A stretch of 63,090 bases of DNA, filler included, from Eubacteriales bacterium (GCA_045636665.1; 8 parts of 8 records of this genome joined end to end with filler, not necessarily neighbours in it), one strand, 5' to 3'. Positions 1 through 63,090 are shown, counted from the first letter of the whole stretch. Program-made: numbers and translations. The notes: generated from the sequence alone by a model not told the origin.

Positions 1-5
1 CACAC

Positions 6-47
6 CAACTCCTTCGCTCACAGAACGACATGGCTACGATCCGACTT
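6..47 (-). other. MGI/BGI (DNBSEQ) sequencing adapter remnant (assembly artefact)
   Basis: Reverse complement AAGTCGGATCGTAGCCATGTCGTTCTGTGAGCGAAGGAGTTG matches the MGI adapter AAGTCGGATCGTAGCCATGTCGTTCTGTGAGCCAAGGAGTTG, as I recall it, with 1 mismatch. Confidence 0.92.
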
Positions 48-3000
48 ACCTCAACTACAGTGTAGCTGTAAACGCCTGCTTTGGTGTAATCAAGCTTATC
101 GAAGGTGAAAAGGTTTTTAACGTTTTTAGCGGTGGAAATTACATTGCCGTCTGCATCGACGAGGTTAAATTCAAACTCGCCGTCCTTAAGGTCTCTGCCC
201 GAAAGCACCTTTTCGCCCTTAAGGGTTACCGATACGGATGCCGCCTTGTATTCGTTTACAAATTCGATTTTGTCAACCGTCTTGCCGTTTGCGGTGATAA
301 CGCTGTTTGCGACAAGAGCTGCGCCGCCTGCATTGACATCGACGGTTACGTTGTATTTTGTTTTATCATAGCTTACGCCGCCGAGCGCCAAATCGTTTTC
401 AACGATAACGTAATATTTGACTCCGACCGTGTCGTAGCTGAGAAGCGAGAAGGAGAACGAGCCGTCGTGCTGAGCCCAAACGGTTTCAAGCGGAGCGATG
501 CCCTCGATGTTAAAGGAGGCATCGGTTTCGTAAATCGAGAACGAAAATTCGTTTTCGTTAAGAATTCTGCCGTTTAAAACCTTGTTGCCGCTGAGAATAA
601 GCGATGCATCGGTGGGGTCATAGACGTTGGTGAAGGAAAATTCCGCGTTATCGGTCTTTTCGCCGTTGATGACCGTGCCGACCGTTCCGTCGAGATTGTC
701 GACAAATTCGATAACGAGCTCATATTCCGAGGCGCTGTAGGTCATACCCGAAATAGGAGTCGCGTGGATATCCTCCTTAAGGATGTAGGTAACCGTTGTT
801 CCGACCGCATTCACGGGGAACGAAAGGTCTATATATGCCTTACCGTTTACGTCGGTGAGGTTGGACGTAACGACCTTGCTTCCGTTTTCATCGTAAAGCG
901 AAAAGCTAAAGCCGTTTTTGCCGATGACAGCACCCGAGGGTGCGGAAATTTCTTTGTTGATATTGATTTCGATTTCTGCGCCGACCGTGGGGGAATAGGA
1001 GTTGGTAAAGGTTGCGTTCACTTCCCAACCGTCGTTCGACCTGCTTACTGTTACGGGCGCGATAGAATCAACGTCGGTAAGCTCAAGTCTTCCGTCCATA
1101 TCGGTATCCGAAACGGTAATGCCGAAGTGACGGAGCGTGGTATCGTAGCTCATACCGGGAATGCCGTTGCCGAGCTCCTTATCGTTGATCTCGCTGATAA
1201 CGTAGCTGTAATAGCCCGCTTCGGTAATGCGTTCGTTCGAAAGGTCCATAACCGCAACGAGCTTGCCGTTTTGCAGGTCCTTCATCGCGGTAACGGTAAC
1301 GCGGTCGACATCATCGTGGTGGTCGCCCTCATGACCGTTGTAGCGTTCAAGAAGGAATTCAAATTTATCGCCTTCCTTGAAATCTCTGCCCAAAAGCTGC
1401 TTGATGACCGAAACCTCTACGTTGGGGGTAATCGGCTCGGGAATATAATTGTTTACAAGCGATGCGGTTGCGTTTGTGTCGGAGGATACGATTCCGTTAA
1501 GGTTTTTACTCTTGTCGGAAATCGAAAATCCTGCAGGGAGTATATTCTCGGTAACGCTGTATTTCGTGCCCTCGGGGATGCCGTGGATAGAAACGCTTTC
1601 GCCGTGCGCGAGCTTGAAATTGATTCTGCCGTTTTCGTCTGCCGAAACGGTGGTCGCGCCCTTGGAGGTAACCGCTTCGTATGCCTGATTTGCAACGTTT
1701 ACGTCAAGCGTAACCGAAATGTCAAATTCAAGCTCTGCGGGAACCTTGTAATCGCTTCCAAAGGGGTGGGTTACCGTCTTTTGAATGATAAGACTGCCCT
1801 TTACGATGGGGGTGTTTGTAAATTCAACGCTGTCGATAAAATAAGCGGTAACCTTGCCCTCTGCCAAGCCGTTTTCTGCCGCTTTTCCGTTTACCGAAAC
1901 CGTTTTGACCTGATATGCGTTACTTGCAACCTCGGTAACCGAATATTCGGTGTTTTCGGGGATGCCGATGATATAAAGAGTTTTGCCTGCGGGAACGGTG
2001 ACCTTGATTTCGCCGTTTACAACCTCGGCGGTGCCTTCGGTTCCCTCGTATTTGCCGACGTCGGCAAGAACGTAAGAATAGCTGTCCGCAAGAGTGATTC
2101 CGTCATCGGCATTAAGCTTGACGATAAAATCGAAATCGTTGCTCGCACCCGGCTCGACCGCTTCGAGCGTTTTTGTTATTGCGATGCCCTGCGCGGGTTT
2201 AAAATCAAGTCTGCCGTTGTTGCCGAGCAGGCTATGCTCCTCATAGGAAGAAATTGTTTGCTGAACGTAGGGATTGTTTGAATATCCGAGCGAATCGGTC
2301 TTGTTTTCGTCTTTGTTGACCACGTAATTGTCAACAAGGTGGCTGACGGTGCCCATCGGGATATACCAAGTGCCGTCGTCGCGCTGCTTCTTTTCCTCGA
2401 GAACCGCGTTGGTAAGCGCTTCGAATTCGATAATAAGCTCTGCGGCATTGCCGTCGTTTGCCTTTTCGGTAAGCGCAAACACCGCTCTGCGGCGGTAATA
2501 TTCGGTTGCGGAATTAAATCCCGATGCGTTTCTGTAGGAAACCACCTCGTATCCGCCGTTGCCGTCGGAAACGTAGATATCGCAATCCTCGTTGAAATAA
2601 TATCTTTCGTTTTCAACCGAAGGAGCAAAGGTAACCTTTGTGCCGATATCGTTAAGAACGTTGCCGTTGTCTTCCCAACGGTTGGTCCAGAAGCGATATC
2701 CGTTTGCGGTTTTGAACCTGCTGTCGGCAGCCGCCATAATATTATTGACGTTAAGCTCGTTGATATCCGAGCGAAGTCCCGTTTCGAAAACGAGTCGGAT
2801 AGGCGACGCATCGAGAATGTCAAGCTTGATATTGCTTGCGGTTTCGATGCTGTTGCCATCGAGCGAAACGCTGTAGGTCACCATAGGAACGAGCGAAGCG
2901 GGGATTTTCCAAACAACCGCTTGGTGTCCGCTCTTGATGTTGGTGTGAACCTGCACCGACATATACATCATATCGCTGTCCTTAATATTGCCCTCTGCTC

Positions 3001-4720
3001 TGCCCAAGAAGCCATAAGAACGGTTGATATAAACCGCATCCGCAGGGTGGTTTGTCATTCCCTCGTGCCAGAAGGAGTGATAACTGCCGTCCGCCTTTGC
3101 GTACCAGCCGATATAGTTCGAGAAATCGTCGTCGGAATTATAATAAAGCTGTTTGTAGTGTACCGCAAGCGCCGCAAGGTCTTGCGCGTCCTTTGTGTCG
3201 GCTATGCCGATACGGGACTTGATTGCGCCGATAAATTCGTGACCGAGCTCGGTCGGATCATCAATCGTGCCCAAGCCGTCTGCGGAGGTGTTGATTTTGG
3301 AGGTGAGCATTGCGCCGTCGAAAAGAACGTCGCCGAGAAGGATACCCTTAATATCCTTTACCTCCATATATTCGCCGATATAGTCCTCGAAGGTGATATA
3401 TCCCGAAAAGTCGGGTGTACCGCCCTGAAGGTGGGTGGGATAATAACGTGATTGGAAGATTATTTCATCAACAACCGCTTGGAATTTTTCGATAAGGCCA
3501 TTGCTGTTCGATGCAAAGAATGCGCCGTCGGCATAATCGATCGATTCGGTATCAAGCGTAGAATTGCGCGAAACCGAAACGGTGGTCGTGGTGACGCGGT
3601 AATTCTTGCCGTATGCGGGGACCGATACGGCAAGTGTGCCGCGATTTGTAAGGAGAAAATAACCATTCCAAAGATCTTGAGTGTTGCCTATGGGATCAAG
3701 AACGCTTATTGCATCGTCAAGTTCGTCTTCTTCGATGCCTTCGGTAAGACCGAGAGAATAAAACAGAGCTTTTCTGCCGTATTTTTCCTCAACTACCTCG
3801 CGCGAGTAAGCCGCGGTAAGCTGAGTGAGAAATGCCATGCCTTCGTTGGTATGTGCGCCTGTGCCGGAACTGTATCCGGTCGGACTTGCATAATTGCTCG
3901 TGCCGTAGGTAGGCGCGCCGTCGGACATAAGCACGAATATCGGAATTCTGGTGGTGCCCGCTTGGAAGCCATCCTGAATGGTAACGTCGTCAACGCCGTT
4001 AAACTGCTGTAACGCGCCGTAAATACCGCCCTGAATAAAGGTGCCGCCGATTACCTGTCTTTTGCCGCTAACGCTTTCGCCCTTGCTGTTTTTTACGTGA
4101 GAAACGTTGCGCCTCGAGCCTCGGTCGTAATATTCGGCAATTCCGATATATTCCTCGTCGTCACTAAACGAATACGAAAGGAAATTGCCGTTTTCCTCGG
4201 TGGTGACGTATCTGTCAAGCGGCAATAGGGTGGTTGCGCTGTCGGAATAAAGAATAATGCCTATGCGGTTATAGTTGTTAAGCGCCATAAGCGATTTTAT
4301 GGAAGCGTTGGTTGCATCGACCAACGCCTGAGTGCGGCCCTTCATTGAGCCCGAAACGTCAAGGATAAACATAGTGTCGCTCGGGAGATGGGTGTAGCCG
4401 ACGATGGTTTTATTCGCCGCGATTGCCGAAAGCGCTACGAGAAAATTGTTTTCATCGTTAAGCCTTACGGTTCCTTCGGGGAATGCGCTCGCATCGGTAA
4501 ATACCGATTTGTCGGTCCAAACACCGCCTGCGTGGTTGGTGTGAGTTACGTCGGAGCCGAACCATTGCTTCCAATCGTCCATTGTGGAATTATCGGCAAT
4601 CTTGTTGCTGACCGATTCGGGAGTCATCGCCGAAACGATCGGTACAAGCATAATTACCATTATTACGGCGAGAATGCCGGAGATTGCGCGTTGGAACGCA
4701 CCGTAGTTTTTTTCTTTCAT
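48..4720 (-). CDS. Large secreted VWA-domain adhesin with C-terminal Spy0128-like (pilin isopeptide) repeats; 3' truncated at contig end (>1550 aa)
   Basis: Missing from the ORF track because no stop is reached. RBS AGGAGG upstream of ATG 4720; signal peptide MKEKNYGAFQRAISGILAVIMVIMLVPIVSA; MIDAS motif FILDVSGS, GGTFIQGG, VLMSDGAPT; repeats such as GNKVLNGRILNENEFSF and GEKVLSGRDLKDGEFEF..LDYTKAGVYSYTVVE. Long + strand ORFs are its antisense shadow. Frame checked by hand only in parts. Confidence 0.88.
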
Positions 4721-4766
4721 CGATTTTTTCCTCCTAAAGTTGAAAAGCAATTTATGTCAATCGTTG

Positions 4767-5081
4767 TCAGAGTTTTCTTTTATCGCAAAGGCACAGTCCG
4801 ATATCTTCTTTTGCGTTTGAGTAGTATTCGCAATCACCGCACCAGAAATCGCCTTTTGGGTTTTTCGGACGGTAATGCTCGCAGGAATCCTGTATTCTCG
4901 TTGCGTAAGGGCGTCCTTCGCTTGTAAAGGTCGGCACGCTTATGAAATCGGGCATAATCGGTACAGGCCAGCCCTTTTCCCTTTCGTCTTCGGAATAATA
5001 TCCGTACTTTAAGGCGAAAACTTTGCCGTCGAGCTCGATGATTTTATAAACATCGCCCTCTTTATGTATTTTTCCGTCCAT
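4767..5081 (-). CDS. Small Cys-rich hypothetical protein (104 aa)
   Basis: RBS AGAGGTG before ATG 5081; C-terminal C-x13-CxxC-x12-CxC arrangement (DSCEHY..WCGDCEYY..GLCLC). Confidence 0.8.
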   Translation of the reverse strand: MDGKIHKEGDVYKIIELDGKVFALKYGYYSEDEREKGWPVPIMPDFISVPTFTSEGRPYATRIQDSCEHYRPKNPKGDFWCGDCEYYSNAKEDIGLCLCDKRKL

Positions 5082-5100
5082 ATAATCACCTCTTTTCAAT

Positions 5101-5157
5101 ATTATAAATAAAGCAACGCGCCATTTCACTACACCAAAATCGAAAATTTGGGATAGT
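5101..5157 (-). promoter_or_regulatory. Promoter (-10 TATAAT 5101-5106, weak -35 GTGAAA) with adjoining inverted-repeat operator ACTACACC-N14-GGGATAGT (5128-5157)
   Basis: Read directly; 17-nt spacer; the operator abuts and overlaps the -35. Confidence 0.6.
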
Positions 5158-5202
5158 TTTTCCTTGTTTGACTTCGTTAATGCGAAATTTTCTCAATAAA
5201 AA

Positions 5203-5232
5203 ACTACACCCCTCCGAACGGAGAGGTGTAGT
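5203..5232. promoter_or_regulatory. Second inverted repeat ACTACACC-N14-GGTGTAGT; also forms a terminator-like hairpin after the regulator gene
   Basis: Perfect 8-bp arms extended by CTCCG/CGGAG; T-tract follows on the - strand. Confidence 0.65.
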
Positions 5233-5240
5233 AAAATGCT

Positions 5241-6479
5241 TTATATGTATTGATATAATTCGTCGCGGCTATCACAGCCGGTCTTGTCCATTGCCATACG
5301 AAGCGCCTGCTTTACCGCGTTTACGGTAACGCCCATAATGTCTGCAATTTCTTTGTTTTGCAAGCCGTACGAGGCAAGACGCGACGCCTGCCATTCGCGC
5401 ACGCTTAAATTGTTGACAACTCGTTTTCCGAGCATTTCGTTATGGATAGCTGTCCAGCCGTCGATTAAGGTTTTCGATACCGATTTTACGTTGGCTAACG
5501 CTTCGGTCGATTTTACCGAAAGACGGTCATCCATAAGAAATCCGAAGCGGCGGCGGTATTCGGCAAGCGGAGTAAATAGCTTATCGGGGAGCGCAAGGTC
5601 TATCGCGCGGTCGAGATGGGGTATTGCGACAGCATCGTTGCCCGTGAGATGATAGGCGAGCGCGCAAACGAGGCGAAGATATATTTCAACTATTACAGAA
5701 CCGAACACGCAAACGTAGGAAATAAGCGGCTCGATGGTATAGGGCATCGCGCGTAAAAGCTCAAAGGTTTTATCCTTGTCCTTAAGTCTGCCGCAAGCGT
5801 GGTAAAGGTGCTTAACGTAGTTATAGGAAGCTATCGGATAATGGTTTGGCGGCAATCGGGTGAAATCACCGCGGCAAAACCAATCGGGAAAGGTTTCCTC
5901 CTCGGATGCCGAGATTATCACCGTAGCACACCAAAATTCAAGCGCGTGTTTTTCGTAATCGTTATTGCATTCGGTCGCTTTTAAGTAATCAAAGCCCTTG
6001 CGCCATACCTTGTAATCGCCGATAAAAAGCGAGGAAAGCGTTAATTGCATACCTACCGCAATCCTAACGTTAATATCGGTTTCATTATCATCAATATGCT
6101 TTAACGCAAGTGAAAGCGCGGTTTTGTGGTCGCCGCGGTAAAACGCAAGCTGAGATGCGAATATATCGTATTGCGTTTCATCGTGAGAAAGCGAAAGCAA
6201 AATATCCGCCGCACTGCCGGGCTTTTTGTAGGAATCAAGTATTCCGTTAAATATTTTTTTGCTTGCTTGAACGCTTTTTTCGGCTTTGACCTGCTTTTCC
6301 TCAACCGATGCGTTGCTTTTTTCTTTCTTTTCGATTGCAGTCGCAGGAATAAGCCATTCTCTGCCGTGACGGACAACGCCCGCGATTGCGCCTTGACGGC
6401 ACATATCCTGAACGCGTCGCGGTGTTACTCCGAGCTTTTCCGCGAACTGCTTTGCTGTTAAAAATTCCAAACGTATCAC
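5241..6479 (-). CDS. Transcriptional regulator: N-terminal excisionase-like HTH, central helical region, C-terminal LuxR HTH
   Basis: N-terminal FLTAKQFAEKLGVTPRRVQDMCRQGAIAGVVRHGREWLIP; C-terminal LSVREWQASRLASYGLQNKEIADIMGVTVNAVK. Confidence 0.85.
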   Translation of the reverse strand: MIRLEFLTAKQFAEKLGVTPRRVQDMCRQGAIAGVVRHGREWLIPATAIEKKEKSNASVEEKQVKAEKSVQASKKIFNGILDSYKKPGSAADILLSLSHDETQYDIFASQLAFYRGDHKTALSLALKHIDDNETDINVRIAVGMQLTLSSLFIGDYKVWRKGFDYLKATECNNDYEKHALEFWCATVIISASEEETFPDWFCRGDFTRLPPNHYPIASYNYVKHLYHACGRLKDKDKTFELLRAMPYTIEPLISYVCVFGSVIVEIYLRLVCALAYHLTGNDAVAIPHLDRAIDLALPDKLFTPLAEYRRRFGFLMDDRLSVKSTEALANVKSVSKTLIDGWTAIHNEMLGKRVVNNLSVREWQASRLASYGLQNKEIADIMGVTVNAVKQALRMAMDKTGCDSRDELYQYI

Positions 6480-6494
6480 ACTCTTTTCGGCACG

Positions 6495-6523
6495 ATTATA
6501 CTCCTCTTTTTTATAAAAGTCAA
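6495..6523 (-). promoter_or_regulatory. Sigma-A promoter for the regulator (TTGACT-17-TATAAT)
   Basis: + strand ATTATA 6495-6500 and AGTCAA 6518-6523. Confidence 0.7.
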
Positions 6524-6533
6524 TGAATGCAAC

Positions 6534-6570
6534 AAAAAACTCCCTTTCCGTTCAAAGAAAAGGAGTTTTG
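6534..6570 (-). terminator. Rho-independent terminator after argF
   Basis: AAAACTCC..GGAGTTTT stem flanked by A/T tracts. Confidence 0.6.
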
Positions 6571-6576
6571 TTTACA

Positions 6577-7566
6577 TTAAAGCGTAGCCGCCATAACAGC
6601 CTTTATGGTGTGCATTCTGTTTTCGGCTTCGTCAAAGACGATCGAGCGTTCGCTTTCGATAACCTCGTCGGTTACCTCCATACAGTCGATACCGAACTTT
6701 TCGTGGATATCTCTGCCGATAACGGTGCCGAGGTCGTGGAATGCGGGGAGGCAGTGCATAAATCTGCATTGTTCGCCTGCGTTGTTCATCAATTCCATCG
6801 TTACGCGATAGGGTGTAAGCTCGCGGATGCGGTCTGCCCAAACGTCTGCAGGCTCGCCCATCGAAACCCAAACGTCGGTATAAATAACGTCGGCGTCCTT
6901 TGTTGCTTTTATCGGGTCCTCGATAAATTCAAGAACAGCGCCCGTTTCGTTTGCTATGCTTTGACATTCGGCAATAAGAGAATCGCTCGGGAAATATTTT
7001 TTCGGCGCGCAGGCAACGAAATGCATACCCATTTTTGCACATCCGACCATAAGCGAATTGCCCATATTATATCTTGCATCGCCCATATAAACCAATTTTT
7101 TGCCCTTAAGCGAGCCGAAATGCTCGATTACAGTCATAAAATCGGCAAGAATTTGGGTGGGGTGAAATTCGTTTGTCAAGCCGTTCCAAACGGGAACGCC
7201 TGCGAATTTTGCGAGGTCTTCAACGATTTCCTGACCGTAGCCGCGGTATTCGATACCGTCAAACATTCTGCCAAGCACGCGCGCAGTATCGGCAATGCTT
7301 TCCTTTTTGCCCATTTGCGAGCCTGTCGGTCCCAAATAAACGGGATGCATTCCGAGGTCTGCCGCCGCTACCTCAAAGGCACAGCGTGTACGGGTACTAT
7401 CCTTTTCAAAAAGCAAAACGATATTTTTGCCCTCGCAAAGCTTGTGAGGAATACCTGCTTTTTTCTTTGCCTTTAATTCAAGCGAAAGGTCGATAAGGCC
7501 CTGTATTTCTTCGGGTGTGAAATCAAGAAGCTTAAGAAAGCTTCTGCCCTTTAAGTTCAAAGACAT
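6577..7566 (-). CDS. argF: Ornithine carbamoyltransferase
   Basis: EKDSTRTR carbamoyl-phosphate motif, [29 protein letters not shown]. Anabolic (argF) versus catabolic (arcB) role cannot be resolved here. Confidence 0.95.
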
Positions 7567-7578
7567 AACGAATCTCCT

Positions 7579-8328
7579 TTATAAAACCTTAGCAAGGAAG
7601 TTTTGGAGGCGTTCGCACTTGGGAGAGCCGAAAAGCTCCTCGGGAGCGCCCTCCTCGGCAATTACGCCGTCGTCAAGGAAGATAACGCGGTTGGAAACCT
7701 CACGCGCAAAGCCCATTTCGTGGGTAACGACGACCATCGTCATACCCTCGCTTGCAAGCTCACGCATAACGTCCAAAACCTCGCCGACCATTTCGGGGTC
7801 GAGCGCGCTCGTCGGTTCGTCGAAAAGCATAACGTCGGGCTCCATACAAAGCGCGCGAACGATTGCAACACGTTGCTTTTGTCCGCCCGAAAGCTGATTG
7901 GGATAAGAGCTTGCGCGGTCGGCAAGGCCGACACGGGCAAGAAGCGACATTGCCTTTTCCTCTGCCTGCTCCTTGGATACCTTTTTAAGCATTATCGGAG
8001 CGCAGGTGAGGTTTTCGAGTATCGTCATATGGGGGAAAAGGTTGAACTGTTGGAAAACCATTCCCATTTTTTGGCGGTGAAGGTTGAGGTCGGTATTTTT
8101 ATCGGTGAGGTCGTTATTTTCAAAGAAAATATTGCCGCCCGTAGGGGTTTCGAGCATATTGAGGCAACGCAAGAAGGTCGATTTGCCCGAGCCCGATGCG
8201 CCGATAACGCAAACGACGTCGCCCTTATAGATGTCGATGCTTACGCCCTTTAAGACCTCGTTCTTTTGGAAGGTCTTTTTTAAGTTTTTAACGCTTATTA
8301 CGACGTTTTGTTTCATATTATCTGCCAT
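7579..8328 (-). CDS. Polar amino-acid ABC transporter ATP-binding protein (GlnQ/ArtR type)
   Basis: [42 protein letters not shown]. Confidence 0.95.
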
Positions 8329-8748
8329 CGCTCTTACGCAACCTCCTTTCGAAGATATTCAAAAGCTTTGTCATTACCACAACGAGTGCGAGGTAAACAA
8401 GCGCGAGAAGTATCAAAGGATTTACCGCGTCGTTCGTATTTGTACGGATAAGGTTTGCCGCACGGGTAAGGTCGACAACCGTAACGTAACCTGCAACCGA
8501 GGTTTCCTTTAAAAGCGCGATACATTCGTTACCGATTGCGGGAAGAATGTTCTTTATTGCTTGGGGGAAGATGATTTTCTTCATCGCCTGTCCCTTGGAC
8601 ATACCCAAGCTTCTTGCCGCTTCCATTTGTCCCTTATCGACAGCGTTAAGACCGCTTCTTATAAGCTCTGCCATATATGCACCCGAGTTGATACCGAATG
8701 CAATTATAGCAGTCATTATTCCCGTTGTGTCCGAAACGAAAATGATGA
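8318..8748 (-). CDS. Polar amino-acid ABC transporter permease, 5' truncated
   Basis: [30 protein letters not shown]. Confidence 0.92.
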
Positions 8749-8848
8749 NNNNNNNNNNNNNNNNNNNNNNNNNNNNNNNNNNNNNNNNNNNNTTAATTAA
8801 TTAANNNNNNNNNNNNNNNNNNNNNNNNNNNNNNNNNNNNNNNNNNNN
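8749..8848. other. Artificial contig linker (44N-TTAATTAATTAA-44N); identical linkers at 18024-18123, 48032-48131, 51070-51169, 54042-54141, 56821-56920, 60785-60884
   Basis: Six-frame stop spacer, repeated identically; genes are truncated at the junctions. Confidence 0.98.
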
Positions 8849-8961
8849 GAGGATTCGGTTGCGGGGGTGGAGCTTGTTTCGGTTTCATCGCCGCATGCTA
8901 CGAGAACGAGCGCGAACACGAGAACGAAAGCAAGCATAAGGGAAAGCTTTTTCATTGTCAT
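8849..8961 (-). CDS. Lipoprotein N-terminus, paralog of 9079-9849; truncated
   Basis: MTMKKLSLMLAFVLVFALVLVAC-GDETETSSTPATES; lipobox LVAC; RBS AGGAG. Confidence 0.8.
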
Positions 8962-8988
8962 AATTCTCCTTAATTTAAAATTCTCTTC

Positions 8989-9017
8989 ATTATACAATCT
9001 CAACCGCCAAATGTCAA
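8989..9017 (-). promoter_or_regulatory. Consensus sigma-A promoter TTGACA-17-TATAAT
   Basis: + strand ATTATA 8989-8994, TGTCAA 9012-9017. Confidence 0.8.
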
Positions 9018-9028
9018 GAACAAAAAGA

Positions 9029-9066
9029 AAAAAACGAGCTTCCCGTAACCGAGAAGCTCAATTTTT
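9029..9066 (-). terminator. Terminator after the lipoprotein gene
   Basis: GAGCTTC..GAAGCTC stem with T-tract on the - strand. Confidence 0.7.
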
Positions 9067-9078
9067 ATTGTTTATTTC

Positions 9079-9849
9079 TTATGCAGCGGGAGCGAAAACT
9101 TCAACTTCGTCCATCCAAACAAACGAGTTGCCGACGGGAAGAACGTTGATAACGAACTTGATGTAACGAGCACTTACGGTTTCAGCCGCGCCTGCGGTAA
9201 GAGAGAAGGTGCTCCAAGTGTCGCCTGCGACGCCGGTACCGGAAACGAGAACTATATCGCTAGCGGAAGCGGAAGCAACGAGAGTGAATTCGCCGTCTGC
9301 GGAATCGGAGGAGTAAACTTCAAGCGAGGTAGCGTCGAATTCGCTGGGAATGCCGATGCCCCAGTTACCGCCGGAAAGATATACGGCGTATGCTTTGGAA
9401 TCCATAGCTTCACCGAGGTCAACAACGATTTCAACCTTGTTGCCCTGAGTCTTGTCGGGAGAATTCCAGCCTGAAGACTCTGTAGTGCCGGGGTTTTCAA
9501 CATTCTTGTTGCCGTTGGTAAGACGAATACCGTCATCATCGAAATCATCGTTGCGGTTGGGAGCGGTTGTGGTGTAGGACTTGCCTGCGGAAATTACGTC
9601 GCCAAGCTCGCCGATTTCAACCTTGGAGGATTCTTCCTCGGGTTCGGAGGATTCTTCTGCTTCGGAGGATTCAGCAGCTTCAGAGGATTCTTCTGCTTCG
9701 GAAGATTCGGTAGCAGCAACAGAAGATTCGGTAGCAGCTTCGGAAGATTCGGTTGCGGGGGTGGAGCTTGTTTCGGTTTCTTCGCCGCATGCCACGAGAA
9801 CACACGCAAACACGAGAACGAAAGCAAGCATAAGAGAAAGCTTTTTCAT
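9079..9849 (-). CDS. Lipoprotein with Ser/Glu/Ala linker and C-terminal discoidin/F5-8-like beta-sandwich
   Basis: Lipobox LVAC; LTNG..IVVDLGE..ARYIKFVI..VWMDEVEVF pattern. Confidence 0.82.
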   Translation of the reverse strand: MKKLSLMLAFVLVFACVLVACGEETETSSTPATESSEAATESSVAATESSEAEESSEAAESSEAEESSEPEEESSKVEIGELGDVISAGKSYTTTAPNRNDDFDDDGIRLTNGNKNVENPGTTESSGWNSPDKTQGNKVEIVVDLGEAMDSKAYAVYLSGGNWGIGIPSEFDATSLEVYSSDSADGEFTLVASASASDIVLVSGTGVAGDTWSTFSLTAGAAETVSARYIKFVINVLPVGNSFVWMDEVEVFAPAA

Positions 9850-9885
9850 TGCGATTTAACTCCTTATTAATAATTAGTTTACAAC

Positions 9886-9914
9886 ATTATACTCTTTAAT
9901 CTCAAATATGTCAA
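9886..9914 (-). promoter_or_regulatory. Consensus sigma-A promoter TTGACA-17-TATAAT
   Basis: + strand ATTATA 9886-9891, TGTCAA 9909-9914. Confidence 0.8.
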
Positions 9915-9928
9915 GAATTAAAGCCCTG

Positions 9929-11257
9929 TCAATATCCGTACTTTTTTCGGTATGCGAAAATGAGAACGGCGGTCATAATCGCCGCCAAAAATTCGGCAAC
10001 GATTATCGAGCTCCAAATTCCGTCGACACCCCAAACCAAGGGGAGCAACAGCACCGCCGCGATTTGGAAGACAAGCGTTCGCAAAAACGAAATGGTCGCC
10101 GAAACGAGTCCGTTGTTAAGCGCGGTGAAAAACGACGAGCCGAAAATGGCGATTCCCGCAAACAAAAACGAAAAGCTGTAAATGCGGAATGCGTTTACCG
10201 TAAGGTCGAGCAGCTTTTTATCGTACCCGACGAACATTAACGAAAGCGGCTTTGCCAGCAAAAGCGACAGCATAAGCATCGCTCCCGAGCATACGCCGAT
10301 GATTATCAGGCTCTTTTTAAGCACGCTTTTAAGCTCTTTTTGGTTTTTCGCGCCGTAATTATAAGAAATTATCGGGGCGCACCCGACCGAATATCCCACG
10401 TAAGCGCTCAAGAATATAAACGCAACGTACATAATAACACAATATGCCGCAACGCCGTCTTCGCCTGCCATATCGTAAAGTCGGTAGTTATAAAGGATGC
10501 AAACGACCGACGACGAAACGTTCGTCATCAATTCACTCGAGCCGTTCGTACAGATTTTCACAAACGAGCGCCAATCGAATTTCGGTCGCACTATTTTCAA
10601 AAGGCTCGAATTTGGGAACGCAAAATACACAAGCGGAATAACCGCGCCAATAAGCTGACTTATACCCGTTGCCCAAGCCGCGCCCGCAAGTCCAAACGGA
10701 AAAACCGCAACGAACAGCCAGTCTAAAAGCATATTCGCAACGCCTGCGGCAACAGTCGACCAAAGTCCGAGCTTTGGCTTTTCGGCAGTAACGCAAAGGC
10801 TTTGGAATACGAATTGAAGCATAAGCGCGGGCATAAACAGCAAAAACACTCTGCCGTATTCAATACATCCGTCGAGCATTTCACCCGTTGCGCCGAGAAT
10901 ATAGGAAATTTCTTCCAAAAACAATTCTCCGAACGCGGCAAAGGAGATGCCCAAAATGACGGTTGCGAAAATTATCATCGAAAAGGTTCGGTTCGCGGTT
11001 TTTCTGTCGCCCTCTCCAAGCGTTTTTGCAATAAGCGCACTGCCGCCCGTACCGAACATAAAGCCGAGCGAGCCGAGAATCATAAGAAACGGGTAAATAT
11101 AATTGATTGCGGCAAAGGGAACCTTGCCGACGTAATTGGATACAAAAAAGCCGTCCACAATACCGTAAATCGAAATGAATATCATCATCGCAATCGACGG
11201 AAGCGTGAACCGAAACAGTTTTTTATAGGTAAAATGGTCGTAAAGGTGAATTTTCAT
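9929..11257 (-). CDS. MATE family efflux transporter
   Basis: About 12 TM segments; IYGIVDGFFVSNYVG, NMLLDWLFVAVF, PIISYNYGAKN; start taken at MKIHLYDHFT. Confidence 0.92.
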   Translation of the reverse strand: MKIHLYDHFTYKKLFRFTLPSIAMMIFISIYGIVDGFFVSNYVGKVPFAAINYIYPFLMILGSLGFMFGTGGSALIAKTLGEGDRKTANRTFSMIIFATVILGISFAAFGELFLEEISYILGATGEMLDGCIEYGRVFLLFMPALMLQFVFQSLCVTAEKPKLGLWSTVAAGVANMLLDWLFVAVFPFGLAGAAWATGISQLIGAVIPLVYFAFPNSSLLKIVRPKFDWRSFVKICTNGSSELMTNVSSSVVCILYNYRLYDMAGEDGVAAYCVIMYVAFIFLSAYVGYSVGCAPIISYNYGAKNQKELKSVLKKSLIIIGVCSGAMLMLSLLLAKPLSLMFVGYDKKLLDLTVNAFRIYSFSFLFAGIAIFGSSFFTALNNGLVSATISFLRTLVFQIAAVLLLPLVWGVDGIWSSIIVAEFLAAIMTAVLIFAYRKKYGY

Positions 11258-11324
11258 ATCTGCTCCAAGAAAGGTATCGCAATACTTTACCACAAGCCGT
11301 CGATTTTTTCAATAGTCAAAAAAC

Positions 11325-11353
11325 TTTACATTGACCTCTCGATGTGGTATAAT
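11325..11353 (+). promoter_or_regulatory. Sigma-A promoter TTTACA-17-TGnTATAAT
   Basis: Read directly upstream of RBS GGAGGTG. Confidence 0.7.
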
Positions 11354-11376
11354 CGTAATTCGGAGGTGCAGAAAAA

Positions 11377-12000
11377 ATGATTTTACCGTATACCACGATT
11401 TTAATAGATATGTACGGCGTTATACTCGAACAGAGCAAGGGCCGTTTGCTTAAATATTCTCTCGATACCTTCGGACAGGAAAAATATAACGAGATAGAAA
11501 AGAAAATTCACGAGGAACGTCTTTTTGACAAGGCAGGCTTGGGCGAATTCGATCAGAACGAATTTTTAACCATGCTCGGATTCGACGACCCTGTATTCCA
11601 TATGAAAAACTATATCGAAAATTATCTTACGCTCGATAATGGCTTTATCGATTTTGCAGAGCGCATAAAGGGTAAATACGACCTTGTTTTGCTTTCAAAC
11701 GACGTTTCGGAGTGGAGCGAATACACCGTTACGCATTTCGGAATCGAAAAATATTTCAAGCACCGCACCGTCAGCGCAGAGGTGAAGTGCCGTAAGCCCG
11801 ATTTGAAAATCTACGACCTGACGCTTGAAGCGATCGGAAAAGCACCCTCGGAATGCATTTTTATCGACAACGACGTGAAAAATCTTCTCGCCGCCGAGGA
11901 GGTGGGCATTTCCACCGTTTTGTTCAACCGCGACCGAATGCATTTTGACGGCGCAACGGTTGAAACCTTTGACGAGCTTTGCGATTTAATAGGAGTATAA
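11377..12000 (+). CDS. HAD-superfamily hydrolase (subfamily IA)
   Basis: IDMYGVI, LLSN, RKPD, FIDND..N motifs. Confidence 0.88.
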   Translation: MILPYTTILIDMYGVILEQSKGRLLKYSLDTFGQEKYNEIEKKIHEERLFDKAGLGEFDQNEFLTMLGFDDPVFHMKNYIENYLTLDNGFIDFAERIKGKYDLVLLSNDVSEWSEYTVTHFGIEKYFKHRTVSAEVKCRKPDLKIYDLTLEAIGKAPSECIFIDNDVKNLLAAEEVGISTVLFNRDRMHFDGATVETFDELCDLIGV

Positions 12001-12002
12001 TA

Positions 12003-12221
12003 ATGAAAAGGCTTGTGCTGATTTTAATTGCCGTTGCGGTTTTAACCTCGGTATTTTGTCTTTCCGTTTGCGCGGATGAAAGCAGTGAGCTTGTAAGCGA
12101 AATAAGCGAAGCGGAAGAAACGATTGGCGGAATAAGCAAAACCGCTTGGACTGTTATTTCGGTGCTTTTTGTGTTGCTTGTCGCCTATGCCGCATACAGC
12201 GTGAAATTCAAAAAGAAATAG
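12003..12221 (+). CDS. Small membrane-anchored hypothetical protein
   Basis: RBS AGGAG; signal peptide plus C-terminal TM and KKK tail. Confidence 0.65.
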   Translation: MKRLVLILIAVAVLTSVFCLSVCADESSELVSEISEAEETIGGISKTAWTVISVLFVLLVAYAAYSVKFKKK

Positions 12222-12298
12222 CAGGAAAAATTTCCCAAAACGCGTCACAACGGTATAAGCCGAGAAAATTCGGCAAAATATATCAACGGTGATCGTGT

Positions 12299-12691
12299 TT
12301 GACAAATATCAAAAAGAAGGTCATATTCTTTTCCTCGGGCGGCGCGGGATATGGCATAATCGAGCTTATATGGCGCGGAAGAACACATTGGACAATGCTC
12401 ATCGCAGGCGGTATTTGCTTTGTTATTTTTTCGGTCATTTCCGAAAAATACAAAAAACGCACCTGCATCTGCAAGGCGTCCTTTTGCGCGCTCAGCGTAA
12501 CGCTCGTTGAGTTTATATTCGGTATTGTGTTTAATCTTATACTTAAAATGAACGTTTGGGATTACAGCAAAATGCCGTTTAATCTGTTTGGTCAGGTTTG
12601 TTTGCTATACACCCTGCTTTGGGGTATTCTTGGAGCGGCTTGTTTGCCGCTTGCGGATTATTTGAATCGTAAACTGGAGGAGTGCAGATGA
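12299..12691 (+). CDS. Putative ABC-transporter-permease-like membrane protein (CmpB-like)
   Basis: IELIWRGRTHWTM, VEFIFG..N..VWDYS..PFNL.GQVCL. Confidence 0.75.
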   Translation: MTNIKKKVIFFSSGGAGYGIIELIWRGRTHWTMLIAGGICFVIFSVISEKYKKRTCICKASFCALSVTLVEFIFGIVFNLILKMNVWDYSKMPFNLFGQVCLLYTLLWGILGAACLPLADYLNRKLEECR

Positions 12692-13341
12692 AAACCATTG
12701 CCATAATCGACGATGACGTTTATATCGGCGATATGCTGGAAACGCTTTTAACAAACGAGGGATACGGCGTTGTCCGCGCCTATTCCGGCACCGAGGCGCT
12801 GATGCTTTTATCGCAAAGCCAACCCGACCTTGTGCTGCTCGACTTAATGCTGCCAGGTCTTTCGGGTGAGGAGCTGCTTCCCAAAATCAAAAGCATTCCC
12901 GTTATCGTCGTGAGCGCAAAGCTCGATATCGAAAACAAGGTCGAGCTTCTGATGGGCGGCGCGTGCGATTACGTTACCAAGCCGTTCGATACGAAGGAGC
13001 TTCTTGCGCGCATTGCGGTGCAATTAAGAAAAAACGCATCCAATCTCTGCGGCAACGTCGAATGTGAGCTTGCGCTCGATTTTGCGGCGCGCGGTGTTTC
13101 GGTATGCGGAACACCGGTGCATCTTACCCGTACCGAATACGCTATTTTGAAAATTCTACTGCAAAATCCGAACCGAGTTGTTTCCAAATCGCTTATTCTC
13201 GACCGAATAAGCCAAGACACCCCCGACTGCACCGAAAATTCATTAAAGGTACATATAAGCAACCTGCACCGAAAGCTTCGTAACGCAGGCGGCCGTGAAT
13301 ATATCGAATCTGTTTGGGGAATCGGTTTTCGCCTTTTGTAA
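12688..13341 (+). CDS. OmpR-family response regulator
   Basis: IIDDD, LLDLMLPG, DYVTKPF, LTRTEY, LKVHISNL, IESVWGIGF. Confidence 0.95.
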   Translation: MKTIAIIDDDVYIGDMLETLLTNEGYGVVRAYSGTEALMLLSQSQPDLVLLDLMLPGLSGEELLPKIKSIPVIVVSAKLDIENKVELLMGGACDYVTKPFDTKELLARIAVQLRKNASNLCGNVECELALDFAARGVSVCGTPVHLTRTEYAILKILLQNPNRVVSKSLILDRISQDTPDCTENSLKVHISNLHRKLRNAGGREYIESVWGIGFRLL

Positions 13342-13342
13342 A

Positions 13343-13400
13343 TCTTTACGAAATCTTAACGGTTTTCTTAACCCTTTTCTTTACCGTTGTGTTTTATAAT
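13343..13400 (+). promoter_or_regulatory. Four TCTTWAC direct repeats plus -10 TATAAT: probable response-regulator-activated promoter
   Basis: Repeats start at 13343, 13354, 13366, 13378; TATAAT 13395-13400; RBS GGAGG downstream. Confidence 0.65.
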
Positions 13401-13424
13401 TAAAACCAACGGAGGAAAGAGCTT

Positions 13425-14510
13425 ATGAATGACGAACAAAAGCGGCTAACGAAGAAAATAATAACGCAACGCAGGTTTGATTACGACCGCGCGTTACGCA
13501 CCGTTGATAATATCGGCATTCCGTCGATACTCGGCGAAAGTCCTGTCGAGCCGATTGAGGGCTTTATATTTGCCGACCGCGACGAATATGCCGTCTTTCT
13601 GTCGTACGTTTTCAAAAACCTTTCCGAAAAAGCACTGGTCGGCTTTGATATACGAATTGATTTTTATTATTATCAAAACATCCCTTACTGTTCTTTGTGC
13701 TTCTCCTATTGTGAAAAAGACCTTTCGTTCGGGATTATATCACTCGGGGACAAAAAGCTCACCTTCAAGCAGTCTTGTCTTCGCGGCAAAATCGAAAGCG
13801 GCGAATGCTTCGGTGAAAGCGTACTCATACCCATAACCGATATAAGATATACGAAAATAAAAACCGTTCTGGTGTCCGCCGAATTTGAAGACGGAACAAA
13901 GGTCCCGATCGACCTTGCCGTAAGCGGCAGAGCAAAGCGTATATCCGAGCTCGACCGTGCAAGCCGTTCGATTTTTGAGCGTGGCGATATTTCGCCCCAC
14001 TTAAAAAGGCTGCACCCCGCAAAAAACATACCTCAATTCGGTGCGGCATCGTGGCTTTGCTGTTGCGGAAACAAGAATCCGATACGGCTTAACAAATGCG
14101 AAAAATGCCGCCGAGACAGAGAAAGCCAGGAAATGCTTTTAAGCGAAAGCGTTATTGAAGGACAAAAAAACGCCATCGTCGCAGACCCCACCGCTATTAC
14201 ATTTCATGATAAAAGCAAATTCCGTCAAAACAAGTATCTCGAAAACGAACGCGATATAAGAAAAAAGAATGATATGACCGAGCGCGCTCTTAAAAACGTT
14301 GCCGAACAAAACAGCACAAAAGAACGGTGCGGTATGGTTTTCAGAATTTTTTATTGGATAATGGGAATTTCGGTAATCAGCACGTTGCTCGCTATTGCTT
14401 ACTCGTTGGTTATGATTTTAAGGGATTCTTACGGTGATACGGGCAATTTTGCAAAGTTTATACACAAGCTGCTCGACGGCGACTTCTTTATATGGATGGG
14501 TGATATATGA
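13425..14510 (+). CDS. Hypothetical protein with zinc-ribbon motif and C-terminal TM helix
   Basis: WLCCCGNKN..KCEKC; hydrophobic segment near C-terminus; overlaps the kinase start (ATGA). Confidence 0.8.
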   Translation: MNDEQKRLTKKIITQRRFDYDRALRTVDNIGIPSILGESPVEPIEGFIFADRDEYAVFLSYVFKNLSEKALVGFDIRIDFYYYQNIPYCSLCFSYCEKDLSFGIISLGDKKLTFKQSCLRGKIESGECFGESVLIPITDIRYTKIKTVLVSAEFEDGTKVPIDLAVSGRAKRISELDRASRSIFERGDISPHLKRLHPAKNIPQFGAASWLCCCGNKNPIRLNKCEKCRRDRESQEMLLSESVIEGQKNAIVADPTAITFHDKSKFRQNKYLENERDIRKKNDMTERALKNVAEQNSTKERCGMVFRIFYWIMGISVISTLLAIAYSLVMILRDSYGDTGNFAKFIHKLLDGDFFIWMGDI

Positions 14511-15391
14511 CCTGGATAATCTGTGCTTTATTGGCGATGGCGGTCATCGCGCTTGCGTGCAGACTCGTTTCCGTACGCAAAAATATGAAAAAGCTCACAC
14601 AGCTTATTGACGAATCGCTTTCGCTCGGCATAACGAAGGGCATCGTCCTAAAAACCTCCGATAAGCAGTTAAAGGAGCTTGTTTCGACGTTAAACAACGA
14701 GCTTTCGCGGCTTCGCGAGCTTCAAACCGACTTTTTTGCAGGCGACCGTGAATTGAAAGAGGCGGTAACGAATATCGCGCACGACCTCCGCACCCCGCTT
14801 ACCGCAATATTCGGATATATCGACCTGCTGTCGAAAACCGACAATCCCGAAGAAATAAAAAAATACATCTCCGCAATAGAAAACCGCGTAACAGCTATAA
14901 CACAGCTCACCGAGGAGCTTTTCGAATATTCGGTTATATCGTCGGTAAGCGTGCGCGCGGCTGTTCCTACCGACGTTTGCCGCGTGTTGGAGGATACGCT
15001 CATCGCAAGCTATCCCATATTCGAGCAAAAAGGCATAGTGCCGACTGTAGAAACACCTAACTGCGCAGTGTTTCGAGAAGTCGACCCGATTGCGCTTTCG
15101 CGCGTGTTCGGAAACATAATAGGCAATGCGGCAAAATACAGCGAAAAGGATTTTTCGGTAATTATGTCGCACCAAGGCGTGATTTCGTTCTCGAATCGCG
15201 CATCAATGCTAAGCGATATCGACGTTAGCAAGCTGTTCGACCGTTTCTTCACCGTCGACCCCTCAAGACGTTCAACCGGCTTGGGGCTTTCAATTGCAAA
15301 AACGCTCGTTGAACAAATGGGCGGAACGATATTCGCCGATTACGCAGATGAGATATTGACTATAGTTCTGCATTTTAATCAAACGGTTTAA
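14507..15391 (+). CDS. Sensor histidine kinase (short N-terminal TM, intramembrane-sensing type)
   Basis: IAHDLRTPLT, NIIGNAAKYS, LFDRFFT, STGLGLSIAK. Confidence 0.93.
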   Translation: MTWIICALLAMAVIALACRLVSVRKNMKKLTQLIDESLSLGITKGIVLKTSDKQLKELVSTLNNELSRLRELQTDFFAGDRELKEAVTNIAHDLRTPLTAIFGYIDLLSKTDNPEEIKKYISAIENRVTAITQLTEELFEYSVISSVSVRAAVPTDVCRVLEDTLIASYPIFEQKGIVPTVETPNCAVFREVDPIALSRVFGNIIGNAAKYSEKDFSVIMSHQGVISFSNRASMLSDIDVSKLFDRFFTVDPSRRSTGLGLSIAKTLVEQMGGTIFADYADEILTIVLHFNQTV

Positions 15392-15411
15392 AAGCCATTC
15401 ATAAAAATACA

Positions 15412-15435
15412 AGCCCTTGCTTTACCGCAAGGGCT
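15412..15435. terminator. Terminator between convergent genes
   Basis: AGCCCTTGC-TTTACC-GCAAGGGCT. Confidence 0.75.
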
Positions 15436-15455
15436 GTTATGTTTTATTTCACTTT

Positions 15456-16283
15456 TCAAACGAATCTTTGGGCATATCCGCACCGCTTGCATAAGTCTTC
15501 ATGCGCACGACCGCATTTGAATCCGTTGACGATATTCACCGCGCGCTCGGAATTAAGCACGGATTCGATATCCTCGTTAAAAACGTTGCCGAGGTTAATA
15601 ACGCCGTCGCTGTCAAGACAACAGGGCACGACCGTTCCGTCGGCAAGGATACCGAATTGATCCTTAAGACCGTAACAAAAAAACCTTTCGCCCTTTATTT
15701 CCGCATCAGCGTCGGGCCATTCAAAGCGGTCGCCGTATTCCAAATAAAGCTTTTCTCTTATTCTTATACCGCGTGTGTTCTCTGCCCACTCGCCGGAAAT
15801 GTGTTCCTTAAGAAGCTCGATCGACGCTTCGTTTTTGCCGCCGTCAAAGCCCTTGTTCCAAAGCCGAAAAACGGTTATAACGCCACATTCCGCCGCTTTT
15901 TTCGCAAATTCCGCAAGGTCCTTAACATACCTCGCGTGATCATCGTCGCTTCCCTTTTCAAAGCTGTGAAGCGAGATGTTGACCTTATGCACACCTGCAG
16001 AAAGAAGCTTCTCTCCGTGTTTGCTCAAAAGAGTTCCGTTGGTGGTGATGATCGACTTAAATCCGCGCTCGCCCGCAGTTTTAATGAAATCGGGTAAATC
16101 GGGATGAGTCAGCGGTTCGCCCATTAAATGGTAATAGATGTATTCCGTCTGTCCGCTTATCTTGTCGAGAACAAGCGAAAATTCGTCGGCGGTCATCCGT
16201 CTCGGCTTCCTTTTATGCCCGTGACAAAAGGAGCAATTCATATTACATATATTGGTGATTTCAATATAAACCTTTTTATACAT
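15456..16283 (-). CDS. Radical SAM/SPASM-domain protein
   Basis: CNMNCSFC motif, GEPL, TTNG; C-terminal C..DGTVVPCC.D..CKRC. Confidence 0.92.
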   Translation of the reverse strand: MYKKVYIEITNICNMNCSFCHGHKRKPRRMTADEFSLVLDKISGQTEYIYYHLMGEPLTHPDLPDFIKTAGERGFKSIITTNGTLLSKHGEKLLSAGVHKVNISLHSFEKGSDDDHARYVKDLAEFAKKAAECGVITVFRLWNKGFDGGKNEASIELLKEHISGEWAENTRGIRIREKLYLEYGDRFEWPDADAEIKGERFFCYGLKDQFGILADGTVVPCCLDSDGVINLGNVFNEDIESVLNSERAVNIVNGFKCGRAHEDLCKRCGYAQRFV

Positions 16284-16329
16284 ATTCGCCGCCCCTTTCG
16301 GTAAATTTCGCAAAAGCGCCAATCGGTAT

Positions 16330-16431
16330 TATCAAAGCGGCTTCTACACCGTTTTGTTTCAGTTTTCGACAAAGAAAAACGATATCTTTGGCAAAAACTT
16401 TGGATTTATCTCTCAAAATGCTGTCAGCCTT
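16330..16431 (-). pseudogene. Truncated four-helix-bundle protein (23S rRNA IVS-protein-like) remnant
   Basis: After RBS-like AAGGTG the frame reads (AAG instead of ATG)ADSILRDKSKVFAKDIVFLCRKLKQNGVEAALI, then loses similarity where NQLLRSGTSIGAN would be expected. Confidence 0.6.
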
Positions 16432-16452
16432 AAAATCACCTTTTAAAACTTT

Positions 16453-16616
16453 TTAGTTATGAGTTTAGAGTTATAAATTTGGCTCCGCCAAATGTTATGA
16501 TATGATTGCCCAATGAAAGACAACTTTGCCGCAAGGCAAATCATAACACGGCGGAGCCGTTTATAACTTATAACTTGCCCGAAGGGCAATCATAACTGAT
16601 TTTGCGAAGCAAAATC
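16453..16616. repeat. REP-like cluster of five short GC hairpins with ATAAC/GTTAT linkers
   Basis: TTTGGC-TCC-GCCAAA, TTTGCC-GCAA-GGCAAA, ACGGC-GGA-GCCGT, TTGCCC-GAA-GGGCAA, GATTTTGC-GAA-GCAAAATC. Confidence 0.75.
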
Positions 16617-16632
16617 ATTCCCACTCGATTGT
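16615..16632 (-). mobile_element. Probable att core: duplicated 3' end of guaA (ACA ATC GAG TGG GAA TGA = TIEWE*)
   Basis: GMP synthases end in KPPATIEWE; here the match stops after 18 nt and no upstream ORF exists. Confidence 0.7.
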
Positions 16633-16728
16633 GTTATCCGTAAGCCTGACTAAAACTCAATAAAAACCAATCAATTCCAAACAATGTAGTTAAATAAAAT
16701 CAACCATTTCTCTGTGTTCTACGGGAAG

Positions 16729-16750
16729 ATTGCTGTCAAAATTGCTGTCA
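16729..16750. repeat. Direct repeat ATTGCTGTCA x2 (putative integrase arm-binding sites)
   Basis: 16729-16738 and 16741-16750, about 100 bp inside the att core. Confidence 0.6.
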
Positions 16751-16992
16751 GGAATCGGAGGACTTTTCGTACCATTTCTTATATAATTTATTACAGCACA
16801 ATATTTTGAAAAAAGCAATACTTCAGTGGATTTCCCATCCGACCGCCTTTTTTACATAATGCTTAAAAGGTCAATTTAGACTTCTTAAAAACTCCCAATA
16901 ATTATCCGAAAATATATCCAACGCCCTTTACTCTTTCACCTACTATATGCATTACGAAAAGGAGCAGGTTGGGAGGACAGTATTATATATCA

Positions 16993-17035
16993 CCCAAGGA
17001 ACACCGGATCGCCGGTGATCCTTGGGTTTCTTTCT
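16993..17035 (+). terminator. Strong hairpin with U-rich tail
   Basis: CCCAAGGA-A-CACCGG-ATCG-CCGGTG-A-TCCTTGGG followed by TTTCTTTCT. Confidence 0.6.
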
Positions 17036-17077
17036 ACCCACCCCTAACTCAGGGTGCTACATAAGTTGAAATATAAA

Positions 17078-17185
17078 AACGACCGTTTTAACGACCGTTA
17101 TAGCAATCGTTATAACTACCGATTTATCTGCCGTTTGAGCAGTCGTAATAACAACCGATAAAATATCCGTCAAATCATCTGTTCA
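17078..17185. repeat. Nine degenerate 12-bp tandem units (consensus about AACNNCCGTTAW)
   Basis: aacgaccgtttt aacgaccgttat agcaatcgttat aactaccgattt atctgccgtttg agcagtcgtaat aacaaccgataa aatatccgtcaa atcatctgttca. Confidence 0.7.
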
Positions 17186-17200
17186 AACAAGAGAAGATAA

Positions 17201-17250
17201 GATACCAGAAGATACCCTACGATACCAGAACCAAACTAACGATACGAAAC
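17201..17250. repeat. 10-bp-phased GATAC repeats
   Basis: gataccagaa gataccctac gataccagaa ccaaactaac gatacgaaac. Confidence 0.6.
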
Positions 17251-17458
17251 AATATGATAATATTTACTCCACAAAGGGGTTTGTTCTAATTCTACTATTT
17301 TATGGAATTATGACCCCTAACGAAGAGTGAATGATATCAGATGAGAGATAATCCTCGTGCGAGGTGAGCACTGTTTCTTTATCTTCTACACAATGGATAA
17401 TGAGGAGAGGGTGGGATGAGAAAAACCACTGCCAAACAATATGAATGAGCTACACCCA

Positions 17459-17487
17459 TGGACTTGAGTACCCTTTTATGCTATAAT
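17459..17487 (+). promoter_or_regulatory. Promoter TGGACT-17-TGnTATAAT
   Basis: Read directly. Confidence 0.55.
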
Positions 17488-17493
17488 AGGAAC

Positions 17494-17665
17494 TACAGTA
17501 AAGGTTACATATTTCACATACACGAGAGTTCTAATTCAATATTTAATAATAAGTGAGTACATATTTATCCCTTATGGCGGAGGGATAGGTATGTACTCCT
17601 TTTTCATCTGGCAAAGTTAGTGTGTGTAGTGTAAACCTTTCCTCCTTATTTTTATATTCCTCCTT
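17494..17665 (+). ncRNA. Candidate small RNA or structured leader
   Basis: 18-bp hairpin 17555-17598 plus T-tract; flanks 17500-17523 and 17620-17640 are partly complementary; two CCTCCTT motifs. Confidence 0.35.
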
Positions 17666-17725
17666 CAGATGCAAGGCGCTGAGCCAGACAGCGCCGTTTT
17701 ACATATTAAAGAAATGAGGTGTAAT

Positions 17726-17917
17726 ATGAAAATTCTAATTCTCAAGATGCAGCAGAGCAAGTCAGGTATTATGTTCCTGCCTTCCTTTGTTGGACCAGAG
17801 GAGGAAGTTGTGATCAACTTACCTCGCTGGGCAAACAAAATCGTTATAACCCAAAGTGAAGGTACAGGCGCAGAGGCAAAGGTATATGCCATCTACGCCA
17901 CCGCAGGAAAGGAGTGA
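17726..17917 (+). CDS. Small hypothetical protein (63 aa)
   Basis: RBS GAGGTG before ATG 17726; stop overlaps the next RBS. Confidence 0.6.
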   Translation: MKILILKMQQSKSGIMFLPSFVGPEEEVVINLPRWANKIVITQSEGTGAEAKVYAIYATAGKE

Positions 17918-17922
17918 TTAGG

Positions 17923-18023
17923 TTGGACGGAACACTGCGAAATCTTTTCTATGGAAACATCACTCCCGGTGACAGAAAACTGGGTAAGGATTATAGGACT
18001 GCTATGCTTGATGCAAACACCGC
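17923..18023 (+). CDS. DUF6809-like protein, truncated
   Basis: RBS AAGGAG, TTG start, MDGTLRNLFYGNITP resembles the L..LFYGNI.P family start. Confidence 0.55.
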
Positions 18024-18123
18024 NNNNNNNNNNNNNNNNNNNNNNNNNNNNNNNNNNNNNNNNNNNNTTAATTAATTAANNNNNNNNNNNNNNNNNNNNN
18101 NNNNNNNNNNNNNNNNNNNNNNN

Positions 18124-19044
18124 CTTTTGGACTTCGATTTCGACATATTTTTCTCCGTTATCACCGACAGTTCCGTCTGCATCTGTCGTGCGCTGAGCAG
18201 AGCTGCGGTTGTTTGTTACTGCAAGAAAGCCGTCGGCTGTTGCAACAAGCTTGTAAACGATGACGCCGTCTTTTTCGGCGATATGCTTGTAATAATAACC
18301 CATTTCGTCATCTTCAAGAAGCGAAACCTTATATTCCTTTGCAATATCGGTTTCCACGGGGTTTGCATAAGTACCTACAGGATTTGCAAAGCAAAGCTCA
18401 TAGGTTTGCTTCGACGTCGAGGTGTTGGTAATTTCAAAAACAATCGCTTCGCTTGCCATCGCAGAAATAACTCTGAATGCAACAACGCCATCCTTTGGAG
18501 TATACTTTTTGCCATCGCACTTAATATAAAGGTCTTCGCTGTTAACAGTTACGTCTAATCCGCCGATACGGTAAATTCCATAGAATTGCGTTTCGTTTGC
18601 GCCGATTTCATAGGTGGTAAGCTTCATATCTTCATTGGGGAAAACCAAATAAGGATTTTCCTTTGTACCGTCGCCGATGATTTCGGGCTCGATGATCGGC
18701 TCGGAAGATTCTTCGTCGGGAGTGGAGGATTCGTCACCCTCGGACGATTCGTCGGAAGGAACCGAGGATTCGTCATTTTCGGTCGATTCGGAAGAAGCTT
18801 CTTGGGATTCGTCGCTTATTTCGTCGGAGGATTCAACATTAACGCTTTCGCTACTTTCGTTTGCGGCAGACGATTCATTTACAGCGCTCGAGCTTTCGGC
18901 GCTTGAGTTTTCGGTGTTCGAGCTTTGCGTTTCGGTTGCTTCTTCGCCGCCGCATCCAACCAAAGCGGTTAATGAAAATACAGATACAAGCGCCAAAGCC
19001 AAAACGGTTTTAAAAAGCTTTGAGGTTTTTTGTTTAATAATCAT
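18124..19044 (-). CDS. Lipoprotein with Ser/Glu-rich linker and GT..NP repeat domains; 3' truncated
   Basis: Lipobox LVGC; GDGTKENP and VGTYANP motifs. Confidence 0.85.
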
Positions 19045-19475
19045 TTTTCGCTGCCTTCCGAAAGCACGATTTTGTATTCGGCAATACCGCTTTCAAGATA
19101 TATTTCGGATTCGCCCTCATAAGCATATCCTTCGGGGCAGGAGAGCACCGAAAGCTTATAGCCGTCGGTAATTTCCGCATTAAAGGTCGCAACGCCGTCT
19201 GTGCCGGTTTTTGCGGGGATGCAGGTGTCTTTGCAAAGCTGAACCATAACGTTAGCCACAGGGTTTTCTGATGCGTCAACGACGGTAACCTTGAAGGTTG
19301 CGGTTTGTTGCTCGGTGGAGGTTTCGCTTACGGAAGCGGATTCGTTTTCGGAAACCGCTTTGCTTTCTTCGGTAGATACTGCCGAAGAATCGGTGTTTTC
19401 TGCAGTTTCACTGCCGCAAGCGCAAAGGATCGAGGTAAAGCAAATCAAGAGAAGGATTGCAATTATTTTTTTCAT
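19041..19475 (-). CDS. Small lipoprotein with Ig/Cna-like domain carrying a CxxxC loop
   Basis: Lipobox LCAC; FKVTVVDASENPVANVMVQLCKDTCIPAKT. Confidence 0.85.
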   Translation of the reverse strand: MKKIIAILLLICFTSILCACGSETAENTDSSAVSTEESKAVSENESASVSETSTEQQTATFKVTVVDASENPVANVMVQLCKDTCIPAKTGTDGVATFNAEITDGYKLSVLSCPEGYAYEGESEIYLESGIAEYKIVLSEGSEK

Positions 19476-19492
19476 TTTTTATATCCTTTCAA

Positions 19493-20392
19493 TTAATGAA
19501 TGTCGCTTAAATTACGGTAGGTTTTTTGAGTATATCCGTCCGACACGAAATTCGTAAAGATTCGATTAAAGACTTCCTTGTCGGTGATCATCCCCGTATG
19601 CGAAAAAGCAACCATTCCGTACTTGTCTATAACTATCGTGGTGGGGAAAGCGGAGATTTTAAACATATTCGCCCATTCGCTTTCGCAAGAAAACATGGGG
19701 AATGAAAGTTTCATTTGCTCTGAATATTCCTTAACGGATTCGTTGTTGCCGTCATAAGGATTTATTGCAAGGATTTCAATGTCATCCTTATATTCATCGT
19801 ACGCTTGTTGCATATAAGGAAATTCCATTTTGCAGGGATCGCAGCCGATAAACCAGAAATTAAGAATTACCGCCTTTTTATTCTTTAAAAGCTCGGAAAT
19901 CTTAAATACGTTACCGTTTACGTCGGTTACCGAAAAATCCTTAACAATGTCACCGAGCTTGTAGGTATCGCTTTCGTAATTAGGTTCAAGGAATACCGTT
20001 TCAAGCTTGATTTCGGTGTTTTGCGATACGGGATATTGGCTTTCGGATTTATATCCGTCGGGAATACCCGAAACCGTTGCGATATAATTTTTGGCTGAGT
20101 CGGCTTTGAAGAACATATTGCCGTTATCGTCGGTCGTACCTGCCCAAATAAGGTCTTCCCTATTATCTTCGTCATAAATATAAACCGTGACATTTGCAAA
20201 GCTCATACCGCCGACAGATTTTACGGAAAGAGTATAATCAACAGCATTTTCGGGAACGTCAAAGCTGGATTCTGCACTATCCTTAACCGCAGCCAAGCGC
20301 GCGCTCAGAATAGAGCAGGAGCTTAAAGAAAGCAACGATATTACAGCCGCGAGGAATAAAACGGTAAGTCTTTTAAAAACGTTGCTTTTCAT
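19493..20392 (-). CDS. Lipoprotein, Ig-like domain plus TlpA/redoxin domain
   Basis: Lipobox LSSC; ILNFWFIGCDPCKMEFP; cis-Pro motif FPTTIVIDKYG. Confidence 0.9.
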   Translation of the reverse strand: MKSNVFKRLTVLFLAAVISLLSLSSCSILSARLAAVKDSAESSFDVPENAVDYTLSVKSVGGMSFANVTVYIYDEDNREDLIWAGTTDDNGNMFFKADSAKNYIATVSGIPDGYKSESQYPVSQNTEIKLETVFLEPNYESDTYKLGDIVKDFSVTDVNGNVFKISELLKNKKAVILNFWFIGCDPCKMEFPYMQQAYDEYKDDIEILAINPYDGNNESVKEYSEQMKLSFPMFSCESEWANMFKISAFPTTIVIDKYGMVAFSHTGMITDKEVFNRIFTNFVSDGYTQKTYRNLSDIH

Positions 20393-21672
20393 TATTTTCC
20401 ACCGTTTTCAATATAGCAGCACATAAGAAGCCATGCTATTTCGTTGTTAATATCGGTTAAGTTGTTACCGTCCATATCCTTGAAAAGATAGGTTGCGCTT
20501 TCGGAATCCCACCAGCCTGCATAATCACCGCGTTGCTGAATGATGTACTTAAGGTCTTCGGTGAGAGGATATACGCCTTCGTTTTCATCGACACATTCGA
20601 TGTATTCAAGCAAGCATTCGGAATAGTTTTCTCTTTTTACGAATTCGCCGTTTTCATCGTAGAAATATTTCGAAACACCCGAACGGTCAAGAATGGTTTG
20701 GAAGCACGCGATATATTCGCAATCCTCCGCAAGACGGACAAGAACAAGCGGGCCGTTTGCCGAGTCGAGATGATAAAAGCCGTCTTCCTCATTGAACACA
20801 AGATTATAGGTGTCGGTCGATGCGGTCAAATCGAATTCGCCGAGAGCTGCACCCTCGGGAAGGCTGTATGCATTAAGCTCTACGGTAGTTTTATAAATAG
20901 TCCAGGGCTCATCCTCAATCGTCTTTATCGGGTCGCCGACGCGCTTAATAGTTAAAACGCAGTCTTCCCCGCCGTTTTCAAGCAGATCGATACCAAGAAC
21001 GAAGGTGGAGGTTCCGCCGTCGCCGCTACCTATCATTCCTGCGGCTACAGAAATCCGGAATTTATTATCGGTTACCTCGGCAACGTTATTTGCCTGAACA
21101 AAGTGCGGCGCACCGTAATAACCGATAGCGGTTTTGTCGTTACCGTAAATTGCAAATTCATAAACGCCTGCCGACTTAGGTACAAAAAGGAAATAATTAC
21201 GCACGTCCTTTTTAAGCTTTACATAGGTGCATCCGTCTTCTACAAAATATGCATCAAAGGATTCTTCGCCAAGTGAAAGCACGTTCGGCTCGGTGGTGAT
21301 GTTTTTGGAAATGACTGCCTCTGCTTCGGTGCGTTCTGCGGTAAGCGAAAGGTCGCCATCGATATGATAAGAAGCTTTTTCGTCGGTAAACTTAATATCA
21401 ACGGTATAATTATCCGCCTTTAAGGTTTTTACCGCTTCGCCTTGGTCGTTAATAGGCTGCATCGCAACCATTTGACCGTCTTTAACAAAGTGTACTATAA
21501 CGCCCGATTTTACGGGATCGCCAAATGCATCCTTTACTGTTACCTTATAAGAAAGGTCTTTTTGTTCCGCAGGCGCGGACGATTCGGACTCATTGCCCGA
21601 ACCGCACGCACCGAAGAGCATACAGGATAAAATTGACATTATGATTAATGCAACTGTTATTTTTTTGCTCAT
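20392..21672 (-). CDS. Lipoprotein, Ig-like domain plus uncharacterised C-terminal WLxxCxY domain
   Basis: Lipobox FGAC; FNEEDGFYHL..NGPLVLV..EGVYPLTEDL..AWLLMCCY. Confidence 0.85.
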   Translation of the reverse strand: MSKKITVALIIMSILSCMLFGACGSGNESESSAPAEQKDLSYKVTVKDAFGDPVKSGVIVHFVKDGQMVAMQPINDQGEAVKTLKADNYTVDIKFTDEKASYHIDGDLSLTAERTEAEAVISKNITTEPNVLSLGEESFDAYFVEDGCTYVKLKKDVRNYFLFVPKSAGVYEFAIYGNDKTAIGYYGAPHFVQANNVAEVTDNKFRISVAAGMIGSGDGGTSTFVLGIDLLENGGEDCVLTIKRVGDPIKTIEDEPWTIYKTTVELNAYSLPEGAALGEFDLTASTDTYNLVFNEEDGFYHLDSANGPLVLVRLAEDCEYIACFQTILDRSGVSKYFYDENGEFVKRENYSECLLEYIECVDENEGVYPLTEDLKYIIQQRGDYAGWWDSESATYLFKDMDGNNLTDINNEIAWLLMCCYIENGGK

Positions 21673-21692
21673 TTTAATTACCTGCTTCCCTA

Positions 21693-24515
21693 TTATTTAG
21701 CCGACTTGGCAGGACCGAGGTAATCGTAATAGTAGCAAACCTTCAACCACGAATTTTCAACGTTTTCGAAGGTATACTTATCCATAAGCATACTAAGAAT
21801 TTCAGCAAGTCTTTCGTCAACCTCAACACAGCCGTCGCGCTCGTCCTTGGTTTTGAGGATCTTCTTTGCGTACTCACGCATTTCATTTGTAAGATCCTCG
21901 CCATTGCCGTGATAACGGCCTGCAAAAACGTCGTCTATTTGATAAATTTCCGCGTTTGCATCGTATTCTTCGCCCCAAAGTCGTTTGAGGTATTCAATAG
22001 TCTTATCAACGTCGTTATCGTTTTGCTTGAAGTATGCCAAAATTTCGCCGTCGGTTTCGGATTTCGAGAAATCGAAGCCGTTCATTTCGATCATTTCGAT
22101 AATCGACTGACTGAAAACGGTGGTTATTCCGGTGAAGTCGGCGTAAATCATAGAACCGTCTTCGGAATCGTAGTACTTACCGTTTTTCAATTCGGGAGTA
22201 ATACCGCCCGAGATTACGTCATACATTACGTCGCCGGTTTCATTACCGTCATAGGTGAAATAACCGGGAGCCGCGCAACGGAAAAGCTCGAAGGTGCTTC
22301 CCAAATATTCAACGTCGTAATAGATATAACCGGTCGCATAAATATCCCAGAACGCCATATTGACGTAATAGGGCTTACCTGCTTCCATATAGTATACTAT
22401 CGAGCAGTTAATGCTGTCGGTATACATTCTTTCGTCGTGCTCGTAGGTGTAGATTATGTTGCCGTTTTCATCGAACAGCCAAGCATCGATACCGTCCTTA
22501 TAGTCACTCTTGGAGGTGAAACGGTATACACCGGATTTAGAGGGAACAAATTCAGAAAACAGTCCGCGCGGATGGATTGCTCTGTCATAATAGAAATAGT
22601 TGGTTTCAACGTTCTTACCAAGCTTGGTTACAAACGCGCTGGACGGAGAAAGTCCCTTAATCGGGTCTTGAAGCTGATTGCTTGTGGGGCCGAATACCTC
22701 ATAATATACACATATTTTGAGCCATTCGTTCTCATCGCCGTCAAAGCCCGCAACCTCGGATACCTGCTTGAGCATTTCTGCCAATTCCTTATTTACGGTA
22801 CAAATACCGCCGAGCGACGAGTTGGATGCATAAGAGAAATATCTTACCATTCCCTTGCCGCCGTTTTCTTTATCGTAAAGACTTACGCCGTCTTTATCTG
22901 CATCGCCGTTGTAAACGATTTCGTAAACCGAGGATTCTTCGTTAAACTGCGAGTAGTTCATAAGGTTAGCGAGAAGGAGAGGTCCGTTTTCGTTACCAAC
23001 GTGGTAATAACCGTCTTTTTCGTTGAAAACAATGCTTACGTATTCATAGCTGCCGTCTTCCTTGGAAACTGCCGCTTCACGGGGAAGGAAGGTTTCGACG
23101 TCGATATCCTTAACGTCAACAACACGCATATTATCGATATAAACGGTGTCGTCGCCCTCGCTGCTATCGCTGTCCTTGGTAAAGCAAAGCGCGATTTCGT
23201 AAGTGCCGTCTTCTTCGGCAACGCAGGGATAACAGGATTTCCACTCATCATTTTCGGAAACGCCCGATATTTGGAATACGTCATCGCCGTTTACGATTAC
23301 GTAAAGCACGTCGCAAAGGCGTTCGCTCGATGAGAAATAATCAAATCCGAATGCCTGACCTGCTTTAAGAGTAACATCGGCATAGATGATGGCATAGGAA
23401 TCGTCGATACCGATGTTGGATGCGCAGATTACCGATTCGCCAAGCTTTTCGGTGATAACGAAGGGCCAGATGTATTCTGCATTTTCATCTTCTGTTTCTG
23501 CGCGGTAATTGATTTCGAGCTCATCCTTATTAATAGCTTCTGCGATAGCGCTCGATTCGGGCATAGTTTTGTTGGGCTTGATGCGGTCAACAAGCTCGCC
23601 GATGCCGTTATAGCAGATTTTTTGGGTATAATCATCGGCAATAAAGTGCTCAAACGCGCTTACAAAGGGTCGTTTGCTTGTAATTGCGCCTGCTTCGATA
23701 ACACAAATAGTGCCGTAGCGGTCGATAAATACCGATGTGGGGTAGCCCGTAACAGAGAAGGTGTTTGCCCAAGAGGAAGGACAGGATGCCATCGGGAAAT
23801 CAAGACCGTGCTGAGCTTGGAACGCTTTTACGGCGTTGTTATCGTCAAGCGGGTCGATTGCGATGATTTCGATATCATCCTTATATTGAGCATAAACCTC
23901 GTTCATTATGGGGAATTCCTCCAAGCACCACGAGCAAGTGGTGTACCAAAAATTAAGCATAACCGCTTTTTTGGTTTTGAGGACTTCGGAAAGCTTGATT
24001 TCCTCGCCGTCGGGAGTGGTTACCGAGAAATCATACATAACGTCGCCGGTCTTAAGACTTGCGGATGCAAGATCGCCGTCGGTGATAAGTCCAGATTCCA
24101 AAACGATGGTAGCGCTTTCGCCGGTAAAGGAATAGAACTTTTCAACCTTATATCCCTTGGGGGGTGTGGAAATTACTATTGCGTATTCGCTGCTTTTGTT
24201 CAAGCTAAAGCTTGCTTCGCCGGCTTCGTTGGTTTTAGCGTAACCTGCAAGGTCGGTCAATTGGTTATTGGTATAAACGTGAATATCCAATCCCGAAAGA
24301 GCGATTCCGCTTGCCGACTTAACACGAACCGAATAGGTGGTGTTGATACCAAGCGCGCTTTCTTCGGTGCTTTGGTTATCGGTTATTTCTTCCCCACCGC
24401 AAGCGACGAGTGCCGAAATACACATAATTGCGACTAAAAGGCAAGCCAAAAGACGAATCGATTTCTTTGCTTCAACCGTCTTATTTTGTTTGCCAGATTT
24501 TTTTGTGTTTAACAT
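21693..24515 (-). CDS. Large lipoprotein: Ig-like domain, TlpA/redoxin domain, two WLxxCxY domains (940 aa)
   Basis: Lipobox LVAC; MLNFWYTTCSWCLEEFP, YPTSVFIDRYG; EWLKICVYY and SWLKVCYYY. Confidence 0.9.
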   Translation of the reverse strand: MLNTKKSGKQNKTVEAKKSIRLLACLLVAIMCISALVACGGEEITDNQSTEESALGINTTYSVRVKSASGIALSGLDIHVYTNNQLTDLAGYAKTNEAGEASFSLNKSSEYAIVISTPPKGYKVEKFYSFTGESATIVLESGLITDGDLASASLKTGDVMYDFSVTTPDGEEIKLSEVLKTKKAVMLNFWYTTCSWCLEEFPIMNEVYAQYKDDIEIIAIDPLDDNNAVKAFQAQHGLDFPMASCPSSWANTFSVTGYPTSVFIDRYGTICVIEAGAITSKRPFVSAFEHFIADDYTQKICYNGIGELVDRIKPNKTMPESSAIAEAINKDELEINYRAETEDENAEYIWPFVITEKLGESVICASNIGIDDSYAIIYADVTLKAGQAFGFDYFSSSERLCDVLYVIVNGDDVFQISGVSENDEWKSCYPCVAEEDGTYEIALCFTKDSDSSEGDDTVYIDNMRVVDVKDIDVETFLPREAAVSKEDGSYEYVSIVFNEKDGYYHVGNENGPLLLANLMNYSQFNEESSVYEIVYNGDADKDGVSLYDKENGGKGMVRYFSYASNSSLGGICTVNKELAEMLKQVSEVAGFDGDENEWLKICVYYEVFGPTSNQLQDPIKGLSPSSAFVTKLGKNVETNYFYYDRAIHPRGLFSEFVPSKSGVYRFTSKSDYKDGIDAWLFDENGNIIYTYEHDERMYTDSINCSIVYYMEAGKPYYVNMAFWDIYATGYIYYDVEYLGSTFELFRCAAPGYFTYDGNETGDVMYDVISGGITPELKNGKYYDSEDGSMIYADFTGITTVFSQSIIEMIEMNGFDFSKSETDGEILAYFKQNDNDVDKTIEYLKRLWGEEYDANAEIYQIDDVFAGRYHGNGEDLTNEMREYAKKILKTKDERDGCVEVDERLAEILSMLMDKYTFENVENSWLKVCYYYDYLGPAKSAK

Positions 24516-24555
24516 AAAATATGCGTCCTTTACATTATTATTAAATTTTTAAGAG

Positions 24556-24810
24556 TTAACGCATTGACAAGAAGATGAGTGCAACGATTCCGTAAGCCAC
24601 CAAAAGAAAGCCGATAACAACAAGCATTGGCTTGAACATCATTCTGACGGCACTCCAATAGGTGCGCCAAATATCCCTTGCGCTCGAAACGGTTCCGCGT
24701 TTTTTCCACGCTTTACCGCCGCTCACACCGGACATATCGGCAATCGTGCTTCCGTCATCGATATAAATGATTTTTTCTTTCTTTTCCTTTTTTGACTTCT
24801 TATTAAACAT
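24556..24810 (-). CDS. Small single-pass membrane protein
   Basis: YIDDGSTIADMSGV motif and C-terminal TM; within the operon (alternative start 24816). Confidence 0.75.
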   Translation of the reverse strand: MFNKKSKKEKKEKIIYIDDGSTIADMSGVSGGKAWKKRGTVSSARDIWRTYWSAVRMMFKPMLVVIGFLLVAYGIVALIFLSMR

Positions 24811-24830
24811 GTGCATTCATCCGTTTGAAT

Positions 24831-25832
24831 TTACTTTTCCAACAAATGGCAAGCCACAAAATGGCCGTTGCCGTAATCCTTGTATTGGGGTACTTCTTCC
24901 TTGCACTTATCGGTTGCATAGGGGCAACGGGTGTGGAATCGGCATCCTTTGGGAGGATTTGCAGGCGAGGGAATATCGCCCTTTAATATAATACGGTTCA
25001 TTTTAAGATCGGGATCGGGTTGGGGGATAGCCGAGAAAAGCGCTTGAGTATAAGGATGCAAGGGATTTGCAAAAATATCCTCTTTAGTGCCGAATTCGAC
25101 CATCGAGCCGAGATACATTACGCCGATCTTGTCGGAAATGAACTTAACGACCGAAAGGTCATGAGATATAAACACGTAAGTAAGGTTCATATCCTTTTGT
25201 AATTGCTTTAACAGATTGATTATCTGTGCTTGTATCGACACGTCGAGCGCAGAAACGGGCTCGTCGCAGATAACCAATTTCGGTTTGACCGAAAGCGCGC
25301 GGGCAATACAGATTCTTTGACGCTGTCCGCCCGAAAATTCGTGAGGATAGCGTTCGTAATAGTAATCGCGAAGACCGCATTTTTCCATAAGGTCGAGCAC
25401 GTAATCCTTTACCTCGCCCTTGGGTACGATATTATGTACCGTGACGGGCTCGGAAAGTATTCCGCCGACAGTGCTTCTCGGAGGAAGCGAGGAATAGGGG
25501 TCTTGGAAGATTATTTGCATCTGCTTGCGAATTTCGCGCATTTGCTTGGGCTTTAAATCTGTAATGTCAACACCGTCGAAGATAATTCTTCCGCCCGATG
25601 CGCTGTGGAGCTTTAAAATAGTTCTGCCGAGTGTGGTTTTTCCGCATCCCGACTCCCCTACTATACCGAGCGTTTCGCCTGCTTTAAGAGTAAACGAAAC
25701 GTCATCGACCGCAACAAGCTCTTGGGTTACCTTGCCCGTTACCGTTTTCTTTAAAGGGAAGCATTTACGGAGGTTTCTGACTTCAAGTATATTTTCGTTT
25801 GTTTTGTTTTCGTTATTTAATACTTCAGCCAT
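24831..25832 (-). CDS. oppF: Oligopeptide ABC transporter ATP-binding protein
   Basis: GESGCGKT, FQDPYSSL, YPHEFSGGQRQR, GDIPSPANPPKGCRFHTRC. Confidence 0.92.
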   Translation of the reverse strand: MAEVLNNENKTNENILEVRNLRKCFPLKKTVTGKVTQELVAVDDVSFTLKAGETLGIVGESGCGKTTLGRTILKLHSASGGRIIFDGVDITDLKPKQMREIRKQMQIIFQDPYSSLPPRSTVGGILSEPVTVHNIVPKGEVKDYVLDLMEKCGLRDYYYERYPHEFSGGQRQRICIARALSVKPKLVICDEPVSALDVSIQAQIINLLKQLQKDMNLTYVFISHDLSVVKFISDKIGVMYLGSMVEFGTKEDIFANPLHPYTQALFSAIPQPDPDLKMNRIILKGDIPSPANPPKGCRFHTRCPYATDKCKEEVPQYKDYGNGHFVACHLLEK

Positions 25833-25834
25833 TT

Positions 25835-26983
25835 TTAATCCTCCTCTCCGTAAAGATGGCATGCAACGAAATGGTTAGGCGATACCTCGACCATTTGAGG
25901 GTAAGCGCCCGAGCATTTACCGATACATTTACCGCATCTTTCCTTGAAATAGCAGTGATTGGGCATATTTACGGGGTTAGGCACGTTGCCGGGGATATTA
26001 AACAGCGTATCGCTGTCGGAATTAAGCGTGGGCTTTGATTTTTGAAGACCTATTGTATAAGGATGCAAGGGATTATGGAAAATTTCCGAAACGGGACCCT
26101 TTTCGATAACTCTGCCCGCATACATTACAATAACGTAATCAGCCATTTCGGCGATTATGCCAAGGTCGTGAGTGATAAGCATTATCGAGCCGTCGATTCG
26201 CGTTTTAAGGTCGCGAAGAAGGTCGAGAATCTGAGCTTGGATGGTAACGTCGAGCGCGGTGGTAGGCTCGTCGGCGATGATAAGACGGGGGTCGCTTGCA
26301 AGTGCCATCGAAATCATTACTCTTTGACGCATACCGCCCGAAAGCTCGTGGGGATATGAGTTGTAAACACGTTCGGGCATTGCGATACCGACAAGATCAA
26401 GCATTTGAAGCGACTTTTCCTTTGCTTCTTCCTTTGTCGCTTCGGGGCGGTTGATAAAGGTTACCTCATCAAGCTGTTGACCGATGGTGAAAACGGGGTT
26501 TAACGAAGTCATCGGTTCTTGGAAAATCATTGCGATTTGATTACCGCGGATTTTATGGATATCATCCATCGGCATTTTCGCAATATCGTAAATTTTGGTT
26601 TCTCCGTTGTCAAGCTTTGCATTAAAACGGATACTGCCCGAATAGATTTGACCGGTAGGTCCTTGAACAAGACGCATAACCGACATACTGGTAACCGATT
26701 TGCCGCATCCCGACTCCCCTACTACGCCTACCGTTGTATTTTTGGGAATATCAAACGACACGCCGTTTACAGCCTTTACAACACCTTGCTCGGTGAAGAA
26801 ATAGGTGTGCAGATTGTCGATTTCCAATATATTGTTCGGATTTGACATATGACCGAGATATTCGGTTTCATCTGCTTTGCGGTTTTTGTATGCTTCGAGC
26901 TTTTTGATAATCTTTTTGTTTTGCTTTGCGATAGCGCGTACTTCTTTACCCGTGAGGCGGTTTGCATTTTTAGTTTTACTCAT
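25835..26983 (-). CDS. oppD: Oligopeptide ABC transporter ATP-binding protein
   Basis: GESGCGKS, FQEPMTSLNP, LSGGMRQR, DEPTTALDVTIQAQI. Confidence 0.92.
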   Translation of the reverse strand: MSKTKNANRLTGKEVRAIAKQNKKIIKKLEAYKNRKADETEYLGHMSNPNNILEIDNLHTYFFTEQGVVKAVNGVSFDIPKNTTVGVVGESGCGKSVTSMSVMRLVQGPTGQIYSGSIRFNAKLDNGETKIYDIAKMPMDDIHKIRGNQIAMIFQEPMTSLNPVFTIGQQLDEVTFINRPEATKEEAKEKSLQMLDLVGIAMPERVYNSYPHELSGGMRQRVMISMALASDPRLIIADEPTTALDVTIQAQILDLLRDLKTRIDGSIMLITHDLGIIAEMADYVIVMYAGRVIEKGPVSEIFHNPLHPYTIGLQKSKPTLNSDSDTLFNIPGNVPNPVNMPNHCYFKERCGKCIGKCSGAYPQMVEVSPNHFVACHLYGEED

Positions 26984-26986
26984 AAC

Positions 26987-28129
26987 CTATCTCCTCGCTT
27001 TCGGGTCAAGTGCGTCGCGCAAGCCGTCGCCGATAAAGTTGAAGCCCAACACGGCGATGACTATACAGATACCTGCGGGTACCCAGACGTTTAAATGGTT
27101 TTGAAGGATATCCTGATCCTGCGAAATGATGTTGATCATTGTACCCCAAGCGGCGTAAGGTGCTTTAACGCCGAGGTTGAGGTAGGAAAGCGTTGCTTCG
27201 TAGAGAATCATACTACCAAGACTCAAGCTCATTTGAACGATCAGCTGGGGCATTACGTTAGGAACAAGGTGCTTAAATATTTTACGGGGTACCGAATAGC
27301 CCATCGCTTCTGCCGCTACCATATATTCCTGCTCGCGGAGAGAAAGAATCTGACCTCTTACAAGACGTGCGGTGCCGGGCCAAGAAATGAACGTTAAGTA
27401 AATCATAAGGAGATAAATGCGGTATTTTGCGTCGATATCCGATGCGTCGAGTATCGTGCTGATAATAAGCAATATCGGAATACCGGGCAAGCAGATAAGA
27501 ATATCGCAAAGACGCATTATGACATTATCGATAACGCCGCCGAAATAACCTGCGATACCGCCCATAATAACGCCTAATACGGTGATAAGGAATACCGCAA
27601 GGAAGCTTACGATAAGCGAGATTCTGCCGCCGTACATAAGGCGAACGAAAATATCGTAGCCCTGATTGTCGGTGCCGAGCAGATGCTCACTCGAGGGAGG
27701 AGCAAGCATATTGTCCTCAATCTTTGTTTCGGTCGTTTGACGGAGAGTGTAGGTTATTCCGTTTACGGTATAAGTCGTTTCCGAAACGGCGTATTCGGTC
27801 ATACCTCTTTTGTCAAGCTCGATTTCGCCCCATTTACCGTCGTTTTCGTGATAGACGTAGGTGATTATAGGATCACCGTTTTCATCAAGTATGGGGTTGC
27901 CGTTTGCATCGGTTTGAACTACTTCATCGGGCAAATCCGCAACGAAATAGGGACCTGCGAAGCTGAAAAGGAACAAGCTTACGACCATTACCAGACCGAT
28001 TATACTCAAACGCGAACGGAAAAAGCGACGTACAACCATTCGCGTCGGAGACATAAGACGGACGTTTTTATCAAGAGGCGCTTCGGTATCATTGGTTTGG
28101 GTTGTTTCAACCTTGGTTTGTTCTTCCAT
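26987..28129 (-). CDS. oppC: Oligopeptide ABC transporter permease
   Basis: HLLGTD..G.D, ARLVRGQILSLREQEY..AA, FNFIGDGLRDALDP. Confidence 0.92.
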   Translation of the reverse strand: MEEQTKVETTQTNDTEAPLDKNVRLMSPTRMVVRRFFRSRLSIIGLVMVVSLFLFSFAGPYFVADLPDEVVQTDANGNPILDENGDPIITYVYHENDGKWGEIELDKRGMTEYAVSETTYTVNGITYTLRQTTETKIEDNMLAPPSSEHLLGTDNQGYDIFVRLMYGGRISLIVSFLAVFLITVLGVIMGGIAGYFGGVIDNVIMRLCDILICLPGIPILLIISTILDASDIDAKYRIYLLMIYLTFISWPGTARLVRGQILSLREQEYMVAAEAMGYSVPRKIFKHLVPNVMPQLIVQMSLSLGSMILYEATLSYLNLGVKAPYAAWGTMINIISQDQDILQNHLNVWVPAGICIVIAVLGFNFIGDGLRDALDPKARR

Positions 28130-28142
28130 ATCGAATGCCTCC

Positions 28143-29135
28143 TTACTCTAATTTAACTCTCGGGTCGACAAGACCGTACATAAGGTCGGCAAGTAATACG
28201 CCGATAACGCTTAACAGCGCAAGGAACATATTATAGCCCATTATAAACGGAATGTCGCCGCGATTCATTGCGTCAAGCGCAATATTACCGATACCGGGAA
28301 GGTCGAACACCTGCTCGGTGATGATAGCACCCGAAAAGAGCGAGGGCAACAAGCCTGCAAGAGAGGTTACCATGGGAATAAGCGTGTTACGGAAAGCGTG
28401 CTTGTTGATAACCACCTTTTCCTTTAAGCCCTTTGCGCGTGCGGTACGAATATAATCGGAATTCATTACTTCCAACATATTTGTTCTTGTCATTCTCATT
28501 CTTGCGCCGATGCTGAGGATTACTATGGTAAGAATGGGAATGAAGCAGTGCATTGCATAGTCGCCGAGCAACGCAAGTCCCGAGTTGGATGCCGTTGCAT
28601 CGATAAGTCCCGATGCAGGGAACCAACCGAGCTTCAATGCAAGAAAATCCTTAAGCATCTGTCCGAAGAAGAACGACGGAAGCGAGATACCGACCATTAC
28701 CAAAACGGTAACGATATAATCGCGCAAGCTGTATTGATGCTTTGCGGCTGTAATACCGAGCGGTATTGCAATTAAAAATTCAAATACGGTAGCAATCAAA
28801 GCGATTGCAAAGGAAATTCCCATATGCTCGAAAATTACGTCTGCAACGGGTATACCGTAAACAAAGCTGGTACCCAAATCAAAGGTTGCCAACGCACCGA
28901 GCCAACTGAAATATCCCTTTAATATACCAAGAAAGCTGTTATCGCCGAGTCCGTACATTTCGTACATGGCGTTTACCGTTTCCTCGCTTACCGTTGCGCC
29001 GCCTTGATTTATTGCATTGATTTTGTCCTGAATAAAATCAACCGGCATTAAACGGATGAGGAAATAGATTATCAACGAAACGCCAAGCAATATCAAAACG
29101 GACATCGCTAATCGTTTAATAATATATTTCAGCAT
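28143..29135 (-). CDS. oppB: Oligopeptide ABC transporter permease
   Basis: MLKYIIKRL, DYIRTARAKGL, KHAFRN, ADLMYGLVDPR. Confidence 0.92.
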   Translation of the reverse strand: MLKYIIKRLAMSVLILLGVSLIIYFLIRLMPVDFIQDKINAINQGGATVSEETVNAMYEMYGLGDNSFLGILKGYFSWLGALATFDLGTSFVYGIPVADVIFEHMGISFAIALIATVFEFLIAIPLGITAAKHQYSLRDYIVTVLVMVGISLPSFFFGQMLKDFLALKLGWFPASGLIDATASNSGLALLGDYAMHCFIPILTIVILSIGARMRMTRTNMLEVMNSDYIRTARAKGLKEKVVINKHAFRNTLIPMVTSLAGLLPSLFSGAIITEQVFDLPGIGNIALDAMNRGDIPFIMGYNMFLALLSVIGVLLADLMYGLVDPRVKLE

Positions 29136-29150
29136 TTTTAGCTCCGATTC

Positions 29151-31718
29151 TTACTGCGCGAATTCTACTTCCCAAATACGGTCAAGGGGCGATGAGAAGG
29201 GATTCATCTCGGAATTTTGAGGCATACTTTCGGAAGAAATAACGTTGGAATTATAAGCGTACAGAACGCTTCTTTGATATACGGGAAGCTCGATTGCGAG
29301 GTCGAGGATGTAGCTCATCGCATCCTTGTAAAGCTCGGAACGAACTGCCTTATCGTTGGTTTCGCGCGCTTGGTCAATAAGCTCGCTTAAGTTTTCAAGG
29401 ATTTCGGTTTCTTCTGCAGTGCCGCTTGTCTTTAAGTAGTTATAGCCCCAAGCAAGGGTGCTGGTTGCGGTGGAATCCTTGTGGTAAACCTGATACAAAT
29501 CGGGGTCGAGTGCCGAAGACCATGCAGCTGCCCAAACCTCGAGCGAGCCGGTGTTGATTTTGGTAAGTGCCTGAGTATCGCAAACAACCTCTACGTCCCA
29601 GCCGAGACCGTTAAGAAGCGCTGCCGCATCACGGAATACCTTATAGGTCGGGTGGTCCTGAAGGCTCGAGCCTGCGATGGTGAATTTAACCTTAAGCGCA
29701 GAGTCGCCTGCGCTTACGCCTGCCGCTTGCATATATTTTTCAATGTTCTTAACCGCAATGTCTTCGCTCCAAGCGCCGAGAGGAGGATAATCCTTGCCGT
29801 TGTCGGTGGTGTCAGCTCCCTTGGGGTGAGCCCAGCTTACCTTGGACATAGGCCAGAAGATTTGTTCCGCAGTACCTGCACGGTAGTAGTCGAGTGCGAG
29901 CGAGGTGTTCATCGCGCACATAATCGCTTTACGGAGATTGATGTCGTTAATCTTTGCGGAGTTAACGCCGATATAACCGTAACCGAGCTGATTGGTAGAA
30001 AGAGTTACCATACCCTTGGAAGAAAGGTTTTCGAGCTTTTCGTAGTTTGCGGTGGTAAGTGCGGGAGAGATATAGTGTACGTTGCCCTCTTCAAGCGCGG
30101 CAATTGCGTTGGAGGAGCTTACTACCTGATAGCGGATCTTTTCGATCTTTGCGTTCTGAAGACCTGCGCCAACGGTGTTGAACTGTTCGTTCGCCTTGAA
30201 GTAAACAACGTTGTTTGTATAGAATTCGGTTTCAGCGGGAGTGTCGCTGTTTTGAGCGTTGGTTGCTTTATAAGAGCCTGCGCCCATAGGAAGCTTGATG
30301 TTTCTGGTGGATTGAACGATATCGGTCATAAAGTCGAAGCTTGCAAATTCAACGCCGAATTTGTTGTTCGCGATATCAACGCCGACCTTACTGCCCTCGC
30401 CGTAATAGTGCTGAGGAGCAACGGTGATTGCGAAGTTCCAAATTGCTTTGGGGTCGATACCGTCGATGGTGATACGCAAGATATCATATTCATCGGCATT
30501 AACAACGGTACCGTCTGCATTGTGGGAGGATGCAACCTTATATTCGGTGCCGTTAACGGTTACCGAGGTACCTGCCGCATCGGTGTGACCGAGAGAAACG
30601 ATACCCTTGATGCTTTCAACTGCGAGAGTGCCGTCATCGGAAACGTTTTCGTGAAGGATAACTTCTTTAGCTTTTGCGGTAAATTCGGTGGTAAGGGTTG
30701 CCGCAGTTGCCCAATACTGAAGAATTACGTTAAGCTCTCTTGCAATCTTATCATTATATATATAATCGATTGCCGCTTCCTTGGTGGTTATCGAGGAAGG
30801 ATATGCGGGAGTGAGCTTTTCAATCTTGGTACGGTCGATTTTGCCGTCTGCGCCTTCTGCGTATTTAACCTCAACGTAGCCTTCGGTATACATAAAGCAG
30901 AAGATTTCGTTAGAAAATTCGCTGAAGGATTTATAGGGTTCATCGATATAGGATTCCTGCGCGCCGAGATAGTCGGTTTCAAGTTCTTCCTTGAAAAGCT
31001 TGAGCGCATATTCATAGTCCGCCATAAGGTTTGCGTTGGTAACCGAGTTAACGTCGTTCGAAATAGCGGTTTTATAGCCGTTGCTTAAGTTGTGGGAATT
31101 AATTGCCGCCTTCATTTCGTCATAGCTTACTTCCTTGGTGGAGGATGCTTGAAGCTTGGAATTGAAGAGGTTTACAAGCTCGTTAAGACGCGCCGCTGCA
31201 CGGGAAGATGCTTGCGAGGAAATCAAATCGTCGCTATTGTCGGAGGAAGAACCGACGGTTTGGGTTCTGTATTCCGAAAGACCGATGATATCGGTGGAAT
31301 AAAGGGTGTTCGAGCCGGTATAAACGGGGTCGAGATATACGTAGTAGTTGAAGAGCACGTCTTCCATTGTAAGAGGATGTCCGTCGGAGAATTTGATACC
31401 GTTTTTAAGTACAAAGGTATAAACGGTGTTTTCGCCGTTTTCTACAACGTCGTAATCCTTAACGACAACCGCTTCGTTATCGCCGTATGCTACTTGAATA
31501 TCGCCGTTGTCATATTTCGAGCCGAGCATACCGATTTGAGTCATCGAAACGATGGTACCGTCGGGAGCGGAGGTATAGAAGAAGGGGTTAAACAAGCCGT
31601 CGAGCTGTTCGGTCATAATTACAAACGCATCTGCGCCCGATGAGCTGTCCGAACAGGATGCAAGCGCGCTTACACACATAAACACGCATAGGATAAGTGA
31701 TAAGATTTTTCTTTTCAT
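29151..31718 (-). CDS. oppA: Oligopeptide ABC substrate-binding lipoprotein (family 5), unusually long (855 aa)
   Basis: Lipobox LASC; DGLFNPFF, YTFVLKNGIKFSDGHPLT.EDV.F, GAGSYK, LRKAI, LPVYQR. Confidence 0.88.
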   Translation of the reverse strand: MKRKILSLILCVFMCVSALASCSDSSSGADAFVIMTEQLDGLFNPFFYTSAPDGTIVSMTQIGMLGSKYDNGDIQVAYGDNEAVVVKDYDVVENGENTVYTFVLKNGIKFSDGHPLTMEDVLFNYYVYLDPVYTGSNTLYSTDIIGLSEYRTQTVGSSSDNSDDLISSQASSRAAARLNELVNLFNSKLQASSTKEVSYDEMKAAINSHNLSNGYKTAISNDVNSVTNANLMADYEYALKLFKEELETDYLGAQESYIDEPYKSFSEFSNEIFCFMYTEGYVEVKYAEGADGKIDRTKIEKLTPAYPSSITTKEAAIDYIYNDKIARELNVILQYWATAATLTTEFTAKAKEVILHENVSDDGTLAVESIKGIVSLGHTDAAGTSVTVNGTEYKVASSHNADGTVVNADEYDILRITIDGIDPKAIWNFAITVAPQHYYGEGSKVGVDIANNKFGVEFASFDFMTDIVQSTRNIKLPMGAGSYKATNAQNSDTPAETEFYTNNVVYFKANEQFNTVGAGLQNAKIEKIRYQVVSSSNAIAALEEGNVHYISPALTTANYEKLENLSSKGMVTLSTNQLGYGYIGVNSAKINDINLRKAIMCAMNTSLALDYYRAGTAEQIFWPMSKVSWAHPKGADTTDNGKDYPPLGAWSEDIAVKNIEKYMQAAGVSAGDSALKVKFTIAGSSLQDHPTYKVFRDAAALLNGLGWDVEVVCDTQALTKINTGSLEVWAAAWSSALDPDLYQVYHKDSTATSTLAWGYNYLKTSGTAEETEILENLSELIDQARETNDKAVRSELYKDAMSYILDLAIELPVYQRSVLYAYNSNVISSESMPQNSEMNPFSSPLDRIWEVEFAQ

Positions 31719-31751
31719 ATTAGCACCTTTTTATATTTATTTGATTGTTAA

Positions 31752-33074
31752 CTACTCGTTAAATTCAAGAGTGATCTTGTTACCGTCAACGGTTACGGTG
31801 ATTCTGTCGGGGTTATCGCCGATTACGCTGCAGGTAATTTCGGGGCTTTCGATACATTTATCGTTGCCGCTTCCGCATACCAAACCGATTGAATAATCGT
31901 CAACGCCGAAATAGCAGGAGGAATCGATTTGGATAGAACCGCCGACGATTTTTACGTTTTCGACGGTAGCGTTAGCCGAAACTGTACCCGCGAACAATCC
32001 GTAATTTGCGGGAACACGGGTTCCCGTTTTAATTGTGAAGCAGGTGTTTTCAAAAGTGAGGTCTTTTATTATTGCTTTTTCGGTAAGCTGACCGAAAAGG
32101 CCTGCGTTTGTTTTGGAGTTTTGAGTTTGAGTTACCTCAATATTCTTGAAAACGTGACCGTTGCCGTTGATAGTACCTGCGAAATTGCCGTACATCGACG
32201 AGGTGGGCCAAATTTTGCCCTCAAAATCAAGGTCGTCAAGAATTTCATAGCAACCGGAAGCGTTGAAGTTTTTGATAAACTGTTCTGCGGTAGTGATTCT
32301 GTACCATTCGCCGTCGGTCCAATCGATATAGAGCTTTAACGTAGGGTCGACAGCCGTTCCTGTTGCAAGATCGACTTTACCGGGGTGTTCGACGGTTTCA
32401 CCGACAAGCTCTTTTTGCTTAGCAGAATCGTAATAAGCGGTTTTGTAGGTATATCCCGATTTTTCGGGGAAATCGAACATATCGATCGCGCCGCTTTTTT
32501 CGCTCCATTTAGGAACCTTAATACCTTCCGACGAGGTAGGGTCGTAGGTAAAGGTTTCAAGAAGTTGGTTGGTGGTTAAATCGTAAAATTCGATATTAAA
32601 CAAAGGAACCCAAGCGGCATAAAGAGTCAATAAGGAATTGTTGGAATTATAGTTCTTGTTGGGGTCTATTTCCAAGGTATTCTTTTCGAAATCCCATTTG
32701 CCGGAATAGGTATAGGTAACGTTGCCGCTTTCATCGGTATTTTCTATACGGTCGGTATACCATCCTGCAAGGAAATAGCCGTTTTTTATCGCCTTAAAGG
32801 CATCGTTTCCGCGTTGACTTGCATCGGGCGGCAAAAGTGCGATATCGACGTTTCCGTTGATATTTTTCGGTATATCGTTGACGTTATAGGAATCGACGAT
32901 AACCGAGGTATTCGTTGTGAATAATCCCCCGTTAGCGTCATATTTGACGCTAACGGTATAATTATCTTCGTTGTTTTTTTCATAAGGAGTCACCGAATTT
33001 CCGCAAGCCGTAAAGAATACGGAAATTAACGCAACAGATAAAATCAACAACGATGATTTTATTGCCTTTTTCAT
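31752..33074 (-). CDS. Lipoprotein with InlB-B-like repeats and a GLUG/Zmp-like beta-rich C-terminal domain
   Basis: Lipobox FTAC; YDANGG..GYFLAGWY..LTLYAAW; ITTAEQF..LDF..F.GTINGNGH..I..GLFG. Confidence 0.8.
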   Translation of the reverse strand: MKKAIKSSLLILSVALISVFFTACGNSVTPYEKNNEDNYTVSVKYDANGGLFTTNTSVIVDSYNVNDIPKNINGNVDIALLPPDASQRGNDAFKAIKNGYFLAGWYTDRIENTDESGNVTYTYSGKWDFEKNTLEIDPNKNYNSNNSLLTLYAAWVPLFNIEFYDLTTNQLLETFTYDPTSSEGIKVPKWSEKSGAIDMFDFPEKSGYTYKTAYYDSAKQKELVGETVEHPGKVDLATGTAVDPTLKLYIDWTDGEWYRITTAEQFIKNFNASGCYEILDDLDFEGKIWPTSSMYGNFAGTINGNGHVFKNIEVTQTQNSKTNAGLFGQLTEKAIIKDLTFENTCFTIKTGTRVPANYGLFAGTVSANATVENVKIVGGSIQIDSSCYFGVDDYSIGLVCGSGNDKCIESPEITCSVIGDNPDRITVTVDGNKITLEFNE

Positions 33075-33094
33075 TTTATTATCGGTTTTCCTCC

Positions 33095-36000
33095 TTAATC
33101 TTCATTTTTCTTTTCATTGCGGTTTCTGAAAACTATAAAGCCCACAAACGCAACGATGAATATTCCCAAAATCCACCAAACGGCAGTGCCGCTTTCGGAT
33201 TCAAAGGGTGCTTGCTCTTCTTCGGTAGGTTCAAGCGCGGCGATACGCTGTTCTGCGGTAACGAGAACGTTATAGTTTGAAACCAACGCCATTTGTTCAA
33301 GCGTTGCGATCTTGTCATACGCCGCACGCGCCGCTTCTACGATAGCCTTATCGGCAAGAGTTACTCTTTCGGGGATGAGCTTGATTGCATTGATAGCCGC
33401 AACGGTAATCTTGTCGGGCGCCGCAGGGCCTTCGATTCTGTATCCGAAATACTGATCGCAGATATAGGAATCATATCCCACACCGTTGATGGGGCTGACC
33501 ATTATCGGCTTGGATTCAACGTAGCCGACGTAGTCGATAAAGTTAGCGCCGTAGAATACGTTCGAATACATACCGCCGGTCACGTTCCACATAAAGAACG
33601 GAACGGTTCCGTTACCGATAATTGCAACCTCTTCTCCGTTGGGATCGATATAGCTGCCGTAATCGCCCGAGCCGGGAATGTGCTCCAAGGTATCGTAATA
33701 GGTAGGATCGAATTCTTCTTCGAATATCGGCATATTGTAGCTGCCGAAGATTACGATTTCGAGATCGTTACACAAATAGAACGCCTTGTGTCCTATCGCG
33801 GTGGTGGTATAGGGCATTTTTACTCTTGTTACGTCACTGCCTGCAAATGCCATTGCGGTTATACGGACAGTATCGTCTGCTACGGTAACGTTATCCTTAT
33901 CGATACCTGCATAGGTGATAAGCTCCAAGCCGTTTACGGTTTCGCAGTAAAGCGAGCCGTCGATAACGTGTACGGTGTTGCTTATATCAAAGGTATAAGT
34001 ATCGATTTCAAGCTCGTGACCGTTAATGGTTGTTTTGGTAATGCTCTTGAAGGGCTCTACCTTACACATTGCGAAGGGGTTATCGCCGAGCTTGACAAGC
34101 TTTTCACCGAGCTTAACGGTTACGGCGGTGTATTCTTCCTTCATAAATGCGTTAATGCCAACCTTTACCGCGCCGGTAAGGTCGATTTCGGTAATTGCAA
34201 CGTATGCGAAAGCATAGTCGCCGATATTTTCGGAAGCAGAAAGATTTTCAACCGTTTTAAGCGGATCGCAATATGCGAAAGCGCCTTCGCCGATATCACT
34301 TCCCTCTCCGTTAAGCTTTACGGATTCAAGCAATCTGTTGGAAACGAAAGCATATTCATCAACAAGCTTTGCGCCCGAAATATCGATATTTTCAAGACCG
34401 CATTCCATAAATGCATATTTGCCGATGGTTTCGATTGCGGTAAGATTGATAGTCTTTAAGGAATCACAGCCTGCGAATGCATAAGCGGGGATTTCTTTTA
34501 TTGCTTCTCCGATTTTGATTTCGTTAAGCTGACGGCAATACGAGAAGCTGTATTCGCCAATGCTTTCCGCAGAAGAAATGTCAAGCTTTTCGACCTTGGG
34601 GCCGTGATAGGTATAGATATACATTCCTTCGGGGCTTGTTGCGGCAACCGTCATATTTTCATCAAGGCAAGCATAATAAACGTCGCCCGAGATTGCATAG
34701 TCGCCAAAGGATTTAACCTTGGAAAGGTCAATTTCCTTAAGCGAGGAGTTGTTATAGAACGCCATTTTGCCGATAATTGCGCCTTCACCCAAGGTTATCG
34801 ATTCAAGCTTTGCCGCATTCGAGAATGCGTTTTCGCCGATGTTTGCGTTTTTGCCGATTGTGAGCGAGGTAATAGGCGAGGTGAATTCATACTTGAATAC
34901 CTTTTTGCCGTATTCCTCGGCTTCTACGATTTTAAACGCAAGGTCTTTATTAAGCGAGAATGCATATCTGCCGATTTCAACGTCATCGCCTATAACGATA
35001 GTTGCGAGATTTTGACATTCGCTATATGTACCTTCGGCAACGGTTGCGCCGTTGGGAATATTAACCGAGGTGAGGAAGGTATGCGAGAATGCATATTTGC
35101 CAACGTAGGTTTCGGCGGTTATTTCGGGCATTTCGGAAATACCGCATTCGAAGAAGCCGTATTCACCGATATGAGTAAGCTTGCCGAGCTTTACCGAGGT
35201 AAGATAGGTGTTGGACGCAAGTCCGTAATCACCCACTGCGGTAACGTTGGGAAGATTTACCGAGGTAAGCTTGCGGTTGTGAGAGAACGCGCCCTTACCG
35301 ATTGTAGTAATTTTCGCATTGCCGACATTCGCTTCGGTAAATTCGCCGCCCGTTAAAGGCGAAACTGCAACGAGTTTTGTTCCGTCGGCGGAAAGTATAT
35401 AATCGTAAGCGCCGTTTTTATAAGCCTTGTTGCCGCTTTGGATAGTAAACTCTTTTATCTTTGTATCGCGGAATGCGAAAGAGCCGATATCGTTTACATC
35501 CTTACCGACGGTTACCTTTTCAAGCTGCTTACATTCGTGGAACATACCTTCGGGAAGAACTGCGGAATTAACGGTGAATTCCTTAAGCGATTCACATCCA
35601 GTGAACGCATAAGCGCCGTATTTTACCTTACTTGCTTTAACGTCTACGCTTGCAAGCTTTTTACATCCTGCAAAAGCATACTGACCGACAGAAAGTACGG
35701 ATTCGGGGAGAATAACCTTTTCAAGCTTTTGGTTGCCTGCGAATGCATAGTCGGAGATTACGCAGATAGAGCTCAAATCGAGCGTGCCGCGGAGGTCGCA
35801 GTTTTCGAAAGCGTTTTGGCTGACGATAACAAGATTGTTTTCTCCGCTGAACGTAATCTTTTTAAGAGAAGTACATCCGTAGAACGCGCCGTATTCGATC
35901 GACTCCATTGTGGAGGGAAGAACGATTTCTTCAAGCGCGGTAAGATTTGCGAAAGCATAGCAATTGATTTTCTTTACGCCCTCGGGAATTACAACCTTGG

Positions 36001-39000
36001 TAATGGTGTTATCACCGATGAACCATGCTTTCGAGGTTTCGGCATCGTCAAATTCAAGTTCTTCGGGAGTTTTGAGGATATATTCAAAATTCGAGAACGC
36101 AAACTGACCGATTTCGGTAAGTGAAAGACGCTTGGGAATATCGACCTGACCGCCGAGACCGTAATAGTGTGTAAGGCTGGGACCTGTGGTAATGAAGGGG
36201 TCCTTTACCTCGACCGAAACAGTTTCGGAATAATAGGTGCTTTGACCGTCAAGAAGTACCTTTACGGTAACCGACGCAAAGCCTTCGGCAACAGCGGTTA
36301 CGTTTCCGAGCGCGTCAATCTTAACGATGTTTTCGTTACTTGTTTCAAATTCGAGCGTCGTATCCTTGGGATAGAACGCATCGAGCGAGTAATTAAGACG
36401 TACACATTCAGAGGGATACATCGAAAGGTTATATTTTCCTTCGAAGAAGTTTACGTTGCCGTTTTCACCGATATCTCTTTCGGCATTGTCGATAACGTAA
36501 TACGCTTTGATGGTTTCGTATCCGTCAAGCGTGAATACGTCGACAACCGGCTTATCGTATTTTACATAGCCCTCGTCGTTTTCGTCGAGTACGGTAACCT
36601 TAAAGGTAACGCTCTTGCTGTTTGTGGGGTCTTGCGCTTTGATTATCGCGGTACCGCTCGAAACGGCAACGATTTTGTTGTTAACGATACGCGCAACGCT
36701 CGGCTTTTGCGAGGTATAGTCGAGCAATTCAGCCCATTCGGTATAAGGAAGAACGGTGGGAGAAAGTGTGTAAACCTCGTTGGGGCTCAAAACGATTCCG
36801 TCTTCGAGGTTTTCAAAATAGAAATCGGTGAAATCATCGGGAAGTCCGATTTCATAAGTCGCATAGTTAAGCGCATAGTCGTAAACGGTTACGACGAAGG
36901 AGTTGGGTGTAGACGAATTGTTTTTAATATCGTAAAGATAATCGGTCAATTCATAAGTAACCTTGGTCGTGCTGTTGCGATCGGAATATATGGGGGTCAT
37001 ATACTGCTCGAAAGCAATAAGCTCGGAGGAGGGGTTGCCGTCTGCATCGGTGCCCATTGTTACGTAACCGATCTGAGAGCTCATGGAATAGTGGTTATCG
37101 TAAACCATCACGTCGGCATAAAGACGGTTTTTGTTAAGCGCTTTATCGTACTTGTAATAGTATTCAACGCCTGTAACAGTGGGTGCTTGGAAGTCGATGG
37201 ACATCGGGAATTCAAACACGTTGTTTTCGTTGGTGGTAAGACCGCCGTCGCCGTAATCGACATAGCCTACAAGCTTAACGATATACTCGCTGTTATTTGC
37301 AAGATTGCGGTCGGTTGTATCAAATTCTATTTCGACGTTTGCGGGATAAATCGTAGCGCCGCCGTCACTGTAGGATTTTCTTACGTCGGTTTCGGTACGC
37401 TCGAAGATCACTTCGCCCGTTGTAGCATTTGTAATCGTAATATCGATCTTCGCCGCATTACGCAACATACCTGCCCAAACGAAGCGCAAGGAATGGACAG
37501 AGCCGACTTGGTTGGAAAGCGCGATATAGTTTTCGTTTGCCGAAATTACCATATCCTCGGGGTCTTGAATGAAGTAGTAAGAGCCGAGATAGCTTACGTA
37601 GTCATCGCTTACGCCGCCTACGGGACGGGTGGGATAAGCATCTGCTTTGATTTTATCCTCTTCATCGATACCGTTGTCGAGCTCGTCGGCATTGGTATCG
37701 AAATAGGTAAGGTCAAACAAGGGAGCAACGGTCCAGTCGCCGTAATATGCGAGATAGGGTACGTTAAGGTCGATTTCGGTGCCTTGGGTTGCGGTAAGAG
37801 TGATAAAGCCCTCGACGTACATACCGTTTGCAAACGATTTGTTAAGGTATTCCTTGTCGGAATCGCTGAGTGTTATTGTAACAGTAACGTCAACCGAGCT
37901 GTTTGCGGGAACGGTTACGTTCATATTTTTGAGAGTACCGTTGTTTACGGAAGCGGTAACGGTTGCGCCGTCAAGGATATAAGCTTCCTCGGTAACGGTG
38001 GTTTTACCTGCGTTAGTCTTGGTTTCGCTTACGCCCTCGGTCATTACGTATGCGCCGAGGTCATAGCTTAATACGGTGTCGCCGAAGTTGTTAACGGTAA
38101 ACTTCATTTCGTAAACACCTTTTTTATCTTTATCGTCACCAAGCTCAAGCTTTGATTTATCCATCACCGCGCCGTTTTTGTCATAGGTGGTGATGTATGC
38201 GGTGGTATTTATGGAGTTAAGGAGATTTGCAAGACCCGCGCCCTGCTTTCTTACCGCATAGGGCAAGCCGTTTTTGTTGAGCGCGATATTTGCGGTGGAC
38301 ATAAGAAGCGAGTTGACCATCGCGTTTACTTTTTTGTTATCGTTTGCGATGGAGGGGAATTTTTCGACAACGTACTGTCTTAACAGCACTACAACACCTG
38401 CGAGGTTGGGGCATGCCATCGAGGTACCCGAAAGACGGTCATATCCGCCGCCCGTTACTGCAGAAAGAATGCTTCCGCCGTGCGCGGTGATTTCGGGCTT
38501 GATACGAAGGTCGGGTGTGGGACCCCAAGAGGAGAAGTCGGAAATAAAGGGACCGGAGGTTTGGTTGCGTGCAATTTTAAGAGTACCGTTGGTTGCGGCG
38601 AGCATTTCGCCGTCGTCCTGTGAAATAGAGCAAACCGCAAGAGTAGCGTCGCCGACGTTCATTTTGATGTCGCCCGACACGTTGTTGTAAATAATAATAC
38701 CTGCCGCGCCTTGCTGCTGAGCAATAAGCGCTTTTTCTTCAAAGGTATTCGAGCCGCGGCGTACAAGCGCGATCTTGCCCTTTACGTCAAGGCCGGTATA
38801 GTCGGCGGTACGGCCGACACCGGGGATTACAACGTATTCAATTTCAACCGAATCCTTATCGCCGAGCAGCGTTTCGCAAAAATCGTTTTCTTCGCTTGCG
38901 CCGTCAGAGGATTCGACGAAGTAAATAATCGTATTACCGAAAAGGAGATAAGGAGTTTCGACACCCGCGATAGATGCAACCGACATAACGCCGTCATAGG

Positions 39001-40249
39001 TAGAGGGCGAGCCGACCGTACCCGTATCGGGGTTGGAGGTAAGACCGAGGTTACCGTTTGCTTCCGAGCCGTATGCCGAGCTGTAGCTGTTGGAAGCCGC
39101 AACGATCATGCTTATGCCTGCGTTACGGATTCTGTCGTAAATGCCGTTGAGCTTTTCTTCATCAGACTCGCGAGAGAAGCCGCAAGCGGTACCGAGCGAC
39201 ATATTGATAACGTCGACACCGAGAACAACGCAATCTTCAAGCGCCGAAAGAATCCAAGCCGATCTTGCGGTGTCCATTACGTCGGAGAATATCTTCATCG
39301 AAACGAGCTGAGCGTTGGGAGCAACGCCGCGGATAACGTCATCGTTACCGACGATAACACCCGATACGTGAGTACCGTGGTTGTTATGGGTAGAATAAAC
39401 GTCGCTGTCGTTATCGGCATAGTCGAAGCCGAAGGGAACCTTGTCGTTAATATATACGTCGTCGACGGTAAGGCCGCCGTGCTGCTTATTTGCGGCGGTA
39501 TTGCCGACAAGAGAAGCAACCTGATCGTAAGTAAGACCAAGCTTTTGCGAGGTGAAGTTATCGGGAGAAAACGCAGTGTGATTGGAGTCCAAGCCGGTGT
39601 CAAGAACCGCAACAACGATTCCCGAACCGTCAAAGCCCGCATTCGAGCTATCGAAAATACCGGTATCGAAAACGTTAACCTCGTTTTCAACAAGCTCGGT
39701 CTGTGCGGTTTTAAAGGATTCGCCAACGATAACGTCCATACCGTTGTAGAGGGACATACAAACGTCCTTGAAATCCTTTGCCTTGATAAGCAATTCAAAT
39801 CCGCTTAATACGGTGTAATATTCTTCGCCCTCTTTAAAAGAAACGTTTTTCGAGCGAAGCTCTTTCAACACCTTTGCCTTTTCGCGCGAAACGTCGGATT
39901 TGATTTCGGATACAAGCTCTTTATCCGATGCAAGGTCGGAAATACTTTGTGTCTTGTCACCCTTTTCATAAATATCCATAACGTTTGCCGCATCGACCGT
40001 AACGATAACCGAAATTTCCTCGTTATCGGAGATATGGTCGGGAAGCTTGAACATAACGGAATTATTAAGATAATCCGTATAATCAAACTTCAATTCGTTG
40101 TTTTTGTTGATATAGCCGTTGCCCGATGCCTTTGCGTCGGTATTACCGACAAACATTGCAGGGACGATAACGCTGCCAACCAACAAAACGCAAGCAAGAA
40201 CCGCAGAAAGCACGGTTTTGCAGCTCTTAAAAAGCTCGGTTTTCTTCAT
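33095..40249 (-). CDS. Cell-envelope S8 subtilase (2384 aa) with PA domain, Ig-like domains, BspA-type leucine-rich repeats and C-terminal TM anchor
   Basis: Triad VAVLDTG / HGTHVSG / SGTSMACP; KPEITAHG; PA GKIALVRRG; many IG.YAF..C..L..I repeats; C-terminal hydrophobic helix plus basic tail. Confidence 0.93.
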   Translation of the reverse strand: MKKTELFKSCKTVLSAVLACVLLVGSVIVPAMFVGNTDAKASGNGYINKNNELKFDYTDYLNNSVMFKLPDHISDNEEISVIVTVDAANVMDIYEKGDKTQSISDLASDKELVSEIKSDVSREKAKVLKELRSKNVSFKEGEEYYTVLSGFELLIKAKDFKDVCMSLYNGMDVIVGESFKTAQTELVENEVNVFDTGIFDSSNAGFDGSGIVVAVLDTGLDSNHTAFSPDNFTSQKLGLTYDQVASLVGNTAANKQHGGLTVDDVYINDKVPFGFDYADNDSDVYSTHNNHGTHVSGVIVGNDDVIRGVAPNAQLVSMKIFSDVMDTARSAWILSALEDCVVLGVDVINMSLGTACGFSRESDEEKLNGIYDRIRNAGISMIVAASNSYSSAYGSEANGNLGLTSNPDTGTVGSPSTYDGVMSVASIAGVETPYLLFGNTIIYFVESSDGASEENDFCETLLGDKDSVEIEYVVIPGVGRTADYTGLDVKGKIALVRRGSNTFEEKALIAQQQGAAGIIIYNNVSGDIKMNVGDATLAVCSISQDDGEMLAATNGTLKIARNQTSGPFISDFSSWGPTPDLRIKPEITAHGGSILSAVTGGGYDRLSGTSMACPNLAGVVVLLRQYVVEKFPSIANDNKKVNAMVNSLLMSTANIALNKNGLPYAVRKQGAGLANLLNSINTTAYITTYDKNGAVMDKSKLELGDDKDKKGVYEMKFTVNNFGDTVLSYDLGAYVMTEGVSETKTNAGKTTVTEEAYILDGATVTASVNNGTLKNMNVTVPANSSVDVTVTITLSDSDKEYLNKSFANGMYVEGFITLTATQGTEIDLNVPYLAYYGDWTVAPLFDLTYFDTNADELDNGIDEEDKIKADAYPTRPVGGVSDDYVSYLGSYYFIQDPEDMVISANENYIALSNQVGSVHSLRFVWAGMLRNAAKIDITITNATTGEVIFERTETDVRKSYSDGGATIYPANVEIEFDTTDRNLANNSEYIVKLVGYVDYGDGGLTTNENNVFEFPMSIDFQAPTVTGVEYYYKYDKALNKNRLYADVMVYDNHYSMSSQIGYVTMGTDADGNPSSELIAFEQYMTPIYSDRNSTTKVTYELTDYLYDIKNNSSTPNSFVVTVYDYALNYATYEIGLPDDFTDFYFENLEDGIVLSPNEVYTLSPTVLPYTEWAELLDYTSQKPSVARIVNNKIVAVSSGTAIIKAQDPTNSKSVTFKVTVLDENDEGYVKYDKPVVDVFTLDGYETIKAYYVIDNAERDIGENGNVNFFEGKYNLSMYPSECVRLNYSLDAFYPKDTTLEFETSNENIVKIDALGNVTAVAEGFASVTVKVLLDGQSTYYSETVSVEVKDPFITTGPSLTHYYGLGGQVDIPKRLSLTEIGQFAFSNFEYILKTPEELEFDDAETSKAWFIGDNTITKVVIPEGVKKINCYAFANLTALEEIVLPSTMESIEYGAFYGCTSLKKITFSGENNLVIVSQNAFENCDLRGTLDLSSICVISDYAFAGNQKLEKVILPESVLSVGQYAFAGCKKLASVDVKASKVKYGAYAFTGCESLKEFTVNSAVLPEGMFHECKQLEKVTVGKDVNDIGSFAFRDTKIKEFTIQSGNKAYKNGAYDYILSADGTKLVAVSPLTGGEFTEANVGNAKITTIGKGAFSHNRKLTSVNLPNVTAVGDYGLASNTYLTSVKLGKLTHIGEYGFFECGISEMPEITAETYVGKYAFSHTFLTSVNIPNGATVAEGTYSECQNLATIVIGDDVEIGRYAFSLNKDLAFKIVEAEEYGKKVFKYEFTSPITSLTIGKNANIGENAFSNAAKLESITLGEGAIIGKMAFYNNSSLKEIDLSKVKSFGDYAISGDVYYACLDENMTVAATSPEGMYIYTYHGPKVEKLDISSAESIGEYSFSYCRQLNEIKIGEAIKEIPAYAFAGCDSLKTINLTAIETIGKYAFMECGLENIDISGAKLVDEYAFVSNRLLESVKLNGEGSDIGEGAFAYCDPLKTVENLSASENIGDYAFAYVAITEIDLTGAVKVGINAFMKEEYTAVTVKLGEKLVKLGDNPFAMCKVEPFKSITKTTINGHELEIDTYTFDISNTVHVIDGSLYCETVNGLELITYAGIDKDNVTVADDTVRITAMAFAGSDVTRVKMPYTTTAIGHKAFYLCNDLEIVIFGSYNMPIFEEEFDPTYYDTLEHIPGSGDYGSYIDPNGEEVAIIGNGTVPFFMWNVTGGMYSNVFYGANFIDYVGYVESKPIMVSPINGVGYDSYICDQYFGYRIEGPAAPDKITVAAINAIKLIPERVTLADKAIVEAARAAYDKIATLEQMALVSNYNVLVTAEQRIAALEPTEEEQAPFESESGTAVWWILGIFIVAFVGFIVFRNRNEKKNED

Positions 40250-40296
40250 AGTTGCAACTCTCCTTACTTGTCCTAATGAACAAACAATAAAAATTC

Positions 40297-40405
40297 ATTA
40301 TATTTTACATTATTTTGTTGTAAATTGCAAGATATTTTTAATATGTAGGATTTATTTTTTAAAATTTTTCTTTTTCTTTACTTTTCGACACAGATATGTT
40401 ATAAT
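40297..40405. promoter_or_regulatory. Back-to-back sigma-A promoters
   Basis: - strand TTTACA-16-TATAAT (40324-40297); + strand TTTACT-17-TGnTATAAT (40377-40405). Confidence 0.6.
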
Positions 40406-40447
40406 GTCAGAGTATTTTCACCTAAAATCCATACGGAGATAATTGAA

Positions 40448-41278
40448 ATGACTGAAAAAGGGTTGACGATGACACACCGATTGATCGGAATTGCAATCAC
40501 AATTTCGATTATTATTGCGGGAATATGCCTTGCAGCCGGTTGCTGTTATATTTATTTTTCCGAAGATATGACCTATTCCCGAATCGCCGTTGCAGACGTT
40601 TTCGAGGTAATTTGCTTACCCGTTTACATTTGCCTTTTCCTTGTTGTTTTGGGCTTTTTGGCAGAATTGCTGTTGCCCAATGCAATCAAAGCGAAAAGCA
40701 AAGCGCCGATTTCGAGCGAAAACACGGTTAACGTTATTTTGAAAAAGCGAGATATTTTGACGTTTGACGACGGTATTCTTGCCGTTCATTACCGCGAAAA
40801 GGGCAAGCGCACCGTCAACTCGATAATTATGCTTATCCTGACCGTCATCGCCTGCACCGTGTTTTTCATTTATGCGCTTAACGGAAGCAATTTTGACAAC
40901 GTTGATATAAACGGCTCGGTCATTTCGGCCTTTTACGTGCTTATTCCCTGCTTGGCTGTTCCGTTTTTGTTTTATTTGTATTTGCTCATTGACAAGGAAC
41001 GCGGATACAGACGCGAATTATCGATTATAAAAAGTGCTTCCGAAAAAGGCAATGCAAAATGCGAATACAAGCCGAAATTTGAAAATTTCGATATTTTCGC
41101 ACATACCGTCGGCAGATTTTTTGAAACCGCTTTTTCGGGCAAGCCGCTTATTGCCGTAAGAATCGTCATTATTGCAGTTGCGTTGCTTTGTCTTGCTTTC
41201 GGTCTGATTTTCGGCGGCACCGCGGATGTGTTTACAAAGGCATCCAACATCTGCACCGAATGTATCGGTTTGGGGTGA
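40448..41278 (+). CDS. Multi-pass membrane protein ending in a CD1871A-like CxxC peptide
   Basis: About 5 TM segments; C-terminus GGTADVFTKASNICTECIGLG. Confidence 0.82.
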   Translation: MTEKGLTMTHRLIGIAITISIIIAGICLAAGCCYIYFSEDMTYSRIAVADVFEVICLPVYICLFLVVLGFLAELLLPNAIKAKSKAPISSENTVNVILKKRDILTFDDGILAVHYREKGKRTVNSIIMLILTVIACTVFFIYALNGSNFDNVDINGSVISAFYVLIPCLAVPFLFYLYLLIDKERGYRRELSIIKSASEKGNAKCEYKPKFENFDIFAHTVGRFFETAFSGKPLIAVRIVIIAVALLCLAFGLIFGGTADVFTKASNICTECIGLG

Positions 41279-41283
41279 TTGAT

Positions 41284-42732
41284 ATGAAAAAAATATTCAA
41301 AAGACTCGCTTTACTTATTCCGAGCAAGCGCAAATTAATGCAGCTTTATTTCGCATTGCTTTTCAATGCAAATTTAAAGGGCTACATAAGCGGTACGATA
41401 TTCAAGGGCGCGGCAAAATCGGCCTGCATTCCCGGACTTAACTGTTATTCCTGTCCCGGCGCGGTCGGCGCTTGTCCGCTCGGCTCGCTTCAAGGCGCCT
41501 TCAGTGCCGATAAAAGCACCTTCTTTTACGTTGGCGGCATACTTTTGCTATACTGCATTATTTTCGGACGTTTTATTTGCGGTTGGCTTTGTCCCTTCGG
41601 ATTTATCCAAGAGCTTGTTTACAAAATAAAAACGCCTAAAATAAAAAAAGGACCCGTTACAAAAGTCCTTTCGCTTTTCAAGTACGTTGTGCTCGTCTTC
41701 TTTGTGGTTATCGTTCCGTTGACCTATGCATTCCGCGACACTCCCCTGCCCGCTTTTTGCAAGTATATTTGCCCTGCAGGTACTATTGAGGGCGGTTTGG
41801 GATTGCTGTCCAACGAGCTTAACGACAGTTATTTTTCGATGCTCGGCCCGCTTTTCACCTGGAAATTCGCGCTAATGATAAGCGTTGTTGTCGCTTCGGT
41901 GTTTATTTTCAGAATGTTTTGCCGTTTTATTTGTCCGTTAGGCGCGCTTTACGGATTGTTTAACCGCTTTTGCCTTGTCGGTGTTAAGGTCAATACAAGC
42001 CGTTGCACAAATTGCGATTTGTGCGTAAGACATTGCAAAATGGATATCAAACGCGTCGGCGACCGCGAATGTATCGCGTGCGGCGATTGTATCGACGTTT
42101 GTCCCGTTAATGCGATTGAATGGAAGGGCGCGAAGATTTTAAAGCCCTACGAGGATGCGGTTTCCAAGGCAAAGAATCCCAAAAAAGCCCGTACCGTCGT
42201 CAGAGCAACAGTGTGCGTTTTGATGATTGCGGCGCTTATCGGTGTCGGAGCCTATACTTGGTTTGACGAAAGCAACAATCTTCCAGATCAAGGCAACACC
42301 ATCGGTATGCTTTGCTACGGTGACGAGCTTAACGTAATTACGAAAGACGGAATCGGCGAGGATGTGATCAATCCTGCGGAAACGGGAAAGATTACGGTTA
42401 TTAACTTCTGGGGCACTTGGTGCACACCCTGCGTTAAGGAGCTGCCTTATTTTGATCAAATCGCAAGCGATTTTGCCGATGACGTGAACGTAATCGCAAT
42501 TCATACAAATATGATTTCCGAAACCGCGCCCGAATATATCGGCAAGTATTACCCCGAAAGCAGAATTGTTTTTGCGCAGGATACCGCCGATGAGGGTTAT
42601 TATGCCAAGCTTGGCGGCAGAGGTACATATCCCTATACCGTTATTCTTGATGAAAACGGAGTAATCGCCGAAATCTTCGTTTCGGCATTGGAATATGACG
42701 ACCTTAAAACCGCTATCGAAAAAATAAGATAA
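41284..42732 (+). CDS. Membrane 4Fe-4S-binding (NapH/CcoG-like) protein fused to a C-terminal TlpA thioredoxin
   Basis: CIPGLNCYSCP, CGWLCPFG, CKYICPAG, CRFICPLG, two CxxCxxCxxxC ferredoxin motifs, TM, then NFWGTWCTPCVKELP and YPYT. Confidence 0.9.
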   Translation: MKKIFKRLALLIPSKRKLMQLYFALLFNANLKGYISGTIFKGAAKSACIPGLNCYSCPGAVGACPLGSLQGAFSADKSTFFYVGGILLLYCIIFGRFICGWLCPFGFIQELVYKIKTPKIKKGPVTKVLSLFKYVVLVFFVVIVPLTYAFRDTPLPAFCKYICPAGTIEGGLGLLSNELNDSYFSMLGPLFTWKFALMISVVVASVFIFRMFCRFICPLGALYGLFNRFCLVGVKVNTSRCTNCDLCVRHCKMDIKRVGDRECIACGDCIDVCPVNAIEWKGAKILKPYEDAVSKAKNPKKARTVVRATVCVLMIAALIGVGAYTWFDESNNLPDQGNTIGMLCYGDELNVITKDGIGEDVINPAETGKITVINFWGTWCTPCVKELPYFDQIASDFADDVNVIAIHTNMISETAPEYIGKYYPESRIVFAQDTADEGYYAKLGGRGTYPYTVILDENGVIAEIFVSALEYDDLKTAIEKIR

Positions 42733-42740
42733 CGATAAAG

Positions 42741-42760
42741 GGGCGCCAAATCGGCGCCCC
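42741..42760 (+). terminator. Hairpin after the 4Fe-4S/TlpA gene
   Basis: GGGCGCC..GGCGCCC; weak T-tail. Confidence 0.5.
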
Positions 42761-43056
42761 AACGTATTTAGTTTACCAAATTTAAATTCAAAAGTCAATA
42801 GTTTTATGACACAAAATGGCATTCGTTACAATTTTCTCTTATATGAATAAATTTTTATAATGCATTTTGTACAATTCGTGTATTGAAAAATGATATTTTC
42901 TGTGCTAATATAAAGACACAGAAAGGGTGAGTCCAATGTACAGGTAAGCACAAGCAAAACGTTTTATAGCATTGACTGTTAAATCTCTTGACAAATAAAT
43001 TAATAATTAAAATATAATTCCTTTCAAAATAGTCGTATAAGAGATAACGTTTTAGC

Positions 43057-43255
43057 TTGAATTCGGTACGTAAGGTTCGGAATATTAACGAGCCGCCGAC
43101 ACACAACTTCGAATAATCTTTGGATCTGTTGCAAATGCCGTCCCGCATACGGGATAAAAGATTTGATTAACAGCAAGAGGGTGCAAGGCATTTCGAGGTA
43201 ATTTGATAGCCCGTAGAAAGAGAGGTTAAATTGATGCTGGATATCAAGAATTCAA
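43057..43255 (+). ncRNA. ssrS: Probable 6S RNA
   Basis: About 200-nt ORF-free rod: TTGAATTC/GAATTCAA, TTAAC/GTTAA, central bubble, CTTCGAA/TTCGAGG, CTGTT/AACAG, CAAAT/ATTTG, TCCCG-CATA-CGGGA; TTGACA at 42988 upstream, terminator directly downstream; G-U pairs favour + strand. Confidence 0.6.
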
Positions 43256-43256
43256 T

Positions 43257-43305
43257 ATAGCCCTTGGTTGTAATTATAGATTATGCAACCAAGGGCTATT
43301 ATTTT
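43257..43305. terminator. Long terminator hairpin (probably bidirectional)
   Basis: ATAGCCCTTGGTTG..CAACCAAGGGCTAT followed by TATTTT. Confidence 0.8.
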
Positions 43306-43340
43306 GCGCCGAAAGGCGTTTTTTGTTTTTTCGGCATCTT

Positions 43341-44459
43341 TTAAACCTTGCCGAGAGCGGTTAAAAATTCGTCAACTTCCGCTTTCGTATTATACCTTGA
43401 AAGCGATATTCTCGCTCCGCCGATATCGTAGGTTCCAAGAGTATGATGCGCGTTCGGCGCGCAATGAAATCCGCCGCGCAATGCAAAGCCCAAATCGCAA
43501 AGTCGTTCGCAAACCGTTTCGCAGTCATATCCCTTTTTGTTAAAAAGCATAACGGGAACGTAATCCTTAAAGGTTTGTTCGGTCGGCTCGCCATAGGTTA
43601 TTATGTCAACCTTGTCTTTGATGTTATCAACAAGATGCTTAAACACCTCGCGTTCGGAAGAATAGGTTGAATATTCATCCAATGCTGCCGACCAACCGGC
43701 AATTCCGCAGATATTAAGCGTGCCCGATTCGAGCCGTTCGGGCAATAATTCGGGCATTTCAAGTGATTTTGAGTTTACTCCCGTTCCGCCCTCGATAAGC
43801 GGTTCGATTATAATATCGCTGTACGGATTGATTATCATTGCTCCCACGCCCATAGGTCCAAGCAGTCCCTTGTGAGCGGGTATGCAAATTATGTCAACCC
43901 CAAGGTCGACGATATCGATTCCGATATGACCTGCGGTTTGCGACGCATCGAGGATAAAAACAGCATCCTCGGGCGCAAGCCTTTTTAGTGTTTTTATCGG
44001 CAGAATTCTTCCGCAAACATTCGATGCGTGAGTTAAAACGACGTTTGTTGCCGCACGGCAAACCGAAGAAAAATTATCGCAGGTAACGATATCGTTTCGA
44101 ATATCGACAAGGAATTGACGCATTACGGTTTCGCCGTTTTTCCTTAATTTATTAATCGGTCGCATAACGGCGTTATGCTCTAACGACGAAACTACCGTCA
44201 CCCCTTGTAAGCGATTTGTTCCTTTAATTGCGATATTAAGCGCTTCGGTTGCCGATGCTGTAAAAACGACACATTCTTCACGCGTGTTAAATATTTTCGC
44301 AAGCTTTTTTCGACAGTTAAATACCGTTTCTGCGGCTTTTTGAGCAAAACGGTGTCCGCTTCTGCCTGCGTTTCCGCATTCGGAAAGCGCCGTGCACATT
44401 GCCGCTTTTACACTGTCGGGCTTCGGCATCGAGGTTGCGGCATTATCAAAATAGATCAT
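43341..44459 (-). CDS. Cysteine desulfurase family protein (class V PLP enzyme)
   Basis: IYFDNAATS, LEHNAV, THASNV, DASQ, PAHKGL, RGGFHCAP. Confidence 0.92.
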   Translation of the reverse strand: MIYFDNAATSMPKPDSVKAAMCTALSECGNAGRSGHRFAQKAAETVFNCRKKLAKIFNTREECVVFTASATEALNIAIKGTNRLQGVTVVSSLEHNAVMRPINKLRKNGETVMRQFLVDIRNDIVTCDNFSSVCRAATNVVLTHASNVCGRILPIKTLKRLAPEDAVFILDASQTAGHIGIDIVDLGVDIICIPAHKGLLGPMGVGAMIINPYSDIIIEPLIEGGTGVNSKSLEMPELLPERLESGTLNICGIAGWSAALDEYSTYSSEREVFKHLVDNIKDKVDIITYGEPTEQTFKDYVPVMLFNKKGYDCETVCERLCDLGFALRGGFHCAPNAHHTLGTYDIGGARISLSRYNTKAEVDEFLTALGKV

Positions 44460-44677
44460 TTTTCGTCAATACTCCCTATAATCGGTATGCCGCTTTGCTC
44501 AAGCAATTGCATTGCCTTTTCATATAAGGTTTTATCAAAGCTTATTCCGTAACCGCATCCGCGCACACTTTTTACCGCTTTTGAGCGCGATATATTTGAA
44601 TATATGCCGTTTGTTTTTAACAATTCCTGTGCCTTTAACGCATAGGTTACAGACGTTAGCACAATGGTTTTTTTCAT
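44456..44677 (-). CDS. DUF3343-family protein
   Basis: SVTYALKAQELLK..GI..GCGYGI; coupled to the desulfurase. Confidence 0.8.
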   Translation of the reverse strand: MKKTIVLTSVTYALKAQELLKTNGIYSNISRSKAVKSVRGCGYGISFDKTLYEKAMQLLEQSGIPIIGSIDEK

Positions 44678-44762
44678 AATTTCACTCCCTGCTACAGAAT
44701 ATGAAATAAAGCCTTAACTGTTGAATGGGATTGAAATCTATATAATTAATTTGTATAATATT

Positions 44763-44789
44763 TGCAACCTTTTCGAATTTTTTCCGACA
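44763..44789 (+). promoter_or_regulatory. ECF-type promoter TGCAAC-16-CGAC (likely autoregulatory)
   Basis: AAC/CGwC pattern like Bacillus SigW/SigX promoters, upstream of the ECF gene. Confidence 0.6.
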
Positions 44790-44836
44790 TAATTAATGTA
44801 CGGGTGCCCGAACACTAACGAAAGGAGGCGTTTTTG

Positions 44837-45391
44837 ATGGATGACCGCGCGATAATCGATGCTTTTTTCAAAAGAAACGAGGAAGCAATCACATACACGC
44901 AAAGAAAATACGGTAAAATGCTTTTTTCGGTTGCTTACAACCTTTTAAAAAGCAAAGAGGATGCAAATGAGTGCGTAAACGACGCTTTGCTCTCGGCTTG
45001 GAATTCGATTCCCCCAAACGATCCGAAGCACTTTTCCGCATATCTCGCTACGCTTGTAAGGCGCAGAGCTTTTGACCGACTTGACCGATGCACAGCGGCA
45101 AAACGCGTTGCAGATATCGACGTCAGCGAAGAATTTTTGGAAATGATACCTTCAAAGTTCGATACCGAAAGCGAATTTGAATACAGACGTATAAATAATA
45201 TTATCAACGATTTTCTTCGCAAACAAAAGGAATCCGACAGAAGATTGTTTATTCTTCGGTATTTCTGCTCGGAATCATTAAAGGACGCTTCGGTCAAGGT
45301 CGGTTTGAGTGAATCCGCCGCGAAAAGCAAATTGATGCGGATGCGAAATACTTTGAAGGAAATTTTGGAAAAGGAGGATGTTTTTATATGA
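44837..45391 (+). CDS. ECF RNA polymerase sigma factor
   Basis: RBS AAAGGAGG; DANECVND..AWNSIPP, LFILRYF..SLKD..GLSESAAKSKL.RMR. Confidence 0.92.
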   Translation: MDDRAIIDAFFKRNEEAITYTQRKYGKMLFSVAYNLLKSKEDANECVNDALLSAWNSIPPNDPKHFSAYLATLVRRRAFDRLDRCTAAKRVADIDVSEEFLEMIPSKFDTESEFEYRRINNIINDFLRKQKESDRRLFILRYFCSESLKDASVKVGLSESAAKSKLMRMRNTLKEILEKEDVFI

Positions 45392-47925
45392 AGGACAACA
45401 GATGGCTCGAGATAGACGGTGATATGCTTGAGGATGCGTTGAATATGCAGAAAACAAACGGTTTTCGCATCCGCAGGATCTTGATTGCATCGGTTGCGGC
45501 GGTTTTAACCGTTTGCACGTTGATGGCGGTAATTATTCCGAATTTGGCAGATGCACCGTTTGACGAAAGCTCTGTGAACGAATCAACCGCGGTATCGACA
45601 CCGATCAACATCGGCGATATAGTAAGCAAATACAAAGGCCCTGTTGCCGAATGGAACGGTGGAACAGGCTTGAAATTGATCGCTTTGAGCGGCGAAAAAA
45701 ATTATTCGGTCGGCGGCGCGATGACAAACGGCAATGCAGACGCTAACAAAAGCATCAATATAACTCTCTCGGCATTGCCTAACGTTAAGCTTGAACGCTA
45801 TACTACGGGCAAATATATCGATATGACCGGCAACGGAATCGGCAGATATGATTGGTATCAAGAGTCAACAGGTATCTATCGAGATATTATCACAGGTGAA
45901 TTTTTCAGTCTATCCGATGAGGTGCGTTTTGCGCTTATCGACGACGGATATGATGATCTCTGCAATGAATATCTGCTTGAGATGGCTTGTTTGTTCGGTC
46001 TTTGCAAGTTTTATGAGGATGACAGCAAGCACGAAGAGGTCTACTTCGAAATGGTGCGCGGCGCAATCACTTATGAGGAAGCTATAACACATTTTGAAAG
46101 CATTCCGAAGAACTTCGGATTTACCGACGAGCAGGCAGAATATCTTTTACGCTACTTTAAAGGTGAGGAGCTCAATGTCGGAAAAAAGCTATTCCCGAAC
46201 AGTATTGACGAACAAAACGCTTTTAACGGCTACGCATTGCAGGTCTATCACGCTATTCTCAGCCGCCGTTGCGGCAACGTGAAGATCGTTGAATTCGGCT
46301 CTCACGGATCAAAATGTCTATTCACAAGAGAACACCACCGACCCGACGGTTCAGGTGCTTTCGAATGCGATCTCGGAATATACGACCGCGAAGCAAAGGA
46401 AGCAACGTTGATTTCGATTGAGGGATCCAATAACGAGGTTTTGGCTTCGGTCGATTGGTTCGGTATGCAGTATACTGTTAGCGACGATTATACTATGCTT
46501 GCCTATATCGACGCTCGCGACGGTTCGCTTCGCTTGATCGATTTAACAACCGGAAAGCACGCGGCGGCTTACTTTAAAAACGAGGATACTAATAGCTTCG
46601 AGAGCTTGGAAAGCAACCCCGAAGCGGTATTCGACGATGCCGAGGACCTAACTCTTACCCTTGAGGAAGAGGTCGATAACGGAGATTATTTTCCGAGCAT
46701 CACAGAAACGACTGTCGGCGCTATCGGAAGGATCAATTTTTCTCCCAACGGCAAATATGCTTACTGCAAGCTTCGGAGCAAAGACGATGCTTGGATATTC
46801 ATTGATACAAGCAGCTTTGAAAGCGGATCGATAAACGGCAAATTCGTTAAATTTGTCGCAGGCGGCGATGCCGTTATTATGCAGACCGAAAACGGTTTTC
46901 GCATTTACGACGTGGCGACAAGAACCGATATTACCGACCACCACGGAGCTTTATTTACACTCGCAGTTCATGAAACACACGCGTTTTTTGAAATTGATGG
47001 CAGAATCGTACGCAAGAACCTGTTAAACGGAGATGAAACGGTTATTGCAAGCGAATACGACGCTTTTATCACCGATAAAAATTCGGGTTGCATTTACGTC
47101 TTTACAAAGTCGGACAGAACGGTGCGCGGATATTCCGCAACCGACGGAGAATGCAAATACTCGGCAACCGTTGGTGAAGCATTTGTAAACGATGCGCCCG
47201 AAAACGCAATATTCAACCTTTTGCTCGATCAGATAGAAACAACGCTTTTGATCTCCTATTACACTCCCCTCTCGCTTGAATTTGACGAAAGCAAATTCAT
47301 TTCAATGAAGGGCAATAATTGGGACGTCGGCGGCGATATTTCAAGCATTCCCGATTATGCTTATATCTATCTCCGCAGCACCAAATACAACGGTAAATAT
47401 TTAGATTGCTATGACGCCGACGACGTCAACGGCGAGGTAAACAACGCTAACATTCTCGGTAAATATCTGATGCTTGAGGATATATTGAGATTGACAGAGA
47501 ATGATATGATACTGGATCTTAACGAATTGATCGAGATCGGACATTTGTATGCCGAAAGGATCGAGCCGTATATCGAAATAGATTCGATGAACCGCGTTAA
47601 GGTCATCCCCGAATCGCTTACCGAAATTTTCGGCTACGAGCTTAACACGGGAGAGCATTTCATTTCGAACGTTTACCGCCCCGCTACGATCGAATATTCG
47701 GTCGAAAACGGCAAGGAATATATGCGAAAAATGGTCGAAACAAACGTAAAAACGCTGTCCGGCAATGCAGACAGCGCGGAAATAAACGCTTTTATCGAGG
47801 AAATTACCAAAACGCTTGAAGTCGATTATAAATCCTATCTTATCGAGGGATATTACCGTATCAAATACGAAATTAAGCTTGAAATACGCGACCGCATTAT
47901 TTTAGAATACAACAAACGGTTTTAA
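45388..47925 (+). CDS. Probable anti-sigma factor with large extracellular region (beta-propeller-like part)
   Basis: Coupled to the ECF gene (ATGA); short cytoplasmic IDGDMLEDA motif, one TM, about 790-aa ectodomain with VSDDY.MLAY and FSPNGKY motifs. Confidence 0.75.
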   Translation: MKDNRWLEIDGDMLEDALNMQKTNGFRIRRILIASVAAVLTVCTLMAVIIPNLADAPFDESSVNESTAVSTPINIGDIVSKYKGPVAEWNGGTGLKLIALSGEKNYSVGGAMTNGNADANKSINITLSALPNVKLERYTTGKYIDMTGNGIGRYDWYQESTGIYRDIITGEFFSLSDEVRFALIDDGYDDLCNEYLLEMACLFGLCKFYEDDSKHEEVYFEMVRGAITYEEAITHFESIPKNFGFTDEQAEYLLRYFKGEELNVGKKLFPNSIDEQNAFNGYALQVYHAILSRRCGNVKIVEFGSHGSKCLFTREHHRPDGSGAFECDLGIYDREAKEATLISIEGSNNEVLASVDWFGMQYTVSDDYTMLAYIDARDGSLRLIDLTTGKHAAAYFKNEDTNSFESLESNPEAVFDDAEDLTLTLEEEVDNGDYFPSITETTVGAIGRINFSPNGKYAYCKLRSKDDAWIFIDTSSFESGSINGKFVKFVAGGDAVIMQTENGFRIYDVATRTDITDHHGALFTLAVHETHAFFEIDGRIVRKNLLNGDETVIASEYDAFITDKNSGCIYVFTKSDRTVRGYSATDGECKYSATVGEAFVNDAPENAIFNLLLDQIETTLLISYYTPLSLEFDESKFISMKGNNWDVGGDISSIPDYAYIYLRSTKYNGKYLDCYDADDVNGEVNNANILGKYLMLEDILRLTENDMILDLNELIEIGHLYAERIEPYIEIDSMNRVKVIPESLTEIFGYELNTGEHFISNVYRPATIEYSVENGKEYMRKMVETNVKTLSGNADSAEINAFIEEITKTLEVDYKSYLIEGYYRIKYEIKLEIRDRIILEYNKRF

Positions 47926-47959
47926 AAAACAAACGGACGAAAAACGCAACCGAAAAACA

Positions 47960-47993
47960 AAAAGCTACGCTTTTTAAAAGAGCGTAGCTTTTT
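47960..47993. terminator. Bidirectional terminator
   Basis: AAAAAGCTACGCT..AGCGTAGCTTTTT. Confidence 0.85.
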
Positions 47994-48131
47994 ATTTATG
48001 TTTTACCTGTTCTCTACTCTGCTGCCGCCCCNNNNNNNNNNNNNNNNNNNNNNNNNNNNNNNNNNNNNNNNNNNNTTAATTAATTAANNNNNNNNNNNNN
48101 NNNNNNNNNNNNNNNNNNNNNNNNNNNNNNN

Positions 48132-48142
48132 GCCTCCGACTT
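48132..48142 (-). other. MGI adapter remnant GCCTCCGACTT at contig start
   Basis: Reverse complement AAGTCGGAGGC is the start of the other MGI adapter; it replaces the expected DQxR before GWFQSS of IleRS. Confidence 0.75.
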
Positions 48143-49250
48143 TGGTTGGTTCCAGTCCAGTCTTCTGACCTCCGTTGGTGCACTGGATCAGGGCGCTCCC
48201 TTTAAGCAGGTTTTGACCCACGGTTGGGTTGTTGACGGACAAGGCCGCGCAATGCACAAGAGCCTTGGCAACGGTGTTGACCCTGCCGACCTTATCAAGG
48301 ATTTCGGCGCTGATATCGTTCGTCTTTGGGCGGCATCCTCCGACTATCACGCAGACGTTCGTTGCTCCAAGGAAATCTTCAAGCAGCTTTCCGAATCCTA
48401 CCGTAAGCTCAGAAATACTCTCCGTATCCTTTTGGCAAACCTCGGCTCTGCAGAAACCGATTTCGATCCTAACAAGGATATGGTTGCTTCCGAAAATCTT
48501 ACCGATATCGATAAATGGGCACTTTCGCGTCTTAACAAGCTCGTTAAACGCGTTCGCGAAGCTTATGACAGCTATCAGTTCCATATCGTTTACCACGAAA
48601 TTCATAACTTCTGCTCGATCGATATGTCGAAGCTTTACATCGACATTACCAAGGACAGACTTTACTGCGAAGCAAAGAACGACCCTGCACGTCGCAGCAC
48701 TCAAAGCGCAATGTATATCATCGCAAGCGCTTTGACAAGATTGCTCGCTCCCATTCTTTCCTACACCGCAGAAGAAACCTGGAACTTCATCAGTCATACC
48801 GATTCCGATGACGTTGAAAGCGTATTCTTTAACGATATGCCCTCCTTTGAAGAAAAATACGATTTTTCGGAAATTGAGGCGAAATACGAATCGCTCTTTA
48901 CCTTGCGCGACGGCGTTATGAAAGCGCTTGAAATCGCAAGAGCCGACAAGGCTATCGGTAAATCGCTTGAAGCGAGCGTTGCTATTTATGCAAAGGCAGA
49001 CAGCGAAGCAATGAAGCTCTTCCGCGAGTTTGAATCGATCCTTCCCGACATTTTCATCGTAAGCAAGGTTGGTCTTTGTGATGAAAATGCTCCCGAAAAT
49101 GCATATTTCGATGAAGAAACCGGCATTTCGGTTGCAGTTTCGGTTGCAGATGGTGAAAAGTGCGTTCGTTGCTGGATGCATAAGGACGATTGCACTGCCG
49201 ACGAGGACGGTCAGCATCTCTGCGCACGCTGCCGTAAAGCTATATGTTAG
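48143..49250 (+). CDS. ileS: Isoleucine--tRNA ligase, 5' truncated
   Basis: GWFQSSL, THGWVVD..AMHKSLGN, YRKLRNTLR, KDRLY, C-terminal KCVRCW..LCARC zinc finger. Confidence 0.95.
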
Positions 49251-49837
49251 CAGCAGTTATCGCGGTCTTGGCAATTATTGCCGATCAGATAACGAAATAT
49301 ATCGTTGTTGAAAATATCGAATTTAAGGGTACGGCACCCTTTATCCCCGGATTTATGAGCTTTTATCATACACGAAACACGGGCGCCGCCTTTTCGATGT
49401 TTTCGGATCAGCGTTGGGTGTTTATGGTGTTTTCGTTCATTTCGATGGGCTTGATCATTTTTCTCCTCATCAAGGAATATAAACGCCATAAGCTTCTCAA
49501 TATCGCACTTTCAATGGTGCTCGGCGGCGGTATCGGTAATATGATCGACCGCATCCGTTTTGGTTACGTTGTGGATTTCTTCCATACCGATTTTATGGAT
49601 TTTGCAGTGTTCAACGTTGCCGACTGCTTTATAACCGTCGGCGCGGTGCTGCTTGGCGTTTACGTTATCTTTTTCGAGCCGAAGGTCGAAAAACGGCTTA
49701 AGGCGGAAAAGGAAGCGTTGGCTGTTGCGGTTGCCGAGGAAGGCGTTGAAGCCGTTGAAGCCGTAACCGAAGAAAAGATAGAAATTCCGCAGGAAACCGA
49801 AAAAGCATCCTCTGAGGAAAACAGTGAAAATGAATAA
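49244..49837 (+). CDS. lspA: Lipoprotein signal peptidase II
   Basis: DQITK, NTGAAFS, GGGIGNMIDR..GYVVDF, FNVAD. Confidence 0.95.
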   Translation: MLAAVIAVLAIIADQITKYIVVENIEFKGTAPFIPGFMSFYHTRNTGAAFSMFSDQRWVFMVFSFISMGLIIFLLIKEYKRHKLLNIALSMVLGGGIGNMIDRIRFGYVVDFFHTDFMDFAVFNVADCFITVGAVLLGVYVIFFEPKVEKRLKAEKEALAVAVAEEGVEAVEAVTEEKIEIPQETEKASSEENSENE

Positions 49838-50741
49838 TTACACCGTTACTTTGCAGGATACCGAAGAAAAATGCCGTCTTGACGTTTTGGCATCGAAGGC
49901 TTTTGAAATAAGCCGCGCAAGAGCGCAGGAGCTTATTTCCGAAGGGAAAATAACCGTCAACGGCAAAAAAAGCGAAAAGAAGCTTTTGCTTTCTGTCGGT
50001 GATATATTGGAAATCGAGCTACCGCCCGAGCGTGAGCTCGAAGCGATTCCCCAAAACATTCCCATTGATATAATTTATGAGGATGAATATCTCCTCGTAG
50101 TCGATAAGCCGCGCGGTATGGTGGTGCACCCTGCCGCAGGCAACCCCGATCAAACGCTGGTAAATGCCCTGCTTTACCATTGCAAGGGTCGTCTTTCGTC
50201 GATAAACGGCGTAATACGTCCCGGTATAGTGCACCGCATCGATAAGGATACCTCGGGTCTGCTTATCGTTGCAAAGACCGATGAAGCGCATCAAGGTCTT
50301 GCCGAGCAAATCGCCGTTCATTCCTTTGAGCGAAAGTATGAAGCGATTATCGGAGGTCATTTAAAGGAAGAAAGCGGAACGGTCAACGCGCCTATCGGAC
50401 GGCACAAGACCGACCGCAAAAAAATGGCGGTCACCGCATTAAATTCCAAAGAGGCGATAACGCATTACCGCGTAATTGCCGAAAGCAGGGAATATACCCA
50501 TCTCGAGCTTACGCTCGAAACGGGTCGCACCCATCAAATAAGGGTGCATATGGCATATATCGGGCATCCCGTTGCGGGTGATACGGTATATGGAAACGCG
50601 CGTTACAGACTTGGCATGGAAGGTCAATGTCTGTTTGCGAAATACATATCTTTTGTCCACCCCATAACGGGTGAGACCATGACGTTTGAAGCGGCAAGGC
50701 CTGCGTATTTCAGCGATGCGCTCCGCCGTGCCGGGCTTTAG
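49824..50741 (+). CDS. rluD: RluA-family pseudouridine synthase (RluD type, with S4 domain)
   Basis: KPRGMVVHP, HRIDKDTSG, LETGRTHQIRVH. Confidence 0.9.
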   Translation: MKMNNYTVTLQDTEEKCRLDVLASKAFEISRARAQELISEGKITVNGKKSEKKLLLSVGDILEIELPPERELEAIPQNIPIDIIYEDEYLLVVDKPRGMVVHPAAGNPDQTLVNALLYHCKGRLSSINGVIRPGIVHRIDKDTSGLLIVAKTDEAHQGLAEQIAVHSFERKYEAIIGGHLKEESGTVNAPIGRHKTDRKKMAVTALNSKEAITHYRVIAESREYTHLELTLETGRTHQIRVHMAYIGHPVAGDTVYGNARYRLGMEGQCLFAKYISFVHPITGETMTFEAARPAYFSDALRRAGL

Positions 50742-50758
50742 TCAGAAAGGAAATGATT

Positions 50759-51069
50759 ATGGAAAAAACAACCATCCTCACGCTGAAAGAAAGAGCCGCT
50801 AAAGTCAGAATCCACTCTGTCGATGCGGTATACGGCGCAAAAAGCGGCCATCCGGGCGGATCGCTGTCTATTGCAGACGTAATCACTTATCTTTATTTCC
50901 ACAAAATGAACATCGACCCGAAAAATCCCCAAAAGGAAGACCGCGACAGATTCGTTCTTTCGAAGGGACATTGCTGTCCTGCGCTTTATTCCGCATTGGC
51001 TGAAAAGGGATATTTCGACGTTGAAGAGCTGAAGAACCTGCGTAAATTGGGCGCAATGCTTCAAGGACA
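50759..51069 (+). CDS. Transketolase N-terminal subunit, truncated
   Basis: SGHPGGSLS, RDRFVLSKGH, LQG. Confidence 0.9.
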
Positions 51070-51169
51070 NNNNNNNNNNNNNNNNNNNNNNNNNNNNNNN
51101 NNNNNNNNNNNNNTTAATTAATTAANNNNNNNNNNNNNNNNNNNNNNNNNNNNNNNNNNNNNNNNNNNN

Positions 51170-53212
51170 CTTCTGAGTCTGGGTGAGGAAGTTGCCGTTG
51201 AACGAAATAACGTCAACGAGGTATGCCATATCGTATTCTTGGAGAAGCTCGAGAGTTGCGGGAACGTTTCCTGCGTTACTGCCCTTGAATTCTACGAAGA
51301 TCTTGCAGTCTTTATCCGCAAAATAATCGCAAACCTCTTTAAGAGTAGGAACCTTTTCGGTGGTGGGCTTGCCGTCATTTCCGAGAATGAATTCCTTCTT
51401 GATCTCTTCGAGAGTCATTTGGTTAACGGTCTTGTTGCCGGTATAGGTGGTAGTACGGTTGATGGTGCTGTCGTGCATAATGATAATGTGGCCGTCTTTG
51501 GTGATTTCAACGTCAACCTCAAAAACGTCTGCGCCGTTTTCATATGCCTTGATGAAGCCCGAAAGGGTGTTTTCGGGTGCTTGGCTGGGATTGCCGCGGT
51601 GACCGATGATGATGGGGGTTCTGGTCATTGTGTCTTCAACAAAGTGCTTGTTGATAAGCGCCGCGGTGCCTTCAGCGCTTTCGGTAACGATACCGTTTAC
51701 GCCGTAGGTGATGATTTTAACGATGTCAGCATCAGATACATCTTCATCGCAAATTACCCAAACCGCAACAGCGTACTCTTGGATTTCCATAACGTCTTCC
51801 TTGGAAAGAGCGTCGAGTGCGCTTTCGCCGTCGAATGCAACGAAGGTTGCGGGAGCCGAACGAACCGCCTTACGGATATCGTGATAGCTCATATCCGAAT
51901 CGATAAACAAACCGGTTCTTACGGTAACGATTTCCTTACGGATGTATGCAAGAACCTTACTGTCAGTAGAGATAACGTTTGCATCCTTGCATTTGTTTGC
52001 GTTCATTGCGGCAACAAACTTTTCGGCAACGTCCATAGAGTCGATATAATAGGTAGCGAGCTTTTTATTTTCAACACAGCCCTTTACAAAGGAAGCAAAG
52101 TCGAAATTTTTGTCTGTATAAGCAAATACACTGCCCGCGGGAGTAGCCGCAAGGTCGGATGCTTTTGCAACGCGCTCAACGTTTGCAATGGGATTGATGA
52201 GATTGATTTCTTCGCGTGCGTTATTGATAAGGTCAAGCTTTTTCTCCGCTTTTGCGGGAACGGTTTCCTGAACGGTAACCTTAATGTTCTTGAACGCTAC
52301 GGTACCGTAGTTCATGGTAAGACCGATCTGACCCTTTTCATAGTGAGCCGCGCTTACGTTGGTTTTGGAAGTACTGATAACGTCTTCGGTAAGATAAGCG
52401 ACCTGAGTTCCGTCAATTTCGTGGCTGATCTTCTTGCCCATAGCTCTGACGGTAAAGTTTTGATACTTATTCTTAAGGGAGGTTATATCGCCGGTGCTCT
52501 TAAGCACAACGTTCCAAGCGTCGCCGCTGGTTCTTTCGGTAAATTCAATACCGCCGTTAGTGGTGTTTTCACGTGCGCAGAGGTGATAATAGGGATAATA
52601 TTTGCTGTTTGCGTTCTGGATACGGTAAACGAGACCGACCCATCTGCCGGTGTCCTTGGTGGTGAGCATCTTAAGGTCGGTAGAAATAGCGTAATCACCG
52701 AAGTCACCGAGCCATTCGGGAAGGATCACTCTTACGTAATCGTCGCTCATATGTCCGAGAACAAAAGCGCCGTCCTTGAACGAATAACGATCGTCTGCAT
52801 CAAGGAATTTCCAACCCTCGGTTTTAAGCTGAGAAATGTTGGAATATTTGGAAAAATCGGTTTCGAAAAGAACGTATTCGGTTTCGTTCTTTTCCTTGGA
52901 AACAACGTAAACGGTCTTGCTCTTGCTTCCCTTGGTAGCGGTTACGGGAACAACACCCTTTTCGTTGATTTTAAGTGTGGTGATAACGTTGCCTGCTTCA
53001 TTTTTCCACGTGAGGTCGGTAGTAGCAGAGCTGTCGCCATCGAAAACAACGGAATAATCGGAAAAATCAACGGTATCGCCAACGTCTGCGGTAATTGCAG
53101 GCGATGTGTTGGAGATAGCTTTGATTTCCGCGGCAACGTTCATAACGCCCAAAAACGTAAAGAGCGACAAAACCATTGCCAACGAAAGAATTGCACTTAA
53201 TGTTCTTCTCAT
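51170..53212 (-). CDS. Secreted glycerophosphodiester phosphodiesterase-family protein with N-terminal ConA/DUF1080-like domain; 3' truncated
   Basis: Signal peptide; GLVYRIQ..YYH..GQIGL..FKNIKV; degenerate GDPD (GVNGIVT) followed by IIGHRG..PENTL..FEVDV..HD. Confidence 0.85.
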
Positions 53213-53275
53213 GATCTTTTCTCCTTGTTTGAATTTTATTCTCGAAGGATAGCATCCTTCTGTTTGCAACTTAAA

Positions 53276-54041
53276 TCAATACGCCTTTGCCCAAACTACG
53301 TTGTGAATTGCATCCTTGCCGCAGCAAACGCACTTTTTGCCTTCGACCGAAACAACGTCATAGATACAACGCGAGCCGACGCCTGCTTTTGCCTTAACCT
53401 CGTCCTCGCATTCTTCACATCCGCACCAGGGAGCGTAAACAAAGCCGTCGCCGTTTTCTTCGAGCGCTTTTGCGATTTCCTCGATAGATTCACAGCGGTA
53501 GGTATGCGCTTCGCGGTTTGCGATTGCTCTGTCGAACATACCTTGACGCACGGTTTCCAAAGCTGCCTTAACGGTTTCGCCGATGTTTTCAAGCGAAGCA
53601 ACGGTTTTTTCGCCGTTGTGACGGGTTGCGATAACGCAGTTGCCTGCTTCGATATCTCTCGGACCGAGCTCGATACGAACGGGCACGCCCTTCATTTCGT
53701 ATTCCGAGAATTTCCATCCCGCGCTCATATCGCTTTCATCAAGCTTAACGCGAATGCCTGCCTTCAAGAGCTCTTCCTTAAGCTCGCGGCAACGGTCGAG
53801 AACGCCTTCCTTATGCTGTGCAATAGGAATAATAACCGCTTGAATAGGTGCAACGTCGGGAGGAAGAACAAGACCGCGGTTATCACCGTGAGTCATAATG
53901 ATTGCGCCGATAAGACGGGTGGTTACGCCCCAAGAGGTTTGGAAGGGGTGAACCTTTTTATTTTCTTTGTTGGTATAGGTGATATCACACGCCTTTGCAA
54001 AGCCGTCGCCGAAATAGTGGCTGGTGCCTGCCTGAAGCGCC
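53276..54041 (-). CDS. proS: Proline--tRNA ligase (archaeal/eukaryote-like type), C-terminal fragment
   Basis: [45 protein letters not shown]. Confidence 0.93.
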
Positions 54042-54141
54042 NNNNNNNNNNNNNNNNNNNNNNNNNNNNNNNNNNNNNNNNNNNNTTAATTAATTAANNN
54101 NNNNNNNNNNNNNNNNNNNNNNNNNNNNNNNNNNNNNNNNN

Positions 54142-55031
54142 GGGATGATAACCGCCTGTACGGGAGCGACCGCGGGAGGAAGAACGAGACCTCTGTTGTC
54201 GCCGTGGGTCATGATTACCGCACCGATAAGACGGGTGGTAACGCCCCAAGAGGTCTGGAAGGGATGAACCTTTTTGTTTTCCTTGTTGGTGTAAGTAATA
54301 TCAAATGCCTTTGCAAATCCGTCGCCGAAATAGTGGCTGGTGCCTGCCTGAAGCGCCTTGCCGTCGTGCATAAGAGCTTCGATAGCATAGGTTGCTTCTG
54401 CACCGGCAAATTTGTCGCTTTCGGTCTTGCGCCCTCTGATAACGGGCATTGCAAGGTCATTTTCGCAGAAATCGGCATAGATGTTAAGCATCTGTTCGGT
54501 TTCGGCAATTGCCTCCTCTGCGGTTGCGTGGATGGTATGACCCCCCTGCCACAAGAATCCGCGTGTGCGAAGGAAGGGGCGCGTTGTCTTTTCCCATCTT
54601 ACAACGCTTACCCATTGGTTATAAAGCTTGGGAAGGTCGCGATAGGAGTGAATAATATTCGAATAGTGCTCGCAAAACAGAGTTTCGCTGGTGGGACGTA
54701 CGCAAAGGCGATCCTCCAACGGCTCGCTTCCGCCGTGAGTTACCCAAGCAACCTCGGGTGCGAAGCCCTCGACGTGATCCTTTTCCTTTTGGAGCTGGCT
54801 TTCGGGAATGAACATCGGCATACAAACGTTTTCGTGTCCGGTTTCCTTGAATTTGGTATCAAGAATGCGCTGAATGTTTTCCCATACGGCATAGGCATAG
54901 GGGCGGATAACAAGACAGCCCTTGACCGAGGTATATTCGATCATTTCGGCTTTTTTAACGATATCTGTATACCATTGAGCAAAATCCTCCTCCATAGGAG
55001 TGATTTCCTCGACAAATTTCTTTTCTGCCAT
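54142..55031 (-). CDS. proS: Proline--tRNA ligase, N-terminal fragment
   Basis: [33 protein letters not shown]. Confidence 0.93.
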
Positions 55032-55092
55032 TGAATATATGTCCTTTCGATGAATTTTTTCTTTCCGACAATTTAATATTGTTCTTTAACTC

Positions 55093-55162
55093 TTGCAATC
55101 TTGCAAAATATAGTTATAATATAGTATTGATAAAGTATAGCAGATTGACGGTCGCTTGTCAA
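55093..55162. promoter_or_regulatory. Opposing promoters for proS and the surface protein
   Basis: + strand TTGCAA-16-TATAAT (55093-55120); - strand TTGACA-17-TGnTATACT (55162-55134). Confidence 0.6.
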
Positions 55163-55191
55163 TCGCAAAAAACATTTTACTCGGAGGAACT

Positions 55192-56820
55192 ATGAAAAAA
55201 ACCTACAGATTTGCCGCGATGCTTGTTGCATTGCTCATAACCATAACCTCCTTTGCCTTTTTAGCGCTTGCGGAGGGCGAGGGCGATACGTCTGTCGGAA
55301 ACGAGGATTCATCGGCTGTAACAGACAGCTCGACACCCGAAACAGGTAACACAGAATCGAGCGACCCCGAATCGGGCAATACCGAATCGAGCGATCCCGA
55401 AGCAAGTAACCCCGAAACAAGCAACCCCGAATCGAGCGAGCCTGAAACGAGCAACCCCGAAACGAGCGAGCCCGATCCCAACGCTTACACGGTCAACGTT
55501 GTCGTTCAAGGCGCAGATTCAAGCTCGGTAAGCGTTTCCTTTAACGGCGAAGTAAAAACCGACGGCTATTTCGGTTCTGCCGAAAGCCTTAGCATAACCG
55601 TTGAACCGAAATACGGCTTCAAGATTACAGGTGCCAGTTTCGGCGTTGCGCAATTTATGCAATCGCTTACCGAAGCTGACGGTAAATTCAGCGGTACATA
55701 CAATACGCTTACCGCGGGAGCTACCTACACCCTCTCCGTTACGGTCGAGCTCGTGCCCATTCCCGCAAATCTTACCGTAAAGGCATTCGGTGCAACCGCT
55801 TATACCATATCGGTCGGCGGCGAGGTCGTTGACCTTAACACCAAGCAGCTTATGACCGGTGATGAGGTTAAGATTGATTTCACGATTGACGGTGATTTCA
55901 ATCCCGCTTCCGCAACGCTCACGCTCAACGGCGCCGCGCAAACGGTTACCGAACCCTCGATAACCTTTATCCTCGCAGGCAATACCGATATCGTTTTCCT
56001 TTACGGTGTCGTTCCCGTTACCATTACCATCAACGGCCCCGGTACTGTCACGATACAAAAAACCGCGGACAGCAGTCCCGTTGACGAAATTTTCAACTCC
56101 AACCCCAACGAACCGTTGGTTAAGACGATTTATCTTACCAAGGACGTAAACTATAAGCTTTTCGGCACTCCCGCTTCGGGCTATGAAGCAAACGGCACGA
56201 TTGAAATTTCCGAACCCCGCCGCGATGCCGTCGGCAACGTTTATTTCTTCATTCCCGGCGGTCCCACTACGGTTTCCGCATCCTTCCGGGCATCCGATAA
56301 GCCTCCCGTTTCCGACTGCGTGGTTCAAATTAACGCAAGCATGGGCGGTAAAGTAGTTGCAGGCTCCACAACCGTTTTCGGAGGAATGAGCGGAAGCATC
56401 ATTCTTAAATCCGGCGAAAGCATCACCATCACCGTTATTCCCGACGAGGATTACGCAGTCGACGTATTCCGTGTCGGTGGTGTTGTAACCCAGCTTACCA
56501 ATGACCAATATACTTTAAGCAACGTCGTTGCTTCCACCACCACTGTTTCGGTAGTGTTCAAAAACGTTGCTCCCCCTCCGTCCGATGACGAAACCATCGG
56601 CGTTGACGATATCGTTTGGACCATCCCCGATATTGTCGTTGATATCACAGACGGCAAGGCTATCCGCCGCGAGGTGTTTGACAAGATCGCAACCCTTACC
56701 GGCGCAGGCAAATACGTTGAATTCGTCAGTGCAAACGGCAGCTTCTTTATCCCCTACGGCGGAAAAATCGAAGGAAGCGCTACCCACGTTAACCTTTCCG
56801 TTATGCCTCTTTTAAGCGGC
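55192..56820 (+). CDS. Secreted/surface protein with S(N/D/E)PE(T/S) repeat linker and tandem Ig-like (divergent InlB-B type) domains; truncated
   Basis: RBS GGAGG; signal peptide; P..GY/P.EDY-containing beta-rich repeats. Confidence 0.8.
55337..55480 (+). repeat. Coding 15/30-nt degenerate tandem repeats
   Basis: Encodes GNTESSDPES GNTESSDPEA SNPET SNPES SEPET SNPET SEPDP. Confidence 0.75.
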
Positions 56821-56920
56821 NNNNNNNNNNNNNNNNNNNNNNNNNNNNNNNNNNNNNNNNNNNNTTAATTAATTAANNNNNNNNNNNNNNNNNNNNNNNN
56901 NNNNNNNNNNNNNNNNNNNN

Positions 56921-57802
56921 AGCCTTTACTATTGGGATGCACATGGGATATGCAAGACCGATATCCTCACACGCGATGACCATCAAGCGTCGGCAAGCCG
57001 ATATTAAATCGCCGCCCTCCAAAATCCGAGCGAGATAGAATATTGCGGCATCGGGGTCGGAGCCGCGAATCGATTTTTGGAACGCGGAAAGAAGGTCGTA
57101 ATGCTCGTTACCGTCACGGTCGAAGCGGATGCCCGACCTTTGTGCAAGCTGATGAGCCAATTCGCCCGACAACAGGTTTTCACTTGCGTAATAGACGTTT
57201 TCCAACGCGCCGAGCGCCTTTCGTACGTCACCGCCGCATCCGTTTGCGATGGCAAGCAAAACATCATCCGAGCATTCCTTATTAAGCCCCGATGACTTGT
57301 TGCAATAATCAAACGCGCGTCGCAACGCGGGAAGCATATCCTTTGCGTCGACGGGCTTAAATTCAAACACGCTTGAGCGTGACAAAAGCGCGGGATAGAG
57401 CGAAAAGAAGGGGTTTTCGGTGGTTGAGCTTATAAGCGTTACACGACCGTCCTCGACGTATTCGAGAAGCGATTGCTGTTGCTTTTTGTTGAAATACTGA
57501 ATTTCATCGATATAAAGGATTATTCCGTCATAGGCGGTAATCGTTTGAGAAAGCGATAATATATCCTTTATGTCAGAAAGCGAGGCAACCGTTGCGTTTA
57601 TGCGGTAAAATTCCCTGCCCGTTTGCTTTGCGACGATATCGGCAACGGTTGTTTTGCCGGTACCGGGAGGTCCGTGAAAGACGAGCGACGGGATATGTCC
57701 GCTTTCGATAATACGGCGGAACGGCGCGTTTTTGGCAAGCAGATGCTTTTGTCCCGCAACGTCATCGAAGCTTTTCGGACGTACACTGTCGGCAAGCGGC
57801 AT
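56921..57802 (-). CDS. rarA: Replication-associated recombination protein A (MgsA/RarA AAA+ ATPase), 3' truncated
   Basis: PLAD.VRP, GPPGTGKTT, IDEI, TTENP, HYDLLSAFQKSIRGSD. Confidence 0.95.
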
Positions 57803-57839
57803 GGAATTTCACCTCTTTTCGTTTGAATTTGCTTTGTTA

Positions 57840-58637
57840 TTATTTTTTCTTCTTTTTCTTTTGGGTTGCAGGGGGATAATAGGTATTATCGCCGTCGTTT
57901 TCCTTGTCTTCCATATCCATAATTTCCTCGGGCTCGGGCTTTTTGCGGAAGGAGAACTTCGATTCCTGATTATTGAAGATACGGTAGAGGTTTGAACGGT
58001 GCATATAGATGACCAAAATACCGACAAAGAGCGCGAAGAAAAGCTCAAACGCGTGTTCCATACCGTAGGCGATACGGATAGCCGCAGGATAAACGAGCGC
58101 CGCGATGATCGAGGAAAGCGAAACGTAGCGCGTGATGAGAAGCACCAACGCAAAGATTACGATAAGCACCGCAAATATCATCGGGTCGATAAGCAATATC
58201 ATCGTAGCGGCGGTAAGAACGCCCTTGCCGCCCTTAAAGCGGTAATATACGGGGAAAATATGGCCTATCATACAGAATGCGCCTGCGAGGTATGCGCCCA
58301 TTCTGCCGAACATAACAGAACCGATAAACACCGAAACGAGCTGCTTTGCAACGTCGCCGAGCAGAGTCCAAACCGCGCCGTCTTTGCCGTAAACGCGGTG
58401 CATATTGGTAAGTCCCGCATTACCGCTGCCGAAGGAACGGATATCCTGCTTGAACTTATAGCGCGAAACGATGATTGCCGAATTGAGCGAGCCTAAAAGA
58501 TAGGCGATAACGGCACAGATTATCCAAGTGCCGACCGTTGCAACGGTGAAAATGCCCGAATCCTGGAGGCTGACGAGCCATTTTGAAACTAAGCCGAAAA
58601 AGTTGTTGTTGGGATCAAGGTCGAGTAAATATCTCAT
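57840..58637 (-). CDS. plsY: Glycerol-3-phosphate acyltransferase
   Basis: YLLGS, DIRSFGSGNAG.TN, GHIFP..FKGGKGV, H.SN. Confidence 0.93.
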   Translation of the reverse strand: MRYLLDLDPNNNFFGLVSKWLVSLQDSGIFTVATVGTWIICAVIAYLLGSLNSAIIVSRYKFKQDIRSFGSGNAGLTNMHRVYGKDGAVWTLLGDVAKQLVSVFIGSVMFGRMGAYLAGAFCMIGHIFPVYYRFKGGKGVLTAATMILLIDPMIFAVLIVIFALVLLITRYVSLSSIIAALVYPAAIRIAYGMEHAFELFFALFVGILVIYMHRSNLYRIFNNQESKFSFRKKPEPEEIMDMEDKENDGDNTYYPPATQKKKKKK

Positions 58638-59977
58638 TTGATTTCAACTCCTTTGGGATTTTCGCCCTTTTGTTTGATTACGAAGCGTATCGGCGTGCCC
58701 GAAAAGTCAAACGCTTCGCGCAGACAGTTTTCGATATAGCGCTGATAGGAGAAATGGAAAAGCTCGGAATCGTTACAGAAAAGAACGAAGGTGGGGGGTG
58801 TTACGCCCGTTTGAGTCATATAATATATCTTCAATCTTCTGCCCTTGTCGGACGGCGGTTGAACCCTTGCCGTAACGTCGGAAAGAAAATCGTTCAGCAA
58901 GCCCGTAGTGATACGGCGGTTTGCGTTTTCGTGTATTTCGTTGATTGTGGAATAGAGCTTATCGACTCTTTGTCCGGTTTTTGCCGAAACAAAGGCAACG
59001 GGAGCATAGCGCATATAGGTAAGCGCAGTGTAAACGTCCTTTTTATAGTTGTTTACCGAGGAATTATCGTGCTCCAAGCTATCCCACTTATTAATAACGA
59101 TTATGCTCGATTTACCTGCGTTATGCGCAAGTCCCGCAATACGTTCGTCCTGAGCTGTAACGCCCTCGTTTGCATCGACCATAATAAGGCAAACGTCTGC
59201 CTTTTCGACAGCGGCATTGGCGCGGATGACCGAATATTTTTCGATCCTGTCCTCAACCTTTGCGCTTCTTCTTATACCTGCGGTATCGACGAAGATATAT
59301 TTGCCGTGTTTATTTTCGACAAAGCTGTCGATAGCATCTCTGGTCGTGCCGGGCATATCCGAAACTATCGCTCTGTCCTCGCCCGTGATGCGGTTGATTA
59401 TGCTCGATTTACCTGCGTTCGGTTTACCGATAACGGCAACGCGGATAGCGCCTTCCTCCTCGGGGTTGCTTACCTCCTCGGGGAGATAGGATATAACGCA
59501 GTCGAGAATATCGCCCGTACCCGTGCCGTGTACCGAGGAAACGGGGATTACGTCCTCAAAGCCGAGCTCGTAAAATTCATAAAAGCCTGCGGGCACTTCA
59601 CCGATGGTGTCGACCTTGTTGACCGCAACGATTATCGGCTTGCGGCTCTTTTTGAGCATCGAGGCAATTTCCCTATCCGCCGCGGTGACACCGACCGAAA
59701 GCTCGGTCATAAAAATGATAACGTCGGCAGAACCGATTGCGATAAGCGCTTGGTCACGCATTTGGCGGAGAAGCGTATTTTCGGTGGTGGGTTCGATACC
59801 GCCCGTGTCGATAAACAGCATTTGTCTGCCGTTCCATTCAACGTCGCAATAGATTCTGTCGCGAGTTACACCGGGGGTATCCTCGACGATAGAAATGCGT
59901 TCACCCGCTATTTTGTTAAAGAATGTGCTTTTGCCGACGTTTGGTCTGCCGACAACAGCAACCGTACATTTTGCCAT
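58634..59977 (-). CDS. der: Ribosome biogenesis GTPase Der (EngA)
   Basis: Tandem G domains GRPNVGKS / GKPNAGKS, DTGG / DTAG, NKVD / NKWD. Confidence 0.97.
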   Translation of the reverse strand: MAKCTVAVVGRPNVGKSTFFNKIAGERISIVEDTPGVTRDRIYCDVEWNGRQMLFIDTGGIEPTTENTLLRQMRDQALIAIGSADVIIFMTELSVGVTAADREIASMLKKSRKPIIVAVNKVDTIGEVPAGFYEFYELGFEDVIPVSSVHGTGTGDILDCVISYLPEEVSNPEEEGAIRVAVIGKPNAGKSSIINRITGEDRAIVSDMPGTTRDAIDSFVENKHGKYIFVDTAGIRRSAKVEDRIEKYSVIRANAAVEKADVCLIMVDANEGVTAQDERIAGLAHNAGKSSIIVINKWDSLEHDNSSVNNYKKDVYTALTYMRYAPVAFVSAKTGQRVDKLYSTINEIHENANRRITTGLLNDFLSDVTARVQPPSDKGRRLKIYYMTQTGVTPPTFVLFCNDSELFHFSYQRYIENCLREAFDFSGTPIRFVIKQKGENPKGVEIK

Positions 59978-60012
59978 TTAAAATCAGTCCTTTCGTGAGG
60001 GCTTGGTTACTT

Positions 60013-60784
60013 TTATTCCTGTAATCCCGTTATTGCTTCGCAAAGGTTATATCCGCCGCTTGAAACTACTCTTATTTTGACCGAGAGAGCATTTTCGACG
60101 TCTTCAACCGAAACGTCATCAAGGAACAGGTCGCCTTGCGCGCGAAGCATATTTTCGGGGATAAGCAATTCATCGCCGACGTTGGTATCCTTTAATTGAG
60201 CGATGATATCGCCGCCCGTGACAAGACCGCTTACCGTTACGCTTCCGCCGAAGAAATCGTTGCGTATCGGCGCGACAGTCACCTGCAATTTTTCGTATTT
60301 TTCGGTCGCGAGCCTTGCAAGGGCTTGTAAATGTTCCTTTGCGGCATAGCCGGTTGCGACTGTTACTTTTCTATTATACTCCAAATCATCGAGATTTTCA
60401 AGACATTCAAGAAATTCGGTAATATCGTTTCTTATCATTCCGACGCCGTTTTCAAGCTGAGGATAGCCCTCGTAATAGCCTTCATCGGGTATTTCGCGAT
60501 TTGCGGTGAGGAAAAATTCGTCGGACGGATAGATAAGACGCATTCCCTTATCGTTAAGACATTTTTCGCCGTATGCATTTGCGATATCGATAACCGCGTT
60601 GGCGCTTTCCTTATCAAACGGGCTTAATTCGTAAAGACCCTCGCGGTGGCCCGTAAGTCCGCAGGGCACAAGCGCGATCGATTCGATATTTTGAAGCTTG
60701 ACAAGGTCGGAAAGCGAATTTTCAAGCTCTGCTTTGTCGTTAATTCCCTTACAAAGCACAAGCTGTGCATTTATCGCAATGCCG
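60013..60784 (-). CDS. DUF512 radical-SAM-like protein, 5' truncated
   Basis: VPCGLT.HR, DEFF, YPQLENGVG, NDFFG.SVTVSGLVTG.D, FLDD; typical position upstream of der. Confidence 0.88.
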
Positions 60785-60884
60785 NNNNNNNNNNNNNNNN
60801 NNNNNNNNNNNNNNNNNNNNNNNNNNNNTTAATTAATTAANNNNNNNNNNNNNNNNNNNNNNNNNNNNNNNNNNNNNNNNNNNN

Positions 60885-60950
60885 GAAAAATCCTCTATTT
60901 TTTCCTTTCAAATACAATTCCGCATAGCGGATAATAATTACTTTTTTCAT
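60885..60950 (-). CDS. thiI: tRNA 4-thiouridine synthase N-terminus, truncated
   Basis: MKKVIIIRYAELYLKGKNRGFF; follows a cysteine desulfurase. Confidence 0.85.
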
Positions 60951-60952
60951 TC

Positions 60953-62083
60953 TTATTTCATCCTTTTTGATAAATCGTGAGCAATTTCGTTGAGAATAAC
61001 GATTGCCTTATCCACCTCATTCTCCGTCGACAAGGGAGAGAAGCTTATACGCAAAACGCCGTCCGCTGTTTTTTCATCGTAACCGCAAGCCAAAATCACT
61101 TTACTGTAACGATTTTTTGCATTCGAAGAGCAAGCAGAACCCGTACCGATAATCAAACCCTTATCATTTGCCATATGTAAGAGGATTTCCCCTCGCAAAC
61201 CGACCGCCGCTACGCTCAAAATATACGGTGTCCCCATTTCCGAAGATAAGCGGGTATAAACCTCTTTATCAAGCAAAGACCAAAGCAGTTCTCGATAGCC
61301 TTTTAACCTTTCGAAATCCGCTTTTAAGGTGGCAAATTTCTCTTCTGCCGCATATTGAAAATGCTGGATGCCGAATACGTTTTCCGTACCGCTTCTTCTA
61401 CCGCCTTCTTGCCCGCCGCCGATAAGATACGGGGGTAATTGCAAGGTTTTGCGCTTAATCAAAGCGCCCACCCCTTTCAGTCCACCGATTTTATGCGCGC
61501 TAATCGAATATAAATCAATCTCTTTGCCCAGCTTAAAGGGAATTTTGCCATATCCTTGCACGCCATCACAATGGAAAATGACGCGAGGATTTTTTTGCTT
61601 TACAAGCTTTGCGATAGCGTTGACGTCGTTGATTGCGCCGATTTCATTATTCACGTGCATAACGGACACAAATGAAGTCTTTTCATCCACCAAATCAAGC
61701 AATGCCTTCACGTTTACCCTGCCATCCTTTTCTAACGGCGCAAAACGAGGCTCCGCAACACCACGGTTTTTCAGCTCGTGAAAAGCCGCGCTCACAGCAG
61801 AATGTTCTCCAGCGGTCGTTACAGCATTTCCCCTTTTTGCGAAGGAAAAGATGGCTTGGTTATCCGATTCCGTTCCACAAGAGGTAAATACCAACTCGAA
61901 GAAGGTCTCGTCCGCTATTTTAGAAAGCAAAACGGAGCGCGCCTTTTTCAGCTCGCTCTGTAATGCAAACCCCTCGTTATACATACCCGAAGGGTTATAA
62001 AATTTTTCCGTTACGTATGCGCTAGCTCGGTCGAATGCCGTTAAAGAGGGTTTCGTCGTCGCAGCGTTATCTAAATATATCAT
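60953..62083 (-). CDS. Cysteine desulfurase (IscS/NifZ type, ThiI partner)
   Basis: IYLDNAATT, HVNNEIG, SAHKIGG, GGGQE..RSGTEN, GSACSS. Confidence 0.93.
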   Translation of the reverse strand: MIYLDNAATTKPSLTAFDRASAYVTEKFYNPSGMYNEGFALQSELKKARSVLLSKIADETFFELVFTSCGTESDNQAIFSFAKRGNAVTTAGEHSAVSAAFHELKNRGVAEPRFAPLEKDGRVNVKALLDLVDEKTSFVSVMHVNNEIGAINDVNAIAKLVKQKNPRVIFHCDGVQGYGKIPFKLGKEIDLYSISAHKIGGLKGVGALIKRKTLQLPPYLIGGGQEGGRRSGTENVFGIQHFQYAAEEKFATLKADFERLKGYRELLWSLLDKEVYTRLSSEMGTPYILSVAAVGLRGEILLHMANDKGLIIGTGSACSSNAKNRYSKVILACGYDEKTADGVLRISFSPLSTENEVDKAIVILNEIAHDLSKRMK

Positions 62084-62676
62084 GCTTTTGCCTGCTTCTT
62101 TTCTTGTGCCACGTAATCACTTTCGAGTTTATTACGCTTTGCAAACTTTAAGATGTTCATCAACATCAACTCTCGGCATTCCAACACAAACAGCTTTCTA
62201 CCGTTATATTCCGCTAAAACATACATAAAGAACTTACCATCAGCAGCAATATCATTAGAGGTACAAAGCACCGTTTTTACGTTGGGATCGTTTCTAAAAC
62301 GGTCAAAGGAAGGATTATCCACGTCACCGAACTGAATCATATCCTCACAATCGATGCGCGCCACTAACTTTCTTCTATTGACATTGATGACCTTGGAAAT
62401 ACGCAATTCCCCCGATACAAACACATAATCATAGCTGATATTAATGCGGAACTTCCACATACGCAGTAAAAACCACGCTGCAAGAAGCCAAAGGAAAACC
62501 ATACCCCAAGCCAACCAAGCACCAGGCGAGGTGATATCTATCGTATTGAAACCGATGATTACCCAAAAGATGGCCAAGGCGATAAACACACCCGACGCTA
62601 TGCTTAAAATATTATATTTTTTCTGCTTTTTTTCCGAATTATTCGCTATTGCGCTTTCCTCGTAAAAAACATCCAT
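62080..62676 (-). CDS. Conserved membrane protein (DUF6106-like)
   Basis: MDVFYE, two TM segments, YDYVFVSGELRISKVIN..RRK. Confidence 0.75.
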   Translation of the reverse strand: MDVFYEESAIANNSEKKQKKYNILSIASGVFIALAIFWVIIGFNTIDITSPGAWLAWGMVFLWLLAAWFLLRMWKFRINISYDYVFVSGELRISKVINVNRRKLVARIDCEDMIQFGDVDNPSFDRFRNDPNVKTVLCTSNDIAADGKFFMYVLAEYNGRKLFVLECRELMLMNILKFAKRNKLESDYVAQEKKQAKA

Positions 62677-62694
62677 TGAAAGATCCTACCTACT

Positions 62695-63090
62695 TTAAAT
62701 TTCGAACATACCTTCGTAAACGGTCTTCACGCTACCGAGCAATTCAATCGTACCATCCGAATGATAGTTAACCGTCAAGTCACCGCCGCGCAATTTTACC
62801 GTTACGTTGGTATCTTTTTCACAATATCCTGCAAGTACAGCCGCAACAACCGCCGCACAAGCCCCCGAGCCGCATGCCCAAGTTTCACCGCAACCGCGTT
62901 CCCATACACGCATCTTAATCGTTACCTTGTTTACCACGCGAATGAATTCCGTATTAATCCCTTCGGGGAAATATTCACAGTTTTCAAACTCGGAACCGAT
63001 TGCTTGTACGTTGATAGCGTCTACCTTATCGCTGAAGATTACGCAATGAGGGTTGCCAAGGCTTACAAGGGTTACCTTATAATCGATACC
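62695..63090 (-). CDS. dapF: Diaminopimelate epimerase, C-terminal part (extends beyond window)
   Basis: GNPHCV, FPEGINTEF, RVWERG.GET.ACGSGACA. Confidence 0.93.
   Translation of the reverse strand, partial: GIDYKVTLVSLGNPHCVIFSDKVDAINVQAIGSEFENCEYFPEGINTEFIRVVNKVTIKMRVWERGCGETWACGSGACAAVVAAVLAGYCEKDTNVTVKLRGGDLTVNYHSDGTIELLGSVKTVYEGMFEI

Follow-up and report, generated by a model that had tools for sequence, protein, structure and literature searches.

Why should a single locus in a gut bacterium encode a giant surface protease, a peptide importer, several extracellular thioredoxins and an iron-sulfur membrane protein? The first-pass annotation proposed that these form one module, which reduces the disulfides of outside proteins, cleaves them and imports the resulting peptides. 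The locus comes from a metagenome-assembled genome (MAG) of an uncultured gut member of the Clostridia (Eubacteriales bacterium GCA_045636665.1). The window, that is the whole stretch of 63,090 nucleotides analysed, consists of MAG contigs chained with N spacers, and the island is carried on a single contig (positions 18124-48031). All the genes originally named were recovered in place using ORF calls, Pfam and NCBIfam, and the divergent region, first given as about 200 bp, measures 198 nt from the protease start to the CxEC gene. The features are as follows.

18124..19044, minus strand: lipo322, Ser/Glu-rich lipoprotein, C-terminus cut by the contig end
19041..19475, minus strand: lipo144, small lipoprotein (Pfam, ORF call)
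19493..20392, minus strand: Tlp299, lipoprotein (Pfam; ResA 2f9s, E 3.9e-17)
20392..21672, minus strand: lipo426, lipoprotein (AF2 model, pLDDT 88.6)
21693..24515, minus strand: Tlp940, lipoprotein, 940 aa (Pfam; AF2 model, pLDDT 85)
24556..24816, minus strand: 86-aa TM protein (ORF call)
24831-25862, minus strand: OppF, ATPase (Pfam search; NF008453 score 424, passing the cut-off of 408)
25835-26983, minus strand: OppD, ATPase of the OppBCDF set (Pfam search)
26987-28129, minus strand: OppC, permease of the OppBCDF set (Pfam search)
28143-29135, minus strand: OppB, permease of the OppBCDF set (Pfam search)
29151..31718, minus strand: long OppA-type substrate-binding lipoprotein, 855 aa (Pfam SBP_bac_5; lipobox LASC)
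31752..33074, minus strand: lipo440, lipoprotein, 440 aa (lipobox FTAC)
33095..40249, minus strand: CEP-type S8 subtilase, 2384 aa (Pfam S8, PA, fn3_5, LRR_5)
40250..40447, no strand: divergent spacer, 198 nt (two sigma-70-like matches back to back)
40448..41278, plus strand: CxEC-tailed 5-TM protein, 276 aa (TM/charge scan; homologue alignment)
41284..42732, plus strand: NapH-like polyferredoxin-thioredoxin fusion (Pfam Fer4_5, 67 bits; Fer4; Redoxin)

The 13 genes from the S8 protease to lipo322 lie on the same (minus) strand with intergenic gaps of -28 to +40 nt. The two best promoter-like matches between positions 24000 and 43400 both fall inside the divergent spacer; these are sigma-70-like consensus matches only, one on the minus strand (40324..40297, 11/12) and one on the plus strand (40377..40405, 10/12, with TG). 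Since the locus begins at the contig end at 18124, lipo322 is truncated, and more of the cluster probably lies beyond. In a relative from another family (G151) two more lipoprotein genes are present where the window contig ends.

The protease (Pfam S8, 2.1e-42) includes a signal peptide, an S8 domain with a PA insert, fn3_5 and Ig-like domains, eight stretches of BspA-type leucine-rich repeats (LRR_5, 2.6e-106) and a C-terminal TM anchor. Its D/H/S motifs are at residues 217, 291 and 608, and 15 of its 27 cysteines are kept in at least 85% of 27 sequences. The S8 domain with PA insert and fn3_5 resembles that of PrtP and the streptococcal CEPs, the nearest solved sequences being C5a peptidase (7edd, E 1.7e-70, aa 203-840) and SpyCEP (5xya). 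The gene set includes an Opp-type importer beside the protease, in line with the textbook PrtP-Opp scheme, in which peptides released by a surface protease are then taken up. The island differs from CEP-Opp systems, however, in that its protease has a C-terminal TM anchor and a long LRR_5 tail with no LPXTG in its sequence, and in the large insert of its 855-aa OppA. No PrtM/PrsA-type gene was recognised. We know of no CEP-Opp system with redox genes joined to it, and none was found in literature searches.

OppBCDF (24831-29135) is a peptide/nickel-type ABC importer with two permeases and two ATPases; its Pfam matches are BPD_transp_1, OppC_N, ABC_tran and oligo_HPY. In OppA, about 270 inserted residues interrupt SBP_bac_5. 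The protein scores 97.7 bits against NCBIfam Opp4A, under the cut-off of 650, and matches AppA (1xoc, E 5.7e-10) and, weakly, Lmo0135 (5isu, E 6.9e-7), which we take to be associated with cysteine transport. Searches of Pfam, NCBIfam and the PDB with lipo440, which belongs to no known family, gave no match.

Two of the five lipoproteins encoded at 18124-24515 are of the ResA/TlpA type, with active sites CSWC (Tlp940) and CDPC (Tlp299, 299 aa). In Tlp940 a ResA-like thioredoxin is accompanied by a transthyretin-like domain, a beta-sandwich and an undescribed domain that is present twice and has a conserved W..C.YY motif; among 25 sequences, C194, C197 and C602 never vary and C927 is kept in 92%. 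Its Foldseek matches include ResA (4nmu, TMt 0.89), Etrx1, Etrx2 and the C-terminal domains of DipZ of Mycobacterium tuberculosis (2hyx, E 2e-11, the top row, 341 columns). DipZ is a DsbD-like protein with a C-terminal thioredoxin and a carbohydrate-binding-type sandwich. Since TMq is 0.14 and rmsd 18 Å over both domains, the agreement is limited to the kinds of domain and their order, thioredoxin then beta-sandwich; in addition, DipZ has a DsbD membrane part of its own, and Tlp940 is instead a lipoprotein. Tlp299 combines a transthyretin-like domain with a ResA-like thioredoxin, and its alignment with ResA retains CxxCK.EFPYM and the cis-Pro. lipo426 carries a transthyretin-like domain (aa 40-123; VIA-align match 3e8v, Z 10.9), a PPC/collagen-binding-domain-like sandwich (aa 123-245; ColG s3a-s3b 5iku, Z 9.7; ColH CBD 3jqw, Z 9.5) and one copy of the undescribed domain seen in Tlp940, the profile of which matches 1008 representative proteins. 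The sandwich, with its middling Z scores, suggests polymer binding. A likeness of lipo426 to multicopper oxidases (weak Foldseek rows, TM 0.11-0.13, rmsd 18-30 Å) is probably noise from a shared beta-sandwich.

The third thioredoxin is part of the fusion, which has a 4-Cys motif, three CX3CP motifs, two [4Fe-4S] motifs and then a fifth TM helix followed by an outward ResA-like thioredoxin (CTPC; ResA 4nmu, E 2.5e-10). All 20 of its cysteines are invariant across 55 sequences, and it is the sole Fer4_5 gene found in the window's genome. The NapH part found no match in a PDB sequence search; the protein scores 72.5 against TIGR02163, under the cut-off of 213, and matches TIGR02745 (CcoG) weakly (E 4e-6). 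In 64 of 80 public loci the gene immediately upstream of the fusion is the CxEC gene. Among 52 aligned homologues its product, which ends in ...NICTECIGLG in the window, has one invariant part, the C-terminal tail K-A-x-x-x-C-x-E-C-x-G-x-G-COOH. This tail faces outward and the domain is of the CD1871A type (30 bits against NF040920, cut-off 32). A predicted complex of the two proteins supports their binding: ipSAE is 0.66 (0.65, 0.66 and 0.68 in separate runs) with 0.00 for the best control, the runs agree to 93% or more, and the partner pLDDT is no lower than 72. The ipSAE is the predictor's own confidence, obtained with alignments made for this analysis, and a level of 0.66 is attained by 116 complexes in a set of 157 solved ones, but by just 2 in a set of 215 mismatched pairs. 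The model sets the CxEC tail against the 4-Cys motif, the outer CX3CP motif and the thioredoxin active site. The evidence for the predicted outward position of six of the fusion's cysteines is a weak first helix, a charge count and this model.

The nearest described relatives are the NapH-like (PF12801) transmembrane electron-transfer modules such as NapH, NosR and PceC/RdhC (Meheust et al. 2021, PMC8238504). The island fusion shares their Fer4_5 core, CX3CP motifs and two cytoplasmic [4Fe-4S] motifs, as well as an extracytosolic redox domain on the same chain and a modular use. In contrast, its redox domain is a thioredoxin at the C-terminus, preceded by an additional TM helix, rather than an N-terminal FMN-binding domain; it also has an additional invariant 4-Cys motif and a third CX3CP motif, and its CxEC-tailed partner is obligatory. 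The sections of PMC8238504 consulted do not describe a thioredoxin fusion.

How, then, might the thioredoxins obtain electrons? All three share the ResA-type CxxC..E(F/L)P signature and cis-Pro, and are membrane-tethered outside the cell like ResA, StoA, TlpA, CcmG and the CcdA-Etrx1/2-MsrAB2 system of Streptococcus pneumoniae; like CcdA/DsbD-fed thioredoxins they need a transmembrane electron supply. In contrast to those systems, the thioredoxins of the island are fused to large binding-type domains. The ccdA/dsbD and msrAB genes had been noted as missing from the visible part, and this is true at the genome level: DsbD_TM/CcdA and MsrA were found in none of six carrier genomes (the window's genome being only 80% complete), and MsrB in none of the five searched (G054 left out). 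DsbD_TM is present in 22 of 55 other genomes of the family, adjoining small TlpA genes. TlpA-like matches at 1e-10 occur in 6/6 carriers and 13/22 CcdA genomes but in only 1/33 with neither. Genera g2 and g3, however, are without CcdA whether or not the fusion is present. All five other family carriers, again without CcdA, have small unlinked TlpA-like genes. The failure to find CcdA in the carriers, the near-restriction of the family's TlpA-like genes to genomes with CcdA or the fusion, and the complex prediction support the idea that the pair stands in for CcdA/DsbD, the proposed supplier being an iron-sulfur protein and not a two-Cys transporter.

A gene-neighbourhood comparison, suggested in the first-pass annotation, showed that the protease/Opp and redoxin/4Fe-4S genes stay linked in relatives. 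Six other genomes carry the full gene set, arranged in at least three different orders. Full-length orthologues of the fusion, Tlp940 and lipo440 (38-47% identity) are found in the same 5 of 60 other family genomes and in none of the remaining 55. In all five the CD1871A-type, fusion, Tlp940, lipo426, S8, lipo440 and OppA genes lie side by side, and three orders occur; in G030 and G053 all modules form a single co-oriented string. In an order-level sample of 201 genomes the fused form is present in four (G000, G002, G151 and G172), and the undescribed lipoprotein domain in three of these and none of the other 197. G151 has a gene order identical to that of the window (63-87% identity; OppB 87%). 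The recurrence of the same gene set in relatives at 50-87% protein identity makes the arrangement more than chance. Related genomes are not independent, and inheritance or transfer of a single island may lie behind much of the linkage; the island is conserved and accessory, and was probably transferred horizontally.

The redox pair is the constant part of the 80 public loci. These were retrieved with 10-kb flanks, so that Opp and the far lipoproteins are out of view in most S8-linked loci. An S8 gene adjoins the pair in 26 loci by clustering (31 if contig-end fragments are included) and a Tlp940-type gene in 19-21, each association occurring in both main clades of a quick fusion tree. Among Tlp940 loci with both flanks, 11/16 also hold S8. 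Three loci keep Tlp940 and Opp but lack S8: L081 and L085 contain Tlp940 with lipo440, adjoining OppA, and OppBCDF, and L095 contains Tlp940 with Opp. Neither S8 nor Tlp940 is in view in 15 of 36 loci with at least 8 kb on both sides, and in several loci the pair adjoins SecA, IF-2 or LeuRS genes with no protease in view. In G035, G021, G011 and G047, a related unit of lipo440-like, long-OppA and OppBCDF genes, with the lipo440-like gene again next to OppA, occurs by itself, S8, Tlp and fusion genes being absent from its surroundings. Of the original module reading, the linkage and the CcdA-substitute idea are supported, while obligatory coupling is weakened by the pair among housekeeping genes, by the 15 loci and by the solitary Opp units. 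Because the pair and the Opp unit each occur apart, joint action is something we infer.

We assign a probability of roughly 0.4 to the complete reduce-cleave-import explanation, in which the three modules act together on extracellular protein. The pair would form a two-protein membrane complex moving cytoplasmic reducing equivalents outward, from two [4Fe-4S] clusters through the conserved Cys motifs to outward CxxC sites, and would replace CcdA/DsbD in the carriers. The fusion's thioredoxin would pass electrons to the ResA-like lipoproteins, whose transthyretin-like, PPC/collagen-binding-like and undescribed domains may hold the substrate. Disulfides would be opened before or during proteolysis by the membrane-anchored protease, held out at the cell surface on its BspA-type repeats, and lipo440, the long OppA and OppBCDF would take up the peptides released. 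We infer which way electrons flow, their transfer to the lipoproteins and what kind of substrate is attacked. If true, the cell breaks the disulfides of outside proteins, then digests and takes them up. Literature searches found no description of such a protease-importer-thioredoxin-4Fe-4S island. The idea resembles keratinolysis, where disulfide reduction or sulfitolysis accompanies subtilisin-type keratinases and disulfide-rich proteins resist proteases until reduced (PMC6095591). The likeness is one of idea, with no keratin link seen for the island, and keratinolytic systems are not known as a single gene cluster that combines an importer with a dedicated membrane electron conduit.

Other explanations fit part of these data. 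The pair could be a housekeeping CcdA substitute, with the lipoprotein thioredoxins reducing or repairing the cell's own Cys-bearing protease, LRR tail and lipoproteins rather than substrate proteins, and linkage reflecting client-enzyme proximity and co-transfer. The solitary pairs, the unlinked TlpA-like genes in all five other family carriers and the conserved protease cysteines argue for this, although cysteines in LRR_5 repeats are probably buried core residues. Known Etrx, ResA and StoA systems also serve the cell's own proteins, as far as the sections of PMC3914529 and PMC2665060 consulted describe them. The absence of MsrA and MsrB from the carriers searched means that the known repair partner is missing, and neither Tlp940 beside Opp without S8 nor the binding-type sandwiches are explained; we consider this account doubtful, if a serious one. 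That the three modules have no functional tie and were simply co-transferred recently is given a slim chance. Each module does occur somewhere without the others, and the island has apparently moved between families (G151), but the linkage has outlasted at least three rearrangements and a divergence of the fusion to 45-50% identity, and G030 and G053 maintain the single string.

It is unlikely, too, that the core (Tlp940, lipo440 and Opp) reduces and imports a small disulfide nutrient, such as cystine peptides or mixed disulfides, as a source of sulfur or cysteine, with S8 added later in one clade. The S8-less loci fall in both main clades, Tlp940 is roughly as frequent a partner as S8, and OppA has its weak match to Lmo0135. 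However, S8 is present in most Tlp940 loci with both flanks, the S8-less loci are seen with 10-kb flanks only, and the lipo426 sandwich suggests a polymer. Very improbable is an oxidative role (disulfide formation or isomerisation), or metal reduction as in the Fer4_5 relative CcoG, with electrons moving inward or to metal. The CcoG match and the weak multicopper rows (TM 0.11-0.13) would fit, and Fer4_5 relatives pair with both reductases and oxidases in the sections of PMC8238504 consulted; but the active sites are ResA-type, with an acidic residue after CxxC, not CPHC, the rmsd of the multicopper rows points to noise, and an oxidative pathway would presumably be of little use to anaerobic gut organisms.

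The 86-aa protein, whose N-terminus is basic and whose single TM helix lies at the C-terminus, has homologues directly after OppF in G054, G031 and G151 also. lipo322 homologues are found in G054 and G151, and those of lipo144, which consists of a transthyretin/Big_1-like domain only, in G054, G002, G031, G030, G053 and G151.

The locus lies on a single MAG contig of 29,908 bases (window 18124-48031) in a source genome of 1.8 Mb that is 80% complete. It comprises 13 minus-strand ORFs, running from 40249 to the contig end at 18124 with intergenic gaps of -28 to +40 nt, and two divergent genes on the plus strand. The region's two best promoter-like matches lie back to back in the 198-nt spacer between the two units; these are candidates by consensus match only.

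Genes of the locus (window coordinates, strand, description)
40448-41278, plus: 276-aa protein with five TM helices and C-terminus NICTECIGLG (the partner), 198 nt upstream of the minus-strand unit and divergent from it
41284-42732, plus: second divergent gene, encoding 482 aa with Fer4_5 repeats and two motifs of the ferredoxin type, followed by a fifth TM helix and a thioredoxin domain with CTPC (the fusion)
33095-40249, minus: first of the 13, a 2384-aa subtilase (S8) with PA insert, fn3_5 and eight LRR_5 stretches
31752-33074, minus: after the subtilase, a 440-aa lipoprotein with no family assigned (lipo440)
29151-31718, minus: after lipo440, an 855-aa OppA
24831-29135, minus: OppB, OppC, OppD and OppF
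after OppF, minus: 86-aa protein with a single TM helix
after the 86-aa protein, minus: five lipoproteins, including a 940-aa one with a CSWC (Tlp940, 21693-24515) and a 299-aa one with a CDPC (Tlp299, 19493-20392) ResA/TlpA-type domain, lipo426 (20392-21672) and lipo144 (19041-19475)

This gene content had been reported in the first-pass annotation and is borne out by the ORF and domain calls; since the genes were identified where they had been placed, the observation is confirmed. The extent of the cluster requires a correction, as the contig end cuts it at 18124. Contig joins occupy 8749-8848, 18024-18123, 48032-48131, 51070-51169, 54042-54141, 56821-56920 and 60785-60884, and features are not readable across them. 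Each is a pair of 44-N runs flanking a 12-base spacer (that at 18068-18079 reads ttaattaattaa).

The best-supported reading is that of a three-module island for the use of extracellular protein, whose iron-sulfur/thioredoxin membrane complex takes the place of CcdA and supplies the thioredoxin lipoproteins of the cell surface. In a bolder and less likely form of this reading, the CxEC protein and the fusion would be the membrane-bound equivalent of ferredoxin:thioredoxin reductase and an alternative to the DsbD/CcdA route. Disulfide-rich dietary or host proteins would be unfolded by thioredoxin lipoproteins with a new substrate-holding domain and cut by a protease of the cell-envelope proteinase (CEP) type, and a specialised Opp system would take up the resulting peptides. 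Judged by sequence, the island is built from known kinds of component: NapH-like conduits, ResA-type redoxins and CEP-Opp.

All 20 cysteines of the fusion are invariant in 55 homologues; they form a C-x5-C-x2-C-x6-C motif, three CX3CP motifs, eight ferredoxin cysteines and the thioredoxin CxxC. The membrane core belongs with the NapH-like PF12801 modules (Fer4_5, 67.1 bits against a cut-off of 22, with CX3CP and two [4Fe-4S] motifs present). Its score of 72.5 bits against TIGR02163 (NapH/MauN) does not reach the cut-off of 213, and the locus contains no nap genes for NapG/NapC-type partners. In the partner, the sole part invariant in 52 homologues is the C-terminal K-A-x3-C-x-E-C-x-G-x-G. This protein scores 30 bits, against a cut-off of 32, with NF040920 (CD1871A family CXXC motif protein, a 38-residue C-terminal domain), matching positions 1-38 of 38; our literature search found no paper on CD1871A. 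Meheust et al. (2021, PMC8238504) describe NapH-like PF12801 proteins as modules that conduct electrons across the membrane, in most cases fused to an extracytosolic FMN-binding domain, in passages that mention neither a thioredoxin output nor a CxEC-tailed partner. Theirs was the only paper found that joins PF12801 with thioredoxin.

A hydropathy and charge scan of the fusion shows four strong helices and two K/R-rich loops, one at 99-127 and one, the ferredoxin part, at 214-304. TM helix 305-323 directly follows the latter loop, which predicts an outward thioredoxin. Taken with a weak first helix, the scan suggests a NapH-like topology in which the N-terminus and the clusters face inward and the 4-Cys loop, the middle CX3CP and the thioredoxin face outward. 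The partner's tail should also be outward, since it comes after a helix preceded by a K/R-rich loop. When the pair was predicted as a complex with both alignments, the ipSAE was 0.66 (runs 0.65, 0.66 and 0.68) against 0.00 for the best control. Of 157 solved complexes, 116 reach this ipSAE mark, as do 2 of 215 mismatched pairs; these counts are only rough because our own alignments were used. Contacts agree between runs to at least 93%, and the partner has a pLDDT of at least 72. The model brings the partner's residues 251-276 next to residues 39-48, 54-56, 62-64 and 155-163 of the fusion and next to its thioredoxin site (379-382 and 447-449), with the cytoplasmic loops of the two proteins in mutual contact. 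This predicted arrangement agrees with the proposed topology, an agreement short of proof. The outward cysteines could act as a thiol-disulfide relay or, alternatively, belong to further clusters ending beside a redox-active disulfide, as in ferredoxin:thioredoxin reductase.

Two MAGs carry the fusion in split form (L072 3209-4724 and L089 9932-11600, approximate coordinates), as a NapH-like gene of 322 and 343 aa and a thioredoxin gene of 184 and 210 aa, with 7 and 19 nt between the two, respectively. Either the gene has split naturally in these MAGs, in which case the partnership of the halves would gain support, or there is a frameshift. In addition, 11 of the 201 order-level genomes (G119, G093, G109, G084, G229, G203, G134, G188, G218, G195 and G144) encode a NapH-like core of the fusion's subfamily (E 1e-97 to 1e-127), some 290-340 aa long and without the thioredoxin domain.

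The redox half would work like the CcdA/DsbD-fed ResA/TlpA/Etrx systems without belonging to them: there is no DsbD_TM, which places it outside the DsbD/CcdA/ScsB family. The first-pass annotation had seen no ccdA, dsbD or msrAB gene, and this extends to the genome level. DsbD_TM (PF02683) was found neither in the locus nor in any of the six carrier genomes (the window's own and five family genomes holding the fusion), with control searches positive in 10 of 14 named genomes. It is present in 22 of 55 other family genomes, where it adjoins a small TlpA-like gene (for example, G038:C60, G023:C71 and G010:C52). TlpA-like matches (E 1e-10 or better) occur in 6/6 carriers, a count that is partly circular because the locus itself encodes such genes, in 13/22 CcdA genomes and in 1/33 genomes with neither system (G046). 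Each of the five other family carriers has in addition a small TlpA-like gene that is not linked to the locus and has no CcdA close by. Two genera, g2 and g3, are devoid of CcdA with or without the fusion, so the evidence for the pair as a CcdA substitute is suggestive, not decisive. Surface repair of the Etrx-MsrAB type is unlikely in the carriers, since MsrA was found in 0/6 and MsrB in 0/5 of those searched. The neighbours of the carriers' unlinked small TlpA genes include thioredoxin, CotH, DUF4434 and dockerin proteins, among which neither an electron supplier nor any hint of a client was seen. For example, G030 and G053 (L104 3968-6368 and L105 2013-4414) have, far from the island, a small TlpA-like gene with thioredoxin, CotH-kinase-like and DUF4434 genes.

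The three thioredoxin domains (CSWCLEEFP, CDPCKMEFP and CTPCVKELP) have the acidic residue and the cis-proline, and all align with Bacillus subtilis ResA, including CxxC..E(F/L)P and cis-proline. They score 87.7, 100.3 and 58 bits against the 170-bit cut-off of the ResA subfamily model NF002854 and can be classed on this basis as ResA-like, not ResA. The outward location of the thioredoxin lipoproteins is predicted from their lipoboxes. An AlphaFold model of Tlp940 (24 sequences, pLDDT 85) starts with a transthyretin-like domain, followed by the thioredoxin, then a beta-sandwich and finally a large C-terminal region. Its Foldseek matches include ResA-type chains, with TMt as high as 0.91, and the DipZ C-terminus, a thioredoxin-plus-sandwich structure. 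The lipo426 model (pLDDT 88.6) has three parts. The first is transthyretin-like (3e8v, Z 10.9, rmsd 2.0, 77 aligned), and the second is a sandwich closest, with middling scores, to collagen-binding/PPC domains of clostridial collagenases (5iku, Z 9.7; 3jqw, Z 9.5). Foldseek rows likening lipo426 to a multicopper oxidase were rejected as beta-sandwich noise (rmsd 18-30 A). For the third part (aa 250-426), the fold search with the whole model listed no match, and a protein-atlas search with lipo426 gave 'hypothetical' and CarboxypepD_reg rows only.

This undescribed domain carries conserved D-G-x-Y-H, G-V-Y-P-L and W-L-x-x-C-C-Y motifs and has two copies in Tlp940. At a threshold of E 1e-3 its profile matches at least 1008 representative proteins, and at 1e-10 it still matches 680. 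Among 30 of the best 150 matches, the only companion Pfam domains were thioredoxin (10/30), Ig/transthyretin-like domains and one dockerin. A family of this size with no Pfam model is a target for structural and biochemical work.

The subtilase retains all its catalytic motifs (DTG at 217, HGTH at 291 and GTSM at 608; Peptidase_S8, E 2.1e-42). In Pfam searches, its PA insert (57.7 bits) and fn3_5 (60.4 bits) follow the layout of cell-envelope proteinases after the catalytic domain. Residues 203-840 align with the C5a peptidase 7edd (E 1.7e-70), and SpyCEP is also among the closest PDB sequences; by these matches the catalytic region is nearest to the streptococcal cell-envelope proteinases. 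No LPxTG was found along the whole protein, which ends in a TM helix, and with 281.7 bits against a cut-off of 1400 it falls outside NF040553 (the LPXTG-anchored SGO_0316/0317 family). The importer set is complete for the Opp/Dpp (PepT) type, with an SBP_bac_5 protein, two BPD_transp_1 permeases and two oligo_HPY ATPases by Pfam. OppF passes the NF008453 cut-off (424 against 408). OppA is under the NCBIfam equivalog cut-offs (97.7 against 650), and its 270-aa insert gave no match. NCBIfam names in the Opp/Dpp family also cover nickel, opine-metal and glutathione binders, and the oligopeptide substrate is putative here. The protease and Opp half matches the PrtP/CEP-Opp scheme, from which it differs in its anchor, LRR tail and long OppA. 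PDB sequence searches with lipo440 and lipo426 had no hit under E 0.5. In four genomes (G035, G021, G011 and G047; loci L109, L110, L111 and L112), a lipo440-like gene (26% identity), an OppA of about 810 aa (35-48%) and OppBCDF form a unit by themselves, which suggests that lipo440 is an accessory of this long-OppA transporter type and not of the protease.

The locus is real and conserved, and not an artefact. Full-length orthologues of the fusion are present in 5 of 60 other family genomes: three members of one genus (G002, G031 and G054) and two of another (G030 and G053). None of four same-genus genomes has one. Full-length Tlp940 and close lipo440 orthologues occur, among the same 60, in exactly these five carriers, all of which hold the CD1871A-type partner, fusion, Tlp940, lipo426, S8, lipo440 and OppA together, in three gene orders. 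In G030 and G053 the genes form one co-oriented string (CD1871A-fusion-Tlp940-lipo426-lipo144-S8-lipo440-OppABCD...). In an order-level sample of 201 genomes from 30 families, four have the fused form (G000, G002, G151 and G172), and the undescribed domain is found in 3/4 of these and 0/197 others. G151, from a different family, matches the gene order of the window exactly, at 63-87% identity, and has two further such lipoprotein genes beyond; this pattern fits horizontal transfer of the whole island.

A scan of all genome species gave at least 597 related stretches, of which the best 80 loci were analysed. In 64 of these 80, the gene immediately upstream of the fusion is that of the partner. 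The pair is accompanied by an S8 protease of this type in 26 by clustering, or 31 with contig-end fragments (divergent upstream in 26, downstream in 5), by a Tlp940-type gene in 19-21 and by lipo440 in 17-21. The ORF caller took a longer antisense frame over the fusion in seven loci and over Tlp940 in L051 and L101, so ORF-based counts are too low and tblastn counts are given alongside. Among 36 of the 80 loci with at least 8 kb on both sides, 16 have S8, 16 Tlp940, 11 both and 15 neither; the filter left out the Tlp940 of L085, seen in other searches. L081 and L085 have Tlp940, lipo440, long OppA and OppBCDF with no S8, and L095 has Tlp940 and Opp. In a tree of 75 fusion proteins (a quick version with SH-aLRT only and a midpoint root), S8 links fall mostly in one 44-row clade, and links to Tlp940 and to Tlp940 plus Opp occur in both main clades.

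Other thioredoxin-domain proteins lie directly beside the partner gene in L087, L064, L070, L073 and L075 (cluster c11) and in L083, L091 and L099 (cluster c23). They have about 580-646 aa with an N-terminal thioredoxin and an unassigned C-terminus, or about 490-520 aa with a central thioredoxin, and may be alternative clients of the pair. BatA/VWA-domain proteins of the 'aerotolerance' type adjoin Tlp940 or the redox pair in L085 (1985-6366) and L057 (1-5172).

How far does this linkage reflect a shared function? Part of it is co-inheritance of one island, and related genomes are not independent. An obligatory tie is made less likely both by the frequent flanking of the pair by SecA, IF-2, LeuRS or other unrelated genes and by the related lipo440-like/long-OppA/OppBCDF unit standing alone in four genomes. 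We consider it probable that the pair is a transmembrane conduit for reductant, and lean slightly towards its cooperating in some way with the protease and Opp genes. To the full mechanism put forward in the first-pass annotation, reduction of substrate disulfides before proteolysis and peptide import, we assign a probability of about 0.4. The joint claim, that the pair is an iron-sulfur transmembrane disulfide reductase powering a dedicated extracellular pathway of reduction, cutting and import, is on balance unlikely. That reduction precedes proteolysis is an accepted idea for keratin (for example, in the abstract of PMC6095591). We found no published account of a NapH-like/thioredoxin system in Clostridia, or of a CEP/oligopeptide/thioredoxin-lipoprotein system in Oscillospiraceae; a selenoprotein preprint (10.1101/2022.07.06.499078) proved unrelated.

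If true, the proposed scheme would add a second, iron-sulfur-based means of supplying exported thioredoxins with reducing power from across the cytoplasmic membrane, and would explain extracytoplasmic thiol chemistry in many CcdA-less gut Clostridia. It would also represent a genetically packaged attack by uncultured gut anaerobes on disulfide-stabilised proteins (candidate targets being mucin domains, immunoglobulins, plant storage proteins and protease inhibitors), with a bearing on gut protein fermentation and nitrogen flow.

The remainder of the contig includes an ECF-type sigma factor (185 aa) overlapping by 4 nt an 845-aa protein without a Pfam match (44834-47925, plus). These could be a sigma/anti-sigma pair, which was not seen in the related loci compared. 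At 43341-44677 (minus), convergent with the fusion gene, lie a class-V, cysteine-desulfurase-like aminotransferase (Aminotran_5, 1.2e-59) and a 73-aa Se/S-carrier-like protein (PF11823). A homologue of the former adjoins the redox pair in L026 (73% identity) and a partial one in L028; its position could reflect sulfur or cluster supply, or chance. A GC-rich hairpin of 9 bp (42740-42760), a minus-strand entry in the terminator scan, lies 8 nt past the fusion stop and may be shared by both convergent units.
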